From a virus (Duplodnaviria > Heunggongvirae > Uroviricota > Caudoviricetes): 64,000 nt of DNA. The notes beneath the pieces were generated by a model. That model saw only the letters and a list, made by a program, of their open reading frames with translations. It had not been told where the DNA came from and made no database searches. Below are positions 1 to 64,000 of the stretch, piece after piece; the first letter of the stretch is position 1, and the number at the start of each line of letters is the position of its first letter. The DNA is taken from the IMG/VR virus record IMGVR_UViG_3300032093_000003; one strand, given 5' to 3'. The position numbers were made by a program, and so were the translations under genes.

Positions 1-69
1 AGAAGTACCTTCAACCTGTACAGTACATTGAAATTTATTGGTCTTGTCGGTATATAATTTGTAACCCAT
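1..69 (-). CDS. 5' part of a hypothetical protein running off the window edge (MGYKLYTDKTNKFQCTVQVEGTS...)
   Basis: ATG at 69 overlapping the end of the 71..400 ORF; open to position 1. Confidence 0.5.
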   Translation of the reverse strand, partial: MGYKLYTDKTNKFQCTVQVEGTS

Positions 70-70
70 A

Positions 71-400
71 TTAAACTATAACTTTTACGTTTATTTGTCT
101 TATTTCTTTTATAAATAGTTTCATATCCTTAATTGTTACATCAACATCGGTATTTTTTGATTTATTACTAGTGATGACCAATTCTTTATTTTGTTCCGTT
201 TTTATTCTTGTTATCAGTCCTATTAATACTTTTTTATCTTCTTCTGGTAGATTTTTAACAAATTTCGATAATTTCTTATTTCTGTTAAGTGGACCTGAAA
301 AATTTACAATTTTTGATATGACACAAGCCTCTACCCAAGTTATATTGGCATCTAACCATGTTAAAGTTGCGTCGTTCCATGTTAAACATTGTTGTGCCAT
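71..400 (-). CDS. hypothetical protein, probably virion-associated
   Basis: 109-aa ORF tightly packed in the structural-like operon. Confidence 0.7.
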   Translation of the reverse strand: MAQQCLTWNDATLTWLDANITWVEACVISKIVNFSGPLNRNKKLSKFVKNLPEEDKKVLIGLITRIKTEQNKELVITSNKSKNTDVDVTIKDMKLFIKEIRQINVKVIV

Positions 401-403
401 AGG

Positions 404-2284
404 TTATCTTTTATATGCTGCTAGTAATTGACCAAGTATCTCAGGTGTAGCGGCTATTCTCAATCTTTGAGCTATCGGATCTGAACTTGCACTAAGTTCC
501 GCTAATAATTGTGACGTATCAAATAATGCGGTTCCAACTGTATTATCTGTTGCAACTCCGCTTCTAACGTCAGTTGGTGATGTCATTCTTAATGTTCCCG
601 TAAGTCCACTTGATGGTCCGAATTGGGTTAGATATCTAACATCTGATAGTGGTGGTTGATTTGGGAATGTGTTGTCTGAATAAAGTGTTCTGTCTGCACC
701 ACCTGATGTGAAAAACCTTGCTTGGGTTGTTCCTGTTTGGTCTAACCATATGATTGGTGCGTAGATTGCCATTTTACCATTAATATTGAACATATCACCT
801 CTCAAATATACTTGTGCGGTTGAGTTTGTAACAGATACCGCAACAGCACTTGTTGAGGCACTTGCATTGCCTAATATATTTATACTACTTGATATCGCAG
901 ATGCAACAGCCGCCCCAACATTTGAGGTTGAAACATTACCACTTACGTTTATTGTTGTGAAGTTTGTTGATATTGTTGAGTTTGTGGTACTTGAATTTGT
1001 TACATTTCCACCAACATTTATTACACCACCTGATTGAAAAAGGTTTGTTCCACCATTAGAAACGTTTCCACTTATTGTCACGGTTGGCGAACCAAGTTGT
1101 ATTTGGGCGTTTGCACTACCACTAACATTTGTTACATTTCCACCAATTGTTAATTGTGTTATACTTCCAGCCGCTATTGTTATATTACCAACACAAGAAA
1201 CATTACCTGTTATTGTAATTGTCCCTATTGTTGATTTTGATAATAATGTTTCACCTCCTCTACCTGATGGTTGACCAATTAAACTTCCATTAACTATAAT
1301 ATTACCTGTTCCTGTTGAAGCTATTGTTTGGTTTGATGCACCAGCACTAGTTGTTGTATGTTGAAAATAGTCACCAAATAATGTTAAATTTCCTGTCGAT
1401 GAATGGGTTATTTGTGCTCCACCAATAAGACCTAATGTTACATTACCAAGTGTATTAACTATTAAATTAGCTGTTCCACTATGTTGTAATCCATTAAGAG
1501 TTAAAGGTATCCTTGCGGCAGGTGCATTTATTGTAATTGTTCCACCACTTGTTGAATTGACAACCAAACTTGATAGGTTTAACGCACCTGATAGATTTGC
1601 GGTTATATTTGATGTGTTAAAGTTAAAGTTTCCTCCTGCAGTTGTTGTAATACTATTGTTACCCGCAAAAATCTGTACCTCACCCACTGTAGTGTTAGTT
1701 CCACCATTTATTGTCAATAAATTTACCCTGTATCTTGAATATGCAATTGTATTTGAAAATAATGGACTGGTATAAACAACAGAATCGGTTAATGCAAATC
1801 CCGATACACTGTGTAAAATAGTCCAACTTACACCATCATTACTACCTTCAAAATTCCAACTTGTTGGTGCATTTACGTTTCCTCCACCGTATGTTGATAT
1901 CCACCATTGGGATAATACATATCTTGTTGCAATGAATGGTGTTGCGGGTATATAACCAATCCATCCTGTGGTGGCACCCGCTTGCCATCCCTGATTTTCT
2001 GATAAAGCATTACCATTAAATGCCAAATAACTAATTGATGAGCTATTATTACTTATCACAAAACCTGATGGTGACCCATTTGATGTCATGTTGGGAGTTG
2101 CTTTACTACCAAGAGATTTAGCACTATTGTTCAAACTGTTCACTGTAAACCCTGTGTCAACTAATACCGTAAACCCATTGGTATATACATCGTCACCAAC
2201 TGTTGGTATTCCCAATGTTGTTCCATCATTCCAAGTTGTTATGTTTGACCAACTACCGCCTGTTATTGCCCATCTTATTGCCAT
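404..2284 (-). CDS. tail fibre/adhesin-like protein with F5/8 type C (discoidin)-like domain and G/N/T/S-rich beta-repeat region
   Basis: APTSWNFEGSNDGVSW and YSRYRVN motifs; ITGNV-type repeats; paralog of 2284..4155. Confidence 0.7.
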   Translation of the reverse strand: MAIRWAITGGSWSNITTWNDGTTLGIPTVGDDVYTNGFTVLVDTGFTVNSLNNSAKSLGSKATPNMTSNGSPSGFVISNNSSSISYLAFNGNALSENQGWQAGATTGWIGYIPATPFIATRYVLSQWWISTYGGGNVNAPTSWNFEGSNDGVSWTILHSVSGFALTDSVVYTSPLFSNTIAYSRYRVNLLTINGGTNTTVGEVQIFAGNNSITTTAGGNFNFNTSNITANLSGALNLSSLVVNSTSGGTITINAPAARIPLTLNGLQHSGTANLIVNTLGNVTLGLIGGAQITHSSTGNLTLFGDYFQHTTTSAGASNQTIASTGTGNIIVNGSLIGQPSGRGGETLLSKSTIGTITITGNVSCVGNITIAAGSITQLTIGGNVTNVSGSANAQIQLGSPTVTISGNVSNGGTNLFQSGGVINVGGNVTNSSTTNSTISTNFTTINVSGNVSTSNVGAAVASAISSSINILGNASASTSAVAVSVTNSTAQVYLRGDMFNINGKMAIYAPIIWLDQTGTTQARFFTSGGADRTLYSDNTFPNQPPLSDVRYLTQFGPSSGLTGTLRMTSPTDVRSGVATDNTVGTALFDTSQLLAELSASSDPIAQRLRIAATPEILGQLLAAYKR

Positions 2285-4155
2285 TATACAAAATTATATT
2301 CTGATATTAGTTGTCCAGCCGAATTATCTGTTAGCATTGTTCTCATCCTGACAGCTAGTGGGTCTGAACTTGTGTTTATAAAGTTTAATATGTCTTGTGC
2401 CGTTATATTCGCAGTTCCAACTGTATTATCAGTTAGAACATTAACTCTTATATCTGATGGAGATGCAACAATCATTGTTCCTGTTAAACCACTTGCAGGT
2501 CCATATTGAATCAAATTTCTAACATCACTTGTTGGAGGTAAATTTGGAAAACTATCTGCGGAATATAATGTTCTTGTTAATCCTCCACCTATATCCATTC
2601 TCCAAAGTGTTGTTGCACTATTGCTGATAAATACGTTAGGACACCATATAGCCATTCTTCCCAATGTGTTATACATATTACCTGTTAGGTTGACATTACT
2701 ATTTGTATTTGTTGATGAGATACCAACAGATGTTGATGAGGCGTAAACATCACCACTTACAGTTATAGCAATTGCGGATGTTGTTGAAATACCCGCAGTC
2801 GCTCTTGCAAAAACACTACCATTTATTATAAGTGGTGCAGTTGTTGATACTCCGACAGCAGCGGCGCCATAAATGTTACCATTTATTGTTGTTGGTGCGG
2901 TTGTTATTAATCCATTAGACGCCGCAGCATATACATCACCGTTAATTAGAACAGATGCCGCGGATGTGATAAATACCGCTTCAGCATTAACATTAAAACC
3001 ACCAAATAGGTTACCGTTGATTATCAGAATTGAAGATACGTTATTTAGTATAACACCCCTAGTACCAGAAGTATTACCCTGTACATTACCTGTAATAGTT
3101 ATATTACCGGCAGTTTGATTTATTGATGCTAATGTACTATTACCATTAACATTACCCACAACTACCGTATTTCCAGCAATAGAGTTGAGAGCATAAGCTG
3201 TCCCCCCATTTCCACCGCCGAACATATCACCTATTATCGTTATAGTACCTGTTGAAGTTTTATTTATACAAAACGCAGTACCACTTGCATTACCTCCATT
3301 GAATCTAATACCATTCAATATTAAATCACAATTTCCTGTGTGATTGAACATCTGTGTTCCGACTGTTGCTAATGCAGTCACAGTGCTTGCTAAATTAAGT
3401 GTTACTGTCCCTCCTGTAGCGGTAATTGTTATTAAATTTGTCGCACCTATTGATAGAGATGATGAAGTGGATGTACAAGTTACAGATACACCTGCTGTGT
3501 TGAAGTTGAAAGACCCACCCGCAGCCAATGCAGCTGTTCCTGGTTGGTAGAGTTCGAGTTCTGTTATTCTTGTATTTGAACTAGCACCATTATTACTTAC
3601 ATTAACTCTGTAATATCTATATGCTGTTGGATTACCTATGGAGAATATTGAATATGTTCCACCAGCAGGTATTGCGGTTGCACTTGTAACTGTATGTAAT
3701 ATATTCCAACTAGTATTATTATTACTTCCTTCAAATGTCCAGTTACGAGGATTATCATTAACACTATTACTTCCGTAAATGGTATAACCATCTATAATAA
3801 TAGAACTACCAAAATCAAATGATAACCAAGAAGGAAGACCGTTACTAGTCCAATAGGTTGATGTTGAATAGTTTCTATCAAAAGCTCTATATGCTTCTTG
3901 GCCAGCGGCAAAAACAGTGCTAGCAGCAGCAACATAAGGACTTGGAGCATTGTTGGCCGTCATCTGCGGTGTAGCAATATCTCTTGCTCTTGCACTATTG
4001 TTTAAACTGTTCACCGTAGAATTAACATTCATAGTAACAGTGAAACCATTGGAGAATACATCATCAGATGATGTGGGAATACCCAATGTTGCACCATTAT
4101 TCCATGTTGATGTTGAAGACCATGTTCCACCTGTTACTGCCCAACGTGTTGCCAT
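2284..4155 (-). CDS. tail fibre/adhesin-like protein, paralog of 404..2284
   Basis: Shared N-terminus MAxRWAxTGGxWS...LGIPTxxDDV and C-terminus SDVR...GPxSGLTGT...TDNTVGTA; NPRNWTFEGSNNN discoidin-like motif. Confidence 0.7.
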   Translation of the reverse strand: MATRWAVTGGTWSSTSTWNNGATLGIPTSSDDVFSNGFTVTMNVNSTVNSLNNSARARDIATPQMTANNAPSPYVAAASTVFAAGQEAYRAFDRNYSTSTYWTSNGLPSWLSFDFGSSIIIDGYTIYGSNSVNDNPRNWTFEGSNNNTSWNILHTVTSATAIPAGGTYSIFSIGNPTAYRYYRVNVSNNGASSNTRITELELYQPGTAALAAGGSFNFNTAGVSVTCTSTSSSLSIGATNLITITATGGTVTLNLASTVTALATVGTQMFNHTGNCDLILNGIRFNGGNASGTAFCINKTSTGTITIIGDMFGGGNGGTAYALNSIAGNTVVVGNVNGNSTLASINQTAGNITITGNVQGNTSGTRGVILNNVSSILIINGNLFGGFNVNAEAVFITSAASVLINGDVYAAASNGLITTAPTTINGNIYGAAAVGVSTTAPLIINGSVFARATAGISTTSAIAITVSGDVYASSTSVGISSTNTNSNVNLTGNMYNTLGRMAIWCPNVFISNSATTLWRMDIGGGLTRTLYSADSFPNLPPTSDVRNLIQYGPASGLTGTMIVASPSDIRVNVLTDNTVGTANITAQDILNFINTSSDPLAVRMRTMLTDNSAGQLISEYNFV

Positions 4156-4157
4156 AT

Positions 4158-4475
4158 CTAACTATAACTATGTGTTAAATACCCTACCCAATTAACCCCA
4201 CCAACAGGTTGTGCTGTTGCCGTAGCACTAACACTTCCATCACTTGATGTTGTTAATCTTGTTATCGTCCAAACCAAATCGGACTCTGTTGTTGCAACAC
4301 CTGTTGTTGTAACAGGTGCAACTCCGCAATAAAGATTTGATCCTGATAACGCAAATCTTCTTATCAAATTATATTCATTATATGCATCCCAAGCATAACC
4401 GTTATACTTCCAAGAGATTCCTCCTGAAGTATATATTTGATTAGGTGTTGCTCCTGTTGGAAAGTTTAATGCCAT
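4158..4475 (-). CDS. small virion structural-like protein
   Basis: MALNFPTGATPNQIY...WKYNGYAW start, typical of phage fibre-associated proteins. Confidence 0.55.
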   Translation of the reverse strand: MALNFPTGATPNQIYTSGGISWKYNGYAWDAYNEYNLIRRFALSGSNLYCGVAPVTTTGVATTESDLVWTITRLTTSSDGSVSATATAQPVGGVNWVGYLTHSYS

Positions 4476-5017
4476 TAGATTTCAATTTGATATGCACTTA
4501 TGAATATATCATCCACTTGTTGGTCTGTTAATCCTAAAACCATTTGTATCATACTAACGGTTGGACTATCTCTTTCAATATAGTTTGAGTAATCCCAAGC
4601 ATATTGAGCTTTTATTTTAAGTTCTTGTTCAGGTTGTGTTCCTGATGGAAGAGCATTAATTGCATTTGTAACATCACTTTCCAATCCTTGAATTGCAAGT
4701 TCCGCTCTTAACTGCCATCTTGTTACCTTAACAGGAACTCCATCAACAACATCTGTTACCAAAGGATGTGTTAATTGTCCTTTGAAATAATTATCAATCG
4801 GAAGTGATGTTAGAACAGATAATAGATGATTTTTTTCTGATTCTGTTAAAACAACTTCTGATGTTGATTTCAATTCTGTTGAGATTCTATACTCCAATAG
4901 AGGTTTATCAGAAGTTATTCTTCTGTCTAATTCTTGTGCAATATATGTTGCCGCTGTGTCTGTGGTTCCATAAGGTGAACCATCTTTTTCAATGTTAAAA
5001 TTAAAATTGTATGTCAT
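4475..5017 (-). CDS. tail-fibre assembly/chaperone-like protein
   Basis: C-terminal VTRWQLRAEL...AWDYSNYIERDSPTV...LGLTDQQVDDIF motif, common next to fibre genes; start moved to the ATG at 5017. Confidence 0.55.
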   Translation of the reverse strand: MTYNFNFNIEKDGSPYGTTDTAATYIAQELDRRITSDKPLLEYRISTELKSTSEVVLTESEKNHLLSVLTSLPIDNYFKGQLTHPLVTDVVDGVPVKVTRWQLRAELAIQGLESDVTNAINALPSGTQPEQELKIKAQYAWDYSNYIERDSPTVSMIQMVLGLTDQQVDDIFISAYQIEI

Positions 5018-5028
5018 AGTTTTTATAT

Positions 5029-5439
5029 TTATATTTCGTAGAAGAATTGACAAGATATTTCTTTTATTCCAGATGCAGTAAATGTTGTAGTTGCATTGTT
5101 AAATGCTGTAAATCTATATGCATTTAATATATTTGTAGGACTTGTAGTTTGTGCAATGAAACCTAATTGAAATGAACCATTGTCTGCTAAATATGAATAT
5201 GGAATTCCCAATAACCCTTTAATTATAAATGGTAATGAAAAATTCAATGATGTAGAGTTTGATGTTCCAGCAATACTCACAAAAACATAAACCATATTAC
5301 CTACCACTTTATATTTTATTATTTTTCTTGTATAACTACCCCATCCCACAATAGTAGACTGCTCCGAGAAATCAATCCACGGAGTATTGATATTATTTGC
5401 CAAATCACCACCATACATTCCATTTGCAAGTCCATTCAT
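5029..5439 (-). CDS. tail-fibre C-terminal-like domain protein
   Basis: YKVVGNMVYVFVSI...FSLPF beta-sandwich pattern. Confidence 0.5.
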   Translation of the reverse strand: MNGLANGMYGGDLANNINTPWIDFSEQSTIVGWGSYTRKIIKYKVVGNMVYVFVSIAGTSNSTSLNFSLPFIIKGLLGIPYSYLADNGSFQLGFIAQTTSPTNILNAYRFTAFNNATTTFTASGIKEISCQFFYEI

Positions 5440-5451
5440 AAATTATTAATT

Positions 5452-5913
5452 TTAAGGTGCGACAAAATCTTGCGCAAATGATGTTATCCAACAGGACCTA
5501 CCTGCCGTCAAGTTAGCTAATGTTGTCGCTCTTAAAACATCACCAGCCACCAATGGAATATATTGTCTCCCTGTATTATCTATTGGGAGACCAGGAATAT
5601 TTGTTCCATTCAAAAAGTCCGTTACAAACCTAGCAGCATTCGTATTACCTGCGGATATTGGAACGTTAACTAATCCAATTGGAACAACTGTTGAACCACC
5701 TCTTAAAATATAAAGGAATACGTTAGGTGATAATGATGCATCATCTGTTGAAGCGATCAACGAAATTATTCTTGTCCCATATGTTCCAGCAGTTTCAATG
5801 GTAACACCATTTGTATTGCTACCTAATGTTCCAATTGTGGTTCCGTTTAATACCGCAATACCACTATTTAATTCATTTGCAACCCTTACAATTGCGTCGT
5901 TTCTTAAAGCCAT
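5452..5913 (-). CDS. hypothetical virion protein
   Basis: 153-aa ORF in the structural operon. Confidence 0.65.
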   Translation of the reverse strand: MALRNDAIVRVANELNSGIAVLNGTTIGTLGSNTNGVTIETAGTYGTRIISLIASTDDASLSPNVFLYILRGGSTVVPIGLVNVPISAGNTNAARFVTDFLNGTNIPGLPIDNTGRQYIPLVAGDVLRATTLANLTAGRSCWITSFAQDFVAP

Positions 5914-5916
5914 AGT

Positions 5917-7566
5917 TTAATAATTAAATAATATTCTTTGATTTATCATTGTTGCATAATCTACTTCATCACTAAAAGATTGTAAAGCGTTATTAACAAC
6001 ATTATTTGTTGGATATTTTGTATTTGAACTGTCCAACGCAACAGTTTCTTTGTTTGCAACATTTTCAGGTATATAACCAATCACATTAGTTATACTCGCC
6101 GCAGATACAACCACACCATCACCAATTAATACACCTGTAAAAGTTGTTGTTGTCCCTGAATCAATGTTATTTGTTCCATTAACACCTTGAGGACCTTGAG
6201 GACCAACAGGTAATGTTTGTTGTATCCATTGATAGCTGTTACCATCATAATTATATTTATACTCCACACCTGTTTCAGAATGTTGCCAAACTGAACCTTC
6301 GTCAATTGATGCAGTCCCTGTACCTGTTGGTGCCGTGTTTTGATAATAGAATTTGTATGATACGATATTTGCAGTTAAAGGTAATTTTCCTTCATTCTGA
6401 TTTAATGTCAAAACATTATTTGAATATGTTAAACCAGTAACATATGTATCAATGAATGATGGTATTGTTGTTATACCAAAACTATATTCATTACTACCCT
6501 CACTATACAAATAAATTGTTTCAGTTGAATTAGAAGTATTTTGTCCATATATCTTAACTAATAACCTATCGGTAAGATCCAACGTAGCACCCGAAAAATA
6601 AGCATCAGAAATATACATCTGAGTTGTTGTAGACACAACAGGAACAGTCTCCGTTGTTAATAATAAAGTTTCTGTTCCACCCGAAGATCTTTTATATAAT
6701 TCAACATAAATGTTAAAAGCGGCACTTACAGAACCTGTTTTTGCATGAAGATAAAAACCAACAATTCCTATCGGAAGTTGTGTTAAATTAGGTATATTAG
6801 AAGGAGTTAAAAACCCACCAATATATACCGTTTGTGTTGACCCTGTTGTTGCTGATATTATTTGTTCTATCCCGGATGTTGGTGTTGGAGAAAATTCATA
6901 ATACCCATCTTGGGTATTAGATATATTCAGATAATATATTTGACCACCTGAACCACCACCCGCTTTAGGAATACCCGTTAAATTACTACCATCACCAAAA
7001 TAAGTGAAAGCCGTTACACTACCTGATGACGATAGTGATGGGACATTTAATTGTCCCGTCATTGTGTCACCACCTTTATTTACTTTTTGTGAAAGATTGT
7101 TTTGAGTTGAAGATGTAAACGACTCAAATAGTGAATATGGTGTAATATTGGTTAGAGTAAAACTATTACCATCATTATAACTAAAAACAATTGAAGTTCC
7201 CGATACTGTCCCACCACTAATAAATGTATCAGTGAACCCTGTAACGATTACATTACTATTATCTGAATTATAAAGAGTTAATACTTTTGTACTTGAATCA
7301 AATGTCCCACCTGTTACTGTTGTACCACCAGTACCACCTGAAATTGGTTTCCAAGTTGCATTACCACTTGAATCCGATGTTAAAACATAACCGTATGATT
7401 CGGAACCATCTTGGTATTTCAATGTGCCCATTATTGTCATACCCGACGAAAATATCGGATTGACGGGGATATCACCACCTATTCTATAAACAATACCACT
7501 TGTAATATCTGACTGTAAAACATAGTTATATGATTCTTTAATCAGTAATCCCGAAATATTTGACAT
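5917..7566 (-). CDS. tail fibre/baseplate-like structural protein with a short collagen-like GPQ stretch
   Basis: G/T/S-rich; KVNKGGDTMTGQL, YFGDGSNLTGI and GPQGPQG motifs. Confidence 0.65.
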   Translation of the reverse strand: MSNISGLLIKESYNYVLQSDITSGIVYRIGGDIPVNPIFSSGMTIMGTLKYQDGSESYGYVLTSDSSGNATWKPISGGTGGTTVTGGTFDSSTKVLTLYNSDNSNVIVTGFTDTFISGGTVSGTSIVFSYNDGNSFTLTNITPYSLFESFTSSTQNNLSQKVNKGGDTMTGQLNVPSLSSSGSVTAFTYFGDGSNLTGIPKAGGGSGGQIYYLNISNTQDGYYEFSPTPTSGIEQIISATTGSTQTVYIGGFLTPSNIPNLTQLPIGIVGFYLHAKTGSVSAAFNIYVELYKRSSGGTETLLLTTETVPVVSTTTQMYISDAYFSGATLDLTDRLLVKIYGQNTSNSTETIYLYSEGSNEYSFGITTIPSFIDTYVTGLTYSNNVLTLNQNEGKLPLTANIVSYKFYYQNTAPTGTGTASIDEGSVWQHSETGVEYKYNYDGNSYQWIQQTLPVGPQGPQGVNGTNNIDSGTTTTFTGVLIGDGVVVSAASITNVIGYIPENVANKETVALDSSNTKYPTNNVVNNALQSFSDEVDYATMINQRILFNY

Positions 7567-7616
7567 ACTAGTTTAAATATAAATATTTTTAAGGACTAAA
7601 TAAACTATTATAACAT

Positions 7617-7640
7617 AAAAAATCCCCAAATTGGGGATTT
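7617..7640 (-). terminator. intrinsic terminator
   Basis: AAATCCCC/GGGGATTT stem with a T-tract on the minus strand. Confidence 0.7.
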
Positions 7641-7750
7641 AAAAATTTTTTCTATTTTCATATCTCTGTGTTAGAAATATCTTTAATAGATAAATTGATG
7701 GAACACAAATTAAAAGTAACATAATAAATTATTTTTTTATTTAAAATATA

Positions 7751-8710
7751 TTAAGCAACCATGTTACTTATTTTTCTACCTCCCTGTGCGATCAAACTAT
7801 TACCACTATTTATTCTGTGACTTACTGCGGATTTAGTTAAATAAACAGGATCTAAATTACCATTTGCAACTTGTAAATTTATTTTTTTTGCAAATTTTTG
7901 AAACCAACCCGGTCCATTCCAAACACCATAAACAAAATGGAACATTAACGGTGGTGTTGAATTAACTATCTGAATTGCTTTTGGTGATAAATATGATTTA
8001 CAGTATTGGTCATACAATGGTTTCATCATTTTAGGTATTAAAGACATTAATTGAGATTGTAACGGTCCACCGAAATAATTCCATTTCCATTTATTTTTTG
8101 CGTTCTGACCATCAATTATTGACCAAAACTGTTTACCGGCAGACGTTGTATTGATACTACCTCCCGTTTTTCTATCTATACCAAACATGGTTTCACCCGA
8201 ACCTGCATATCTTTGGTCTTTTACTCTACCATCTTTTAACATGTTAGGATGATAATATCCACCCTCAAGTTCTTGTACTACTTTTTGTACAATACCATCA
8301 AAATCTGTGGGTATATTTTTAAATTTTCCCGAACTAAGTTTTTGAGATCTTGATTTTATTCTCCAATCATCTTTCTCATTTATCTTCTCAATTTCTTCTT
8401 TAAGGTATTTTTTTATTATATTTTCTAATCTTAGCTCGTTCATTTTTTTTGAATTTTTTATTTTAATTGTACCTATTGATTTTGGAAAAAACTCAGTAGT
8501 ATCCACGTCATCACCATATTTGTTAATTAAAAAAATACCAGTTTTTAATTCACCAATATCCTCTATCCTATAAATTTTATTTTCTTCAACATCAACACCT
8601 TCTTTTTGTGGGTATCCCACGTATTTTTCATCACCGTTTGAATATATTGGAATTTCATATCCTTTGTATGAAATTTTATCTATTTTTTTAAATTTTGGTT
8701 TAAAGAACAT
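7751..8710 (-). CDS. peptidoglycan hydrolase, glycoside hydrolase family 108-like
   Basis: EGGY...GETMFGID motif; start moved to the ATG at 8710, which has TATTTA upstream and a hairpin block beyond it. Confidence 0.6.
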   Translation of the reverse strand: MFFKPKFKKIDKISYKGYEIPIYSNGDEKYVGYPQKEGVDVEENKIYRIEDIGELKTGIFLINKYGDDVDTTEFFPKSIGTIKIKNSKKMNELRLENIIKKYLKEEIEKINEKDDWRIKSRSQKLSSGKFKNIPTDFDGIVQKVVQELEGGYYHPNMLKDGRVKDQRYAGSGETMFGIDRKTGGSINTTSAGKQFWSIIDGQNAKNKWKWNYFGGPLQSQLMSLIPKMMKPLYDQYCKSYLSPKAIQIVNSTPPLMFHFVYGVWNGPGWFQKFAKKINLQVANGNLDPVYLTKSAVSHRINSGNSLIAQGGRKISNMVA

Positions 8711-8748
8711 AATAATAAATATATAAAAAAATAGAACAAAAACAAAAT

Positions 8749-8824
8749 AGGACAAGAGTAGCGAATTCTTGTCCTTGTCGCGGAATATAACCATCCCGGT
8801 CCTAATCCGAGTATCTAAACTCGG
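8749..8824 (-). other. three consecutive GC-rich hairpins, the last terminator-like
   Basis: Stems AGGACAAGA/TCTTGTCCT (8749-8775) and CCGAGT/ACTCGG (8807-8824), with a 5-bp stem between them. Confidence 0.55.
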
Positions 8825-8830
8825 TGTATC

Positions 8831-9160
8831 TTACCTGTGTTTTATGAGTAACTCACCCAACACTTCTATTTTACCAACTAATTTTTGAAATTCAACTTGA
8901 CCCAAACTCGGATCATCTGTTTTACATAATTTATCCAATAGTTCTTTATATTCTTTTTTGGATTTTTCAACATCAAATTTACCTTCAGATGCTTTCTTAT
9001 AATAAGGTAATTTAACCACAAAATGATGATAAGTTAACATAGAAGAACCACCCTTTTCTTTTGCGGTATTCGCAATCTTTGTAGCACCTTTTAATCTTTT
9101 GCCAGAAAATTCCTCAAACTGTTCTTCTTTGGATTCTTCTAATATCTCTAAAAATTTCAT
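8831..9160 (-). CDS. hypothetical protein with MKFLEILEE leader
   Basis: 109-aa ORF. Confidence 0.75.
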   Translation of the reverse strand: MKFLEILEESKEEQFEEFSGKRLKGATKIANTAKEKGGSSMLTYHHFVVKLPYYKKASEGKFDVEKSKKEYKELLDKLCKTDDPSLGQVEFQKLVGKIEVLGELLIKHR

Positions 9161-9161
9161 A

Positions 9162-9497
9162 TTATTCTCTCCACATTGGATTTGCGATTATTAATTTATC
9201 ACCTTCAACACGAGGAATCTCACCCATATCTTGATTATCGGCAAATTCTATTTGATCGGGATAAAATTTTTGACCATTAAAAACGGTATAATAAGTGTCT
9301 TCGTTGTCGTTAGAATTGTCTTTACCCATATGACTATAACCTTGTGATCTTAATGCATCTTTAGCCGCATCCTGAGCTGTAGGTTTATTAAAAAATCTAC
9401 CAAAACGACCGAAAAACCCTTCACCTTCATTAATCAAATTATATTTTTTTCTTATTTCATTTTTTTCGGATTCTGTAATTGTAAAACGTTTTCCCAT
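9162..9497 (-). CDS. hypothetical protein with MGKRFTITESE leader
   Basis: 111-aa ORF; TATTTATA at 9512-9519. Confidence 0.75.
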   Translation of the reverse strand: MGKRFTITESEKNEIRKKYNLINEGEGFFGRFGRFFNKPTAQDAAKDALRSQGYSHMGKDNSNDNEDTYYTVFNGQKFYPDQIEFADNQDMGEIPRVEGDKLIIANPMWRE

Positions 9498-9538
9498 TAT
9501 ATTTCTTTTTATATAAATATCTCTATTATATTTTTAAC

Positions 9539-10279
9539 TTACATCAAAGATTTTGCATGTCCTAAATCAATAACACCAAATTTTTGTGCTTGTTTTAAAT
9601 AACCACCATTCACAAAATTATTTGGTGAATTTTTTATCATTCTCTTCCAACCATTATATTGAGTAGTGTAGTCCCATATTTTTTTTGTGTCACCCCATCC
9701 CTTTTTATATAACCAACCACCAACATTACCACCAGTTCTATCAGCACCATGATGACAATGAATTAATGTATTTCCTTTATCCAACAATTCATTTACTTTA
9801 TCTTGATCTTTTGTGGATGATAATTTATAAAATTTACACCCATTTTCTTCACAAACTCTTTTTTCTTCTTTTATGGATAATCCAGAACTATCTCCACCAT
9901 CACCATTAAATCTTACTACATTTTTTATTCCATATTTTAATATAACACCTTTTAGTGCATCTGCCGTAGGTTCTGCGGAACGATAATTGTTATCACCTAA
10001 AGGTATTTTATGGAAATTTTTTATACTTTTATCGTTTATATCTTCCGAATCTGTCGAGAACGTAGGTCCAACGTATTCTTTACCATAAACCTCTTCATAG
10101 GCCTTTCTGGTCATTGGTCCCATAATACCATCAACACCATCTTTTTTAGGTCCATATTTACCGATATCTTTTTTATGGACATAAACTAATTCTTTTTGTA
10201 TATCTTCTATACTTTTATCTTCAACATCGTCAGTTTCTAAAATTAATTTTAGTTGGCGTTCTGTAATTAAAATCTTCAT
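9539..10279 (-). CDS. peptidoglycan-binding motif fused to a Cys-based (CX5R) phosphatase domain
   Basis: DGVDGIMGPMT (PG_binding_1-like) and HCHHGADRTG. Confidence 0.7.
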   Translation of the reverse strand: MKILITERQLKLILETDDVEDKSIEDIQKELVYVHKKDIGKYGPKKDGVDGIMGPMTRKAYEEVYGKEYVGPTFSTDSEDINDKSIKNFHKIPLGDNNYRSAEPTADALKGVILKYGIKNVVRFNGDGGDSSGLSIKEEKRVCEENGCKFYKLSSTKDQDKVNELLDKGNTLIHCHHGADRTGGNVGGWLYKKGWGDTKKIWDYTTQYNGWKRMIKNSPNNFVNGGYLKQAQKFGVIDLGHAKSLM

Positions 10280-10296
10280 AATATATATAAATATTA

Positions 10297-10818
10297 TTAT
10301 AAATCTAAACCACCTTTATCTAATTTTTCAAAATTTTCTAAATCCCCAAAGTTTGGGTCTGATTTTATTTTTTCTTGTTTTGATAGTTTCATTTGATCCA
10401 ATCTATGTGCATTCATATGGTTTTTAACAATGTAATAAATAATTTCTGGATCTCCACCTTTTTCAACAATCCAATCAGAATATTTTTTTACTAATTCAGC
10501 AGACACATCTTCATGACCATATGCAGTTGGAAAACCGGTTTTAGGGTTTATAGAATGAGTTTCATCCTTACCAATGTCATGAAACAATGCGGCTAAAATT
10601 ATGTTCATGTTATTTGGGTAATTCTTAATTGCTCTTTTAACTACCATTATAACATGTTTTAACGTATTGCCTTCGGGATGATAATCAGGTCTTTGTGGTA
10701 CTTTCCACAGACCAAAAAAACGATTTTTTATGTCGTCAGGTAACGAATAAATCAATTTTTTTGCATCAACATCACTTTTTATTTCTTCAAACTGTGATTC
10801 TGTTATTATAATTTTCAT
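10297..10818 (-). CDS. HD-domain phosphohydrolase of the type fused to CCA enzymes
   Basis: QRPDYHPEGNTLKH and AALFHDIGK motifs. Confidence 0.8.
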   Translation of the reverse strand: MKIIITESQFEEIKSDVDAKKLIYSLPDDIKNRFFGLWKVPQRPDYHPEGNTLKHVIMVVKRAIKNYPNNMNIILAALFHDIGKDETHSINPKTGFPTAYGHEDVSAELVKKYSDWIVEKGGDPEIIYYIVKNHMNAHRLDQMKLSKQEKIKSDPNFGDLENFEKLDKGGLDL

Positions 10819-10826
10819 ACCAATAA

Positions 10827-12005
10827 TTATATTATTTTTTTGAAATTATCTAATTCAATTTTATTTATCATATCACCCACTTCTTTACCCGGTTTTAAAT
10901 TCATTTTTTTCATAACATCATCTCCACTAACGGTTAAATTAAAATTAACAAAGGCATTTAATAACTTTTTATCAATACCCTCTAAATTACCAAAAGTCAT
11001 TATTTGATCGTCAGATAAATTTGTGTTTTTTTGTATTCTTTTTAATTGAATTACATTATCTAATGACATATTTTTTAAATTAATTAAGAAAGTAATGTCC
11101 TTTATCTCATCAACACTATATTTTAGATTATTCAATTTTTTTCCGATTGTAGATAGATCATTGTTTTTTAATAATCTTGATATAACTAAAATCGGATCTT
11201 TAATTTCTATAAAATCTTTTGACACAGATAAACCTCTGAATATTGAATCAAATAAATTATACTTATCAATCAATTGTAAAAAATGTATTGTTGATTTAGA
11301 TGATATAATTCCCTTTATAAATTCATCTCTAATCCTTTCTCCCGATATACCATCTATACTTGAATTTCTCTGTAATGATTGATCAACATTATTATCTAAA
11401 TCTGAACCGAACCTACCAGCAAATCTAATTGCTCTAAGTATTCTTAATCTATCTTCATTAAATCTATCGTCAGGGTTACCAACAGTTCTAACAATATCGT
11501 TTTTTAAATCCTCAACACCGCCAACTAAATCAACAACTTCACCTGTGTCAATATCATAATAAAGAGCATTTATTGTGAAATCCCTTCTTTTCGCATCTGT
11601 TTCAATATCTGTAAATTCAACTTTATCTGGTCTTCTTTTATCTGACTCTGAATAAGATTCAGATCTAAATGTTGCTATTTCATATTCATCGTTATCTGTA
11701 AAAACATTTATAACACCGAACGCCTTTCCCGTCGGTAATGTTTTGTAACCTGAATTATTTAATATTGTTTCAACCTCATCGGGTGTTGCATCCGTGGTCA
11801 AATCATAATCTTTTGGTGTTTTACCCAATACCGCATCTCTAACCGCACCACCAACAACAAATAATTTATAGTTATTTTTTTTGAAAATATCTTTAATTTT
11901 AATAATGTCTTCAGGTATTGATATATTGAATTTTATTCTTTCTTCAACCAATAAATCTGAATACATTATTTTATTTAATTGTGATTCAGTTATAACAATT
12001 TTCAT
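10827..12005 (-). CDS. cca: CCA-adding tRNA nucleotidyltransferase (class II / poly(A) polymerase family)
   Basis: VGGAVRD, DYDLTT, RRDFTINA and EDRLRILRAIRF motifs. Confidence 0.9.
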   Translation of the reverse strand: MKIVITESQLNKIMYSDLLVEERIKFNISIPEDIIKIKDIFKKNNYKLFVVGGAVRDAVLGKTPKDYDLTTDATPDEVETILNNSGYKTLPTGKAFGVINVFTDNDEYEIATFRSESYSESDKRRPDKVEFTDIETDAKRRDFTINALYYDIDTGEVVDLVGGVEDLKNDIVRTVGNPDDRFNEDRLRILRAIRFAGRFGSDLDNNVDQSLQRNSSIDGISGERIRDEFIKGIISSKSTIHFLQLIDKYNLFDSIFRGLSVSKDFIEIKDPILVISRLLKNNDLSTIGKKLNNLKYSVDEIKDITFLINLKNMSLDNVIQLKRIQKNTNLSDDQIMTFGNLEGIDKKLLNAFVNFNLTVSGDDVMKKMNLKPGKEVGDMINKIELDNFKKII

Positions 12006-12043
12006 AATATATAAATATAAGAAACATTAACCCAACTATAAAA

Positions 12044-12051
12044 TATTTATA
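12044..12051 (+). promoter_or_regulatory. TATTTATA motif, putative phage late-type promoter
   Basis: On + before the + ORF at 12065; on - at 9512, 10286, 12010, 17552, 18650 and 20489 before - ORFs. Confidence 0.6.
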
Positions 12052-12064
12052 TAAAAAGGGGTTT

Positions 12065-12433
12065 ATGGAAAATTTATTACCCTTGACATGGTATATTGAA
12101 TCTCCAATAGATTTTGAACATAAGGAATATGTTCTATATTCTTATCTACAAAAAGTCGACCACGATTTCCATAATAAAATGTTATCTCCACACCTTTTAC
12201 ATTTAGAAAAATTAATAGATGAACTATTAAATTTTGATGCGTCTTTTAACATGATCAAAAAAGATTTTGACAAAAATAGATATGTCTTTTTTGAAAATGT
12301 GAAACTGGTGGGTGAAGACGACAAACTTATTTATGAAATAAGAAATATCGTGGAATTTGCAATCCCACAAGTAGAACCACGAATTAAATTGGGTTATTCA
12401 ATCTTAAAAAGGAACAATCAAATATTATATTAA
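12065..12433 (+). CDS. hypothetical protein
   Basis: 122-aa ORF divergent from cca with its own TATTTATA. Confidence 0.75.
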   Translation: MENLLPLTWYIESPIDFEHKEYVLYSYLQKVDHDFHNKMLSPHLLHLEKLIDELLNFDASFNMIKKDFDKNRYVFFENVKLVGEDDKLIYEIRNIVEFAIPQVEPRIKLGYSILKRNNQILY

Positions 12434-12716
12434 AATAACCCTCTATTCCACTGTTTAGGTGGTATCATTTTACCCATCTCACCATACTGAAATAATAAAC
12501 GATTAAAGAATTTAATAATAGTTTTCATACCAATAAATAGAAAACTATTATTTGAAAAGTATGACAACTTTTGCTCTAAAATATGATGGCCAAACTTATT
12601 TTTTTATAAAGATTTTAATACTTTATTATTTTCTTTTATTCTTTTAGATGTCTTTAAAGTAGATTTTCTACTTTTCATCGGTTTTTGTTTTTTCTTTGCT
12701 CTTGCCATGATTTTAT

Positions 12717-13487
12717 CTATTTATTTAAATCAAAATCTTTTATAAATGAATCGTGTGATTTTTCATATGATTTTAACGTTTCATCTTTCTCATTACTTGT
12801 ATATTGCCAATTCCAATATAATTTATCATTTATTTTAAAACCGTAAAATTCATGAATTTTACGTTGTAAATCAATTACATTTGTTCCATTAAAATTTTGT
12901 CCTACACATATCATTCCACCCTCAATATTTTTTAACAAATTTGATTCACCTAAACTAGCGTGTCTATTTTCCAACCATGTTAATCTTTCAATTAAATTTT
13001 GATAAAACATATTTGCGGAACCCCATCTAACCGAACTTAAAAATATAACACAATCAGATTCAAATAATTCTTTACTTATTTTCCAAAGTTCATCTGATTT
13101 ATTATTTATAGACGCCCAACATCTATGATGTCCCGATGGGTTTTTTTCATCATCTTTTAGAACAGATTTTTTAACACCACATGAATTACCATCAGATCTG
13201 GACACATTACCTTCACATGGAAATATTTTTAATTCAGAAACATCTATAAGTTTTACATTATCCAATTCATCGGCCAAATATTCTGCAAGTATCTTTGATT
13301 TAGGTATGTCAATGTTACTTTTATCCCAATTGAATCTGTTCGAACAACTCAATAATAAAACCTTTTTCTTAGTTTTTAACACCTCCACCGTATCTTTTAG
13401 TTTATCTAATCCGTTTTTTCTGACGTTTTCTTCAGATAACATCATTTTACGAATTCGATTAATTTCCTCTTTTAAAATTTTTTCCAT
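12717..13487 (-). CDS. flavodoxin-fold NAD(P)H-dependent FMN reductase / iron-sulfur flavoprotein-like
   Basis: IFPCEGNVS...CG...C cluster; SDCVIFLSSVRWG...NLIERL. Confidence 0.7.
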   Translation of the reverse strand: MEKILKEEINRIRKMMLSEENVRKNGLDKLKDTVEVLKTKKKVLLLSCSNRFNWDKSNIDIPKSKILAEYLADELDNVKLIDVSELKIFPCEGNVSRSDGNSCGVKKSVLKDDEKNPSGHHRCWASINNKSDELWKISKELFESDCVIFLSSVRWGSANMFYQNLIERLTWLENRHASLGESNLLKNIEGGMICVGQNFNGTNVIDLQRKIHEFYGFKINDKLYWNWQYTSNEKDETLKSYEKSHDSFIKDFDLNK

Positions 13488-13508
13488 ATAAATAAATATA
13501 TCAAAATA

Positions 13509-13913
13509 ATGATACTTATTGTTATGGTGTCTCTACTGTTGTTAGTTAAAAATAAAAAATTTTTATTGCTTAAAAGAAGTCCATCCGAGTACAAATATTC
13601 GGGATTTTGGGGATTACCTGGTGGTTCTGTCGAAAAAAATGAAACCCCGACGGATGCTTTAATTAGAGAAATTGGAGAAGAACTTGGTATCAGTATCCCT
13701 AATTTTATATTATTGAATAAATACGATATGGGTAATAATTTAATAAATGTTTATGTTTATAATTCACCCGAATTTGATGAAAATAAAATTATATTAAATG
13801 ATGAACACACCGAATTTAAATTCTTCTCTTATTATGAAATTAATAATATGAAAGATATCATTCCAACAACAATCAATTTTGTAATTGATTATTTATCTAA
13901 TCCAAACCTTTAA
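13509..13913 (+). CDS. NUDIX hydrolase
   Basis: Nudix box GGSVEKNETPTDALIREIGEELG. Confidence 0.85.
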   Translation: MILIVMVSLLLLVKNKKFLLLKRSPSEYKYSGFWGLPGGSVEKNETPTDALIREIGEELGISIPNFILLNKYDMGNNLINVYVYNSPEFDENKIILNDEHTEFKFFSYYEINNMKDIIPTTINFVIDYLSNPNL

Positions 13914-14307
13914 CTTCTTTATCGTACTTTTTAAATCTATTGGGATTTGACATCATTGCACTTTTTGGAAATAAACGTTTTTTACGTGTAAATGCAAAAC
14001 TTCTACTACGTTCATCGATTTCTTCTTCAGAATCCATCATCATTTCGTCCACCGCATTTGTAAATTTATAACACCTATCAGAAATTTTATTTTTATCGTG
14101 ATCAAACATTGTAACAATCACTTCATTGTATTTTACAATCATATCAGGGTGATGATTTTGTTCTTCCGCAATTTCACCTACTTTATTCACGAAATCTAAC
14201 ACATCTTTATAAGAATCAAATTCAAATTTTTTACATAATTTACCTTTCACGACTTTCCAATCGGATTTAAGTTTATTCATTTGAGATTCTGTGATTATTA
14301 TATTCAT
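13897..14307 (-). CDS. phhB: pterin-4-alpha-carbinolamine dehydratase-like protein
   Basis: KKFEFDSY...FVNKVGEIAEEQNHHPD motif. Confidence 0.8.
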   Translation of the reverse strand: MNIIITESQMNKLKSDWKVVKGKLCKKFEFDSYKDVLDFVNKVGEIAEEQNHHPDMIVKYNEVIVTMFDHDKNKISDRCYKFTNAVDEMMMDSEEEIDERSRSFAFTRKKRLFPKSAMMSNPNRFKKYDKEVKGLD

Positions 14308-14337
14308 TCTTTGTTTTTTTCTATTTGATTTCTCCCC

Positions 14338-14835
14338 CTACGCTTGTATATCACTGTAACTAGATTTACTCGTTATAGTTATAAATGATTTTAATCCATC
14401 AACAATATTTCCCCAAGTTAACCCCCATTCACTATCTAATTCTTTAAATAAATCTTGTTTTTTTTGTTTACTGAATAATCTATCAACCGCACAAAATTCA
14501 TTTTTGTTTTTTATTTGTTTTAGTACATTGACGGTATTTGTTGGTTTTGATAAACCTTGTATTTGATTATACAGATTATTAAATAATTGAATATTTCTAT
14601 TATTATTTAAGTTAAGTTGATTGTCACCCATTCTTCTACATTCGGTAAACAAATTAAGAACATCTTTTTTATATTCAATATCACCTGTTGTACCATCATC
14701 AGAGCCAGGTACATTTAATCCGGTATTTGATGGGTCAGCTAAAACATCAGCAAGACCAAGTACAGGTTGTTCTTTTATTGTTAATGATTTAATCACTTTT
14801 TTTAATTGTGATTCTGTTATTATTATTTTTTTCAT
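14338..14835 (-). CDS. hypothetical protein with MKKIIITESQL leader
   Basis: 165-aa ORF. Confidence 0.75.
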   Translation of the reverse strand: MKKIIITESQLKKVIKSLTIKEQPVLGLADVLADPSNTGLNVPGSDDGTTGDIEYKKDVLNLFTECRRMGDNQLNLNNNRNIQLFNNLYNQIQGLSKPTNTVNVLKQIKNKNEFCAVDRLFSKQKKQDLFKELDSEWGLTWGNIVDGLKSFITITSKSSYSDIQA

Positions 14836-14838
14836 ATA

Positions 14839-15486
14839 TTATCTCTTATAATAAGTGTCGTATACATCAGAAGTCAATCCGTAATCAATTAGGACTATTC
14901 TATTATTTCCAACTAACCCATATGATGATAATCTACACAAATCACCCCAAGGTAATTCGTAATTAACCATAAAATCCATCATATTATAAACAAATTCATT
15001 TTCCCATATGTCATTATAATTCTCTGGTTTTGATACAGTGAAACCAAAATCAACTGAAATACTATTACGATATTTTATTATGTGACAATAATTTTCAAAT
15101 GTAACACCCACAATATTTTTGAAAATTGACGGAGTCACTTTTTTGGCTAATTCCATTTCAACCCATAGGTTGTTTTCATCGTGATCAAATATTTTTGCAA
15201 CAACATCATTCACATAAGAATCATTACCAAAATCAATCTCAGTTTCATTTTGGGCAATACCCTTCTTGTTTTTGGCGAGCTTTAAGACCTTATTGTCATC
15301 GATTTTATACACTATTCTACTACTACCCGAAGATAGTCTTTGGAGATGTTGATTACAATAATTAACTCTGGCAGAAAACGATGTTAATTTTTTAAATTCC
15401 TCAATACTCCAACTAGTTGGATAATCCTCATCCAAGTCTTTTTGTATTAGATTATTATATTGTGATTCAGTTATGATTATTTTCAT
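14839..15486 (-). CDS. protein-kinase-like fold protein
   Basis: GSSRIVY, VLKLAK, QNETE, DL..SSYG and LIDYG resemble kinase subdomains. Confidence 0.6.
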   Translation of the reverse strand: MKIIITESQYNNLIQKDLDEDYPTSWSIEEFKKLTSFSARVNYCNQHLQRLSSGSSRIVYKIDDNKVLKLAKNKKGIAQNETEIDFGNDSYVNDVVAKIFDHDENNLWVEMELAKKVTPSIFKNIVGVTFENYCHIIKYRNSISVDFGFTVSKPENYNDIWENEFVYNMMDFMVNYELPWGDLCRLSSYGLVGNNRIVLIDYGLTSDVYDTYYKR

Positions 15487-15496
15487 ATTAAATTAA

Positions 15497-16084
15497 TTAA
15501 AAGTCCATACCACCCCATTCTTTAGCTCTTACATCATAATCATCTCTATCATCATAATCATCTGGTCCATCATAATCATCGTAATCTCTTTCAATTACAC
15601 CTGATCCACCACAAGAACTACATCTTGATCCATCATACTGTCCTTCGCCAGTTCCATTACAATTAGAACACATATCATCACCATCTTCCTCATCATTATC
15701 GTCTTCGTCCTCATTTTTTTCATCATATAATTCAGGATTCGGAGCGAGCTCAACTTCACTTTCCATATATTCTTTCGGATATAAATCTATTCCTTCTGAT
15801 TTCCAATCAATTAAATAATATGTATCATTTGGATCATCATTTCCCAAATATTTAACCGTCAGATCGTATGAAGGTTGATCTTTTGCCGCCTCCAAATTTG
15901 GGAAAATATTCAAAATCTTACCATAGTAACTTGGATCTTCCGATAACGATACGGGATTCATTACAATGTCTCCAACTTTAAAATTTTTATCACCAGATAC
16001 ATTATCTTCCTGAGATTCATTTTCATTTAATCCCATCATTTTTTTTATACGGGAAACTTGTTCGTTTAAGTTTTGTTTTTTCAT
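15497..16084 (-). CDS. acidic protein with a DnaJ-type CxxCxGxG zinc-finger pair
   Basis: CSNCNGTG and CSSCGGSG. Confidence 0.7.
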   Translation of the reverse strand: MKKQNLNEQVSRIKKMMGLNENESQEDNVSGDKNFKVGDIVMNPVSLSEDPSYYGKILNIFPNLEAAKDQPSYDLTVKYLGNDDPNDTYYLIDWKSEGIDLYPKEYMESEVELAPNPELYDEKNEDEDDNDEEDGDDMCSNCNGTGEGQYDGSRCSSCGGSGVIERDYDDYDGPDDYDDRDDYDVRAKEWGGMDF

Positions 16085-16108
16085 CTTATTTGTTTTTAAT
16101 AAATATTG

Positions 16109-16993
16109 TTAAGGAATCATTATTATTGAGTAATCCCTCGTCCCTCCGTCAAATGTACCATCTTTGATTGATTTAGCACCAGGAAAATCATTTAATATTT
16201 TATCTCTTGATGGGAAGACACCTTTAGTTTTATCGTCTCTAACATTTAGTGCCAATCTTAAATAATTGATTTGTGTTTTACCTGGGCCTATTTTTAAAGA
16301 ATAGTTATTTGTTTTAGTATCCAAAACAACTTGAACATTATTTAAATCAATTGAACTGCCTTTTGATTTTATTTGAATGTCTTTAATAAATTGACTTAAA
16401 TCCGTACTTGTTATATTAACACCACTATTTTGTTGTTGGTTTCCTTGTTGTGTTTGACCGCCACAATCACTTTGATAATCTCTGTGTTTCCATTGTATCC
16501 AATATTCTTCCAATCCTTCGGGTGTTTTTGTTAATTGACTAACATCCAATTCGTTATTTAATACTACATTTTCTTTTTTTCCTGATGGAATATAATTTAA
16601 TATTTCACTTTTTCTTGCATTTAATTCAGGTGTATGATTCCAACCCCCAACATGGGCAAATCCCGTTCTTGCCTCACATTTATCAGAAACACCAACAAAT
16701 GGAATAACAACAGTATAGACAACATTTCCACTACCCATTCCTTTTGTTGTCATTTGTATACCTTTAAAGTCAACTTTGACATATGTTCCTGATCTATATA
16801 ATTCTTTTAATTTTGCTGCAACGTATTGTGTGATCGTGTTAGAATACTTATGTGCAACATCACCCGTATTATCAAACTCAGGTCCAACGTATTTTCCCGA
16901 ACAACCACCCGCACTACATACAGGTGTTTCTGCTTGTTCAATCAATAGACCCATCATCTGTTTTATTCTATATGTTTGTTCTTGTAGGTTCAT
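16109..16993 (-). CDS. hypothetical protein with MNLQEQ leader
   Basis: 294-aa ORF. Confidence 0.75.
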   Translation of the reverse strand: MNLQEQTYRIKQMMGLLIEQAETPVCSAGGCSGKYVGPEFDNTGDVAHKYSNTITQYVAAKLKELYRSGTYVKVDFKGIQMTTKGMGSGNVVYTVVIPFVGVSDKCEARTGFAHVGGWNHTPELNARKSEILNYIPSGKKENVVLNNELDVSQLTKTPEGLEEYWIQWKHRDYQSDCGGQTQQGNQQQNSGVNITSTDLSQFIKDIQIKSKGSSIDLNNVQVVLDTKTNNYSLKIGPGKTQINYLRLALNVRDDKTKGVFPSRDKILNDFPGAKSIKDGTFDGGTRDYSIIMIP

Positions 16994-17010
16994 TTTTAAC
17001 TATATGAAAA

Positions 17011-17535
17011 TTACATTTCAAGATCTTTCATATTCATTTTTTTATCAAATGATGTTTGATTTGTTGGGTTACTATCAATTGCAAATAATTCTTCAAAAAA
17101 TCTTTTTCCTGGTTTAGCGATATTACCTAAATCTATAACACCGAGAGATGATTTAAAATTTTTTAAATTTGGTATCTCATCTTTTCTAGTTGAAAAAATA
17201 TTTTTTATTAATGGATGATCCACTCTATATGATGCAAAATATGCATTATTGATTGATTTCAATAATTCTAATGGTTCATGTTGTGGACTGAAAGTTATTG
17301 TGTAATCTATATTACCATTGTTTTTAACAATGTTAATTGTATACATTGCTCCGTTATATGTTACTTGTAACTTATCTGGTGATACACTAACTTTTCCACC
17401 CCATTCTTTAATCGATTCTAAAAATGAATCCCAGTATCTCGGAGCATTTGTGGTGGATTCCTCTTCTTTAACTAAATTGTACTGTTTTCTGATTTCATTT
17501 CTTTCAGATTCAGTAATTGTAAAACGTTGTCCCAT
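17011..17535 (-). CDS. hypothetical protein with MGQRFTITESE leader
   Basis: 174-aa ORF; TATTTATA at 17552-17559. Confidence 0.75.
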   Translation of the reverse strand: MGQRFTITESERNEIRKQYNLVKEEESTTNAPRYWDSFLESIKEWGGKVSVSPDKLQVTYNGAMYTINIVKNNGNIDYTITFSPQHEPLELLKSINNAYFASYRVDHPLIKNIFSTRKDEIPNLKNFKSSLGVIDLGNIAKPGKRFFEELFAIDSNPTNQTSFDKKMNMKDLEM

Positions 17536-17576
17536 AATATTTTGTTTTTAATATAAATATCTTAAAAAAATGAAAT

Positions 17577-17604
17577 AAAAAAAACCTCCCGGTTCCGGAG
17601 GTTT
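17577..17604 (-). terminator. intrinsic terminator; near copies at 18662-18686 and 20501-20528
   Basis: AAACCTCC/GGAGGTTT stem plus T-tract on the minus strand. Confidence 0.7.
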
Positions 17605-17636
17605 AAAAAATAAAATCGATTAATAATATTAATTTT

Positions 17637-17909
17637 TTAAGAATTTTCAACTTCGATCTCGGTATCTGTTCCCAAATCTTTTTCTCTGGTGATATCCATT
17701 TCCATAAGTTCATCATACAAACTATCTGCCCAACTTTCGGATCCGGGTAATGGTTTCATATCTGAAATGTTTTCCTTAATATATTCAGATATTTCTTCAT
17801 CATCCTTACCCGATAATTCAGGATAATTGTCGGTATCAATTTCTACAGAGTCACGAACAACCATTGTTCGTTGATATTCGATTAGTCTTACATTAATTTT
17901 CTTTCCCAT
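17637..17909 (-). CDS. hypothetical acidic protein without leader
   Basis: 90-aa ORF with its own terminator. Confidence 0.7.
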   Translation of the reverse strand: MGKKINVRLIEYQRTMVVRDSVEIDTDNYPELSGKDDEEISEYIKENISDMKPLPGSESWADSLYDELMEMDITREKDLGTDTEIEVENS

Positions 17910-17957
17910 AAAATGTTTTTTGTAAAATATACAAAAAATAATTTAAATAATAAAATT

Positions 17958-18644
17958 TTACAGTTTTGGTATGTTTTGTGGTTTTTTAACAAACGTTGAT
18001 GATGAGGTATTTTGTGGTTTATCTAAAACATCATTTTTAACAAGTACTTTATTTTGTTTATTTAACGCTTCTTTATTAACATCGTCGTTAATTAAATTCA
18101 ATAAAGATTTTAAGTGATCTCCCTTTGTTAAAAAGGTCATAAATTTATTAAAGTTTTCACGATCATCTTTATTGACAAAATTATCACTGGCCCATTTTAA
18201 AAACCCCGATTTTCCTTGTGAAGTTAAAACGGTAATACCTGATTTATGTATTTTACTTAAAACATTTGCAATATTGGGTTTGATACCCAAAAAATTCATT
18301 GCTCTTACCGTTCTTCCTAATGAAAGTGGACTTGTTAGTAAACCAATTATTCCTTCAGTGTATTTTCCTCTTTTTAAATCTCTATATGCCATCATTGATC
18401 CATAACCTGCCGCCAGAAAACTACCGGCCAAAGGAATTTTCCAAAGTCCAAATTGTACAATTGTATCGATAATTAATGGAAATTCATCTCTTATATCGGC
18501 CAAGGCGCCTATGGGATCATGTGATCTACCGCCAAACATTGCCGGACCACCTAACATTATATTTTGTTCACCAATAATTGATTTAACATTACCTCTTTCG
18601 GACTCCAAAAGATAATAAAATCTATTTTTATATTGATCGTTCAT
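17958..18644 (-). CDS. hypothetical protein with RFYYLLESExGNVKSIIGEQ leader
   Basis: 228-aa ORF; TATTTATA at 18650-18657. Confidence 0.7.
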   Translation of the reverse strand: MNDQYKNRFYYLLESERGNVKSIIGEQNIMLGGPAMFGGRSHDPIGALADIRDEFPLIIDTIVQFGLWKIPLAGSFLAAGYGSMMAYRDLKRGKYTEGIIGLLTSPLSLGRTVRAMNFLGIKPNIANVLSKIHKSGITVLTSQGKSGFLKWASDNFVNKDDRENFNKFMTFLTKGDHLKSLLNLINDDVNKEALNKQNKVLVKNDVLDKPQNTSSSTFVKKPQNIPKL

Positions 18645-18710
18645 ATCATTATAAATATAACAAAAAAACCTCCCGGCGGGAGGTTTTAAAATTTAAATCG
18701 ATTAAATGTG

Positions 18711-19043
18711 TTATCTAATAAAGAAAGATAATACAGATAATCCACCGATTAATAATGGAAACCATGTTTTCTTTCCACCCATAAGTGATAGGTGTAAAGC
18801 CACCGCACCACTCATTACAGATACGATGATTAACAAACCGTAAAGGGATGTTGCGGGGAAAATAAATAACAATACTCCGAGTAATTCTAAGATACCGATA
18901 GGTACTCTGTAGTTTTGGAGTTTCATGAATTGAAAATTCTGAACCGATTCATTTGATTTAATAATTTTGTCTGTACCACTTTTAGATAGGGTCCAAACTG
19001 CGGGGATACTAAGAATCCAACCGATAATTGATAATACTGTCAT
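18711..19043 (-). CDS. DoxX-like membrane protein
   Basis: Four hydrophobic segments; IGILELLGVLLFIFP...GAVALHL. Confidence 0.65.
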   Translation of the reverse strand: MTVLSIIGWILSIPAVWTLSKSGTDKIIKSNESVQNFQFMKLQNYRVPIGILELLGVLLFIFPATSLYGLLIIVSVMSGAVALHLSLMGGKKTWFPLLIGGLSVLSFFIR

Positions 19044-19127
19044 AATATATTTGTTTTATAAAGTACAATATAAACAAAATAATTGAAATAAAAAAAACCC
19101 CTCACATTGGAGGGGTTAATATTTTTT

Positions 19128-20069
19128 TTAGAAATTTATTTTAATAGGTTGACTTGATACAGTGTTTATTAATTGTGATGCCGCCTGTTGATCATTTGCA
19201 ACACTTGCATTTTGTGTGTTGTAATATGTATCTCCGTTCTTGAAAACGTGTTTATTTTGTATATGTGCGTTTGCCCAATTAATTAAAAGATCATTATCTA
19301 AATTAATCATTTTTTGTCGATCCACCCCTTTATATTCTAAATAAACTAACGCCTTTACCCTATCGGTTATTTCAGGTGGTGCTTGTTGTGGTTGAGTTTG
19401 TTGAGTTTGAGTTTGTTGTGGTTTAGTTTGTTGTGTTTGTTGGCCACCCGAAGAGTTTTGACCTTTATATTTACCAAAAACCCATGCGGTGATTTTACCT
19501 CCTTCCCCATGGTAACACCAATGTCCACACTTCCCTTTTTCATTAAAGATATCAGCGTGTCCCGATATTCCCGGCCATTTGGGGTTATTGGTTATGACAA
19601 AAATTCCTTTGTTACCTTTTAGATATTTTTCAATATTTTCTGGAGTGTTATCTATTGAATCAATTGTAGGTTCCCCAAAAGTTCTTGTTAAATAAATTAA
19701 ACTATTTTTAGCACCTGTTGTAATATCTTTACCTTTAGTGGGATACGTAATACCTTTAAACGTCCAATCTTTTTCACTTCTAAATGCACGACCACATTCT
19801 ACACCCATTTTAATTAATGCCAAACATAATCTGGTTGCACATGCATTTTGGAATGTTTGTGGTGATTGTTTATATTGGTTTGGGAATATACCAGGAAAAA
19901 TTTCTTCCTCATCCGCATTAGGAAAATTATTCCATAAGGCATTAAAATCCATACTTGTTACCACATTTTCAGGATTTACTGAAGCCTCGTTTAATACTTT
20001 CCTTGTTACTCCTTCGTATAGACCTCTTATTCTTGTTTTTTCTTCTTCTGTAATTATAAATTTTCCCAT
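19128..20069 (-). CDS. Tae4-like (NlpC/P60 superfamily) peptidoglycan amidase with MGKFIITEEE leader
   Basis: NACATRL (catalytic Cys) and GHADIFN (His); start moved to the ATG at 20069. Confidence 0.65.
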   Translation of the reverse strand: MGKFIITEEEKTRIRGLYEGVTRKVLNEASVNPENVVTSMDFNALWNNFPNADEEEIFPGIFPNQYKQSPQTFQNACATRLCLALIKMGVECGRAFRSEKDWTFKGITYPTKGKDITTGAKNSLIYLTRTFGEPTIDSIDNTPENIEKYLKGNKGIFVITNNPKWPGISGHADIFNEKGKCGHWCYHGEGGKITAWVFGKYKGQNSSGGQQTQQTKPQQTQTQQTQPQQAPPEITDRVKALVYLEYKGVDRQKMINLDNDLLINWANAHIQNKHVFKNGDTYYNTQNASVANDQQAASQLINTVSSQPIKINF

Positions 20070-20082
20070 ATTGAATTTTTTT

Positions 20083-20475
20083 TTAGGTTGGATAATTGGT
20101 TCTAATTTCACTAAAATTATACAAAACCAATTTACCGTTTTCACATTTCCATCTACACAATTGATATTTCATTGATGCAGGAAGTAACCTTGCATTATAT
20201 TTTCCTTCACTGTTAACATAAACATCTGTTTTATATAACGTCACATCTTTACCATTATATTTTCCCGACCAACTATCAGGAACATTACGACCTCCTTTTA
20301 AAGGTGAGTAATGTCCTTTTTCAAATTGAAATCCTTTTAAACAAGATATATCATCTTTTTTAGGTACGATAGTAGGTTTTATAGTTGATGTGTCTCTACC
20401 CATATTTTGTTCACTGATCACATTTTTAATCAAGTCGATCAATTCACTTTCTGTTAATCTAACAACTTTCTTCAT
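20083..20475 (-). CDS. hypothetical protein with MKKVVRLTESEL leader
   Basis: 130-aa ORF; TATTTATA at 20489-20496. Confidence 0.75.
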   Translation of the reverse strand: MKKVVRLTESELIDLIKNVISEQNMGRDTSTIKPTIVPKKDDISCLKGFQFEKGHYSPLKGGRNVPDSWSGKYNGKDVTLYKTDVYVNSEGKYNARLLPASMKYQLCRWKCENGKLVLYNFSEIRTNYPT

Positions 20476-20526
20476 ATTTTATTTTCTATATAAATATAAC
20501 AAAAAAACACTCCCGGTTCCGGAGGT

Positions 20527-20769
20527 TTAACTTTTTCTCATCTCTCTATATTTTAGATATACACCGACAAAGAAACCCAATGATGAAGAATATTTTAAAC
20601 ATTCTTCCATAGTCGAACCCATCAACATAAGAATAATGAATGAGATGACAGTTGTACCGAAAACTTTCCAAAAGACACTAACCAATAAATAAAACAAACC
20701 GAATGGTAATAATAGAATAACAAAAAGAATACTGAGAATATAACCAAGTATTTTCGTTATTATTTTCAT
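20527..20769 (-). CDS. small membrane protein
   Basis: 80 aa, strongly hydrophobic. Confidence 0.65.
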   Translation of the reverse strand: MKIITKILGYILSILFVILLLPFGLFYLLVSVFWKVFGTTVISFIILMLMGSTMEECLKYSSSLGFFVGVYLKYREMRKS

Positions 20770-20837
20770 ATCATTATAAAATCATAATTTAATTTGATTA
20801 TTTCTTTAATCCTTTGTATGTTTTCTTGTAGATTCAT
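20766..20837 (-). pseudogene. leader-only stub ORF MNLQENIQRIKEIIKLNYDFIMI
   Basis: First 39 nt nearly identical to the starts of 20840..21718 and 21719..22237; stop after 23 codons. Confidence 0.6.
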
Positions 20838-20839
20838 TT

Positions 20840-21718
20840 TTATTTCACAATTTCTTTGAATTTATCCAAATAAACAGTTCTTTCGGAATCGACATTTATT
20901 AATTTAGTTGTTGGTGTCATATATTCGTCTTTGACTTTAATATAATATACACCATTGTCCACTACTCCGAGTTCATTCAAAAAGTAATTTATAAATTCAT
21001 CATCTAAACCATTACTTTTTAATAATCCAATCAATCCATCTTTTGTTAACTCAGTAGTTGGGTCTCCAATTGAAATATCAGGTTTTTGTTTTGTCACCTC
21101 ATACTTAGTTAAATATTGTTTCAAAACTTCTTTTGGGTCTCTTGGTTCCGTTAGTTTTCTAGTCTCAACATTTTTTAATAAAATATAAATTGGAGCGTGA
21201 AGTAAAACATTTTTAATCTTTTCGTTTGGTATATATTGTAAAATACCATTTCCGATATCATCTATTATAATTTTTTTATGTCCACCATATTTTACTTCTT
21301 GAGCCATATACCAATTTCTATAATCAAGTCCTTTTATTAAATCTTTATTATGTGGGTGCAAAGGGAAACCTACTGTTGTGTCTCCTCTTTTCTCTCCGAA
21401 CCCTCCTTTTCTTTTTTCCGCCATTTGTTTATGAAATTCTTCACCTGATTGTGGATTAGGTCCATCACCAGAGTGGTCGTATTTGATTCTGTTTTGAATA
21501 CATTGATCATCATCACATCCAAACATATCACTATCAATTTGAACCCACTGATTGGGGTCTGTTGATTTAAAAAATGGAACCGCATTTAAAATTTTAGCAG
21601 TTTGTGATTTTCCCGCAGATGACGTTCCATCAATCAAAATGATTTCTTTTTCTTGGGTTTCTTCCGTAAGAAGTCCCATTATTTCTTTAATTCTTTGTAT
21701 GTTTTCTTGTAGGTTCAT
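20840..21718 (-). CDS. P-loop kinase (chloramphenicol phosphotransferase/AAA_33-like)
   Basis: IILIDGTSSAGKS Walker A and KIIIDD Walker B. Confidence 0.7.
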   Translation of the reverse strand: MNLQENIQRIKEIMGLLTEETQEKEIILIDGTSSAGKSQTAKILNAVPFFKSTDPNQWVQIDSDMFGCDDDQCIQNRIKYDHSGDGPNPQSGEEFHKQMAEKRKGGFGEKRGDTTVGFPLHPHNKDLIKGLDYRNWYMAQEVKYGGHKKIIIDDIGNGILQYIPNEKIKNVLLHAPIYILLKNVETRKLTEPRDPKEVLKQYLTKYEVTKQKPDISIGDPTTELTKDGLIGLLKSNGLDDEFINYFLNELGVVDNGVYYIKVKDEYMTPTTKLINVDSERTVYLDKFKEIVK

Positions 21719-22237
21719 TTAAGATTTATTAATTAACTCATTAATCAATTCATTGATTTTTTTTAAAGGTTCGTCAGTTCTTAAATCCAAATACATTTCA
21801 TTTGGATTATCTTTATTTGCATCAACAAAACCTAACTTTTTATAATACTCATGAAGTTTTGGTCCACTGAATTCGTCCCTTTTTAATGTAATGATGTTTA
21901 TTTTATTTCTTTTTGAGTGTTCAAAAATATTTTTTAATAATATCAATCCAATACCTTTAATTGCATCATTTTTTCTATCTATTCTTTCTAAATAGAATTC
22001 TTTTGTTTTCCATGGAAGTTCAAGTTCGATACCCATTATTTCATCTTCACCGAAATATTTAACTTCCGCAGTTGCATCACCCAAAGAATAATATATGGTT
22101 GTCACATCACTTATTGCTCCTTTATTTACTTTTATATCTGCGGGAGTATTGTTCAATTCTTCTAATGTGGTACTTTCATTTTCTGAAATTAACCCCATCA
22201 TTTCTTTAATCCTTTGTATGTTTTCTTGTAGGTTCAT
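21719..22237 (-). CDS. GNAT-family acetyltransferase-like protein
   Basis: KGIGLILLK and YYKKLGF motifs. Confidence 0.6.
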   Translation of the reverse strand: MNLQENIQRIKEMMGLISENESTTLEELNNTPADIKVNKGAISDVTTIYYSLGDATAEVKYFGEDEIMGIELELPWKTKEFYLERIDRKNDAIKGIGLILLKNIFEHSKRNKINIITLKRDEFSGPKLHEYYKKLGFVDANKDNPNEMYLDLRTDEPLKKINELINELINKS

Positions 22238-22282
22238 ATTACTATGTTTATTTCTTGTTCGGTAATTATAAGTTTTCTCATA

Positions 22283-23332
22283 TTATATGTAATTATTTTC
22301 TCTCAACATAAAATGACCTAATTCAAATGTTAAAATAGATTTAATATTTTTTTCTTCCCAGTATGGTATTCTTATTAATTGTATGTTGTTATCTTTACAA
22401 TAATTTGTTTTAATTAAGTCTCTTTCTTGTAATGACTTAAATCCTTCTTCTCCACCAAAATACTCAATAGGTTCAAAATGTTGGATACCGTCATATTCTA
22501 TACACACCTCAGTACCATCATTTTTTATTACATGAGCATCAAATTTTAGTTTATCACAATATCTTTTACCACCATAACCAAAGCAACCATCGAAAGATTT
22601 TTGTTTATTTACTTTATAACCTAATTCGTTTAATACACTTATCACCTGAGATTCGCCCTTACTTTCTTTTTTACCACATATAGGGCAACCTGTTTTTCCT
22701 TTTTTTAGGTTATGTATGTTTATACCTTCTTGAGCAAAAACAAAAGGTGTTGTGTGTTTTGTACATATAACATCTTTAACAAATAAAGTTTTATTTTTTA
22801 AACCATCCGTCTTATAAAAAAAATTTTCAGGTTTAAATGATAATCCTCTCTCCGCGGGAAAAGAATTAATCCAATCTCTCACATTTATTTTTACTGCAGA
22901 TATAATTCTATCTTTACCACATTTTCTACAACCGTTCCCCCTTATTTTTAAATCTTTTACATTGATGTTATTTGATATACCATGTTCCTCACCATTTTCA
23001 TCTGTTTTATGACATTTTATACCATCAATAAATCTTCTACCGTTTATTAATCTATATTTTACATTGGAAAAATCTAATTCAGGAAATTGTTTAATTAATT
23101 CTTGGGTTACCACATCGTCATCTTTTTTTTTAGGGGAGATTCTTAACAAATATTTCGTAATATCACCCCATGTATTTGAATCGTAGTTTCTATAAATGTA
23201 TGTTTTTATGCCTGAATATTTAGGATCTTTTCTAAAATCATCCATAGACGAAAATTTAGAAACGTAATCTTTAACATCACTTAAAGTCCATATTTTTTTT
23301 TCAATTTCATATAATATTTCTAATAATTTCAT
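22283..23332 (-). CDS. zinc-ribbon plus PD-(D/E)xK endonuclease (DUF559/Vsr-like, putative homing endonuclease)
   Basis: GCPICGKKESKGE, LKFD, IEYDGIQHF and RDLIKTNYC...LIRIPYWE. Confidence 0.8.
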   Translation of the reverse strand: MKLLEILYEIEKKIWTLSDVKDYVSKFSSMDDFRKDPKYSGIKTYIYRNYDSNTWGDITKYLLRISPKKKDDDVVTQELIKQFPELDFSNVKYRLINGRRFIDGIKCHKTDENGEEHGISNNINVKDLKIRGNGCRKCGKDRIISAVKINVRDWINSFPAERGLSFKPENFFYKTDGLKNKTLFVKDVICTKHTTPFVFAQEGINIHNLKKGKTGCPICGKKESKGESQVISVLNELGYKVNKQKSFDGCFGYGGKRYCDKLKFDAHVIKNDGTEVCIEYDGIQHFEPIEYFGGEEGFKSLQERDLIKTNYCKDNNIQLIRIPYWEEKNIKSILTFELGHFMLRENNYI

Positions 23333-23383
23333 ATTATCATAAATATTCTGAAAAATTTCCAGAAATTTTTTTTTTCAGTTTTA
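23328..23383. repeat. about 55-bp direct repeat, copy 1
   Basis: TTCATATTATCATAAATATTCTGAAAAATTTCCAGAAA(T)10CAGTTTTA. Confidence 0.85.
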
Positions 23384-24823
23384 TCGATTAAAGTCCAATT
23401 TTAGGATTTTTAAGAATTGATCAAGTTTATCATTAATGTTTTTTGTACCTATTTTTTCTAATTTTTGGTTTAAGTTATTTATTTTGGTATAGAGTGTTGG
23501 ATTTGATAATCTTGCAAGACCTGATTTAAATTCTATAGAAGAGGTTATTTGACTTGGATTATGTTTATAGTTATTTATTTCTTTTTCATAATTTTTTATA
23601 ATAATACTAACCACTGAGTTATTGTTTCTTTTTATAAAGTCTTTGATATTTTTAATGATTTCATTATTTTCTATTGGTTTTGTTACTATACCATATATAA
23701 CATCCATTTTAGATAATTCTGTTTCCATTAATTTTTGTATGTTATCATACATTGGGTCAATGATATCTTTAGGTAATTTTTTAAACACATTTATTCCGAA
23801 TGTACTGATTAAGATTGAAGTTAAAAAATCGGGGTCATATACCGATAAGAATTTTTTTAATACATCGTATCTTTTATTTATTACTGATCCCCTTATTATG
23901 AATTTAACTTCATCTAAATTATTTGAATTTGTCTTTATTAATTCTATTATTTCATCAGATGGTTTATTGAATATATTTTTATCTGATCTAATATTTTCTT
24001 TATTTGTTATTTTACTATATTCTATCATCCATTCTCTAATAAAGTTTTTAAAGTCATTATTAAATTCACCATAAAAATGATAAGCATTTCCAAATTCACA
24101 AACACTTGATTCTAAAAATCTACTTATTGGGTCTTTTATGTTCCAGTCTCCCCTTTTTATAAGATAAAAGACTAATAGTCCATTTTGGACAGTATTAATT
24201 ATTACTCGACCAGAACCTTCACCGACATCACCAAATCCGGCTGATGGTATTCCCGTTTGTAATATATTGGTATATTGTGTTAAGTTTTCACAAGATGTTA
24301 TTTTCGGTTTTGATGACATTTCGGCAATATCATGTGAGTGTCTTGAAATTACAACATATAATTTATCCTCACCTTTATATTCTTTAGTTAGTGCACCTAA
24401 AAAATCAGTATAATTTTTTAAAAGTGTATTGTCATTATCATTTAATACTTTGGTTATTTTTATTTCTTGTCCGTTTCTTTTATTTTTTGCGGTATTTTTA
24501 TTAAAATCAACAATTGAGTAACCTAATTCTTCTAAACTTGATGATATTTGATTTTTTAATTTATCATCTAATTTAATGTCTATTTTTAATTTTGGTGTAT
24601 GTTTGGTTGGTGTAATTTGTTCACCAGTTTGTAGATCATAGTATAAACGATAGACATTTTTACCAAATATTTCTGTTAATTTTTCTTCATAATCTGATTT
24701 TAATTGTTTTGATCTAATTTGTTTAGATAGGTTAAGTGAAATATATTCATTAATTAAATTAAAATTAGATAACGTATTTTTAATAATATTTTTAAGTTGC
24801 GATTCTTTAATTAAAATTTTCAT
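23381..24823 (-). CDS. hypothetical protein with MKILIKESQL leader
   Basis: 480-aa ORF. Confidence 0.75.
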   Translation of the reverse strand: MKILIKESQLKNIIKNTLSNFNLINEYISLNLSKQIRSKQLKSDYEEKLTEIFGKNVYRLYYDLQTGEQITPTKHTPKLKIDIKLDDKLKNQISSSLEELGYSIVDFNKNTAKNKRNGQEIKITKVLNDNDNTLLKNYTDFLGALTKEYKGEDKLYVVISRHSHDIAEMSSKPKITSCENLTQYTNILQTGIPSAGFGDVGEGSGRVIINTVQNGLLVFYLIKRGDWNIKDPISRFLESSVCEFGNAYHFYGEFNNDFKNFIREWMIEYSKITNKENIRSDKNIFNKPSDEIIELIKTNSNNLDEVKFIIRGSVINKRYDVLKKFLSVYDPDFLTSILISTFGINVFKKLPKDIIDPMYDNIQKLMETELSKMDVIYGIVTKPIENNEIIKNIKDFIKRNNNSVVSIIIKNYEKEINNYKHNPSQITSSIEFKSGLARLSNPTLYTKINNLNQKLEKIGTKNINDKLDQFLKILKLDFNR

Positions 24824-24873
24824 ATTATCATAAATATTCTGAAAAATTTCCAGAAATTTTTTTTTCAGTTTTA
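24819..24873. repeat. about 55-bp direct repeat, copy 2
   Basis: Same as 23328-23383 except for a 9-T tract. Confidence 0.85.
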
Positions 24874-24897
24874 CCCCTATTGATCCGATTTTCAGAT

Positions 24898-25082
24898 TTT
24901 TTCCGGAAAAATTTCTGTTACGGCATTGTCCCCCCTTTCTAACCCCCCCTAAAAACCCCTATTTAAGGGGGGATACGGGAGGGGGGTGGTATAGGGGGGA
25001 GGGGTATGTAGGGAGATAGGGGGGTCGCCAGAGAAATTTTGAATCGGGACGGGGGTGGTCGGTCTGTATCTTGGATAGGGGG
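24898..25082. other. C-tract then G-tract island at the divergent strand switch
   Basis: Palindrome TTTTTCCGGAAAAA, three C-runs, then at least 10 G-runs of 3-6 nt. Confidence 0.7.
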
Positions 25083-25087
25083 TATAA

Positions 25088-25114
25088 AAAAAAGGTATCG
25101 TTTCCGATACCTTT
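25088..25114 (-). terminator. intrinsic terminator
   Basis: AAAGGTATCG/CGATACCTTT stem with T-tract on the minus strand. Confidence 0.75.
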
Positions 25115-25142
25115 GTGAACTCATTAGAGTCAATTTAAGACC

Positions 25143-25664
25143 TTATCTTTCTACAATGTAGTGAACACCACCCAAAGTAATTTCCTCAATAGAACTCAAC
25201 TTAAATGATTGTACCAACACTCTCCTTTCTTGTGGTTGTCTTGAACTCTCACTCACTTTAACAAGGTAACTTTCAAACAATGTCTTTTCAACTTCGTTAC
25301 CCTCAAAAATGTAACTTACATTCGGTTTGATTTCGTCAAATCTTTCAACTTGTAAGTAGTGGGAATTGTGTTTCTCATTGAACAAAACACACTTTGAAAT
25401 ATGAACACCCACCTTATTTTCCTCACTCACAAAATTACCCTCTCCACCCTCTTTTTTATCATTGGTATTCACTCTCGTTTCGTACTCATTTCCAATAAGG
25501 TAGTTACATTTGTTCACTTTGAACACCTTATCATAATAAGGGTTATTTGTTTTGTTCATACGAACTTTTGTTTTGGAAACGATATTAACAAAGGTTGATT
25601 TATCAACATTCATTAAGATTTCCAATAATTCAGTTTGTCCGATTGTTTTTGTTTCTTTGTTCAT
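25143..25664 (-). CDS. hypothetical protein, paralog of 31677..32204; contains no alanine
   Basis: Shared KTKVRMNK..NPY.DKV and SSRQPQE motifs; ATG at 25664 downstream of the promoter. Confidence 0.75.
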   Translation of the reverse strand: MNKETKTIGQTELLEILMNVDKSTFVNIVSKTKVRMNKTNNPYYDKVFKVNKCNYLIGNEYETRVNTNDKKEGGEGNFVSEENKVGVHISKCVLFNEKHNSHYLQVERFDEIKPNVSYIFEGNEVEKTLFESYLVKVSESSRQPQERRVLVQSFKLSSIEEITLGGVHYIVER

Positions 25665-25687
25665 AGTTTTAATTTTTAATTGTTTCA

Positions 25688-25750
25688 CAAATATACACCC
25701 TCAAAATGTATATTTCCAAATTTTTTTTTCCCTTTAACAAAACTTTAACA
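25688..25750 (-). promoter_or_regulatory. Bacteroidota-type promoter (TTTGG...TATATTTG) with an adjacent TTAACA direct repeat
   Basis: TATATTTG at 25695-25688 and TTTGG at 25720-25716; TTAACA at 25734 and 25745 on +. Confidence 0.75.
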
Positions 25751-25893
25751 TTTCGGGGGTGAAGGTTCGGGGTGACTTTTTTCGTGGCGAGAACCTACAA
25801 AGATACAAAATTATTTGTTAATAAAAAGTTAAAGTTTTCGTTAACAAAATTTTAAGAAAAAAAATTTGGAGGTGAACCCGTGAAGGTTTGGAT

Positions 25894-25976
25894 TTTCTGT
25901 GGCGTGTAGGAAAAAAACCACAAAGGTACGAAATTATTTGTTAATAAAAAGTTAAAGTTATTATGAGCCAGAGAAA
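25894..25976. repeat. spacer element (gap 63), plus an extra left arm at 25779-25788
   Basis: TTTCTGTGGC 25894-25903; GCCAGAGAAA 25967-25976. Confidence 0.7.
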
Positions 25977-26103
25977 AAGTTTTCCGGGTGATCCGGGGTT
26001 TACCCGTAAAATTCTTTAACATAACATTAACATTCGGGTTGATTGTTTTGGGGTGTATAAGGTGTATATTTGTATATCGTTCACAAGTTAAAACTCTACT
26101 ACT

Positions 26104-26478
26104 ATGTTAAAAAGAACTCTCACACTCGGACTTCATCATTGGACTGACAATGACTTAATCCTGAACTTTTATGTTACCAAATTCGGTACTCGGTACATTC
26201 ATTTGAAAACCGAAGAAGAACTCTCCAAATTCATCGGTACAACTCCTTGTTCGTTTACCAAACAACAGATGAACTTCCGTTACCTTATGGGGTGTAAATC
26301 AAATGTCCTGACTGACTACTCCAAACTTCAAAAGTTGGTGTTTGAAATGTTTGATGAAATCTCCTTCTACGAATTTCATCAAATCGTGAAAAAGATAGTT
26401 GGACAAGATGAATACGAAAGAAATAAATTCTTTGTGGAAAATGGATATAACCCTGAACGAATGATAATGATAAGTTAA
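26104..26478 (+). CDS. hypothetical early protein (no alanine)
   Basis: 124 aa; promoter TATATTTG at 26065-26072. Confidence 0.75.
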   Translation: MLKRTLTLGLHHWTDNDLILNFYVTKFGTRYIHLKTEEELSKFIGTTPCSFTKQQMNFRYLMGCKSNVLTDYSKLQKLVFEMFDEISFYEFHQIVKKIVGQDEYERNKFFVENGYNPERMIMIS

Positions 26479-26498
26479 TCGGGTTGGAAACTGAAACG

Positions 26499-26527
26499 AA
26501 ACCTCAACAGAAATGTTGGGGTTTTTT
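26499..26527 (+). terminator. intrinsic terminator, identical to 29975-30003
   Basis: AAACCTCAACAGAAATGTTGGGGTTTTTT. Confidence 0.85.
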
Positions 26528-26571
26528 ATTTCCCACAGAACTCCGTGTTCACCAGATTCGCTGGTGGTAAA

Positions 26572-26689
26572 TTTCTTTGGCTTGTAGAACCAGTTAGAAG
26601 ATGTGGTTGGGGACACCGCATGCGAAAATATTTCTGTGGCGGTTGTCTTACATAATAGGGGTATTACAGGAGGTTACACGCCAAGGAAA
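26572..26689. repeat. spacer element with two left arms (gap 39)
   Basis: TTTCTTTGGC 26572; TTTCTGTGGC 26631; GCCAAGGAAA 26680. Confidence 0.8.
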
Positions 26690-26809
26690 TTCCATAATCC
26701 CGGATCACCTGTCGTGTCATCGTATTACACATTCACAAAACTTTAACAAAATAAATTTGGATATAAGGGTATAAATTGGTTAACTTTGACGAAACAAACT
26801 TTCAAAGTT

Positions 26810-27091
26810 ATGTCTTACACAAAAGAAGAAATCAAAATGAACTTGTCAAGAAACCCTAAATGGATAGAAAGAGCGTTGGTTGTCTTACATAACCTCCAAA
26901 CTACCGAAGAACAAATCACAAACGAAACAATCAAAGAGAATGGGGTTGGTTTTAATTCATCGGATAGTCGGTATCTCTCCTATTGTGCGAAATGGATAAA
27001 GGGTGGTAATCACTTAAACGAGAAACACCTCACTAAATGTGGTCAGAAACTCCCAAAGTATTGGAAACAAATACACTCAATGATTAAGTAA
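26810..27091 (+). CDS. conserved phage hypothetical protein
   Basis: ERALVVL...QTxEEQ...NGVGFN motif; ATG at 26810. Confidence 0.7.
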   Translation: MSYTKEEIKMNLSRNPKWIERALVVLHNLQTTEEQITNETIKENGVGFNSSDSRYLSYCAKWIKGGNHLNEKHLTKCGQKLPKYWKQIHSMIK

Positions 27092-27180
27092 CTTCACACT
27101 CCACTCAAAACATTAAACCTCCGATAGTATCGGGGGTTTTTTGTTAGAACTCCGTGTTCACCAGATTCGCTGGTAGATAT

Positions 27181-27224
27181 TTTTTGTGGCGGATAGGTAC
27201 AGATTAACCTACTCGCCATGGAAA
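27181..27224. repeat. spacer element (gap 24)
   Basis: TTTTTGTGGC / GCCATGGAAA. Confidence 0.8.
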
Positions 27225-27343
27225 ATTATCCTGATCGCAACAGCGGTTCACGGGGAAAATTCGTTAACAACATTTTAACAATAAAAATTTGGAAATATAA
27301 GGTATAATGTCGTATATTTGATAAACAATTAAAAACTACTACA

Positions 27344-27523
27344 ATGGACAAAATCACTCTCACACTCCTTCTCCTTACACTCGGACTAATGGGGTTAACA
27401 ATGTTATTCTCTCACTATATGAGGAATGACAAAATCTCAAACATTTTTCTTCGTGTTTTATTCGGTTTGACAATGATGACATTCACTCTCTTTATGATGG
27501 ACATTTTTCTCTCAAACATTTAA
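27344..27523 (+). CDS. 59-aa membrane protein
   Basis: MDKITLTLLLLTLG...; two hydrophobic segments; directly after a promoter. Confidence 0.6.
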   Translation: MDKITLTLLLLTLGLMGLTMLFSHYMRNDKISNIFLRVLFGLTMMTFTLFMMDIFLSNI

Positions 27524-27535
27524 TAACTACCAACT

Positions 27536-27874
27536 ATGACACACGAACAACTACACAACTTCGTATCGGAAAAAGGTGAAAGGGAATTTAACCCACAAGA
27601 AACCTTACAAGTATTAACCCACAACAGAACAACATATTGGTCTTGGGGTGTATCTAAACTCCTTAATATGTTTAATAAGGGGTTATGTTTGAAAGTATCA
27701 GGACATCACCACAAAGGTTGGGTAATCATCACACTCGGTTTTACAGACACTTACTCGGTGTTTTATGTATCAAACAATGGTAAAGTCAAAGATGAACAAC
27801 ACTTGGTCTATTTTGACGAACTCACCGAAAGGATAGATGATAAAATCGAACGAATACCGATTTACAAACACTAA
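27536..27874 (+). CDS. hypothetical early protein (no alanine)
   Basis: 112-aa ORF followed by a terminator. Confidence 0.75.
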   Translation: MTHEQLHNFVSEKGEREFNPQETLQVLTHNRTTYWSWGVSKLLNMFNKGLCLKVSGHHHKGWVIITLGFTDTYSVFYVSNNGKVKDEQHLVYFDELTERIDDKIERIPIYKH

Positions 27875-27967
27875 TCACGAAATCGTAATACAGAAACCCT
27901 CGACAAAAGTCGGGGGTTTTTTGTTTTTCCACAGAACTCCGTGTTCACCAGATTCGCTGGTGGTGAA

Positions 27968-28019
27968 TTTATGTGGCGGATCGTATTACAGATAAAGGTG
28001 GTATTACACGCCACATAAA
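27968..28019. repeat. spacer element (gap 32), perfectly complementary variant arms
   Basis: TTTATGTGGC / GCCACATAAA; two GTATTAC copies inside. Confidence 0.85.
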
Positions 28020-28058
28020 TTTTTTGGTTCAGATCCAGGTTTCCACCAGTGAAACTCT

Positions 28059-28114
28059 TTAACAATAGATTAACAAAATAAATTTGGAATATAAGGTTTA
28101 ATGATGTATATTTG
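28059..28114 (+). promoter_or_regulatory. type example of the early promoter: TTAACA-N5-TTAACA, TTTG (-33), TATATTTG (-7); about 25-30 such promoters between 26.0 and 50.7 kb
   Basis: TTAACA at 28059 and 28070; TTTG at 28083; TATATTTG at 28107. Confidence 0.85.
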
Positions 28115-28137
28115 TTAAACAATTAAAACATACTACA

Positions 28138-28392
28138 ATGGACAAAAACAAACTAATTAACAGAATTGAAAACATTGGTTTTCTTCTCGGTTGTTTTATC
28201 GGTTTATTAACACTTATGATGTTGGGGGCGGAACCTACTACTTGGGATGAGGATGGGTTGTACGATTATGAACACCTTTGGGATAAAGGAAATTCGGGTT
28301 GGTATGTTATGTGGACTTGGGTTTGGTCAGTTGTTACTTTGATTGGGTTGATAGTGGTTAGGTCATTCATTAAGAAAAGTTTAACAAAATAA
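28138..28392 (+). CDS. small membrane protein
   Basis: Two hydrophobic segments. Confidence 0.7.
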   Translation: MDKNKLINRIENIGFLLGCFIGLLTLMMLGAEPTTWDEDGLYDYEHLWDKGNSGWYVMWTWVWSVVTLIGLIVVRSFIKKSLTK

Positions 28393-28449
28393 ATTTGGTT
28401 TTACTCGGTATAAGTTGTATATTTGTATAAACAATTAAAAACAAAAATT

Positions 28450-28644
28450 ATGAAAAAGTTTTTCAGTTCTATTCTCGGTTTTCACTTGACAATTATGGTT
28501 GGGTTGGTTGTTATGTTTTACTTCAACAACTTGGAAGATAACTACCTAACAATCATTAACAACATTTTCTTGGTTATGATGTCTTTATCCGTTGTGTTAT
28601 CGGTGGTCTTATGTTACTTTGACAAACGAATTTCTAAAAGATAG
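28450..28644 (+). CDS. small membrane protein
   Basis: ATG at 28450 after its own promoter. Confidence 0.65.
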   Translation: MKKFFSSILGFHLTIMVGLVVMFYFNNLEDNYLTIINNIFLVMMSLSVVLSVVLCYFDKRISKR

Positions 28645-28746
28645 TTGTAGTTTTAATTGTGAACGAAACCACTCCGAAAGGGGTGGTTTTTTTATTTGTG
28701 GTATTACACAAAACTTGAATCGCGGTTCGAGCTGGGATTACACCTT

Positions 28747-28790
28747 TTTCTGTGGCGATCCGTATTACAGAAACCCACTCGCCATAAAAA
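28747..28790. repeat. spacer element (gap 24)
   Basis: TTTCTGTGGC / GCCATAAAAA. Confidence 0.8.
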
Positions 28791-28898
28791 AAGTTTACCA
28801 GGACGACAGGTATGAATATGGTTTTGAAAAATAAATTTGGAATCAAAAAATATAAGTTGTATATTTGTGTATTATCTAACAAATTAAATTTATATCAA

Positions 28899-29240
28899 AT
28901 GAAAGAACAAAATGAATGTAATGGAAAAATGTTTCCGAAAGGTTTTTGGTCAAAGAATGGTAAGCCCACACAAAACGCCTTAATGATGTATTTTGTGTAT
29001 TTGACACATTTACCTGAAAGTTGGAAAAAGAAAGTAGTACACAAACCCTCACTCGAAAAAACACGACAATACTTTGATGTTGATTATGGTATTGAATGTA
29101 TGTTAACTTGGGGGATACAATTTGGTTGTAAAAATTCTAAAACGTCAGATGAAAGACACCACGCAATGTCTTTGGCTTATCACGACGCTTTGGGTATGAT
29201 TGGTCAAGGTTACCGATACACCGAATTGAAAATTAAGTAG
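28899..29240 (+). CDS. hypothetical early protein
   Basis: ATG at 28899 after a promoter; terminator follows. Confidence 0.7.
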   Translation: MKEQNECNGKMFPKGFWSKNGKPTQNALMMYFVYLTHLPESWKKKVVHKPSLEKTRQYFDVDYGIECMLTWGIQFGCKNSKTSDERHHAMSLAYHDALGMIGQGYRYTELKIK

Positions 29241-29340
29241 TGTTTGGTTTTAATTGTGAACGAAAAGTCCTCAACGAAAGTTGGGGATTTTTTTTGTCAA
29301 GTCACAGACCTCCGTGTTCACCAGATTCGCTGGTGGACAT

Positions 29341-29384
29341 TTTTTGTGGCTGATCCTATTAGAGAAACCGACAAGCCATAGAAA
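29341..29384. repeat. spacer element (gap 24)
   Basis: TTTTTGTGGC / GCCATAGAAA. Confidence 0.8.
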
Positions 29385-29493
29385 TTTCAGGATGGAAGGT
29401 GATCCGAATTCACCTTCACAAAATTTTAACAAAAAAAATTTGGAATAAGTATGTATATGTTGTATATTTGTATAAATAATTAAAAAAAACATT

Positions 29494-29631
29494 ATGAAAA
29501 AGATTTATTCAGTTATCGTAGTTATCGTTCTTGTATCATTAACAATGTCCTCTTGTAAAACAAGTGGGTATGGTTGTAAGGGGAAAGAAAGTTGGGGTGG
29601 ATTGATGAAAAGAATTAACAAACCTTATTAG
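29494..29631 (+). CDS. 45-aa lipoprotein
   Basis: MKKIYSVIVVIVLVSLTMSSC lipobox; own promoter and terminator. Confidence 0.65.
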   Translation: MKKIYSVIVVIVLVSLTMSSCKTSGYGCKGKESWGGLMKRINKPY

Positions 29632-29747
29632 TAGTATGGTTGGTTTTAACCCGATGTTTTTACATCGGGTTTTTTATTTTTTTTAACATTTTAGATTTGA
29701 AATATAATATTTATTGTTGTATATTTGTTTAACTAAACCCACTCACT

Positions 29748-29951
29748 ATGAATTTACAATTAAGAACTGAACTAATCGGAAAAAGAATTATGATGATTTT
29801 TATGGATGACCCTCAACCTATTGAACCAAACACAATGGGTACAATTATCGGAGTTGATGGGTTAAATCAATATCAAGTCAAATGGGATAACGGAAGAAGT
29901 TTATCGGTTATACCCGAAGAAGACCAATTCGTCATTATTGACACAGAGTAG
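29748..29951 (+). CDS. small SH3-like (DUF4314-like) protein
   Basis: GTIIGVDG...VKWDNGRSLSVIPEED. Confidence 0.65.
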   Translation: MNLQLRTELIGKRIMMIFMDDPQPIEPNTMGTIIGVDGLNQYQVKWDNGRSLSVIPEEDQFVIIDTE

Positions 29952-30048
29952 TCCGTTCGTTCCCTCATAAAGACAAACCTCAACAGAAATGTTGGGGTTT
30001 TTTGTTTCTCCACAGAACTCCGTGTTCACCATGCTCCCGGTATGTCAT

Positions 30049-30092
30049 TTTCTGTGGCTGATCGTATTACAGGAAGTTAGACGCCAAAGAAA
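30049..30092. repeat. spacer element (gap 24)
   Basis: TTTCTGTGGC / GCCAAAGAAA. Confidence 0.8.
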
Positions 30093-30485
30093 TTTCCAAC
30101 GACCCGGATCAGGAAATCGCCTGTCGGTTATCTTCACAAAGTTTTAACAAAATAAATTTGGAATATAAAGTATAATGATGTATATTTGTTAAACAATTAA
30201 AAACTACTACAATGAAACAAGACAATTCTGACCAATGGATTCAAGGATTAACATTAATAATCTGTTTTATTACACTTGTTATTGTAATCTCCTTAAAGTA
30301 TTATCTAACGGGTGAAATCTAAAATAAATTTGGAATATAATAAATAATACCTTATATTTGTGTTATGAAACAGAAATACGAAAATAGATTTTACAAAATT
30401 TTACTTTTATTTTGGATGATGGTATTCACCTTTGTTTACTTTCAAATAAAATATCAATTAGTTTTCCATTTCTAAAAAACGAAAT

Positions 30486-30638
30486 ATGAAAAATAATTAT
30501 TTAAGTACAATTAAAAGAAAGGAACAAGTACAACAAGGAATGTACGATGGTCGTTTCCGTAGTCGTGTGGTGGTAGATAAGAAGAAGAAAGAAAGTAAAA
30601 ACAAATGTCGTGTTAAACTTAAAATCAATTATGTATGA
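30486..30638 (+). CDS. 50-aa basic protein
   Basis: QGMYDGRFRSRVVVDKKKKE; ATGA overlap with the next ORF. Confidence 0.6.
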   Translation: MKNNYLSTIKRKEQVQQGMYDGRFRSRVVVDKKKKESKNKCRVKLKINYV

Positions 30639-30844
30639 TACTTGAATTACATTCAGTCGGAAGTGTTATTGACACAGAAACACTATTCACATATCCAATG
30701 TTACTAAATGGTGGATATGATAAAAATCAAAATGTCCATATTGACGATGTTGATATAGAGTGGTTTCATAGTTTGTCTGATGAAGATTTTGGAACAATAA
30801 ATGAGTTAATCAATCAAAGAAACATTAAATCGGAAATAGTATGA
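30635..30844 (+). CDS. hypothetical acidic protein
   Basis: 69-aa ORF. Confidence 0.65.
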   Translation: MILELHSVGSVIDTETLFTYPMLLNGGYDKNQNVHIDDVDIEWFHSLSDEDFGTINELINQRNIKSEIV

Positions 30845-31067
30845 ACAGAGATAGACTAAATAAAATTGAAGAAATTGGTTTTCGTATTACAATGATATTG
30901 GTGTTTAGTGTTTTCACTATTTGGTTGATTGGAACGATTGTCAAGTTAATAATGATATTGTCGTCATAGTTTAGGTTTGGTTTTAATTGTGAAGAAATCC
31001 CTCAACGAAAGTTGGGGGATTTTCTTTTGGAGGAACTTGAGTCGTGGTTCACCGTGTCTTCAGGGAT

Positions 31068-31113
31068 TTTTTGTGGCTGATCGTATTCAGGTCAACCTCA
31101 CAAGCCACGGAAA
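31068..31113. repeat. spacer element (gap 26)
   Basis: TTTTTGTGGC / GCCACGGAAA. Confidence 0.8.
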
Positions 31114-31238
31114 TTTGGTAATCCGAATCACCTGTTTTCCTTCAGGAAATCCTTTCACAAATTTTTAACAAATTATTTTTGGAATAAAAATTTATATGGT
31201 GTATATTTGTTATATCATTAACAATTAAAACAAACATT

Positions 31239-31406
31239 ATGAAAAAGTTACTTGGTCTTATCGTTATCGTGGTTTTATTTTCTTCTTGTAGTCATTATGT
31301 AAACGGAGGTGGTGGAGGTTGTGGGGTATGGTATCCTCGTAAATTTGAAAAAACAAAGGTGTTCCCTACTCGAAATCATCCAATGTATCGACACTTCGGA
31401 GGATAG
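31239..31406 (+). CDS. 55-aa lipoprotein, paralog of 32766..32960
   Basis: MKKLLGLIVIVVLFSSC lipobox; GCGVWYPRKFE. Confidence 0.7.
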   Translation: MKKLLGLIVIVVLFSSCSHYVNGGGGGCGVWYPRKFEKTKVFPTRNHPMYRHFGG

Positions 31407-31504
31407 TGTTCTAAATAAACCTATCAATAAAAATCCCTGACAATAGTCGGGGATTTTTTTTTCAAACACAAGAAGATGTGATCCGGATCAGCTCGACCGT
31501 GGAT

Positions 31505-31540
31505 TTTCTCTGGCTCAGGTCAACCTACAAGCCAAAGAAA
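31505..31540. repeat. spacer element (gap 16)
   Basis: TTTCTCTGGC / GCCAAAGAAA. Confidence 0.8.
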
Positions 31541-31676
31541 ATTAATAATCCAGATCCCGTCCCTGAAATTTTAACAAAACTTTAACACAAAATCCTTTAA
31601 CAACATTTTAACAATAAAAATTTGGAAATAGGTAGTAATAAGTTGTATATTTGTATAAACAATTAAAACAAATTTT

Positions 31677-32204
31677 ATGAAACAGAAACAAAGAGTATTT
31701 GTAACAGAAAGAGAGTTGTTAATTATCTTAATGAGTATTGACAAACCTACATTCACTCACATTGTATCTAAAACCAAAGTGAGAATGAATAAAGGTGGTA
31801 ATCCGTATTTTGATAAAGTTACCAAACACTCAAAAGGTAACTACTTCATCGGTGGTAGTTATGAGGATATGGTAAACACTCGTTGTGTGAAAGAGGGTAT
31901 TGAACCTAATTTTGAAAGTCAAGAATGTTCAGTCGGAGAACATATTACCAAGTGTGTTCAGTATAATGAGAACTTACAGAGGTACTATCTTCAATACTTC
32001 ATCTTCCCTACAAGTAACATCAAGAGTGAATTTACCTATGAGGGAGATAGTATTGAGAGAGAGTTGTTCCGTAGTTATGAGGTAAAGAGGTCGGAGAGTT
32101 CAAGACAACCACAAGAGAACAAACACAAACCACAATCGTTTATGGTATCTTCCATTGAGGAAATGACACTAAACGGAACGGAATATGTGGTGGTAGGTAG
32201 ATAA
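31677..32204 (+). CDS. hypothetical protein, paralog of 25143..25664; no alanine
   Basis: Shared motifs; four TTAACA boxes upstream (31571, 31582, 31597, 31608). Confidence 0.8.
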   Translation: MKQKQRVFVTERELLIILMSIDKPTFTHIVSKTKVRMNKGGNPYFDKVTKHSKGNYFIGGSYEDMVNTRCVKEGIEPNFESQECSVGEHITKCVQYNENLQRYYLQYFIFPTSNIKSEFTYEGDSIERELFRSYEVKRSESSRQPQENKHKPQSFMVSSIEEMTLNGTEYVVVGR

Positions 32205-32299
32205 GGTATTACACAACCGAAATATAAGGTAGTCATTTGACTACCTTTTTTTATGTCCATACCTATCCACGAGTCGTAGACAGAAGACGCGTCCGAAAA

Positions 32300-32342
32300 T
32301 TTCTCTGGCGGATCGGTATTCGTATTACAGGAGCCACGGAAA
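32300..32342. repeat. spacer element (gap 23)
   Basis: TTTCTCTGGC / GCCACGGAAA. Confidence 0.8.
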
Positions 32343-32465
32343 TTTCAACATCTCAGTAGACATCTCCTCGTCATCGTTAAATTCATTATGAAAACATTAA
32401 CAGAGATTTTTTGGAGATATAAGGTATTACATAGTATATTTGATAAACAATTAAAAACATATACT

Positions 32466-32687
32466 ATGAACAAAGAAACAATCAAAGTGGTGGTGTGTTA
32501 TTGTAACTCACTTCCCAAAGGTTTTATGACACTTCGGAATTTCTTAAACTTTACAAATCGTTCGTGGTGGGATAGTACCAAAACTATTGAGATACCAAAA
32601 GAGTATTGGGAGAATGTCCACATTGGGAACATAGATAGGTATGTTGAAATGTATGAGAATAACCCTAAGTGGTGGAATGTTGTATAA
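32466..32687 (+). CDS. hypothetical early protein
   Basis: ATG at 32466 after a promoter. Confidence 0.65.
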   Translation: MNKETIKVVVCYCNSLPKGFMTLRNFLNFTNRSWWDSTKTIEIPKEYWENVHIGNIDRYVEMYENNPKWWNVV

Positions 32688-32765
32688 ATTTTAACAAATT
32701 AAATTTGGAATATAAATTTATTTGTTGTATATTTGTTCTATCATTAACAATTAAAACAATACATT

Positions 32766-32960
32766 ATGAAAAAGTTACTCGGTCTTATCGTTGTGGTTAT
32801 CATCTTTTCAAGTTGTGGAACAACTTATTACGGAACAAGTGGTGGGAATGGTTGTGGTGTGTGGTTTCCCAAAAAATTTGAAAGGGATAGAAGTCATCAA
32901 AGAAGAATGAATTGGATAAACAATCCAAATTCGGGTAGGTATCGTAGTGGTGTTCATTAA
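32766..32960 (+). CDS. 64-aa lipoprotein
   Basis: MKKLLGLIVVVIIFSSC lipobox; GCGVWFPKKFE. Confidence 0.7.
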   Translation: MKKLLGLIVVVIIFSSCGTTYYGTSGGNGCGVWFPKKFERDRSHQRRMNWINNPNSGRYRSGVH

Positions 32961-33000
32961 AAAAAAATTCTTATCTTCGTTAAACCTTAAATCAATTTTT

Positions 33001-33183
33001 ATGAAACAATTACTTTTTATCTTGTTCGGTATTAAACCTCAACAAAAATTCAGAGAGTTGAAATTTGAAAAGAAACAATATCCTTTAAGGGAGTTCAATC
33101 AAACTGACTTTGAAAAGTGGTGTAACGAATTTAGAGTTGGTTGTATGGATGGAAAAAGGATAGTTCATTTTGAAATTGGGTAA
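33001..33183 (+). CDS. hypothetical protein
   Basis: ATG at 33001; terminator follows. Confidence 0.6.
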   Translation: MKQLLFILFGIKPQQKFRELKFEKKQYPLREFNQTDFEKWCNEFRVGCMDGKRIVHFEIG

Positions 33184-33279
33184 TCACTTACCTTTGATAA
33201 CAAAGTCCTCAACGAAAGTTGGGGATTTTTTTTGTCCAAAACCCAAGAAGATGTGATCCGGATCAGCTCCATCCGGGAT

Positions 33280-33322
33280 TTTACGTGGCAGATCGGTATT
33301 CGTATTACAGAAGCCACAAAAA
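33280..33322. repeat. spacer element (gap 23)
   Basis: TTTACGTGGC / GCCACAAAAA. Confidence 0.8.
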
Positions 33323-33446
33323 TTCCACTTCAGGACGACAGGTATGATTCTGATTTTTATTTTAACACTTTTTAACAAAAATAAATTTGGAGTGGAATTG
33401 TATATGTTGTATATTCGTGTATTGTTAAACAATTAAAACTAAACGT

Positions 33447-33671
33447 ATGACAAACTTACAAAGAATTGGTAATTGGTATTCAGTTACAATTAATGATACT
33501 AACTACAATGTCCTTATTCAAAAAGATGATAATAAGGTTACTTGTGAACCTTCCTCAATTATTGTATTTGACGAAGATTTCAAAGAGGTTGACAAACCAA
33601 GTGTGTATGATGATATGATAAGTATATTTGAAAAAGTTGACTTCAAATACGATATGATTGATGATGATTAA
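33447..33671 (+). CDS. hypothetical acidic protein
   Basis: 74-aa ORF after a promoter. Confidence 0.65.
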   Translation: MTNLQRIGNWYSVTINDTNYNVLIQKDDNKVTCEPSSIIVFDEDFKEVDKPSVYDDMISIFEKVDFKYDMIDDD

Positions 33672-33754
33672 CTAATCTTTAACAAAATAAATTTGGAATG
33701 AAAGTTTATATCGTGTATATTTGTGTATTGTTAAACAATTAAAATTAAAAACAA

Positions 33755-34096
33755 ATGAACTTTGTAATCACACACTACGGAAAAAATGTTGATGAACTCA
33801 ACGAAAAAGAAAAAGCATTATTAATGGTTGATACCCTTATGACTACTCTTTTTATGAAAAAGAAAGAAGATGGTCTTGAACCGATTGAGGATATTATGTG
33901 TAACTCTTTGAGTAACAAAAGAAACGGAATTGTCCTTGACATTATGGGTTGGGAACAAGGGGAAACTCGTGAGGAAAAATTGGAACTCCTTGAAAGAATG
34001 GAACAGACAAAGTATAGTTATACTAAATTCTTAAAGGATATGAGAATTAATGTTAAGAAACACGATGAAATGGAAAGAGTATCATCATTGAATTAA
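33755..34096 (+). CDS. hypothetical protein
   Basis: 113-aa ORF with promoter and terminator. Confidence 0.7.
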   Translation: MNFVITHYGKNVDELNEKEKALLMVDTLMTTLFMKKKEDGLEPIEDIMCNSLSNKRNGIVLDIMGWEQGETREEKLELLERMEQTKYSYTKFLKDMRINVKKHDEMERVSSLN

Positions 34097-34190
34097 TTTT
34101 GGATTATCGTTTCATATTTACCCCCGATGTTTTTACATTGGGGGTTTTTGTTTCCCCGAACTCACCTTCACAGACAGCTCCATCGGGGAA

Positions 34191-34226
34191 TTTATCTGGC
34201 GGATCGGTTTATGGACGCCACGGAAA
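34191..34226. repeat. spacer element (gap 16)
   Basis: TTTATCTGGC / GCCACGGAAA. Confidence 0.8.
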
Positions 34227-34405
34227 TTTCTGGATGGAAGGATGCTCCTTCAGAAAATAAAATTTGTTAATAGTTTTTAACAAAATAAATTTGGAATAGG
34301 GGTGTATAAGTTGTATATTTGTGTTATGAAGAAACTAAAACCTTACATATTTCCGATTATATTGGTTATGTATGTTTTAATTAAAACATTCTTCAAACAT
34401 TAATT

Positions 34406-34951
34406 ATGAAAACTTTAATTATTCACCCGAAAGACAGAACGACTGATTTTTTAAGTGTATTTTACCAAAACATACCCGATAAGGTTGTTATTAGTGGTGG
34501 GTACTCAAAAGATGAAGTTAGGGAAATGATAAAGGACTTTGATAGGGTTATTATGTGTGGACACGGAACTCCCAATGGGTTGATGTCCGTAGGTCAATTC
34601 AAAAGTAGTTGGGGGTTTATCATTGACGAAACCTTTGTTGATGTGTTGAGTGAGAAAACTGAAAATATCTTTATATGGTGTAACGCGGACAAGTTTGTTC
34701 GTAAACATAACCTCAAAGGGTTTTTCAGTGGTATGTTTATTTCCGAAGTCGGAGAAAGTGAGTATTGTGGTGTACCCTCTCCACAAGATATTGTAACGGA
34801 AAGTAATGATACATTCTCAAACATTCTCTCAAAGTATATCAATGACAATGTTTCGGTAATTCACAAAAAAGTTACAAAGGAATATGGTAAATTTTCCGAA
34901 ACTAACCCGATAGGGTATTACAATAATAATAGGTTGTACCTTACACAATAG
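34406..34951 (+). CDS. hypothetical protein, alpha/beta fold
   Basis: RVIMCGHGTPNGL and IFIWCNAD motifs. Confidence 0.75.
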   Translation: MKTLIIHPKDRTTDFLSVFYQNIPDKVVISGGYSKDEVREMIKDFDRVIMCGHGTPNGLMSVGQFKSSWGFIIDETFVDVLSEKTENIFIWCNADKFVRKHNLKGFFSGMFISEVGESEYCGVPSPQDIVTESNDTFSNILSKYINDNVSVIHKKVTKEYGKFSETNPIGYYNNNRLYLTQ

Positions 34952-35054
34952 TTTTTTGTCATAAATAAAATAACCCCCGATGTTTCTACATTGGGGGTTT
35001 TTGTTTTTGGGGTATTACAACAAGATGTGTTGGGACGGTGAGCAGATCAGGGAA

Positions 35055-35090
35055 TTTCTGTGGCTGATCGTATTACACTCGCCATAAAAA
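35055..35090. repeat. spacer element (gap 16)
   Basis: TTTCTGTGGC / GCCATAAAAA. Confidence 0.8.
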
Positions 35091-35126
35091 AAGTGGAAGA
35101 CCAGAGCACCAGTCTTCAGGAAAAAC

Positions 35127-35222
35127 TTGACTAATTAAAAAAAATGTATTACCTTTGTTTTGGTTTTTCACAGGATATTGGATTAATAACCCCCTTATGT
35201 TTCTACATTGAGGGGTTTTTTG
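35127..35222 (+). other. gene-less cassette: promoter followed directly by a terminator
   Basis: TTG at 35127 and TACCTTTG at 35150-35157; hairpin plus T-tract at about 35188-35222. Confidence 0.55.
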
Positions 35223-35311
35223 TTTTAACAAAGGTTTAACAATAAATATTTGGAAATATAAGATTTTATTTCGTATATTTGTTCTATCAATAACAATTAA
35301 AAATTATTTTT

Positions 35312-35530
35312 ATGAAAACAAAAATTAAGAACATTGTACTCGCAGTAGTTACTTACTTTATTGGTTTATTCATTGTATCGGTGTTTTTAAGTACATTTCA
35401 AACTCCCGATAATCTTAACCTACCGACTTTTGGTTATGTGTTATTTTACCTTTATTTCTTCGGGGGAATGTATTTGGTGTATCGTATTTTCTTAAAGAAA
35501 AAGAAAGAAATTAAACCCGAAACATTTTAA
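35312..35530 (+). CDS. small membrane protein
   Basis: Two hydrophobic segments. Confidence 0.7.
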   Translation: MKTKIKNIVLAVVTYFIGLFIVSVFLSTFQTPDNLNLPTFGYVLFYLYFFGGMYLVYRIFLKKKKEIKPETF

Positions 35531-35656
35531 TCAAAAAGTAACTTAACCCCCGATATTTCGGGGGTTTTTGTTTTAACAAAATTTTAAGAAAATAAATTTG
35601 GATTGTGTTTGTATAATTTGTATATTTGATTATCATTAACAATTAAATTTACAATT

Positions 35657-35944
35657 ATGAAAAAGTTATTTGTAATATCATTTGTTGTTTTTCTTTTCAG
35701 TTGTTCAGTTCAAAAAGAGTGTAATGTGAAATTTAACCTTTCAAATTTAGATATTGACTTAAAAGATAGTGTTAATATAAAAGTAGAAAGAATTGTTTAT
35801 ACATATCTCGGAAATTTTGTTAGGGGTACTAATAATGTTTGGTATCGTCATCGTGGAATAGTTGATTTTAAGGTTGGTGATAGTGTTGTAGTTTTTAATG
35901 AGTTCAAAACTTTACCTCCTTGTCCTCGTGAGTGGGGGTTTTAA
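35657..35944 (+). CDS. 95-aa lipoprotein
   Basis: MKKLFVISFVVFLFSC lipobox. Confidence 0.7.
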   Translation: MKKLFVISFVVFLFSCSVQKECNVKFNLSNLDIDLKDSVNIKVERIVYTYLGNFVRGTNNVWYRHRGIVDFKVGDSVVVFNEFKTLPPCPREWGF

Positions 35945-36025
35945 GAAAACATTAACAAAATAAATTTGGAATATAAAATTTATTGTTGTATATTTGTGTA
36001 ACATTAACAATTAAAACAAAACACA

Positions 36026-36628
36026 ATGGAAGCGATTAACACAATTACCAAAGGAAACTACAAATTAGAAATTTTTCAAGAGGATAGTCCCGAAAGTCCA
36101 AGAAGTTGGGATAATTTGGGAACAATGATTTGTTTTCACGGAAGATACAATTTAGGGGATAAACACGACTATAATCATAGAGATTATTCGGGTTGGGAAG
36201 AACAGAAAAAAGAAATTTCTAAACAAGAGAATGTGTGTGTTATCTTACCCTTGTATCTTTACGACCATAGTGGGATAACAATGAACACAACAGGTTTCAG
36301 TTGTGGTTGGGATAGTGGTCAGGTTGGTTGGATAGTAGTATCAAAGGAAAAAGTGAAAAGTGAATACGGAGTAAAAAGAATTACCAAAGATATTATTGAG
36401 AAAGTTACCAATGTGTTGAAAGGTGAAGTGGAAACATACGACCAATATCTTACGGGTGATGTTTACGGGTATAGAGTATCAAAGATTGAAGTGTGTGATA
36501 AGGGTTGTGAACACGATGAAGAAGTAGATAGTTGTTGGGGTTATTATGGAGAGGAAAGTGTGGAGGCGGAAGGTAAAAGGATATTGGAGTATTACATTAA
36601 GGAAGAAGAAAAGAGTGTTTGTTCATAG
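36026..36628 (+). CDS. conserved phage hypothetical protein
   Basis: SPRSWDNLGTM, LPLYLYDHSG and DSGQVGW motifs. Confidence 0.75.
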   Translation: MEAINTITKGNYKLEIFQEDSPESPRSWDNLGTMICFHGRYNLGDKHDYNHRDYSGWEEQKKEISKQENVCVILPLYLYDHSGITMNTTGFSCGWDSGQVGWIVVSKEKVKSEYGVKRITKDIIEKVTNVLKGEVETYDQYLTGDVYGYRVSKIEVCDKGCEHDEEVDSCWGYYGEESVEAEGKRILEYYIKEEEKSVCS

Positions 36629-36730
36629 TTTAGTTTTAGTTGTTAAAGGGAAAAGGGTATCAGAAATGATACCTTTTTTTATTGCCCGAATTTGCGCTTA
36701 AGCTCGAACCAGTGCGCAACAGCTCGTGAT

Positions 36731-36765
36731 TTTCCGTGGCAGATCCGTATTACATGCCACAAAAA
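36731..36765. repeat. spacer element (gap 15)
   Basis: TTTCCGTGGC / GCCACAAAAA. Confidence 0.8.
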
Positions 36766-37029
36766 AATTACCATCCTGAGTCAGCATTTTCCTTCAGAAA
36801 AACATTAACAAATTTTAACAAATTAAATTTGGAATAAAACTATATTAGTTGTATATTTGTATAAATTAAATTGTATGGAACAAACAATTAAAAAAGAAAA
36901 GAAAAAAAGTGAACCGAAGTATTTTACGGATGAAGATGCGAAAAATGTATTTGTTTTTCAAGAACCATATAAAACAAGTGTAAAAGGTAAACCTATTCAA
37001 AAATCAATATCATTAAAATTTCGTAAACG

Positions 37030-37266
37030 ATGAAAAAAAATCTTACTTATTTGTTATTTAGTTTTGTTATCTTTACTACTATCGGTTGTTCAGTTAGTAG
37101 GTGTGGATATAAGAATAAGGTATCAAAAAGACAATTAAAAGAAAGTATGAAGTATTCCGATTGGAGATATTATTATCCAACTAAATCAATTACTCAAACA
37201 TATCAAAATAATCATTACAATGTATATGATTACAATACTCAAAGAAAAACTGAAAAAGACAATTAA
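37030..37266 (+). CDS. small lipoprotein
   Basis: MKKNLTYLLFSFVIFTTIGC lipobox-like. Confidence 0.6.
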   Translation: MKKNLTYLLFSFVIFTTIGCSVSRCGYKNKVSKRQLKESMKYSDWRYYYPTKSITQTYQNNHYNVYDYNTQRKTEKDN

Positions 37267-37459
37267 TAATTGTTTTGTTAATGATACTGGATTGGTTGCG
37301 AAAGGTATTATCTATCAGTACGAGGGTAAACCTTTCGCGGGTTATGTCATTTATCAAACATACAAATTCTTTTGGATTACTCAATATAAGACCATTGACC
37401 ACATTGATAGTTTGGAAACATTAAAAGAAGAATATCCAAACATTAAAGTAATATATTAA
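37220..37459 (+). CDS. hypothetical protein
   Basis: 79-aa ORF. Confidence 0.55.
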   Translation: MYMITILKEKLKKTINNCFVNDTGLVAKGIIYQYEGKPFAGYVIYQTYKFFWITQYKTIDHIDSLETLKEEYPNIKVIY

Positions 37460-37567
37460 AGATTAAGACAAGCAATCAAGTGAAAATTCCCTGATGTTTC
37501 TACATCGGGGTTTTTTGTTTTATGACTGTAAATAGATTACAGTCTGGTCCAGTGCGATCAGGTTGAT

Positions 37568-37604
37568 TTTCTGTGGCAAATCCGTACTATTGTTGCCACA
37601 AAAT
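37568..37604. repeat. spacer element (gap 17)
   Basis: TTTCTGTGGC / GCCACAAAAT. Confidence 0.8.
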
Positions 37605-37735
37605 ATTTTCCTGATCCGGATCACCTCCTCCTTCAGTAAATTCATTAAGAAAACTTTAACATAAATTATTTGGAAATATAAACAAAATAGATTTATATTT
37701 GTGTACTATCTCACTAACTATTAAACTCAAAAAAA

Positions 37736-38428
37736 ATGAAAACAAAAACAATTAAAATCCAGACAAAAAGTAAAAGAAAATCAACTTATTCAAACCACGA
37801 TGGAATGTATAAGAATAGGGCTAGAATGAAGATAGTTAATACAATTAAGGAGAGTAACTTAAAAAATAGAAGAATACTATCTTTACCGGCTGATAATTGT
37901 ATTATTGAAAAACAACTTTTTACGAATGTATCTAAACTGATTAAATTTGTTTTATGTGAAAACAATGAACAAGTGTATAAAAAATTGTTAATGAATATCG
38001 TTACTAGTAAAACTAGAATCCCACATTCAATCCTTTCTGGTTCAATCGGTGATGAAATTTACAGAAGTCGGGAGAATGATTATACTGATTTAATACTTGA
38101 CTATTGTGGTCAAATCGGAACATACCATAAAGAAATTGAACACGCAATTAAAAATAATATTGTGTGTGTCGGTGGAACAATATCTATGACATTCAATAAA
38201 AGAATTTCGGGAGATACTAATATGAAATTCATTGAAGAAATGGAACGACTTAACCCGAATTTTGATAAGAAAGAGGGTGAGAACAGAACAGAACCAGCCG
38301 TTATGACTTTTCTCAATCGTGTGTGTGGTATGAATTATCAAATTGTTGAAAGGTATTCGTATAGGGATGATGGGGATGATAAAAAAAGATCACCAATGAT
38401 GTTGGTTATAGTTCGTAGAGTATCTTAA
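37736..38428 (+). CDS. hypothetical protein, possible SAM-methyltransferase-like fold
   Basis: ILSLPAD, FVLCENN and DLILDYCG pattern. Confidence 0.5.
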   Translation: MKTKTIKIQTKSKRKSTYSNHDGMYKNRARMKIVNTIKESNLKNRRILSLPADNCIIEKQLFTNVSKLIKFVLCENNEQVYKKLLMNIVTSKTRIPHSILSGSIGDEIYRSRENDYTDLILDYCGQIGTYHKEIEHAIKNNIVCVGGTISMTFNKRISGDTNMKFIEEMERLNPNFDKKEGENRTEPAVMTFLNRVCGMNYQIVERYSYRDDGDDKKRSPMMLVIVRRVS

Positions 38429-38520
38429 CATTATCGTATTACATTTAAGGGGTATCAGAAATGATACCCTTTTTTGTTGCTGTCATCATAGCTCGATCGC
38501 AGCGCGCAACAGCTCGTGAT

Positions 38521-38565
38521 TTTCTGTGGCAAAATCGTATGACACAAAGTGACTTGCCACATAAT
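38521..38565. repeat. spacer element (gap 25)
   Basis: TTTCTGTGGC / GCCACATAAT. Confidence 0.8.
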
Positions 38566-38683
38566 ATTTTACAGTATTTGGGCTGGGGTCGTGATCCGAT
38601 CCTTTAACAAAAGATTAACGTAAATTATTTGGAAATAAAACTATAATAGTTGTATATTTGTGAAACAATTAAAAACAAATATT

Positions 38684-38974
38684 ATGAACCTTTATTTAGA
38701 ATTTTCAATGGACTATTCAGGGGAGTGTGAAGATTATACACTATTCCTTAACGATGAAGATAAAACCTACGATTATGATTTTGAAGATATTACCAACTAC
38801 ATTAAGAAGTTGGAGGATAATGTTGAAGGGTTTTTCTTATCAGAACACAGAACATCGGGAACTATTACTATCATTGATGATGTAATGACTATTGAATTTA
38901 GAACATTCAACGAACCCGATTGGGATGAATTTGATGACCACACAATTACCACAACCCCTATTGATTTTAATTAA
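38684..38974 (+). CDS. highly acidic small protein
   Basis: D/E-rich; ATG at 38684. Confidence 0.7.
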   Translation: MNLYLEFSMDYSGECEDYTLFLNDEDKTYDYDFEDITNYIKKLEDNVEGFFLSEHRTSGTITIIDDVMTIEFRTFNEPDWDEFDDHTITTTPIDFN

Positions 38975-39049
38975 TAGGGGATAAAAATAAATTTGGTTTT
39001 TAATTAAAATAGTTTTATCTTTGTTCTTTAATCATTAAAATTTATAATT

Positions 39050-39883
39050 ATGAAATTCGCGTCAACCGACAATCTTAATTGGACAGTTCGTCAGGAGCCT
39101 GTTCAAACCGAAAGTGGTATCGTAATTCCTGGACAACTTGCGATAGTTCGTAACGATACGAATGTTCCTTTGTCAATTATGGCTGATGGTTATCAACCGT
39201 ATCAAAATCACGAATTGGTTGAACTACTTGAAAGGGTATCAAACCAAACCGGTATGGAAATTAAAAAATCGGGGTTATTCGGGGACGGAGAGAAGGTGTT
39301 TATTCAGTTGAAGTCAAACGACCTTAAACTCGGTAATGATAGGGTTGAAGGATATTTGACAGGTATCAATTCCTTTGATGGTTCAACATCACTCGCATTC
39401 GGACCCAGTAATGTTACTATCAGTTGTACCAACTCGTTCTTCGCCGCGTTTCGTGGTCTTAACACAAAGGTTCGTCATACAAAAAATATGGTTGTTCGTA
39501 TTGACGACATTTGTAGAAGTTTAATGGGTGTAGTTGAGGAAGAAAAGAAAATGTTTGATAACATTGTGAAGTTGTCGGAAACTCGTGTCGGAACAAAAAA
39601 TGTTGATGATGTATTACGGACATTATTCAACATTGATAAAAGTGTTAATCTCAAAGATATTGAGGCGATATCAACCGTAACTCAAAATAAAATATCTCGT
39701 TTCTATGTTGATTTGAACGGAGAAATGAAGGAGAAGGGAGATAATCTTTGGGGGTTGTTTAGTGGAGTAACTAAATACACAACTCACTCAATGAGTAAGG
39801 AAGACAATACCGAAAAGAAAATGTTTGGTGTGTACGGAAATCGTGAAAGGAAAATCTTTAACGACTTGGTTGAATTGGTATAA
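39050..39883 (+). CDS. DUF932 / TIGR03299 phage-plasmid family protein
   Basis: YQPYQN, NSFDGSTS, SCTN and RHTKN motifs. Confidence 0.75.
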   Translation: MKFASTDNLNWTVRQEPVQTESGIVIPGQLAIVRNDTNVPLSIMADGYQPYQNHELVELLERVSNQTGMEIKKSGLFGDGEKVFIQLKSNDLKLGNDRVEGYLTGINSFDGSTSLAFGPSNVTISCTNSFFAAFRGLNTKVRHTKNMVVRIDDICRSLMGVVEEEKKMFDNIVKLSETRVGTKNVDDVLRTLFNIDKSVNLKDIEAISTVTQNKISRFYVDLNGEMKEKGDNLWGLFSGVTKYTTHSMSKEDNTEKKMFGVYGNRERKIFNDLVELV

Positions 39884-39974
39884 CCCTATAAGTGAATCGT
39901 GTATAACCCCAGCAAAAAGCTGGGGTTTTTTGTTGCTTTTCACCAGCCGATCGCAACAGCGCAACAGGTGGGAT

Positions 39975-40019
39975 TTTCTGTGGCAAGAAAATTACAGGGG
40001 AAACGACTCGCCACAGAAA
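39975..40019. repeat. spacer element (gap 25)
   Basis: TTTCTGTGGC / GCCACAGAAA. Confidence 0.85.
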
Positions 40020-40142
40020 TTTCAGATGACGCCGGGCTAAAAAGTTCGTAGCCCAGATCATAAAACACATTAACAAAAGATTAGCACAAATTATTTGGAA
40101 ATAGAACTATAATAGTTGTATATTTGTATAAATTAAAACATT

Positions 40143-40328
40143 ATGAAAAAAGTAATCACACTATTATCAGTTGTTGTCTTATTGACAAGTTGTTCAACAC
40201 AATATCAAACAACAAGTTACAATTCGGAAAAAAGTTATACCTTTAAGAGAGGTGGTGTTCGGTATAAAATAACCGACACTTACACAAGAAAAGTTGAAAC
40301 CGATACATTAACAATTAAAAAGAAATAA
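40143..40328 (+). CDS. 61-aa lipoprotein
   Basis: MKKVITLLSVVVLLTSC lipobox. Confidence 0.7.
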   Translation: MKKVITLLSVVVLLTSCSTQYQTTSYNSEKSYTFKRGGVRYKITDTYTRKVETDTLTIKKK

Positions 40329-40329
40329 T

Positions 40330-40524
40330 ATGAAGTTTGATGTAATTTCCCCCGATGGTTTTTCAATTCATTTTTCCGACACTTATAGTAATAAGAAAGA
40401 AGCAAAAAAAGCTTTTGAGAAGTGGAAGAAGAATTACGAAAGACAAGGATATTATAGTTCGGTAAACTATGGTAGAATACCTTTGAACGAATTACACAAC
40501 TACATTAAAATTGTTAAACTATGA
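40330..40524 (+). CDS. hypothetical protein
   Basis: 64-aa ORF in operon. Confidence 0.65.
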   Translation: MKFDVISPDGFSIHFSDTYSNKKEAKKAFEKWKKNYERQGYYSSVNYGRIPLNELHNYIKIVKL

Positions 40525-40982
40525 ATTTAGACAAAGCTGAGAAACTCACACTATCTTTGATGCACAAACACAATTTACGTGGTTGGAGTTTTAAGTGGGA
40601 TAATTCATTGAGGAGGTTCGGTTGTTGTAGTCAAGGTAGAAAGTATATTGGGTTGTCAAGGAAATTGGTTGAGGTAAATAATGTGGAACAAGTTAAGGAC
40701 ACAATACTGCACGAAATTGCACACGCACTTGCGGGACCTGGTGTAGGACACGGGCAAAAGTGGAAAGATATTTGTGTTCAGATTGGTGCAAAACCCGAAA
40801 GATGTTATGATAGTGACGACACAAACACACCCGAAATGAAGTATTACGCGGTATGTGGTGCTTGTGGTAGAAAACACGAAAAGGCAAGATTAAAACTAAA
40901 GCATGTTCGTAGGTCGTGTTTATGTCAAAGTGGTAAGGATTGGAACAATAGAGTTTTATTAGAATTTCAAACAAGATATTAA
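40521..40982 (+). CDS. SprT-like zinc metallopeptidase domain protein
   Basis: TILHEIAH, HGQKWK and C-terminal CxxC motifs. Confidence 0.85.
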   Translation: MNLDKAEKLTLSLMHKHNLRGWSFKWDNSLRRFGCCSQGRKYIGLSRKLVEVNNVEQVKDTILHEIAHALAGPGVGHGQKWKDICVQIGAKPERCYDSDDTNTPEMKYYAVCGACGRKHEKARLKLKHVRRSCLCQSGKDWNNRVLLEFQTRY

Positions 40983-40987
40983 TTCGT

Positions 40988-41188
40988 ATGACACCAGAAC
41001 AACAAGTAAAAGAAATTCAGTTGAAGGCACAATATAGTGTACTATCGGAACTATCGGAATGTTTTGGTAAAGGTAGTAGACACGAAGCGGCAGTTAAGAT
41101 TAATAAAACGATGAATGAAATTTTATACAAGTTAGAACTATTAAATTATGAGTACACACAACAGGCGAGGTCATACACGAAAGGTTAA
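40988..41188 (+). CDS. hypothetical protein
   Basis: 66-aa ORF. Confidence 0.55.
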   Translation: MTPEQQVKEIQLKAQYSVLSELSECFGKGSRHEAAVKINKTMNEILYKLELLNYEYTQQARSYTKG

Positions 41189-41314
41189 AGTTAAAGGAGC
41201 CGTTAAGTGTATAAAGATTAAACCGACAAAAGTTAAAAAGAAAAAGTAACCCAGAGAAATCTGGGTTTTTTGTTGCTTTTCACCAGCTGATCGCAGCGCA
41301 AACGCAGCTCGGAT

Positions 41315-41349
41315 TTTCTGTGGCAGGATCGACACACTTGCCACAGAAT
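41315..41349. repeat. spacer element (gap 15)
   Basis: TTTCTGTGGC / GCCACAGAAT. Confidence 0.85.
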
Positions 41350-41466
41350 ATTTTCCTGATCCCGGACATCTTTTTCTTCAGAAATCCTTTAACAAAAGAT
41401 TAGCACAAATTATTTGGAAATAGAACTATAATAGTTGTATATTTGTCTAAACAAAAACAAATCACA

Positions 41467-41688
41467 ATGGCTATCAAAAGTAAAAACTCAAAGAAATCAA
41501 AACTTGAAATTGACTTAACTGGTCCAGATGGTAACGCCTTCGTTCTTATCGGTATCGCGGGTAACTTATCAAAACAATTAGGTTTGGATAAAAGTAAAAT
41601 ACAATCCGAAATGATGAAAGGTGATTATGAAAACTTGATAAAAGTTTTTGACAAACATTTTGGAAAATTCGTAACTTTATATCGTTAA
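41467..41688 (+). CDS. conserved small phage protein
   Basis: IDLTGPDGNAF...GDYENL motif. Confidence 0.75.
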   Translation: MAIKSKNSKKSKLEIDLTGPDGNAFVLIGIAGNLSKQLGLDKSKIQSEMMKGDYENLIKVFDKHFGKFVTLYR

Positions 41689-41702
41689 TAAAACTATTTC
41701 AA

Positions 41703-42029
41703 ATGAGAGTAACAAATTTAACAGGGGCTATTGTCCTAATAAAAATACAACACAAGGTTGATGTTGTTCCTTCAAATATCAAAGGGTTTAAGTGGCATAT
41801 TCCAGAAATGGATGATGATGGTGGTGTCCATATTGAAACTGATGAAGACCTTATTAAATTATCAAATGAAATTTGTGATTTTGATAAATTGATTGATGAA
41901 GTCATTGAACAAATTAAACACGACATCAATGTAAGTGAGGATTTTACCGCAATTGACGAACTATTAAGAACGGTTCCAGTTATCAACTTAATAAATTATT
42001 TACCCGAAACAATACAACAAGGAAAATGA
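41703..42029 (+). CDS. hypothetical protein
   Basis: 108-aa ORF. Confidence 0.65.
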   Translation: MRVTNLTGAIVLIKIQHKVDVVPSNIKGFKWHIPEMDDDGGVHIETDEDLIKLSNEICDFDKLIDEVIEQIKHDINVSEDFTAIDELLRTVPVINLINYLPETIQQGK

Positions 42030-42238
42030 GAACAATAACAATTCATATCATTGATAGAGATAGTTCACGAACTATGAGTGAAAGTATCAGGGTTGATGGT
42101 GTTAAACCGATAGACCTTGAAAACAATATTGTTAAATTACTTTCCGATGTTCCTTTCCGTAAATACTATATGGAAACTGAAACAAGTGATGAATTAACAA
42201 AGGAAGAATTGGAAGTTATTGAAAGGATCATTAACTAA
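42026..42238 (+). CDS. hypothetical protein
   Basis: 70-aa ORF. Confidence 0.6.
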   Translation: MRTITIHIIDRDSSRTMSESIRVDGVKPIDLENNIVKLLSDVPFRKYYMETETSDELTKEELEVIERIIN

Positions 42239-42433
42239 ATTTTAACAAAAATTATTTGGAAATAGAAAGTATTACATTGTATATTTGTAAAAAAATCGTA
42301 TGACACTACAAGAATTAAAAGAACAACTACAAGAAGATTTAATCTCACACTTGGAGGAATTAATCTCACAAGAAGATTTAGACATCGTTTGTAATATAGT
42401 AATCAATAATGTTAATCAATTAAAACAATAACA

Positions 42434-42982
42434 ATGGGAGCAACAGATTTCAGAACAACAAAAAGAGGTTGGTCAATGTCCGAAGCGTATGACACCGCAG
42501 TTGAATATGCGAGAGACGAATATGGAAACGATGGTTACAACGGAACAATATCCACAACTCGTGGGGTTATTGATAAGACCTCAATGTTTAAGTCATCAAA
42601 ACTTTCTATTGATGAATTTATTAACAAACATATTGATAGTTGTCAGAAGTGGGGTTCGGCTTGGGGAGTATGTATTGAAGAACCGACACAAAATAAATCT
42701 AAGATAAAATCTAAGGTTACAAACATTGTAAGTAAGGGAACGAAGAAATGGGAGTTGGTTTATGATGTGATTGTTCGTGGAGATAGTGTTAAGTCATTCA
42801 ATAGTAAGAACGATGCGGTTAAACATGGTCGTGATTTGGTTGAGAAGAGTAAAGGAAGAGTATCAATAGAAATGAGGAAGAAACTTGTTAATGGTAACAC
42901 AAGGGTTGCGGAGATCGAATATAAAACCGATGGAAAAGAAAAAGAGGGTAAGTATGTTTTCTTCGGAATTGCAGCATGTTAA
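42434..42982 (+). CDS. conserved phage hypothetical protein
   Basis: EYGNDGYNGTIST...KW motif. Confidence 0.75.
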   Translation: MGATDFRTTKRGWSMSEAYDTAVEYARDEYGNDGYNGTISTTRGVIDKTSMFKSSKLSIDEFINKHIDSCQKWGSAWGVCIEEPTQNKSKIKSKVTNIVSKGTKKWELVYDVIVRGDSVKSFNSKNDAVKHGRDLVEKSKGRVSIEMRKKLVNGNTRVAEIEYKTDGKEKEGKYVFFGIAAC

Positions 42983-43085
42983 CAAAACTTTAAGAAAATA
43001 AATTTGGAAAACTAATATAATAGTTATATCTTTGTTACTCATTACTAATCTAACTCGGGGACAGGAGTTCTGAACAAATTATCTT

Positions 43086-43829
43086 ATGAATAAGTTTCAT
43101 GGAAAAAAAGTAGGAGAAATCTTTGAGACAAAAGATTATTCAATTTTCAAATTCAGAGAGGACAATCGTCCAATCATTCCAAACCATGTTAAGAAGTTAG
43201 CGAAGAGAATGTCTGAACGTGGTTGGTTACCAACATCAGTTGTCACTATTAATGGAAGTGGTGATATTATTGATGGACAAAATCGTGTGACCGCAGCGAT
43301 GAGTGTTGGTTGTCCGATTCGTTACAAAGTAGTGAAAGGAGCAGGAAGTGATGAAATGACGGAAATGAATACACTACAAAAGAATTGGTCTCCGTTTGAC
43401 CACTTACACAAGTTCGTTGTGAAGGGTAATAAGAATTATGTTGTATTCAATAATTTCATTACCGACTATCCAATGTATAAGTACACCGAAGTCGCGATGT
43501 TTCTCAACAACTCAATGTCAAGTGTGAAGAGAGATACTTTTGAAAGTGGTGAATATGTTGTAAAGAACGAGAAGAAAGCTCGTGAGTGGGCTAACAACAT
43601 TCTTGAACTCAAACCTTACTTTGAGAAGTATTACAACAAGTCAATCTTTGTGAGGGCGATGGTGAAGATTATGTCAAATAAGAAAGACTTTGTTTTTGAA
43701 GAGTTTTTACACAAAGTAAAGTTGAGACCAATGAAGTTAGTTCCGTGTGGAACGGTGGAACAATATGTGGAAATGATTGAGGGTATCTACAACTACATGA
43801 GAAAGGATAAAGTGAATTTAAGGTTTTGA
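43086..43829 (+). CDS. ParB/Srx-like N-terminal domain protein
   Basis: NRPI..NHVKKL and IIDGQNRVTA motifs. Confidence 0.7.
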   Translation: MNKFHGKKVGEIFETKDYSIFKFREDNRPIIPNHVKKLAKRMSERGWLPTSVVTINGSGDIIDGQNRVTAAMSVGCPIRYKVVKGAGSDEMTEMNTLQKNWSPFDHLHKFVVKGNKNYVVFNNFITDYPMYKYTEVAMFLNNSMSSVKRDTFESGEYVVKNEKKAREWANNILELKPYFEKYYNKSIFVRAMVKIMSNKKDFVFEEFLHKVKLRPMKLVPCGTVEQYVEMIEGIYNYMRKDKVNLRF

Positions 43830-43923
43830 GTTAGATAGTAAGTGTGAACAAAGACCACTCCGAAAGGGGTGGTTTTTTTTGTTACGAACTCAGAATCTGC
43901 GGTCCTGAAGACGACGGGGAAAT

Positions 43924-43933
43924 TTTCTGTGGC
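43924..43933. repeat. half spacer element (left arm only)
   Basis: TTTCTGTGGCAGGATC between terminator and promoter. Confidence 0.7.
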
Positions 43934-44015
43934 AGGATCAAACTCTTTAACAAAACATTATGAAAATAAATTTGGAAATAGAAAGTATTATATTGTATAT
44001 TTGAAAAAAAACATT

Positions 44016-44426
44016 ATGATTGAAATGATTAAATCGGAATTGAAGTGGAGAGGAAAAGAAACCTACTCAATAGAAGAAATTATTGAAGTCATTGAGAAGT
44101 ATAATAAAAAAGAAGAAACTCATAGAGTTGAAAGTTGTGGGTTTGTTGCCGATATGGAAACCAGACAAATAACTATTGACGATAAAAAACACAACCTACC
44201 AAAAAAAGAATTTTTGATTATTCATTACCTTATGGAAAATAAAAACAAGGTATTGAATAGAGATAAGATACTAAATAAAATTTGGGAAGATGATGTGATT
44301 GTAATAAACAGAACTATTGATGTTCACATCAGGAGAATTAGAAATAAATTTCCAACAATTCCAATTAGAACAATTAAGGGAGTTGGATATACTTGGAGTG
44401 ATAGAGAGACTTTAACAAATGTTTAA
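44016..44426 (+). CDS. OmpR/PhoB-type winged-helix DNA-binding protein lacking a receiver domain
   Basis: LPKKEFLIIHYL...LNRDKILNKIWEDDVIVINRTIDVHIRRIRNKF...IRTIKGVGY; ATG at 44016 after a promoter. Confidence 0.85.
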   Translation: MIEMIKSELKWRGKETYSIEEIIEVIEKYNKKEETHRVESCGFVADMETRQITIDDKKHNLPKKEFLIIHYLMENKNKVLNRDKILNKIWEDDVIVINRTIDVHIRRIRNKFPTIPIRTIKGVGYTWSDRETLTNV

Positions 44427-44482
44427 CATAAATTATTTGGAGGTATAATGTTTTAAGTTGTATATTTGTAAAAATTAAAATT

Positions 44483-44713
44483 ATGGTAACTTTACACGAA
44501 GAAAAATTTATGGACTATAAAATCGGTTTAGCCGGTTCGTTCAAACAATCACTTTACGAAACCTTTTTCAAAGGAGATACGGAGAACAGAAAGAAGTTAA
44601 TGTCTGTTTTTCCCGAACTTGAAGTCGCTCAAAGATACGCCTCCGAAAGTGGTTATTGGAAAGGACTTGTGGAGAGATATAATAAACAATACAACACAAA
44701 CTATAACCCATAA
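44483..44713 (+). CDS. hypothetical protein
   Basis: 76-aa ORF; promoter with TTAACA at 44412 and 44423. Confidence 0.7.
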   Translation: MVTLHEEKFMDYKIGLAGSFKQSLYETFFKGDTENRKKLMSVFPELEVAQRYASESGYWKGLVERYNKQYNTNYNP

Positions 44714-44879
44714 AATAATATGCCAACAAGAGAACAAACAGACAAAGTTTTCACTGAATTGATAAGTTTATATGACATCGCCGATGAACTTGAAAACAAT
44801 GGCGAAGAAGAAAAATCAATCGAAATGAGAATTAAACTCAACATTATCGGACAATTTATTCAATCATTAATAAAATAAA

Positions 44880-46471
44880 ATGAAATCACAACAAGTTTTT
44901 ATTGTAATGTACAATGACCGATATGGTAACGGAGACCAGAAGAAAATAGAGGTGGTATTAAAAGATGAAAAAGATTTTAAGAAGTGGTTGAAGAACCATA
45001 ACTACGATAGGGATGCAGAACCCGAAACAAAAGAAGAATTTGATTTAATTCCAGTTAACCTTTTAACTTTTGATTAACGATTATTATATTATCTTTACAA
45101 ATAAAAAAAATTGTATGACAACACAACAATTCAACGAGAAGTACAAAGATTACTTGGAGGAAGGACACTATGGTTTAGCCATAGGTGCTGGAGAATTTGT
45201 AGAATGGTTAGATAAAAAGTTTGAGGACTTTGTTAAGAAACCCGGTTTTAGATTTACACAGATTAAAGCGAAATTCGGTTATGGTAGATTTTACGCCGAA
45301 GGTTTAACAAGTGATGAAGTTCGTGAAGTGGAACAGAGAATTACAGATTTACATTCAGGTACAAAATTAGAATTTTAATTATGGCAAGAGTATCAAAATT
45401 AGCACAAAGACAAACCTATTCAAACGGACATCAAATTTGTGTTGGATTGACTGGTGATATTGGTTATATATCTATTGAAGATAATAACCTTTATCCCGAA
45501 GGTGATAGTCGAGCAGATAGAAGGGATATGAATTTTAATAGGATAATGGTTCCCGTTATGACAAGGGAAGACCTTAAAGATTTACAGACCGCTATTGGTG
45601 AAGTATTAAAAAACTCAAAATAATGTCATACACAATAGATAAAATAATTCCAGTCAAATACGAATGGGATGATAAATGGACGGTAACCGCAGATCTTCGT
45701 GGACTTGAAACCTTTGAGAACTGCGAAAGTAATTATGATGTGGTTGAAAGATTAAAAGATAATAATGTCCTTTCAAGTAAAACTAGTGAGGATAGTGAAT
45801 ATTGTCAATTCTTTGCATATTTCAGTACAAAGAAAGCGGCAGAGAACTTTATCAAAAGATTAGGAACTTATATTGAAAAAAGAAAAAAATTAATATCATC
45901 TTTGTAATATGGAAATTTTAACATTTAGAGAATGGAGTGAGAACTTTGTAAAAGTTATCTTTGATTTAGAGGGTGGAGTAGAAATCAAATCATTTAACAA
46001 AACAATTCTTAAAGTAAAAACCCCAAAGATTGTTAATGGTTTGTTAGAAGAACAAAGTAAAATGTTGTTGAAACATTACACCGATAACTTTGATAAAATA
46101 CAAAGTCAGTATCAAGAATTATTAAACGAAGTTATATGACCGCACACCACATAGCAAAAGTTGTTCAAAGTCAATTCGATAAAGTAGATTTCGACGCCAT
46201 CATTGATAAGTGGAAACACATTAAAAGAGAGGATTGTGGTAGAGTATCAGATGAATGGGTTAATACAAGGATTGATGATAAACAATACTATAAGTGGATG
46301 AGGGCGTGTTCCTTATTAGAGGAACATATTAAAAGGAACTTTGAAACCTTTGAAGAAACTGAATTGGTTTATACTTGGGCGAAAGACCTTTGTATTCAAA
46401 AGAACAATGAATTAAATAGGTGGCGTCAGTTTGGTGCGTATCAAACATTTTCTCAATTTAGAAAGAGATAA
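44880..46471 (+). other. run of small hypothetical CDS (44880..45077, 45115..45378, 45381..45623, 45623..45907, 45909..46139, 46136..46471)
   Basis: Abutting ORFs on + ending at a terminator near 46500-46525. Confidence 0.65.
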
Positions 46472-46566
46472 TATGAGAAACCTAATCTGTACCTTTTTAA
46501 CCCCGACATAATGTTGGGGTTTTTTGTTGCTTGAACTTTGCTGGTCCTGTGCGCAACAGGTGAGAT

Positions 46567-46601
46567 ATTCTGTGGCAGACTAAACACACTCGCCACAGAA
46601 A
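46567..46601. repeat. spacer element (gap 15)
   Basis: ATTCTGTGGC / GCCACAGAAA. Confidence 0.85.
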
Positions 46602-46745
46602 TTTCAGATGACCGGGGTCAGGACAGTTTCAGGGTAAAACTATTTATATCTGTTAAGAAAATTTTAACAAAATAAATTTGGAAATACAAAGAAATAAGTT
46701 GTATATTTGTAATGTCATTTAATTATTAACTCAAAACTTTTTCAA

Positions 46746-47015
46746 ATGAAAAGTAAAGTAAAAAAACAAAAACACACCCTACTCAAAGGAGAGGGAGCAA
46801 ACCAACACACTCTTTACGGAGAGTTTAAGATTGATGAAGAAAAGTCCTTTGCAACATTGGAAGTAACAAAGGATAGTGTATTAAAACACGAACAACCTGA
46901 CGGAAGTTTCTCAAACGAACATCAAGCCTTAAAGATTGACAAAGGTAATTGGGTTATGGGAAAACAAGTTGAGTACAATCCGTTTTCTCGTTCAGTAAGT
47001 CAAGTTTGGGACTAA
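46746..47015 (+). CDS. conserved small protein, first gene of a 4-gene operon
   Basis: GEGANQH, LKHE...EH and QVEYNPF motifs. Confidence 0.7.
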   Translation: MKSKVKKQKHTLLKGEGANQHTLYGEFKIDEEKSFATLEVTKDSVLKHEQPDGSFSNEHQALKIDKGNWVMGKQVEYNPFSRSVSQVWD

Positions 47016-47041
47016 TTTATTCACACACTAAATCAACTCAA

Positions 47042-47446
47042 ATGGCAAATCCGTTAATTCATTCTAAATCCAGTGTTAAACGCTGGGGTGGAAAGGTAGA
47101 AGATTATTTACCTATTCACGAACTTATTGATAGTCCAAAAATGACTATGAATAATAATAGTGCGAGGTTACTTACTCACAATACCTGGTTCGCATACCAC
47201 ATTGTTCCGAAAATCTTTGGTTACAACATTGTTAATTCTGACGGAAAGTCCGTTGATGTTGTAGATATTGCGATGTTACATATTGCAGAAGATTTCCGAA
47301 TGAAGTTTGTACCGACACCACAGGACTATCTTAAACATTTAGAAGTCCAACCCTGGATGAATAATGGAGTTAAGCCCGTTGATAATCCCGAAGCGTACGA
47401 AATTGTTAAAAACTTAAATCAAAAATTACACGATTATGCAAACTAA
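47042..47446 (+). CDS. DUF6915-like protein
   Basis: MANPLIHSKSSVKRWGG..EDYLPIH and HIAEDF motifs. Confidence 0.65.
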   Translation: MANPLIHSKSSVKRWGGKVEDYLPIHELIDSPKMTMNNNSARLLTHNTWFAYHIVPKIFGYNIVNSDGKSVDVVDIAMLHIAEDFRMKFVPTPQDYLKHLEVQPWMNNGVKPVDNPEAYEIVKNLNQKLHDYAN

Positions 47447-48116
47447 TGAAGCAGTAAAACTCTGGAAGGAGTTAGGTATTACACACGCAAATATGGAGTT
47501 CAGTTGTGGTGGAGATAGTATGAATGACTACCACTTTACTTTCTACAAGAAAAACGATAGTAAGAAAAAGAATGTCCCCGAAGAAATTGAGGTTAATAGT
47601 CCCGAATTGGAAAGTTACTTTGACAAAGAAGTGTTTGATGAAGTTGAGTTTTATGTAAACTCTGACGGACACTACATTGGGGAGCACGGAAATGTTTATA
47701 TTGAATTAGATGATAGTGATGAAGATGAAGAAGAACATACTTTCATTTATTCAAAAAGTGCCAAAAGTGAGTGGTCGGAGAGAATTGAAGAAACAATGGA
47801 AATCAAATTATCAAAGAAGATGTCTAAATTTGTTTCGGAGTATGTTAGTAACATTAACGGAGAAGAAGGGAATTGTACTATCAATTTCAAAAAAGATTTC
47901 ATAATGTCTGACGAACAAGAAAAGTTGGTGGGAGAATTGGAAGAAATTGTATTACAAGAAACCGCAGACTTTGAGCCTTCCTATGATGAAGGGGAGAAAG
48001 AAGATTACTATACTTTCACAACAAATGACGGAGATGATAGAGAAGAATTAACTATCAAAGATGATAAGTTGTTGGTATCTGTTGGAACTTCGTTTATCAT
48101 TTACAAAGAAGATTAA
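47436..48116 (+). CDS. DUF6878-like acidic protein
   Basis: GITHANMEFSCGGDS motif. Confidence 0.55.
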   Translation: MQTNEAVKLWKELGITHANMEFSCGGDSMNDYHFTFYKKNDSKKKNVPEEIEVNSPELESYFDKEVFDEVEFYVNSDGHYIGEHGNVYIELDDSDEDEEEHTFIYSKSAKSEWSERIEETMEIKLSKKMSKFVSEYVSNINGEEGNCTINFKKDFIMSDEQEKLVGELEEIVLQETADFEPSYDEGEKEDYYTFTTNDGDDREELTIKDDKLLVSVGTSFIIYKED

Positions 48117-48144
48117 ATTATTAACAAATTAAATTAAATCAGTT

Positions 48145-48816
48145 ATGCAAATCGTTATCAATAATTTACAATTTCCGTATGACATTGGTTGTCGTATTTT
48201 GAAAGTGAAACACAAAGATTGTCCTTTCAGTCAGTTGGAAGATATTTGGGAAGATATTACCCCGATTACTTTCAAAGAGATAGCCCAATTAGAGAACTTG
48301 GAACAACGCCGTGTGGCTATGTTGAACTATGGGTTAGATAGATTGGTCAAAGAGATTAAACCCGAATTGATTGATAAGAAAACATTGAAGAAAACAACAA
48401 CTTGGGTTAGTCAAGACGGACAACTTGTTACCAAAAAATTCAATGACACTTATGAACTTTACAAAGTTAATGGGGAAGTTTTCGGTAAGGCTCGTAATTC
48501 TTGGTCAAAACCTGATGATTGTTACTATGTAAAGTGTAAGGACACAAGTACCGACAGAGAGTATTTCATTTGGGTTGATATGAAAAGTGTGGCAAACACA
48601 AATGGTCAGGGTTGGAATTGGGATATTAAAAAGGTCAATGCAATTCAGGCAATTGCTTGGACTATTCAAACGGACATTCCCGAAGGTTGTATTGAGAAGA
48701 TTGTAAGACAGGGAGATTGTGTGTTGATTAAACCGATAGGGAAGAAAGTAAAGTCGGAAAGTACAAGACACTTAACGGAAAGTGAGTACAAAAATCTGTT
48801 GGTCGCTGAGAGTTAG
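48145..48816 (+). CDS. DUF6745-like protein
   Basis: ENLEQRRVAM, VKCKDTSTDREY and AIAWT motifs. Confidence 0.55.
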   Translation: MQIVINNLQFPYDIGCRILKVKHKDCPFSQLEDIWEDITPITFKEIAQLENLEQRRVAMLNYGLDRLVKEIKPELIDKKTLKKTTTWVSQDGQLVTKKFNDTYELYKVNGEVFGKARNSWSKPDDCYYVKCKDTSTDREYFIWVDMKSVANTNGQGWNWDIKKVNAIQAIAWTIQTDIPEGCIEKIVRQGDCVLIKPIGKKVKSESTRHLTESEYKNLLVAES

Positions 48817-48905
48817 TAGTTTTTGACAAATGAAAGGGGGTACAATTAGTACCCCTTTTTTTATGCACTTTTTGTGCACTCGATCTGCATATTAACAGGT
48901 GAGAT

Positions 48906-48940
48906 TTTCTGTGGCGGATCAACTATACTCGCCACAGAAA
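48906..48940. repeat. spacer element (gap 15), 13-bp perfect inverted repeat
   Basis: ATTTTCTGTGGCG / CGCCACAGAAAAT. Confidence 0.9.
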
Positions 48941-49050
48941 ATTCTTGGTTCAGATCCTGAAATTTTTAGATATAATATCTTAACTAAACTTTAACGAAAA
49001 TAAATTTGGAATCAAAATATATAAGTTGTATATTTGTAAAAATTAAAATT

Positions 49051-49815
49051 ATGATTTACACAACTAAAGCTCAAGCAAAAAAATTAACGGGTATCGGTTA
49101 CCTGGGGTCGGTTAACTTAACTACCAAACATCAGAAGGCGTACAAGTACAATGAACTTACTTATAGTTTATACCTCGCACCCGCAAAGTCAAGTGGTTAT
49201 GAGGTTTGTCCTATGAGAAGTGAAGAATGTACATTGCTATGTTTGAACGAATCGGGAATGAATAAAATGACACAGAAGGTAAAGGGTGATGTTATTAATG
49301 AATCTAGAATTAAAAAAACGAAATTATTCTTTGAACACAGGGAATTTTTTGTTAATTGGATGATAGATGAAATATACACCGCAAAGAAAAAGGCAGATAA
49401 ACTCGGTCACAAGTTCAGTGTTCGTTTAAACAATACATCAGATATAACCCCCGAAAGTTTTTATGTGACATATAAAGGAGAAGTGAGAAATGTATTACAG
49501 ATTTTCCCCGATGTTAAATTTTACGATTACACGAAAGTTCCGAAACGAATTGAATTGTTAAAGAAGTACAATAACTACGATTTAACATTTTCATTTAGTG
49601 GATATAACTTTCCCGATTGTATTAGTATGTTGAATAATGATGTTAGAGTGGCGGTCGTATTTAGAAAAGAATTACCCGAAACTTTCTGGGGTCGTAAAGT
49701 TATTGACGGGGATGAATACGATATGAGATACTACGATGAAAAAAATGTTATTGTAGGTTTGAAATATAAAAGTGTTAGAAACAAGTTAAAGGATGATTAC
49801 AAGTTCGTTGTTTAG
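49051..49815 (+). CDS. Gp88-like protein (Cys-cluster, radical-SAM-like)
   Basis: VCP...CTLLCLNESG, RLNNTSD, FYDYTK and DGDEYDMR motifs. Confidence 0.75.
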   Translation: MIYTTKAQAKKLTGIGYLGSVNLTTKHQKAYKYNELTYSLYLAPAKSSGYEVCPMRSEECTLLCLNESGMNKMTQKVKGDVINESRIKKTKLFFEHREFFVNWMIDEIYTAKKKADKLGHKFSVRLNNTSDITPESFYVTYKGEVRNVLQIFPDVKFYDYTKVPKRIELLKKYNNYDLTFSFSGYNFPDCISMLNNDVRVAVVFRKELPETFWGRKVIDGDEYDMRYYDEKNVIVGLKYKSVRNKLKDDYKFVV

Positions 49816-49906
49816 TAGTTTTTGTTTTGATAGAGAACCCACCAGTAAAATGGTGGGTTTTTTATTGCTGTTACCAGAGCAGATCGCAGCGCAAAGCACA
49901 GTGGAA

Positions 49907-50049
49907 TTTCTGTGGCAGAATAGTTTTATTGATTATCAATGAGTTATGAAAATAGCAAAAGTTGCAAAAGTTGCAGCAACACCAGAGCAAGTTGCCAGAT
50001 TCAGAGCTATGGATTTTCTGTGGCAGACATTTGTATTACGCCACAGAAT
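49907..50049. repeat. spacer element with two left arms (gap 15)
   Basis: TTTCTGTGGC at 49907 and 50015; GCCACAGAAT at 50040. Confidence 0.85.
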
Positions 50050-50182
50050 ATTTTTACCGTGCCGGGCTGGGGTCGTGATCAAAAATATTTTTGCAAAATT
50101 TTAACAAAATATATTTGGATTATAACTTTATCCGTTGTATATTTGTGATGTCATTAATTATTAAACTCTAAATTTTATTAAC

Positions 50183-50638
50183 ATGGGAACTAGATCTCTC
50201 ACAACATTCATTGAAAGATGGAACGATGAAAAGACAGGTAAAAAGAAACAAGTTAAGATTGTAACAATGTATCGTCAAATGGACGGTTACCCCGAAGGAC
50301 ACGGACTTGACCTCGCAGATTTTTTGGCTGGTGGTACTGTTGTTAATGGTTTGCCGATAGGTGTAATTACAGGTGAAGACAAGACACTTTACTTTAATGG
50401 AATGGGTTGTTTGTCCGCACAGGTAATCGGACATTTCAAAACCAATTCTGGAGGAATTTATTTACACAGGGGAGGAATTACCAACTGTTGGGAACAGTAT
50501 CGATATGAGGTTATTGTAGATGAAGACAACCCGAAAGAAATCTTACTCCGTTGTTATGATGTGTATGACCGTAAATGGATATTCGAGGGAAACCCTAAAG
50601 ATTTTGTTAAAAAATACAAAGAAAAAGAAAAAGTATAA
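50183..50638 (+). CDS. conserved phage hypothetical protein
   Basis: MGTRS...YRQMDGYPEGHG motif. Confidence 0.75.
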   Translation: MGTRSLTTFIERWNDEKTGKKKQVKIVTMYRQMDGYPEGHGLDLADFLAGGTVVNGLPIGVITGEDKTLYFNGMGCLSAQVIGHFKTNSGGIYLHRGGITNCWEQYRYEVIVDEDNPKEILLRCYDVYDRKWIFEGNPKDFVKKYKEKEKV

Positions 50639-50711
50639 AAAATATTTTTGTATTATAATTTAAAACTCCGTATATTTGTATCACATTATCTAACAATTTA
50701 AATTTTATTTT

Positions 50712-51254
50712 ATGGGATTAGACCAGTATCTCTCCAAGAAAACTTATGTTAAAAATTGGAGCTTCCACACTAAGGAACAAAAACACACTGTCACCGTTAA
50801 GAAGGGTGGTAAGAAAAGAACCGACATTAACCCTGAAAAAATCTCCTACATTGTTGAGGAAGTAATGTATTGGAGAAAAGCAAATCAAATTCATAATTGG
50901 TTTGTACAGAATGTTCAGGATGGTGAAGATAATTGTCGGGAACATTATGTGGAGAAAGAAAAACTGAAAGAACTTGTTGACACCTGTAAGAAAGTTCGTG
51001 ACAGTTTATTGAAGTCCGAAATCAAATTGGTTCAAGCTGAGGTTGGTTGGGCTAATGGTGAGAAGATGTATGACAATATCGAAGTTTACACCGACACGGA
51101 AGTCGCGGAGGAATTGTTACCACCGAGTCCAGGTTTCTTCTTTGGTTCATATGAGTTCGATAAATGGTATCTTCAGGATATTGAAAATACTATTAACGCG
51201 ATCGAACCACTATTAGACAGTGACGGTGAATTTTATTACGACTCGTCTTGGTAA
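50712..51254 (+). CDS. conserved phage hypothetical protein
   Basis: MGLDQYL, YWRKANQIHNWF and GFFFGS motifs. Confidence 0.75.
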   Translation: MGLDQYLSKKTYVKNWSFHTKEQKHTVTVKKGGKKRTDINPEKISYIVEEVMYWRKANQIHNWFVQNVQDGEDNCREHYVEKEKLKELVDTCKKVRDSLLKSEIKLVQAEVGWANGEKMYDNIEVYTDTEVAEELLPPSPGFFFGSYEFDKWYLQDIENTINAIEPLLDSDGEFYYDSSW

Positions 51255-51328
51255 AAAAATATTGGGGATATTGTTTGGTAAAACGATATCCCCTTTATAT
51301 CTTTGTATCACATTTTAAAATAAATCTT

Positions 51329-52197
51329 ATGACAAAAGAATTGTTACAAACTTGGACAACCAAAGCGAAAGAAGTATTAGAGGGACGAACTATTATATCA
51401 GTCCGTTATCTTAATGATAAAGAAATGGAAATGATGGGTTGGTATAAACGACCTGTCGTGTTCTTCCTCGACAACGGAACATCCTGTATTCTCTCTATGG
51501 ACGACGAGGGTAATGATGGTGGTGTTTTATTCTATGGTAAAGATGGTGTATTACCTACACTTTAAAATAAATCTATATGAGAAGTTTTTTAGAATTAAAA
51601 ACAGCAATAACAAACGGTGTTCCATTAGTATGGAATGACCCTGACCCAATCAAAGGTACTGATTATACAATCACATACATTGAACCACTAGATGAAATTG
51701 ATGATGATGAAGACCCAATGGGTTATCCAATTCTAATTCAATATGGGGGTTCAGAAGCTCAGGTTTATTTACATGAAATCATTTTAAAATAAATCTATAT
51801 GAAAAAACGAATTAAAGTTAGGTTCAATCTCGGTAGAGGTAAGAACTATCTAAAATGGAAAATCGAATATCCATCAGGTGAGGTAGAGTATCATTATCCT
51901 ATCAATGTACAACTCGTAATGAAGAACTGTCAGCTTAAGAACAACAGGAATGCCGCTGAGAAGATTTATAAAAATCAATCACACAAAGTCGTTTGTGCTT
52001 GGGTACTCTGTGAGGATATCGATGTGAAGTTCGATAAATTTAAGGCGTATGACACGATGGATCTGGATCGATTAACATACAATCCAAGAAGATTACCATA
52101 TTGGGTGAAAGATGATGGTTATCTAATGTGTATGGATGGAGTAACAGTAAATGAAATTGGAACAGTGGATTATAAATTATTCATAACTAAAAATTAA
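51329..52197 (+). other. three small hypothetical CDS (51329..51565, 51577..51792, 51799..52197)
   Basis: Abutting ORFs with a repeated AAATAAATCT(A)TATG start context. Confidence 0.65.
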
Positions 52198-52201
52198 AAC
52201 T

Positions 52202-52798
52202 ATGCCAAATTGGTGTTCAAACTCAATCACCATAACAGGTGATGAGGAAAAAATTAAATTCTTAAAGAATGTAATTGAGAATGGTATCCCCACTGAAAAA
52301 CGACAGGAAGCGAATGTTTTCATGACTCTCGTCGGAATTCCTCCTGACATGAATCTGTATGAATATGAACAGAAGTGGTATGGAACCAACATAGATAATT
52401 GGGGGACCAAATGGGATGTGGCATATAATGAATCTTATTTCTCTTTTGAGGATACTGAAATAACCATGTCACCTGATACAGCTTGGTCACCACCAATTGG
52501 ATTTGCTCAAAGTTTGGCAAGGAACTATGGGGTAAAGGTGGAGATGTACTATGAGGAACCAGGTTCCGACTTCTGTGGTAAAACTATAATCACTGAAGAT
52601 GGTACGTTGACGGAGGAGGATTATGATTTTGTACATGGGAAATATGTCTTTGATAAAGAAGGTTTTTGGAATGAAATTATAAATAATATAGAGTTTGCAA
52701 AAGAAGATGATGTATCTTTGGAAAACTTCATATTGGATTATGGTTATGTGAATGAAGAAGACAAAAAAGAGATTGAGAAATTATATAATGAATCATAG
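52202..52798 (+). CDS. YubB/DUF1281 (Api92-like) ferredoxin-fold protein
   Basis: MPNWCSN, NWGTKW, TAWSPP and YEEPG motifs. Confidence 0.75.
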   Translation: MPNWCSNSITITGDEEKIKFLKNVIENGIPTEKRQEANVFMTLVGIPPDMNLYEYEQKWYGTNIDNWGTKWDVAYNESYFSFEDTEITMSPDTAWSPPIGFAQSLARNYGVKVEMYYEEPGSDFCGKTIITEDGTLTEEDYDFVHGKYVFDKEGFWNEIINNIEFAKEDDVSLENFILDYGYVNEEDKKEIEKLYNES

Positions 52799-52843
52799 TT
52801 TTTATTTTTAACCAGCTGTTTATACAGCACAAATCAAACAAGT

Positions 52844-53323
52844 ATGGGTAGAGTTAACAAACTTACAGAGGGTGTGTTCACCAGTATCGTAGGTAATCAA
52901 ACAATCATTCCTTCGTATGACAAATTCTTAAATGTTCAGGACGATTTAAAAAAACCGAGTCAGGAACTTAAGAAATTAATCACACAATACAAGAAAGAAA
53001 TAACATCAAATAAAACAATATTTGAGAAGTTAGCAAAGCTTGAGGATGTGATTATGCAGATCCGTACACGGGACAACCTGTCCAATGATATGATCAAATT
53101 GAACATTGTCCGTGAGTACATCTACGCTCGTATTCCTTTCCATCGTAACGATAAGGAATCAAACGACATCCGTGTCATCGTTGGATTAACTGAATTCAAT
53201 GGTGTGGAAGTGGACAAGATGTATGACAACAAAGAGTTTATGGACAAAGCCAAGAATAAATTGGTTGAGGCTATGAACGAGATTATTAACCAAAATTTGG
53301 AAACTGTAAATAAAATAGATTAA
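52844..53323 (+). CDS. hypothetical coiled-coil protein
   Basis: 159-aa ORF. Confidence 0.7.
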   Translation: MGRVNKLTEGVFTSIVGNQTIIPSYDKFLNVQDDLKKPSQELKKLITQYKKEITSNKTIFEKLAKLEDVIMQIRTRDNLSNDMIKLNIVREYIYARIPFHRNDKESNDIRVIVGLTEFNGVEVDKMYDNKEFMDKAKNKLVEAMNEIINQNLETVNKID

Positions 53324-53324
53324 T

Positions 53325-54242
53325 ATGAAAAAGATTAACAATGTATTATCATTATGTGACGGTATCTCAATGTTCCAATACGCATTGAAAAAATCAGGAA
53401 TTGAGTACAAGAATTATTTTTCAGGTGAGATCAGTGAAACTGCTATGAGTATAGCAATGAAGAATTTCCCGAAAACAAAACAACTTGGTGATATCCGTAA
53501 CATCAAAGGAAAAAATTTACCTGAGATCGATATTATGGTTGCGGGATTTCCTTGTCAACAATTCTCAAGAGCAGGTAATGAAGATGGATTAACAGATATT
53601 CACGGAAATGTTCTCGACACATACAAGAAGTATCGTGAAGCCGATAAAAAGGGATGGATTAGAGAAGGATCTCAATCACACATTTTTTGGGAAGTATATA
53701 GGATCTTCAAAGAAGTTAAACCGAAGTATTTCATTTTTGAGAATGTTAAAATGGATCCAAAGTGGATGTACATCATATCAACATCTTTCGGTGTTAGTCC
53801 CATCTTAATAGATTCAAAATTGGTTTCCGCTCAACATCGTGAGAGATACTATTGGACAAATATTCCTGGTGCTATAATTCCAAAAGATAAAGGAATTCAT
53901 CTTTCAAGTATTATTCCTGATGCGATCGGTGGACACGGTGTTAGAAACATTGATACAGGTAAGAAAACTCCTGAAGGTAAAAAAGTTTGGCGTAAGAACG
54001 CTACAACAAGAAAAGATGGTAAGGCCAACTGTTTAACAACAAGAAAGGGTAACTGTTCCAAAGTGGAATTAAAGGACGGAACCATTAGACAAATCACCAT
54101 CGAGGAAGCTGAACAACTTCAAAATCTCCCGAAGAACTATACCAAAGTTCCTGGTGTTGCTGAAGGTAAGAGGTGGCACGCCATCGGTAATGGGTTCACC
54201 GTCAATGTATTTGTTCACCTATTAAAAGGTCTTAAAAAATAA
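53325..54242 (+). CDS. DNA (cytosine-5) methyltransferase
   Basis: Motif I LSLCDGIS, IV GFPCQ, VI FENV, VIII QHRERYYW and X GNGF. Confidence 0.9.
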   Translation: MKKINNVLSLCDGISMFQYALKKSGIEYKNYFSGEISETAMSIAMKNFPKTKQLGDIRNIKGKNLPEIDIMVAGFPCQQFSRAGNEDGLTDIHGNVLDTYKKYREADKKGWIREGSQSHIFWEVYRIFKEVKPKYFIFENVKMDPKWMYIISTSFGVSPILIDSKLVSAQHRERYYWTNIPGAIIPKDKGIHLSSIIPDAIGGHGVRNIDTGKKTPEGKKVWRKNATTRKDGKANCLTTRKGNCSKVELKDGTIRQITIEEAEQLQNLPKNYTKVPGVAEGKRWHAIGNGFTVNVFVHLLKGLKK

Positions 54243-54293
54243 ATTTTGTGGAAAACATTTCACATATTATATTTGTAATCTAAATCCAAGTGT

Positions 54294-54641
54294 ATGACAA
54301 ATAGCAATAGAATGTTAGTTCAGGATCTACAGAAACAACTGATCAATAAGGTTCTTTCCTTTATGGATGAGAATGATTTAAATATGGTGGAATTAAAAAC
54401 CCCACTCAGGATCTTTGTTGAAGAACCATCATTTGATGATTATGTTATGGTTCCAATTGTGGCGAGGTCATTGTATGCTGATGGTTCCATCGGAGCTTAT
54501 GATGAAGAAATAAAGATCGAGAACTGTAGTATCTACGAGATCGCATACATAATGGATGTTCTCGAGAGTGGGGACTACACGGTAGATGAAGACGACTTTA
54601 TCGATCCCGCTGGTGGACGAGGATTACATTCTCACATTTAA
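54294..54641 (+). CDS. hypothetical protein
   Basis: 115-aa ORF. Confidence 0.65.
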   Translation: MTNSNRMLVQDLQKQLINKVLSFMDENDLNMVELKTPLRIFVEEPSFDDYVMVPIVARSLYADGSIGAYDEEIKIENCSIYEIAYIMDVLESGDYTVDEDDFIDPAGGRGLHSHI

Positions 54642-54666
54642 ATTTCGTAACTCAAAACTCAAGTAT

Positions 54667-55239
54667 ATGCACACTATCAATCTCGGAAAAAAAGTGGTCG
54701 TATCCGACCCTTGTTACACCATCCCAACTTGGTGTCAAGCTGTAATCGAAAATGTAAAACCCGGCGTGTATCACACGACAGTCAGGAAACACGACGCTGG
54801 TGATTGGGGAAATCGTTGTTCAATGGTCTTTGCAATCCACGAGGAGTATGTTAACTTTGATCACCTGTTACACGGGAAATGGGAAGAACACCCAGCATCC
54901 ATCGGAGTTGACTCGGGTCAATGTGGGATCTTTTCTTTTGAATCCTACAGGAATGACGAAGTTAAGTTCGATTTCGAACCATATGACTTCGGTAATGATT
55001 ACCTTAGTAATAATGAGGGTGGTGACCTGTGGTATCGTCATATGTGTAAACACACATTGAGTGATCAATCTTGGGGAGTGTATGACAGTGGGATTGTTTC
55101 CAGTTCAGGATTCGGAGATGGAGCTTATCAATTGTATGTTGTTAAGAAACGAAACAAGATCGTGGCCTTCGCCATTGACTTTGGAGTTGAGGAGGGTAAG
55201 TACATCGACTTCGATTACAGGAAGAAAGAATTAGTTTAA
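54667..55239 (+). CDS. DUF4241-like protein
   Basis: SDPCY, VDSGQCG and SGFGDGAY motifs. Confidence 0.65.
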   Translation: MHTINLGKKVVVSDPCYTIPTWCQAVIENVKPGVYHTTVRKHDAGDWGNRCSMVFAIHEEYVNFDHLLHGKWEEHPASIGVDSGQCGIFSFESYRNDEVKFDFEPYDFGNDYLSNNEGGDLWYRHMCKHTLSDQSWGVYDSGIVSSSGFGDGAYQLYVVKKRNKIVAFAIDFGVEEGKYIDFDYRKKELV

Positions 55240-55305
55240 GAACTTGGTGGTCAAATGACCACCATTTTCATTTAAACCCTATTATAAAAATATAAATCTA
55301 ATATT

Positions 55306-55734
55306 ATGTACTCAGATAACTTGATCAGAATCATCAGACCATCTCAGTGGATTAATTTAATCTATATCGTTCTTGGTATTGCTTTGATCCAAACTATCTT
55401 TGTTCCCCTTCTTGCTGTCATCAAGATGTTGGATGTATATTTTTGGAGATATGAATTCAGGGAGAGGACCATCATTGAAAGAAGGGGAATATTATCCGTG
55501 ACAAGGAAGGAGGTTCACTTCTACAGGATTAAATCCATCAGAATCGACGAACCACTGTGGATGAGAATCTTCGGACTGTCCAAAGTATCCATAATCACCT
55601 CCGATCAATATCATCCTGAATTGGTTTTATACGCTGTATCCGACGGACATTACCTCCGTGAGTACATTAGATCTAACACCGATCAGTGGAGAAAGCTCGA
55701 AGGAGTTAAAGAATTTGACCTATATAACCTATAA
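55306..55734 (+). CDS. bacterial PH-domain (bPH_2) membrane protein
   Basis: N-terminal TM segment; RRGILS...FYRIKSI...RIFGLSKV. Confidence 0.7.
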   Translation: MYSDNLIRIIRPSQWINLIYIVLGIALIQTIFVPLLAVIKMLDVYFWRYEFRERTIIERRGILSVTRKEVHFYRIKSIRIDEPLWMRIFGLSKVSIITSDQYHPELVLYAVSDGHYLREYIRSNTDQWRKLEGVKEFDLYNL

Positions 55735-55888
55735 TTTATGATAAGTAAGATTGCTTGGTTCTTTGATTACTACATCTTGTACTTCCTGTACAATGAGAGA
55801 AAGATCAACAGGTACCATCGTAATATGATCAACAAGTACGGGGACAAATACAGAATACGAATCGACAGGTGAGATATGACCCCTCGAT

Positions 55889-55898
55889 TTTCTGTGGC
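55889..55898. repeat. half spacer element
   Basis: TTTCTGTGGC preceded by ACAGGTGAGAT as in the copies at 46.6 and 48.9 kb. Confidence 0.6.
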
Positions 55899-56022
55899 AA
55901 ATCCATATGGGAGAGGTATGCCCCGACAATAAGTTCTTTGAAATCCTTACTGGGATAAAGTTTTGTTAAAAAAAGTTACGGCAAGATTTTGTTTTCTACC
56001 ATTCATTTTGTATGTTTATGAT

Positions 56023-56235
56023 ATGAAGAAAACAACAACCAAGGCTACTCGTGGAACAGGTTCCAAGACAGCCAACAAGACCCGCCGCACCACTTATGTT
56101 GCGGTAACGAACAATGTTTACCATGACGGTACTAGTTACCGTGTACGTGTAAGTGTTGACGGTATCAAGTACAGCAAGAACTTCACTTCGAAGAAGAATG
56201 CTATTGCTTACCGCAACCAGTTGTTGTCCGCTTAA
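56023..56235 (+). CDS. small basic AP2-like DNA-binding protein
   Basis: YRVRVSVDGIKYSKNFTSKKNAIAYR. Confidence 0.6.
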   Translation: MKKTTTKATRGTGSKTANKTRRTTYVAVTNNVYHDGTSYRVRVSVDGIKYSKNFTSKKNAIAYRNQLLSA

Positions 56236-56328
56236 TTCGGACACAACCTCACACAGGTAAACAATCTCAGTAAGACCTTCGTGGATAAATCCTATACAGG
56301 TGTATGGGACCCACGGGGTCTTTTTACA

Positions 56329-56357
56329 TTACGGACCTCCCTTCGGTCGGTCCTTCA
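56329..56357. repeat. 29-bp hairpin repeat, copy 1
   Basis: TTACGGACCTCCCTTCGGTCGGTCCTTCA. Confidence 0.8.
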
Positions 56358-56418
56358 GGAAAATGAACATCAGATTTTCCGTGGCATAACTATGCTCATT
56401 AATTAACCAAATATATTT

Positions 56419-57249
56419 ATGTGTATGACAAGACTTAAGATGTATGACATACTGAGAGAATCAGAAAAAAGGGAAGAGATAGAAAATAAACTTGATAAGT
56501 ATATAAAATATGAATTAAGTTATGAAGACCAAGACCGAACTTATGAACCCATTGTAATGATGTATAAATCAATGTCCGATGGTGATAAGGTCCATGTCAC
56601 TTTTGAAAACGTACCATTGAATATAAAATCAAATACAATTGATCCAAATATATTCAACACCGCCCTGAACAAACTAGTTGAAAAGTTAAAAGGTAGCGGG
56701 TACACAAGTGAAGATTTTGGTGACCGTAAATTTAGAGTTATCGGTTTTCATGTTATCGTACCAAATCCAGATTATAAATATAGTATTGACTTAGGTGCAC
56801 TTAGTTTTAATTTTCTTAAGTTTGATCTAACCGATTACCTATCCACTTCTCTTAACAATATCGTATACCGTCAGGAATATTCTTTTAAAGATTTATATTC
56901 AGGTGACCTACTTAAAGATGTTGGACCGTTACCAAAGGTAGATGTGGACCTAAAAAAATGGAACGATATTGAATATAAAAAGATATTAACCGCAACAAAA
57001 CACCTTCTTAAAGGTAAGGTTGATGATACCACGTATGACATAAATAATTCACACGTACATATGTTTATTCAGTTGGATCGTAAACTATACAGGGAATCGG
57101 AAAACTATATTCACCCGGTTTTCAAAAGTATGTTAAAGATAAACCTAAGTAAATATTTTTATGAGGATACCGACGAATATGATAAAGTAAAAAATCACAT
57201 CGAGAATAGACTTAAAAAGTTCGGTATAGACAATGTAGAGTTTAATTAA
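56419..57249 (+). CDS. hypothetical protein flanked by hairpin repeats
   Basis: 276-aa ORF; TATTTA before the start, which may be the ATG at 56425. Confidence 0.7.
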   Translation: MCMTRLKMYDILRESEKREEIENKLDKYIKYELSYEDQDRTYEPIVMMYKSMSDGDKVHVTFENVPLNIKSNTIDPNIFNTALNKLVEKLKGSGYTSEDFGDRKFRVIGFHVIVPNPDYKYSIDLGALSFNFLKFDLTDYLSTSLNNIVYRQEYSFKDLYSGDLLKDVGPLPKVDVDLKKWNDIEYKKILTATKHLLKGKVDDTTYDINNSHVHMFIQLDRKLYRESENYIHPVFKSMLKINLSKYFYEDTDEYDKVKNHIENRLKKFGIDNVEFN

Positions 57250-57278
57250 TTACGGGCCTCCCTTCGGTCGGCCCTTCA
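57250..57278. repeat. 29-bp hairpin repeat, copy 2
   Basis: TTACGGGCCTCCCTTCGGTCGGCCCTTCA. Confidence 0.8.
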
Positions 57279-57293
57279 TCCCCGAATATAGTG

Positions 57294-57328
57294 ACCCATA
57301 TGTATGACAAATATATATGGGTTTTTTT
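57294..57328 (+). terminator. intrinsic terminator ending the plus-strand block
   Basis: ACCCATAT/ATATGGGT stem plus T-tract. Confidence 0.7.
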
Positions 57329-57698
57329 GTGACCGTTCCCCCTGAAGTCCGACCATCGTGAAACGAGGGAGGACGATAATCTATTCCACATATACATATA
57401 TAAAACGTATACTGAAGACGTATAAATGTATGACGTTTATAAATTTTTCAGAAAGTGGGTCGTGATTCGGACAAGGGACAATCCTACACTATCTCCCACA
57501 AAGTTACACTTTTCCCCACTTTTCCACTCTGTCATACATAGAACCAAAAAAATGTGGGTTACAGGTATCTGTAGAAGGGAAAAAATAGGTACGACAAAAA
57601 AGGTGACAAAATGTCTGGTTTTTATAGGTTATTTTAATAGAAATTTGTAATACACTCGGTCCCCCATAAAGTGGGTGACCTCGTTTACTGGTACCCAA

Positions 57699-58097
57699 TT
57701 AGTTATGTATATAATACCTAAACTTATACTCAACCTTCCCCAAGAGTCCCATGGGTAGAACATTAATGAACATATAGAACCTTACCTTATAGACATTCTC
57801 TTCCAGTAACTTCTTTACGATCTGACGAGCAACTCTGTGGAACTCATATGGACCACTTAGATAAGACTCCCCCTTTAATGTGACGACCACCTCATCTGTG
57901 TGAGGGAGTGAATAAGGGTCCGTCTTAACCGTTCCTTGTATATCTAATTTACCCAATGTTTCCATTAGACTCTTCTCACATTTCCTTTCAAACTCTTCTA
58001 TCTTCTCTACATACTTTTCCTGTGTATGAACTTTCTTACTGTGTCCGAGTAGAGGAAATAGTATGGAGAGGTTCAGATCTACTTCTGGTCGTTCCAT
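57699..58097 (-). CDS. hypothetical protein
   Basis: 132-aa ORF. Confidence 0.65.
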   Translation of the reverse strand: MERPEVDLNLSILFPLLGHSKKVHTQEKYVEKIEEFERKCEKSLMETLGKLDIQGTVKTDPYSLPHTDEVVVTLKGESYLSGPYEFHRVARQIVKKLLEENVYKVRFYMFINVLPMGLLGKVEYKFRYYIHN

Positions 58098-58893
58098 TGT
58101 TTTAATTCTTCAATTATATTATTATTCATCTCTGTACAGAAATCTCGTTCAAGTATATTCTTTAGTGCTTGTTCTGCATCAACACCTGTTTCACTTGTGG
58201 CCATTTCAATACACTCATCATCTGTTTTATTATGCCAAAATGTTAAGTGTTTCAATAACTGATTTCCGTCTATTTTATTCATAAACTTCTTCGATTTTAA
58301 GTATTTTACAATCTTTCACATTTACACATTCCAACATTTCTTTTTTCCATTCTTTAAGTTTTTCTAAGTTGGATGTTTCTCTATAACCCATTTTATAGTA
58401 GTCATCAAATTCATTTTTAAATAATCCAATGTATTTTTGTTCGTTATTCATAAACTTCTATTGTTTTATCTTTGTATGTTACTGTAATTAGTTGAGTTGG
58501 GATGTTTATACCTTGATTTGACTGAATGCCTTCGTATTGTTCTTGAATATACTTTTCCCATTCATGTCCATAAATTATCCTATCATTCTCAATATCATTT
58601 ATACAATTAGTTTTTTCCAATTGCCATTCTTTTTCTTCCAAACTCAACTCTCTTTCTTCAATCTTTAATCTCCACTTTTCAGAGAACTCTGTGTCGGTTT
58701 TGATTTTGTTGATGAATTCTTCTTTGGTTAAATGACGAGTTGGATGTGGAGATACCATAGAACGACCATTCAACATACACCAACCTTTACCTATATTTTG
58801 ATAAAGAAGATTTGTACGATGGTCGTGTATTGTTGCTAATGGATAGTTTTGGTAATTCTCATAAGCCTCATCAATGATCTGTTCTTTATTCAT
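58079..58893 (-). other. three small hypothetical CDS (58079..58282, 58275..58451, 58444..58893) joined by a repeated junction
   Basis: Each junction reads AGAAGTTTATGAATAA on the minus strand. Confidence 0.65.
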
Positions 58894-58899
58894 AAACTT

Positions 58900-59895
58900 C
58901 TATTGTTTTGATTTTATTTGTTCCCTATACCATTTGGCTCCTTCTTCGAATGCTATTGAAGATACTCCATGAATTCTATTTGATTCTTTTAATATCTCCT
59001 CATCTGATATTTCTGTTTGATCCTTCTCCATTTGTTTGGCTTGTTCTTCCTTTTCAGCTAAAACCCAAGCAGGTATTTTGATAATATAGTTTTCATTATC
59101 TTTTATATCGGCAAAATCGTATTCTTTTAATTGTTCAACCAACCATTCTACTGCTGTCATAGTTATTTCTTTTTAAATTGTTCAATAAAATGCACTAATG
59201 TTTGTACATCTATACAAGAATTTCCTAATTCTCCTTCTGTGTGGTTATCTTCATCAAGAATAAATTTTAACATTCTTTCTTGTTGCCATTTAACAATGTG
59301 AATAAACATTGATTTTATCCAAGTTTTTTCATGAGGATCTATTGTTTTTGCTTCCAACAATTCTAAGCTATACTTTTCAGCAGCTTCTTCAAGTTCATTT
59401 TCCATTTCTATTGCTTGTAATTTAGGAGAATTATATATCCTCATTGGTCTACCATCCTTATATCTTAATTCAGGTAAACCTTTCCCATAAGTTTCTTTAT
59501 AGTATCCTTCCCCCGTACTATATTCTAATAACACATGACCATTCCTTCCGAGAAGATTACCATCATTCCAAGATTCTTTTATCTGATCCTTAAACATTTG
59601 TTTAACCTGTTCTTGTATATCTAATGGAATATCTCCCATGTTATCTTGTACTTGGTTTATTAACCATTCTACTGCTGTCATGTTTTTATTTTCCATATCC
59701 TTTATTTACTAAGTTTATACCATCTAATCTTGCAATATTTAGTTGTTTCTTCTCCATTTGTTTGGATTGTTCTTCAAGTTCATCAATCATACCTTGTGTA
59801 ACTCTCACATCACCCATTCCTATATGTGTGGTTGGATCATGTGCAAGTTGACGTAATTGATTTATAATCCACTCTACCGCCGTTTGTTGTGACAT
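58900..59895 (-). other. three TAVEWL-family CDS (58900..59160, 59163..59696, 59686..59895)
   Basis: N-terminal TAVEW(L/I)..Q and KQMEK.Q motifs. Confidence 0.7.
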
Positions 59896-60421
59896 TATTT
59901 ATATATTTTATCGTAATTGATATCGTACATTTGATCGTAGAACTCGATCAGTTCTTTATACTTTTCCTTATCCTGGTAAATCTTTTCCATTAAAATATTG
60001 TTCATCTTATACCCGAATTTTAAATCTTTCAAATAAGTTTGACAATAAGAACCCTCGGAACTTTGTTCACATCTTAATGGACTACAACACCCCTCTTCAC
60101 CACATCCATCACATATAGGACAATATGGATTATGTATATCTTCTGTTGTTTTCATATCAATTCGACTTTTTCTTTATTATACTCCATAATCTCCTCGGTT
60201 TGATCGGGTATCTCAAGGAACCTAATATGATGATGTTTACCTTCCACCTCCAAGAATTCATACCAAGGACCGGGTGCAAAGTTAATACCCGTTTCCTCCC
60301 TCATTTCCTCACCACTGATCACATCAATAACATGATATATCGATCCTTTATGGGTATAGACTTTACCCTTGTCTTCACCCTCATCAACACATAACGAATT
60401 CTCAATACAAATCACTCTCAT
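59895..60421 (-). other. two small hypothetical CDS (59895..60155 with CPICDGCGEEGCC; 60152..60421)
   Basis: Abutting ORFs. Confidence 0.65.
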
Positions 60422-61382
60422 GTTCTTTTAATAATTTATTTGGATTAACACAATAGGATTCACTCCAATTTGGAACCGTATAATGACAATTCCATGGTAA
60501 TTTTTTATGAACCTCCTTAAACTCATTACACCCAATCATTAAAGAAAAACAATAATCTATTTCATCTAAAAGATGTTGAATTGTATCAGGTGGATTACCA
60601 TAAAGTTTTTCAGATTCTTGTACATAACACTTAAACCCACCAAATCCAATGTAATCTATAAAAAAGTTAGATGTTAAAACATTGATCGGTGTGACAATAT
60701 ACTTCTTATGTTTATTATAGGTAGTATAATTTATTTGAGTATCACCAATCTTTTCAATATTCCATTTTATCATTTGTTCATAGTTCACCGGTTCGTGAAA
60801 GATAAGAAGATTGGCGAACTTTCTAACATTATGTGTACATAGATAATTTGCAAAATGTATAAAAGACATTTTGTTCTTACCACAGAAAGATTTTAAATTA
60901 CGTTCACTGGTGAGAACCACCTCATTGATAAAACACATATCCTCAAAAGTGATTTCCGTCTTATATCTCATATACATTAATCTCGAATGTTTATCTTCGT
61001 TCCAATACCCATATTCTTTAATATCATAAATAATATTATCAATCTCCCTGAGTATCAATTGAACAAAGATTTTAGATAGAACATTACTGTACTTCACATG
61101 ATAAAAGATACCATTCATTCCATCCAAATATTTTTCAACCTCACATGTCTTTTGGTCAAAATACATAACCGGATCATATAGAAGAAAATCTCCCCTGTTT
61201 TTGTGTACCCCTTCAGTTGGATGTAAATGTTTAAACATTGACATAGATATCTCCTCCGCGAAACTCGTTGTTAAATCCATTTTATCAACAAATTCCTTCC
61301 CATAAAAAGATTCAATAGAATAAAATTTACCGAACTCAGGTCTCCATTCAAACCTATTTGATCTTGGAATAAATTGTGACAT
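60402..61382 (-). CDS. hypothetical protein
   Basis: 326-aa ORF. Confidence 0.7.
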   Translation of the reverse strand: MSQFIPRSNRFEWRPEFGKFYSIESFYGKEFVDKMDLTTSFAEEISMSMFKHLHPTEGVHKNRGDFLLYDPVMYFDQKTCEVEKYLDGMNGIFYHVKYSNVLSKIFVQLILREIDNIIYDIKEYGYWNEDKHSRLMYMRYKTEITFEDMCFINEVVLTSERNLKSFCGKNKMSFIHFANYLCTHNVRKFANLLIFHEPVNYEQMIKWNIEKIGDTQINYTTYNKHKKYIVTPINVLTSNFFIDYIGFGGFKCYVQESEKLYGNPPDTIQHLLDEIDYCFSLMIGCNEFKEVHKKLPWNCHYTVPNWSESYCVNPNKLLKEHESDLY

Positions 61383-61387
61383 AACTA

Positions 61388-61636
61388 TTAATTGTTGTTT
61401 ATAAATGTATCATTACACCATATCGGTGTTTTCTCTCCAACGTAACTACCAGCAACATTATACCAAAAGTATTCTATCGCATCATCTTCCGTCATTCCCT
61501 CCTTAACCAATATATCAATACATTTGGTGACAGAATATATAAGACGATAGGTCGATTCCTCAATACCAATTATTGCGTCATCAAACCCATCGGCTTTTAG
61601 AATGTCCTCATCAATTGTATAATGTGATAAATCCAT
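61388..61636 (-). CDS. conserved small phage protein
   Basis: ADGFDDAIIG...AIEYFWYNVAGSYVGEKTP motif. Confidence 0.75.
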   Translation of the reverse strand: MDLSHYTIDEDILKADGFDDAIIGIEESTYRLIYSVTKCIDILVKEGMTEDDAIEYFWYNVAGSYVGEKTPIWCNDTFINNN

Positions 61637-61752
61637 ATCAATATTTTCAACAAATATAAGAGAAATAATTTTAAAACAAAAAAAATATTTATTAAAGGTC
61701 CGATATCCGCGTTTTCATCTCACTCGGACCAACATGAGCTTCCGACGGGTTG

Positions 61753-61896
61753 TGGTCAGGACAGGATTCGAACCTGTTTTGTAATAAAGGGTCTCACGAC
61801 AGTTATTTCTAACCTACATTTCTGTAGCGTGGTTTGAGTAGTCCCTAAACTGTTCTCTTTTATATTACAATGGCGTACCAATTCCGCCACCTGACT
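61753..61896 (-). ncRNA. 144-nt tRNA-like RNA with an expanded anticodon arm
   Basis: Acceptor AGTCAGG/CCTGACC-A; D-arm GCG-GAATTGGTA-CGC; T-arm ACAGG-TTCGAAT-CCTGT; about 95-nt structured insert; no assignable anticodon. Confidence 0.75.
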
Positions 61897-62071
61897 ATTT
61901 TAGTTAATATAATTTTATTTTTTCAACTGAACAATCCAACCCATAATTTTCTTTAATTAAAGACACAAAACTATCCTTTTCTTGCTCACTAAATCTGGTG
62001 ATAGTTTGACCATTCCAAGTACCACCAATAATCGTAATAATAAATTTGTATGCTGGCATATTTTTTAATTT

Positions 62072-62541
62072 TTAGTAGTCTACTACAAACCATTTAATGT
62101 CAGGTCTAGTTTCATTTAACCTTTTTTTCCATGGGTTAAGAAACTCAATGGCTTCTTTCTCATTATTAAATTTCTTTGCATGTTCCAAATTTTTCGGTCT
62201 CAAATATGGATCTTTATGTGAGGCGTAAAAGTATTTTTCACAAAAGAAATAGTGCATGGATTTGTTTATCTCACTTTTCCCAACTATCATTTTCATACTC
62301 TCTTCTTTAATGTTATGTTACCATTTACACTTAATATCACCCTACCGTCACTGAATACCGCTGGTCCCTCTCCTTCATATGCAACAATATCTTGATTAAT
62401 TGTTACAGTGGGAGGTTTATTAAATGTTTTTAACCAATACCATTTATCTTTAATCCAATCTTTGATACTCATAAATAAGTTTTTATTTGGGTTTTCAGTT
62501 GTAAAATATGTTGTCCCGTCTTCTCTTTTTATTTGAAACAT
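62072..62541 (-). other. two small hypothetical CDS (62072..62296, 62293..62541)
   Basis: Overlapping ORFs. Confidence 0.6.
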
Positions 62542-62690
62542 TTGAGTTTATTTTTTTATATAAGGTTTCTTTGGTGAATACTTGTTCTGTGACATATTAA
62601 ACTTTCTCATAAACATTCCATTCAAATGTAGTCCAGGTGAACAGGATGTTATAAACATAACAAATATAATAAAAAATACTAATAACTTTC

Positions 62691-62927
62691 TCATTTTCCA
62701 TATGTTTTGTTATAGTATTTTATTGAACTTTTATCGATCATTTCGTCAGTACATCCGGCATGTTTCATATATGGTGATTCTCTTTTGTATGCCTCAATTA
62801 TCTGATCCTTCTCAATTTGTTTGGCTATTTTTTTCAATTCATATAACCTTTGGGTTGTTAATATTTTCTCTATTTTAGCATGATTAATTCTTTCAACTAA
62901 CCAATCTACTGCTGTTTCCTGTGACAT
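62691..62927 (-). CDS. TAVEWL-family protein
   Basis: MSQETAVDWLVE...KQIEKDQI. Confidence 0.7.
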   Translation of the reverse strand: MSQETAVDWLVERINHAKIEKILTTQRLYELKKIAKQIEKDQIIEAYKRESPYMKHAGCTDEMIDKSSIKYYNKTYGK

Positions 62928-63130
62928 AAAATTTTTATATTTGTTTCTTAAAATATGTTAAAGGTAATTTAACATCGTTAGATTTAACATAATATGAATT
63001 GATGTTCATCCATCTTTCCTGTTTATTGTTTTCACAAATGAAATATAATTTTGAAAGTGTGTGAAACACAATGTCACCTACGATTATCATTTTTATTTTT
63101 ACTTTATGGTATTATACCTTTTAGTATAAA

Positions 63131-63394
63131 TTATTGTTTGGGATACGTTTTCGCATCTGAAAATGATTCTATTGAAACGAATTCGGAATGAAGATGTTCA
63201 ATAATTTCTTTCATTAATTCATGATCGGGTTTACCGTCATCTTTTTCAGAAAGTTTAACCAATAAAGATATTCCCGATACAAGTATATGAGACATTTCAC
63301 TAAAACTTAATTTTGGTTGAGTTGGTGGTAACTTAATAAAAACATTTGATTTACCATCTAAAATTTCAGTCTCAACAATTACACTTAAATTCAT
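63131..63394 (-). CDS. hypothetical protein
   Basis: 87-aa ORF. Confidence 0.65.
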   Translation of the reverse strand: MNLSVIVETEILDGKSNVFIKLPPTQPKLSFSEMSHILVSGISLLVKLSEKDDGKPDHELMKEIIEHLHSEFVSIESFSDAKTYPKQ

Positions 63395-63915
63395 TAGTCT
63401 TCATTTTTTAAAATTTTTATTAATTTTTCTTTAATTCCACTTTGTTTAATACCTTCACTTTCTTTGGGTGTTAAAACAAAATTGTCACCAAGAAATAAAC
63501 TCATATCTAAATCATCAACACTAACCCAACTTGTGATATCATTTTTATCTTCCAACCATTTTTTTATTTCTAATGATCTAAGAAGTTCTAATGTACCTGA
63601 TTGATTGATTATGGGTGTGAAGTCTATTGGTTTTTTTATTACACCCATAAGTTCATAATACTTACCAATATCTTCTAATGATCCGTGAAGTTTCCAATCT
63701 GAACTAACAACTATCTCAGCATCGGTTTCAGTTAAAACTTCATTTAAAACTTTAACTGCCTTCTTATCAAAATTATCAAATCTAAATTCAATCGGAACTT
63801 CTCTTAATGTCATAGACATTTTCATTCTACCCCACTTCTTTTGTTTCTTATAACGAGAACCAAAATTATTTGATAGACAAATTACACCATCGTGATCCAA
63901 GAATAGAATCTTCAT
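63394..63915 (-). CDS. HAD-superfamily phosphatase, Swiss-Army-Knife RNA-repair-like (HAD_SAK_2)
   Basis: ILFLDHDGV, IVVSSDWK, EIKKWL and WVSVDD motifs. Confidence 0.8.
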   Translation of the reverse strand: MKILFLDHDGVICLSNNFGSRYKKQKKWGRMKMSMTLREVPIEFRFDNFDKKAVKVLNEVLTETDAEIVVSSDWKLHGSLEDIGKYYELMGVIKKPIDFTPIINQSGTLELLRSLEIKKWLEDKNDITSWVSVDDLDMSLFLGDNFVLTPKESEGIKQSGIKEKLIKILKNED

Positions 63916-64000
63916 TTATTAAAATTAGTTTTGGATTCAAATAAATCACAAGTGTGATTTTTACTTGGTATTGATTCCAGTTTAATTTCTTTTTTTGGAT

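Follow-up and report, generated by a model that had tools for sequence, protein, structure and literature searches.

Predicted link of about 25 host-type promoters of a freshwater Bacteroidota phage to a host phosphate-starvation regulator

Many small early genes of phage T4 are transcribed from strong host-sigma promoters that carry a conserved sequence upstream of the -35 equivalent, and they are often followed by a terminator. The isolated effector domain of E. coli PhoB binds and activates without phosphorylation. Host PhoB bound to three promoter fragments of the cyanophage S-PM2d, and 7 of 14 induced cyanophage genes have a putative Pho box, these boxes being degenerate (PMC10976474). 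CtrA sites are concentrated in the promoter regions of Alphaproteobacteria phages of several lineages (PMC9437464). In the DAP-seq motif of Riemerella anatipestifer PhoP the best-conserved nucleotides are TTTAACA. In electrophoretic mobility shift assays (EMSAs) this autoregulated protein shifted a phoPR promoter fragment, and EMSAs were also run on promoter fragments of TonB-receptor and outer-membrane beta-barrel genes. TTAACA repeats with a 10-11-bp period are present in the phoPR and moxR probes; the regulon was interpreted as one of aerotolerance and virulence, and the motif resembles that of E. coli ArcA (PMC9603813).

We analysed a 64-kb window (64,000 nucleotides) of a 287-kb freshwater Bacteroidota phage, in which a predicted site for the host phosphate-starvation regulator stands on about 25 host-type promoters. 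Like the cyanophages P-SSM2 (pstS/phoA) and S-PM2d, it is a T4-like aquatic phage with a putative operator of the host phosphate regulator before its own genes, and the boxes share a direct repeat, a TTAA core and an 11-bp period. In the cyanophages few genes are concerned, whereas here 23-28 of 33 host-type promoters have a near-consensus box in one fixed register; moreover, at least 114 viral stretches show the same architecture (a box with TTTGG), the host belongs to the Bacteroidota, and the phage encodes a copy of the DNA-binding half of the regulator. As in the CtrA phages, host response-regulator sites would let the phage read the physiological state of its host, but the signal there is the cell cycle and here would be phosphate, and the sites here sit at one rigid spacing from the core promoter. 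Riemerella PhoP is a Bacteroidota OmpR-family protein like the candidate host regulator, to which we liken it by family and motif; its regulon, however, is cellular and read as aerotolerance and virulence, not phosphate. The array also resembles the mobile promoter-early stem-loop cassettes of T4 in occupying one strand of a T4-like genome, but the upstream element is an A-tract UP element in T4 and here a putative transcription-factor operator shared with host phosphate genes. The features are as follows.

25734-26032, +: three boxes (25734, 25841, 26016) where the transcription directions diverge, lacking a canonical -33/-7 pair on the + strand
25734: box inverted relative to a leftward promoter at about 25720, 13 nt upstream of its TTTG
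26732-50106, +: about 33 arrayed cassettes of the form promoter-gene(-terminator), their promoters host-type (-33 TTTG, -7 TAnnTTTG)
26732-26748, +: box TTCACA-N5-TTAACA, TTTG 7 bp downstream
27264-27280, +: box TTAACA-N5-TTAACA
28059-28075, +: box TTAACA-N5-TTAACA
28370-28386, +: box TTAAGA-N5-TTAACA
29415-29431, +: box TTCACA-N5-TTAACA
30133-30149, +: box TTCACA-N5-TTAACA
31154-31170, +: box TTCACA-N5-TTAACA
31571-31613, +: tandem pair of boxes (31571-31587, 31597-31613) ahead of the promoter of ORF 31677-32204
32386-32402, +: partial box TTATGA-N5-TTAACA
33362-33377, +: box with a 10-bp period; the -7 of its promoter is TATATTCG
33668-33684, +: box TTAACT-N5-TTAACA
34267-34282, +: 10-bp-period box TTAATA-N4-TTAACA
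35225-35241, +: box TTAACA-N5-TTAACA
35573-35589, +: box TTAACA-N5-TTAAGA
35941-35957, +: box TTAAGA-N5-TTAACA
36805-36820, +: 10-bp-period box TTAACA-N4-TTAACA
37645-37661, +: box TTAAGA-N5-TTAACA
38604-38620, +: box TTAACA-N5-TTAACG
40070-40086, +: box TTAACA-N5-TTAGCA
41389-41405, +: box TTAACA-N5-TTAGCA
42231-42247, +: box TTAACT-N5-TTAACA
42979-42995, +: box TTAACA-N5-TTAAGA
43855-43880, +: terminator-like hairpin and T-run, read from the sequence, at the end of the cassette upstream of the winged-helix gene
43947-44006, +: promoter of the winged-helix gene, TTTG at 43971, -7 TATATTTG
43947-43963, +: box of the winged-helix gene, TTAACA-N5-TTATGA, proximal hexamer degenerate
44016-44426, +: gene (ATG to TAA) for a 136-aa receiver-less OmpR/PhoB-type effector-domain protein, termed P0001
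44412-44428, +: box TTAACA-N5-TTAACA, overlapping the 3' end of the winged-helix gene and serving the next cassette
46653-46669, +: box TTAAGA-N5-TTAACA
48980-48996, +: box TTAACT-N5-TTAACG, TTTG 8 bp downstream
50090-50106, +: partial box TTTGCA-N5-TTAACA

An earlier note on this DNA had described a TT(A/C)A(C/G)A direct repeat with an 11-bp period, about 7 bp before the -33 TTTG, and the counts bear this out. Within the window the pattern TT(A/C)A(C/G)A-N5-TT(A/C)A(C/G)A (TTMASA-N5-TTMASA) is matched exactly at 19 places, each on the + strand and in the stretch 25734-46669, compared to a mean of 0.64 and a maximum of 4 in dinucleotide shuffles. Extended by N7 and TTTG, it matches 16 times in the whole 286,785-bp record, always on the + strand and inside the window, and its reversed control has no match in the record. 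Host-type (Bacteroidota-type) promoters were defined by TTTG-N19-21-TAnnTTTG alone, ignoring the box; both hexamers had to match in at least 5/6 positions for a full box and one of them for a partial box. The 26.7-51.3 kb block holds 33 such promoters, 23 with a full box, five with a partial box and five with none, which agrees with the approximately 25 boxed promoters reported before. In all but one of the 28 boxed promoters, 27 in number, 7 bp separate the box from TTTG; at 48980 the distance is 8 bp. The hexamers repeat with an 11-bp period except at 29696, 32704, 34267 and 36805, where it is 10 bp, as it is in the additional box at 33362 outside the set of 33; a few such periods had been noticed earlier. 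All ten boxes given as examples in the earlier note hold, but the one at 26016, like those at 25734 and 25841, has no canonical -33/-7 pair downstream of it. In the phage register 31 nt separate the A/T-rich box from the -7 element, the box covering about -45 to -61, and an A-tract (AAATAAA) then adjoins the -33 element. The box is class-specific, being absent from six other host-type promoters in the tRNA/GOLLD region of the same phage.

P0001, whose gene lies inside the array under its own box promoter, is a PhoB-type DNA-binding domain without a receiver and is presumably expressed early. It consists of a predicted two-helix hairpin (residues 2-30) and a winged-helix DNA-binding domain (37-127) which matches Pfam Trans_reg_C (E = 2.8e-20, 72.6 bits, cut-off 26.2), and the 136 residues include no receiver domain. 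With an N-terminal extra segment of 36 residues and a PhoB-type fold, it corresponds to the OmpR/PhoB domain with about 35 extra residues and no receiver proposed earlier. The best NCBIfam match is Bacteroidota PhoB NF053854 (5.6e-23), and the best PDB sequence matches are RegX3 and the PhoB DNA-binding domain. The top fold match is 1gxp, the E. coli PhoB effector domain on pho-box DNA (Foldseek E = 9.5e-9, TM 0.83, rmsd 1.8 A), a complex also represented, with sigma region 4, by 3t72. By analogy to E. coli PhoB, tandem head-to-tail binding to 11-bp direct repeats would be expected here. However, identity to E. coli PhoB is 30%, the half-site is TTAACA instead of CTGTCA, a 36-aa N-terminal helical hairpin takes the place of the receiver, and in the phage the -33 element is intact, with the box upstream of it and not in its place. 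The P0001 family forms one old phage clade, its nearest cellular relatives are Aquirufa/Cytophagaceae regulators, and Aquirufa holds only one close homologue, a PhoB-like regulator. R99, T100, D102, V103, H104, R106, K121, G124 and Y125 are invariant between P0001 and host regulators. Since recognition-helix and wing residues are shared with the host regulator, P0001 most likely binds the same boxes, on phage and host Pho genes, with no need for phosphorylation. This assumption is weakened by the isolated DNA-binding domain of Riemerella PhoP, which did not bind DNA in EMSA (PMC9603813).

On the host side we surveyed 30 genomes of the family of Aquirufa for boxes with at least 11/12 matches within 270 nt upstream. 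The earlier note had proposed looking for the box upstream of host pho genes, and it is indeed found ahead of the PHO4 phosphate transporter (Pfam PHO4, E = 8e-87) in 27 of 30 loci, compared to 2 of 816 control windows. Its consensus in this family is TTAACAATTTCTTAACA, 20-22 nt ahead of TAcTTTTG. The same 17-mer precedes a gene for a phosphate-selective porin (Porin_O_P, 2.9e-32), PHO4-like genes in three more genomes, and TonB receptors, one Aquirufa TonB-receptor promoter showing the phage-like 31-nt geometry. The gene of the PhoB-like regulator itself has TTAACA-ATTTn-GTAAYA 10 nt before the -7 in 21 loci of a Spirosomaceae-type clade. Host boxes stand 10, 20-22 or 31 nt from the -7 and thus in three registers, some overlapping or replacing the -33 element, and the phage register is one helical turn upstream of the box position at host phosphate-transporter promoters. 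Strict boxes number 0-15 per host genome, barely above the reversed control; they show no global enrichment in Aquirufa genomes, where the case rests on conserved positions. The regulator is called PhoB-like, and not certified as PhoB, since it scores below the NCBIfam PhoB equivalog cut-offs (219.6 vs 296.2; 207 vs 270), it lacks an adjoining kinase in Aquirufa, and a search of four candidate host genomes gave no PhoU. Judged by sequence, the phage box appears to match the host Pho box. Wiring to a host two-component regulator, possibly a phosphate sensor, had been one of two options offered earlier; the PHO4, porin, TonB and own-gene boxes favour it, specifically as a phosphate-related one.

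Eight near-complete phages have 5-28 boxes each, on one strand, with zero control matches. In phages without the P0001 gene the 17-mer is identical to the host PHO4 box, spacer included. The subclade with the gene (G000, G029, L011/L012 and L296) has the 5-bp spacer AAA(T/C)T and never ATTTC, the spacer of hosts and of phages without the gene, and its boxes are therefore not perfect copies of the host Pho box. None of ten near-complete box-using phages encodes P0001, and three phage fragments encode a P0001-type protein but have promoters without boxes. As the box occurs without the protein and the protein without the box, the host regulator is the likely reader, and P0001 would be an accessory mimic, apparently restricted to one phage subclade, that could activate, repress or compete. 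Thus, of the other option offered earlier, the phage's own mimic, the mimic itself is real, but it cannot serve as the box's general reader.

We consider it reasonably probable that the box is a Pho-box operator of the host's PhoB/PhoP-like OmpR-family regulator, fused in fixed register to most of the phage's host-sigma-A-type promoters. The motif statistics, the fixed geometry, the association with host phosphate genes, the fold and the co-occurrence pattern are observed, while binding, the direction of regulation and expression early in infection are inferred. Under phosphorus starvation, the host regulator in its phosphorylated form would probably bind the two hexamers as a tandem pair and stimulate transcription from promoters whose -33/-7 elements are good to begin with. 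The early cassettes would then be strongly expressed in the state in which freshwater cells most often find themselves, and P0001, made early, would bind phage and host Pho boxes in unphosphorylated form. The early programme looks tied to host phosphorus status because the boxes stand on about 25 host-type promoters and a sensor-less copy of the regulator is encoded.

It is unlikely that the box is instead a generic UP-type element for the C-terminal domains of the RNA polymerase alpha subunits, a booster with no regulator or phosphate link. This was the fallback of the earlier note and is disfavoured here. Two alpha-CTD subsites one turn apart would fall where the box lies, its A/T-richness and the A-tract beside the -33 would suit them, and papers name 'UP elements' in the Bacteroides phage promoter P_BfP1E6. 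However, so few strict boxes per host genome do not fit a general booster of strong promoters, and the three host registers, the concentration at host phosphate-uptake genes and the boxless promoters of the phage tRNA region also speak against it; a C conserved at set positions points to base-specific recognition. The host rRNA contigs stop short of their promoters. We think it quite unlikely that, within its subclade, P0001 is the main reader in a phage-autonomous early circuit (positive feedback or early shut-off) to which the host regulator would be irrelevant. The position of its gene, the distinct spacer and the single old clade fit such a circuit, but the product of a box promoter cannot exist at time zero unless packaged in the virion, the co-occurrence pattern across phages runs counter to it, and the spacer difference is a single evolutionary event that may be drift.

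A different reader, phage-encoded or delivered by the virion and common to all box-using phages, is very unlikely; the resemblance to the Pho box would then be coincidence or mimicry, for example titrating the host regulator. Many large phages have box promoters with conserved geometry, 23-28 sites per genome copy could be a sink for the host regulator, and T4-type phages provide a precedent by injecting proteins that modify early transcription (Alt). However, no candidate protein was identified, and with phages lacking the P0001 gene matching the host PHO4 box letter for letter, the same reader, the host regulator, is the simplest. Hardly credible, finally, is a functionless box conserved through copying of whole promoter cassettes within the genome, as in the mobile early-promoter cassettes of T4-type phages. 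The entire unit of about 90 bp (box, -33, spacer, -7 and leader) is alike among cassettes, but the hexamers are much better conserved than the 5-bp spacer and flanks, and the box, the 7-bp gap and TTTGG persist in distant phages that diverge in -33/-7 spacer, -7 variant and leader.

The window corresponds to bases 115,786-179,785 of a 286,785-bp IMG/VR virus record whose completeness is estimated at 86%. Its GC content is ~30-37%, and the GC skew changes sign near 25 kb, at the switch from leftward genes to a rightward array of small genes. A megablast search with 10 kb against GenBank phages gave no match. The direct repeat TT(A/C)A(C/G)A-N5-TT(A/C)A(C/G)A, here termed the box, matches 19 times in the window, from 25,734 to 46,669 and on the + strand only, compared to a mean of 0.64 and a maximum of 4 matches in dinucleotide-preserving shuffles. 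The box followed by N7 and TTTG is found 16 times in the entire record, every time in the window, and 0 times in the reversed control. Circularity was avoided by defining promoters solely by the Bacteroidota core TTTG-N19-21-TAnnTTTG. Such core promoters are concentrated in the genome bins 140-170 kb (35 on the + strand) and are sparser in the tRNA region at 77-89 kb, and consensus host -33/-7 elements are almost limited to the box block and the tRNA region of the phage genome. The block at 26.7-51.3 kb of the window contains 33 core promoters: in 23 of them each of the two hexamers matches at 5/6 or better, in 5 a single hexamer does so, and the other 5 carry neither. Among the 28 boxed promoters a period of 11 bp predominates, with 10 bp in four, and the gap to the TTTG is 7 bp with the sole exception of 8 bp at 48980. 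Both the repeat itself and this geometry had been described in the earlier note, and both are borne out. Information content is highest on the hexamers, more so on the proximal than on the distal one, and lower in the 5-bp spacer and the flanks. Six host-type promoters that the studied phage has in its tRNA/GOLLD region are without box, so that the box marks a promoter class, which by analogy with T4 would be the early class of a T4-like phage.

No canonical + strand core follows the boxes at 25734, 25841 and 26016. Next to the first of these lies a promoter of opposite direction:

25650-25760, - strand: leftward host-type promoter with TTTG at ~25720, -7 element TATATTTG and a leader word as in the cassette genes

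Relative to this promoter the box at 25734-25750 is inverted, the sole such case, and is situated 13 nt 5' of its TTTG.

ORF 44016-44426 encodes a 136-aa winged-helix protein. The gene is preceded by a terminator-like hairpin and by a box promoter of its own, whose proximal hexamer is degenerate (TTATGA); terminator and promoter set it apart from the ORF on its 5' side. The protein matches the Pfam family Trans_reg_C (PF00486) with 72.6 bits (gathering cut-off 26.2, E = 2.8e-20) but not the receiver domain PF00072 (Response_reg), confirming the earlier proposal of a receiver-less OmpR/PhoB DNA-binding domain; the receiver with a phospho-acceptor Asp that characterizes two-component response regulators is missing. 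Only 36 residues are N-terminal to the effector domain, and AlphaFold2 predicts a two-helix hairpin (residues 2-30) for them. The AlphaFold2 model (pLDDT 83) comprises strands at 37-60, helices at 63-74, 82-90 and 99-111 and a hairpin at 117-127, and shows the four-strand sheet, the three helices including a recognition helix and the wing of an OmpR/PhoB-type fold. Its best Foldseek match is 1gxp_A, the PhoB effector domain on pho-box DNA (TM 0.83, rmsd 1.8 A). Moreover, the best NCBIfam model for the protein is Bacteroidota PhoB, and its best matches in a PDB sequence search are RegX3 and the PhoB DNA-binding domain. A prediction of two-copy self-association (alignment A2) scored 0.10 against a mark of 0.42, a value that argues neither way; the 36-aa hairpin might be a dimerisation module that takes the place of the receiver.

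Exact peptides of the phage protein alone gave no relatives in a scan of viral contigs, and the members of the family were gathered from the protein database. The receiver-less family on phage-like contigs has 13 members of 124-136 aa, in which the gene order DUF932 gene, one gene, winged-helix gene is recurrent. A phylogeny against Bacteroidota regulators had been suggested in the earlier note: in the tree of the DNA-binding domain (only 94 columns) all 13 proteins of the phage type group together (support 95/91) outside the cellular regulators sampled, which is compatible with one old capture. Among full-length proteins, the closest are regulators of 231 aa from Aquirufa and further freshwater Cytophagaceae (42-55% identity across the domain). 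Aquirufa has no close relative of the phage protein other than this 231-aa regulator; the second-best match is 31% identical. Recognition helix and wing are almost identical between phage and host proteins, with R99, T100, D102, V103, H104, R106, K121, G124 and Y125 invariant, a set which we take to correspond to the base-contacting PhoB residues in 1gxp. Judged by its sequence, the phage protein would probably bind the same boxes in both phage and host DNA, and would not need to be phosphorylated for it. In related phage fragments, two small Sigma70_r2-domain proteins (L009:4637-5263 and L294:8853-9302) are encoded in early-type arrays that also hold a winged-helix gene. Outside the window, at G000:C1:46620-47231, the studied phage encodes a PhoH-family protein (Pfam 2.5e-64); a PstS-type binding protein was not found in this phage.

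We then asked how box and gene are distributed among other phages. A scan of IMG/VR with TTAACA-N5-TTAACA-N7-TTTGG recovered at least 114 stretches, many of them on contigs of 165-335 kb. Each of the eight near-complete records that were counted has 5-28 box sites on a single strand, with 0 in the control. A profile of the winged-helix family detects a homologue in 1/28 box-using records, and in 0/10 among those at least 90% complete. Conversely, the phage fragments L009, L295 and L297 encode the winged-helix protein, and their 9-24 promoters are without upstream box. The combination of box and gene is confined to the subclade formed by the studied phage (G000) and its relatives G029, L011/L012 and L296. 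The box is thus independent of the winged-helix protein. The box spacer is AAA(T/C)T in the gene-carrying subclade but ATTTC in 13/19 for phages without the gene and in 14/27 host PHO4 boxes, a difference that is a lead and not evidence because it amounts to a single evolutionary event. The 7-bp gap differs as well, AAATAAA in the gene-carrying subclade against TTAAAAR. The promoters of L009, L295 and L297 have the form AAAATAAA-TTTG-GTnG-GTAACA/GTTTCA-AAAA..-TATATTTG; their single GTAACA-like half-site, 10 nt 5' of the -7 element, occupies the register that the proximal half-site has in the promoter of the host regulator gene.

Genomes of the host lineage, namely three Aquirufa species, Flectobacillus and Arcicella, were reached via the regulator gene. 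Compared to the reversed control, the strict box occurs 16 versus 1 times in Flectobacillus and, as a weak enrichment, 9 versus 4 times in Arcicella. Aquirufa shows no enrichment of the strict box, nor does the degenerate box exceed the reversed control in whole Aquirufa genomes. Among these host genomes, only the strict box in Flectobacillus and conserved orthologous positions are informative. One such position lies 5' of a gene for a PHO4/Pit phosphate transporter (Pfam 8e-87): the box site in its promoter is conserved in the three Aquirufa species and Flectobacillus. A search at host pho genes, as advised in the earlier note, found a box matching at least 11/12 in the 270 nt upstream of 27/30 PHO4 loci from 30 genomes of the family (18 perfect), compared to 2/816 control windows. 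The consensus of these boxes is TTAACAATTTCTTAACA, 20-22 nt 5' of TAcTTTTG. In unrelated genomes of a phylum-wide sample the same 17-mer lies 5' of the phosphate-selective porin O/P (Porin_O_P 2.9e-32), of PHO4-like membrane proteins in three genomes and of a TonB receptor. PHO4 was not regularly present in five Flavobacteriales/Bacteroidales genomes that were examined. In two Aquirufa species a TonB-receptor gene has its box 31 nt from the -7 element, which is the exact phage geometry. Finally, at 21 loci of a Spirosomaceae-type clade the regulator gene has TTAACA-ATTTn-GTAAYA in its own promoter, with its end 10 nt 5' of the -7 element, and this layout matches the classic autoregulated pho box; the motif is absent upstream of more distant regulator homologues. 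Host boxes thus occur at three registers, 10, 20-22 or 31 nt from the -7 element. As expected of a Pho box, the phage and host box is a direct hexamer repeat with a period of 10-11 bp at set distances from the core promoter, and in the host lineage it lies upstream of phosphate-acquisition genes and of the regulator gene. A TTAACAAAAAATTAACA box is conserved 5' of a MarR-family regulator gene in Arcicella (L096) and Flectobacillus (L104), and since several genomes of the phylum sample have this 17-mer as well, the host regulon may reach beyond phosphate uptake.

The PhoB models are the best matches of the host regulator despite scores below the NCBIfam PhoB equivalog cut-offs (TIGR02154 and NF053854; 219.6 versus 296.2 and 207 versus 270). 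There is no PhoR kinase next to the regulator in Aquirufa, where it is an orphan; in Aquirufa nivalisilvae it lies beside an unrelated LytTR system and a gene of glycosyl-hydrolase type. A PhoU domain, sought as a guide to a pst-phoU operon, was not found in four genomes (G001, G002, G004 and G005) of Aquirufa, Flectobacillus and Arcicella. Phosphate sensing in the Aquirufa family may have an unusual wiring. DAP-seq and EMSA of Riemerella PhoP concern TTAACA repeats (PMC9603813), which fits the host regulator as reader of the box. The Riemerella motif resembles the ArcA motif, and its regulon was not interpreted as phosphate-related (PMC9603813). Because of the sub-cut-off scores, the orphan gene, the missing PhoU and these caveats from Riemerella, the accurate label is "PhoB-like regulator with a phosphate-uptake regulon".

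We consider it probable that this host regulator reads the box and stimulates the phage promoters. It would be phosphorylated in phosphorus-starved cells, occupy the box at about -45 to -61 as a tandem pair and stimulate promoters that already hold good core elements. As the three registers differ by about one helical turn, the regulator would turn the same side towards the polymerase at 10, 20-22 and 31 nt. The suggestion of a regulon wired to a host two-component regulator, possibly one for phosphate, is supported by the PHO4 loci and by the box-using phages without the gene (all ten that are at least 90% complete). A generic UP element is an unlikely explanation for a box that is present in few copies per host genome and is absent from the promoters of the phage tRNA region. 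A phage-autonomous circuit, conceivable for the gene-carrying subclade with its box promoter at the winged-helix gene and its own spacer, is quite improbable: being made from a box promoter, the phage protein would be absent from the action at time zero. That another common phage factor reads the box, or that the box has a titration role, would suit the many box-using phages without the gene; given also the boxes at host PHO4 promoters, we regard it as very improbable. Finally, conservation of the box by cassette copying alone is extremely unlikely; the IMG/VR matches have box, 7-bp gap and TTTGG in common and differ in spacers, -7 variants (TAcTTTAG) and leaders.

The phage protein might activate early transcription, shut it off or compete with the host regulator. 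The isolated effector domain of PhoB is constitutively active. The isolated domain of Riemerella PhoP showed no binding (PMC9603813). It is possible, if less than probable, that the 136-aa protein acts as a viral mimic of PhoB that needs no phosphorylation, an auxiliary regulatory gene product that switches on or takes over the host phosphate-uptake regulon while driving or timing the phage early promoters, that the boxes of the subclade (AAA(T/C)T, not ATTTC) co-evolved with it, and that a wider clade of large aquatic Bacteroidota phages uses host Pho boxes as a general sensor of phosphorus status.

In cyanophages, Pho boxes bound by host PhoB are known for a few genes (PMC10976474), and in alphaproteobacterial phages sites for host CtrA concentrate in promoters (PMC9437464). 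Our literature search, whose coverage excluded subscription journals, found nothing on Pho boxes in Bacteroidota phages and no phage-encoded receiver-less PhoB-type protein. What is new is how extensive and how rigid the wiring is, together with the putative mimic encoded by the phage and the test of co-occurrence in both directions. Growth is phosphorus-limited in most fresh waters and in many marine ones, where Bacteroidota and their phages are major players. Should dozens of early promoters per genome carry a host phosphate-starvation operator throughout a clade of large, 165-335-kb phages, the start of infection would be coupled to the nutrient state of the host at transcription initiation, far more pervasively than by the few Pho-box genes of cyanophages. 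Likewise, a phage receiver-less PhoB-type domain would represent a new kind of viral regulatory hijack, in which the output domain of a two-component system acts constitutively. The PHO4 consensus at its distance from the -7 element provides a clean, previously little-described Pho-box consensus for Cytophagales, and the rigid box promoters could serve Bacteroidota genetics as phosphate-responsive parts.

Many cassette genes at 26.8-50.2 kb of the window share a leader word, AACAATTAAAAC, which is conserved 10-13 nt 5' of the ATG. Examples are:

27325-27340: AACAATTAAAAC leader
28118-28133: AACAATTAAAAC leader
31215-31232: AACAATTAAAAC leader

Some copies contain a TTAACA-like word. We rejected AACAATTAAAAC as a third, downstream operator, since its spacing is fixed to the ATG and not to the promoter; its distance to the -7 element varies between 3 and 11 nt, and it therefore resembles a translation-initiation or mRNA signal and not a transcription signal. 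Moreover, the regions between cassettes repeatedly show, beside hairpins, a short GC-rich word, TTCTGTGGCG (or its variant TTCGTGGCG):

~25790: TTCTGTGGCG/TTCGTGGCG site
~25900: TTCTGTGGCG/TTCGTGGCG site
43915-43925: TTCTGTGGCG/TTCGTGGCG site
50060-50075: TTCTGTGGCG/TTCGTGGCG site

This word probably belongs to a repeated inter-cassette element.
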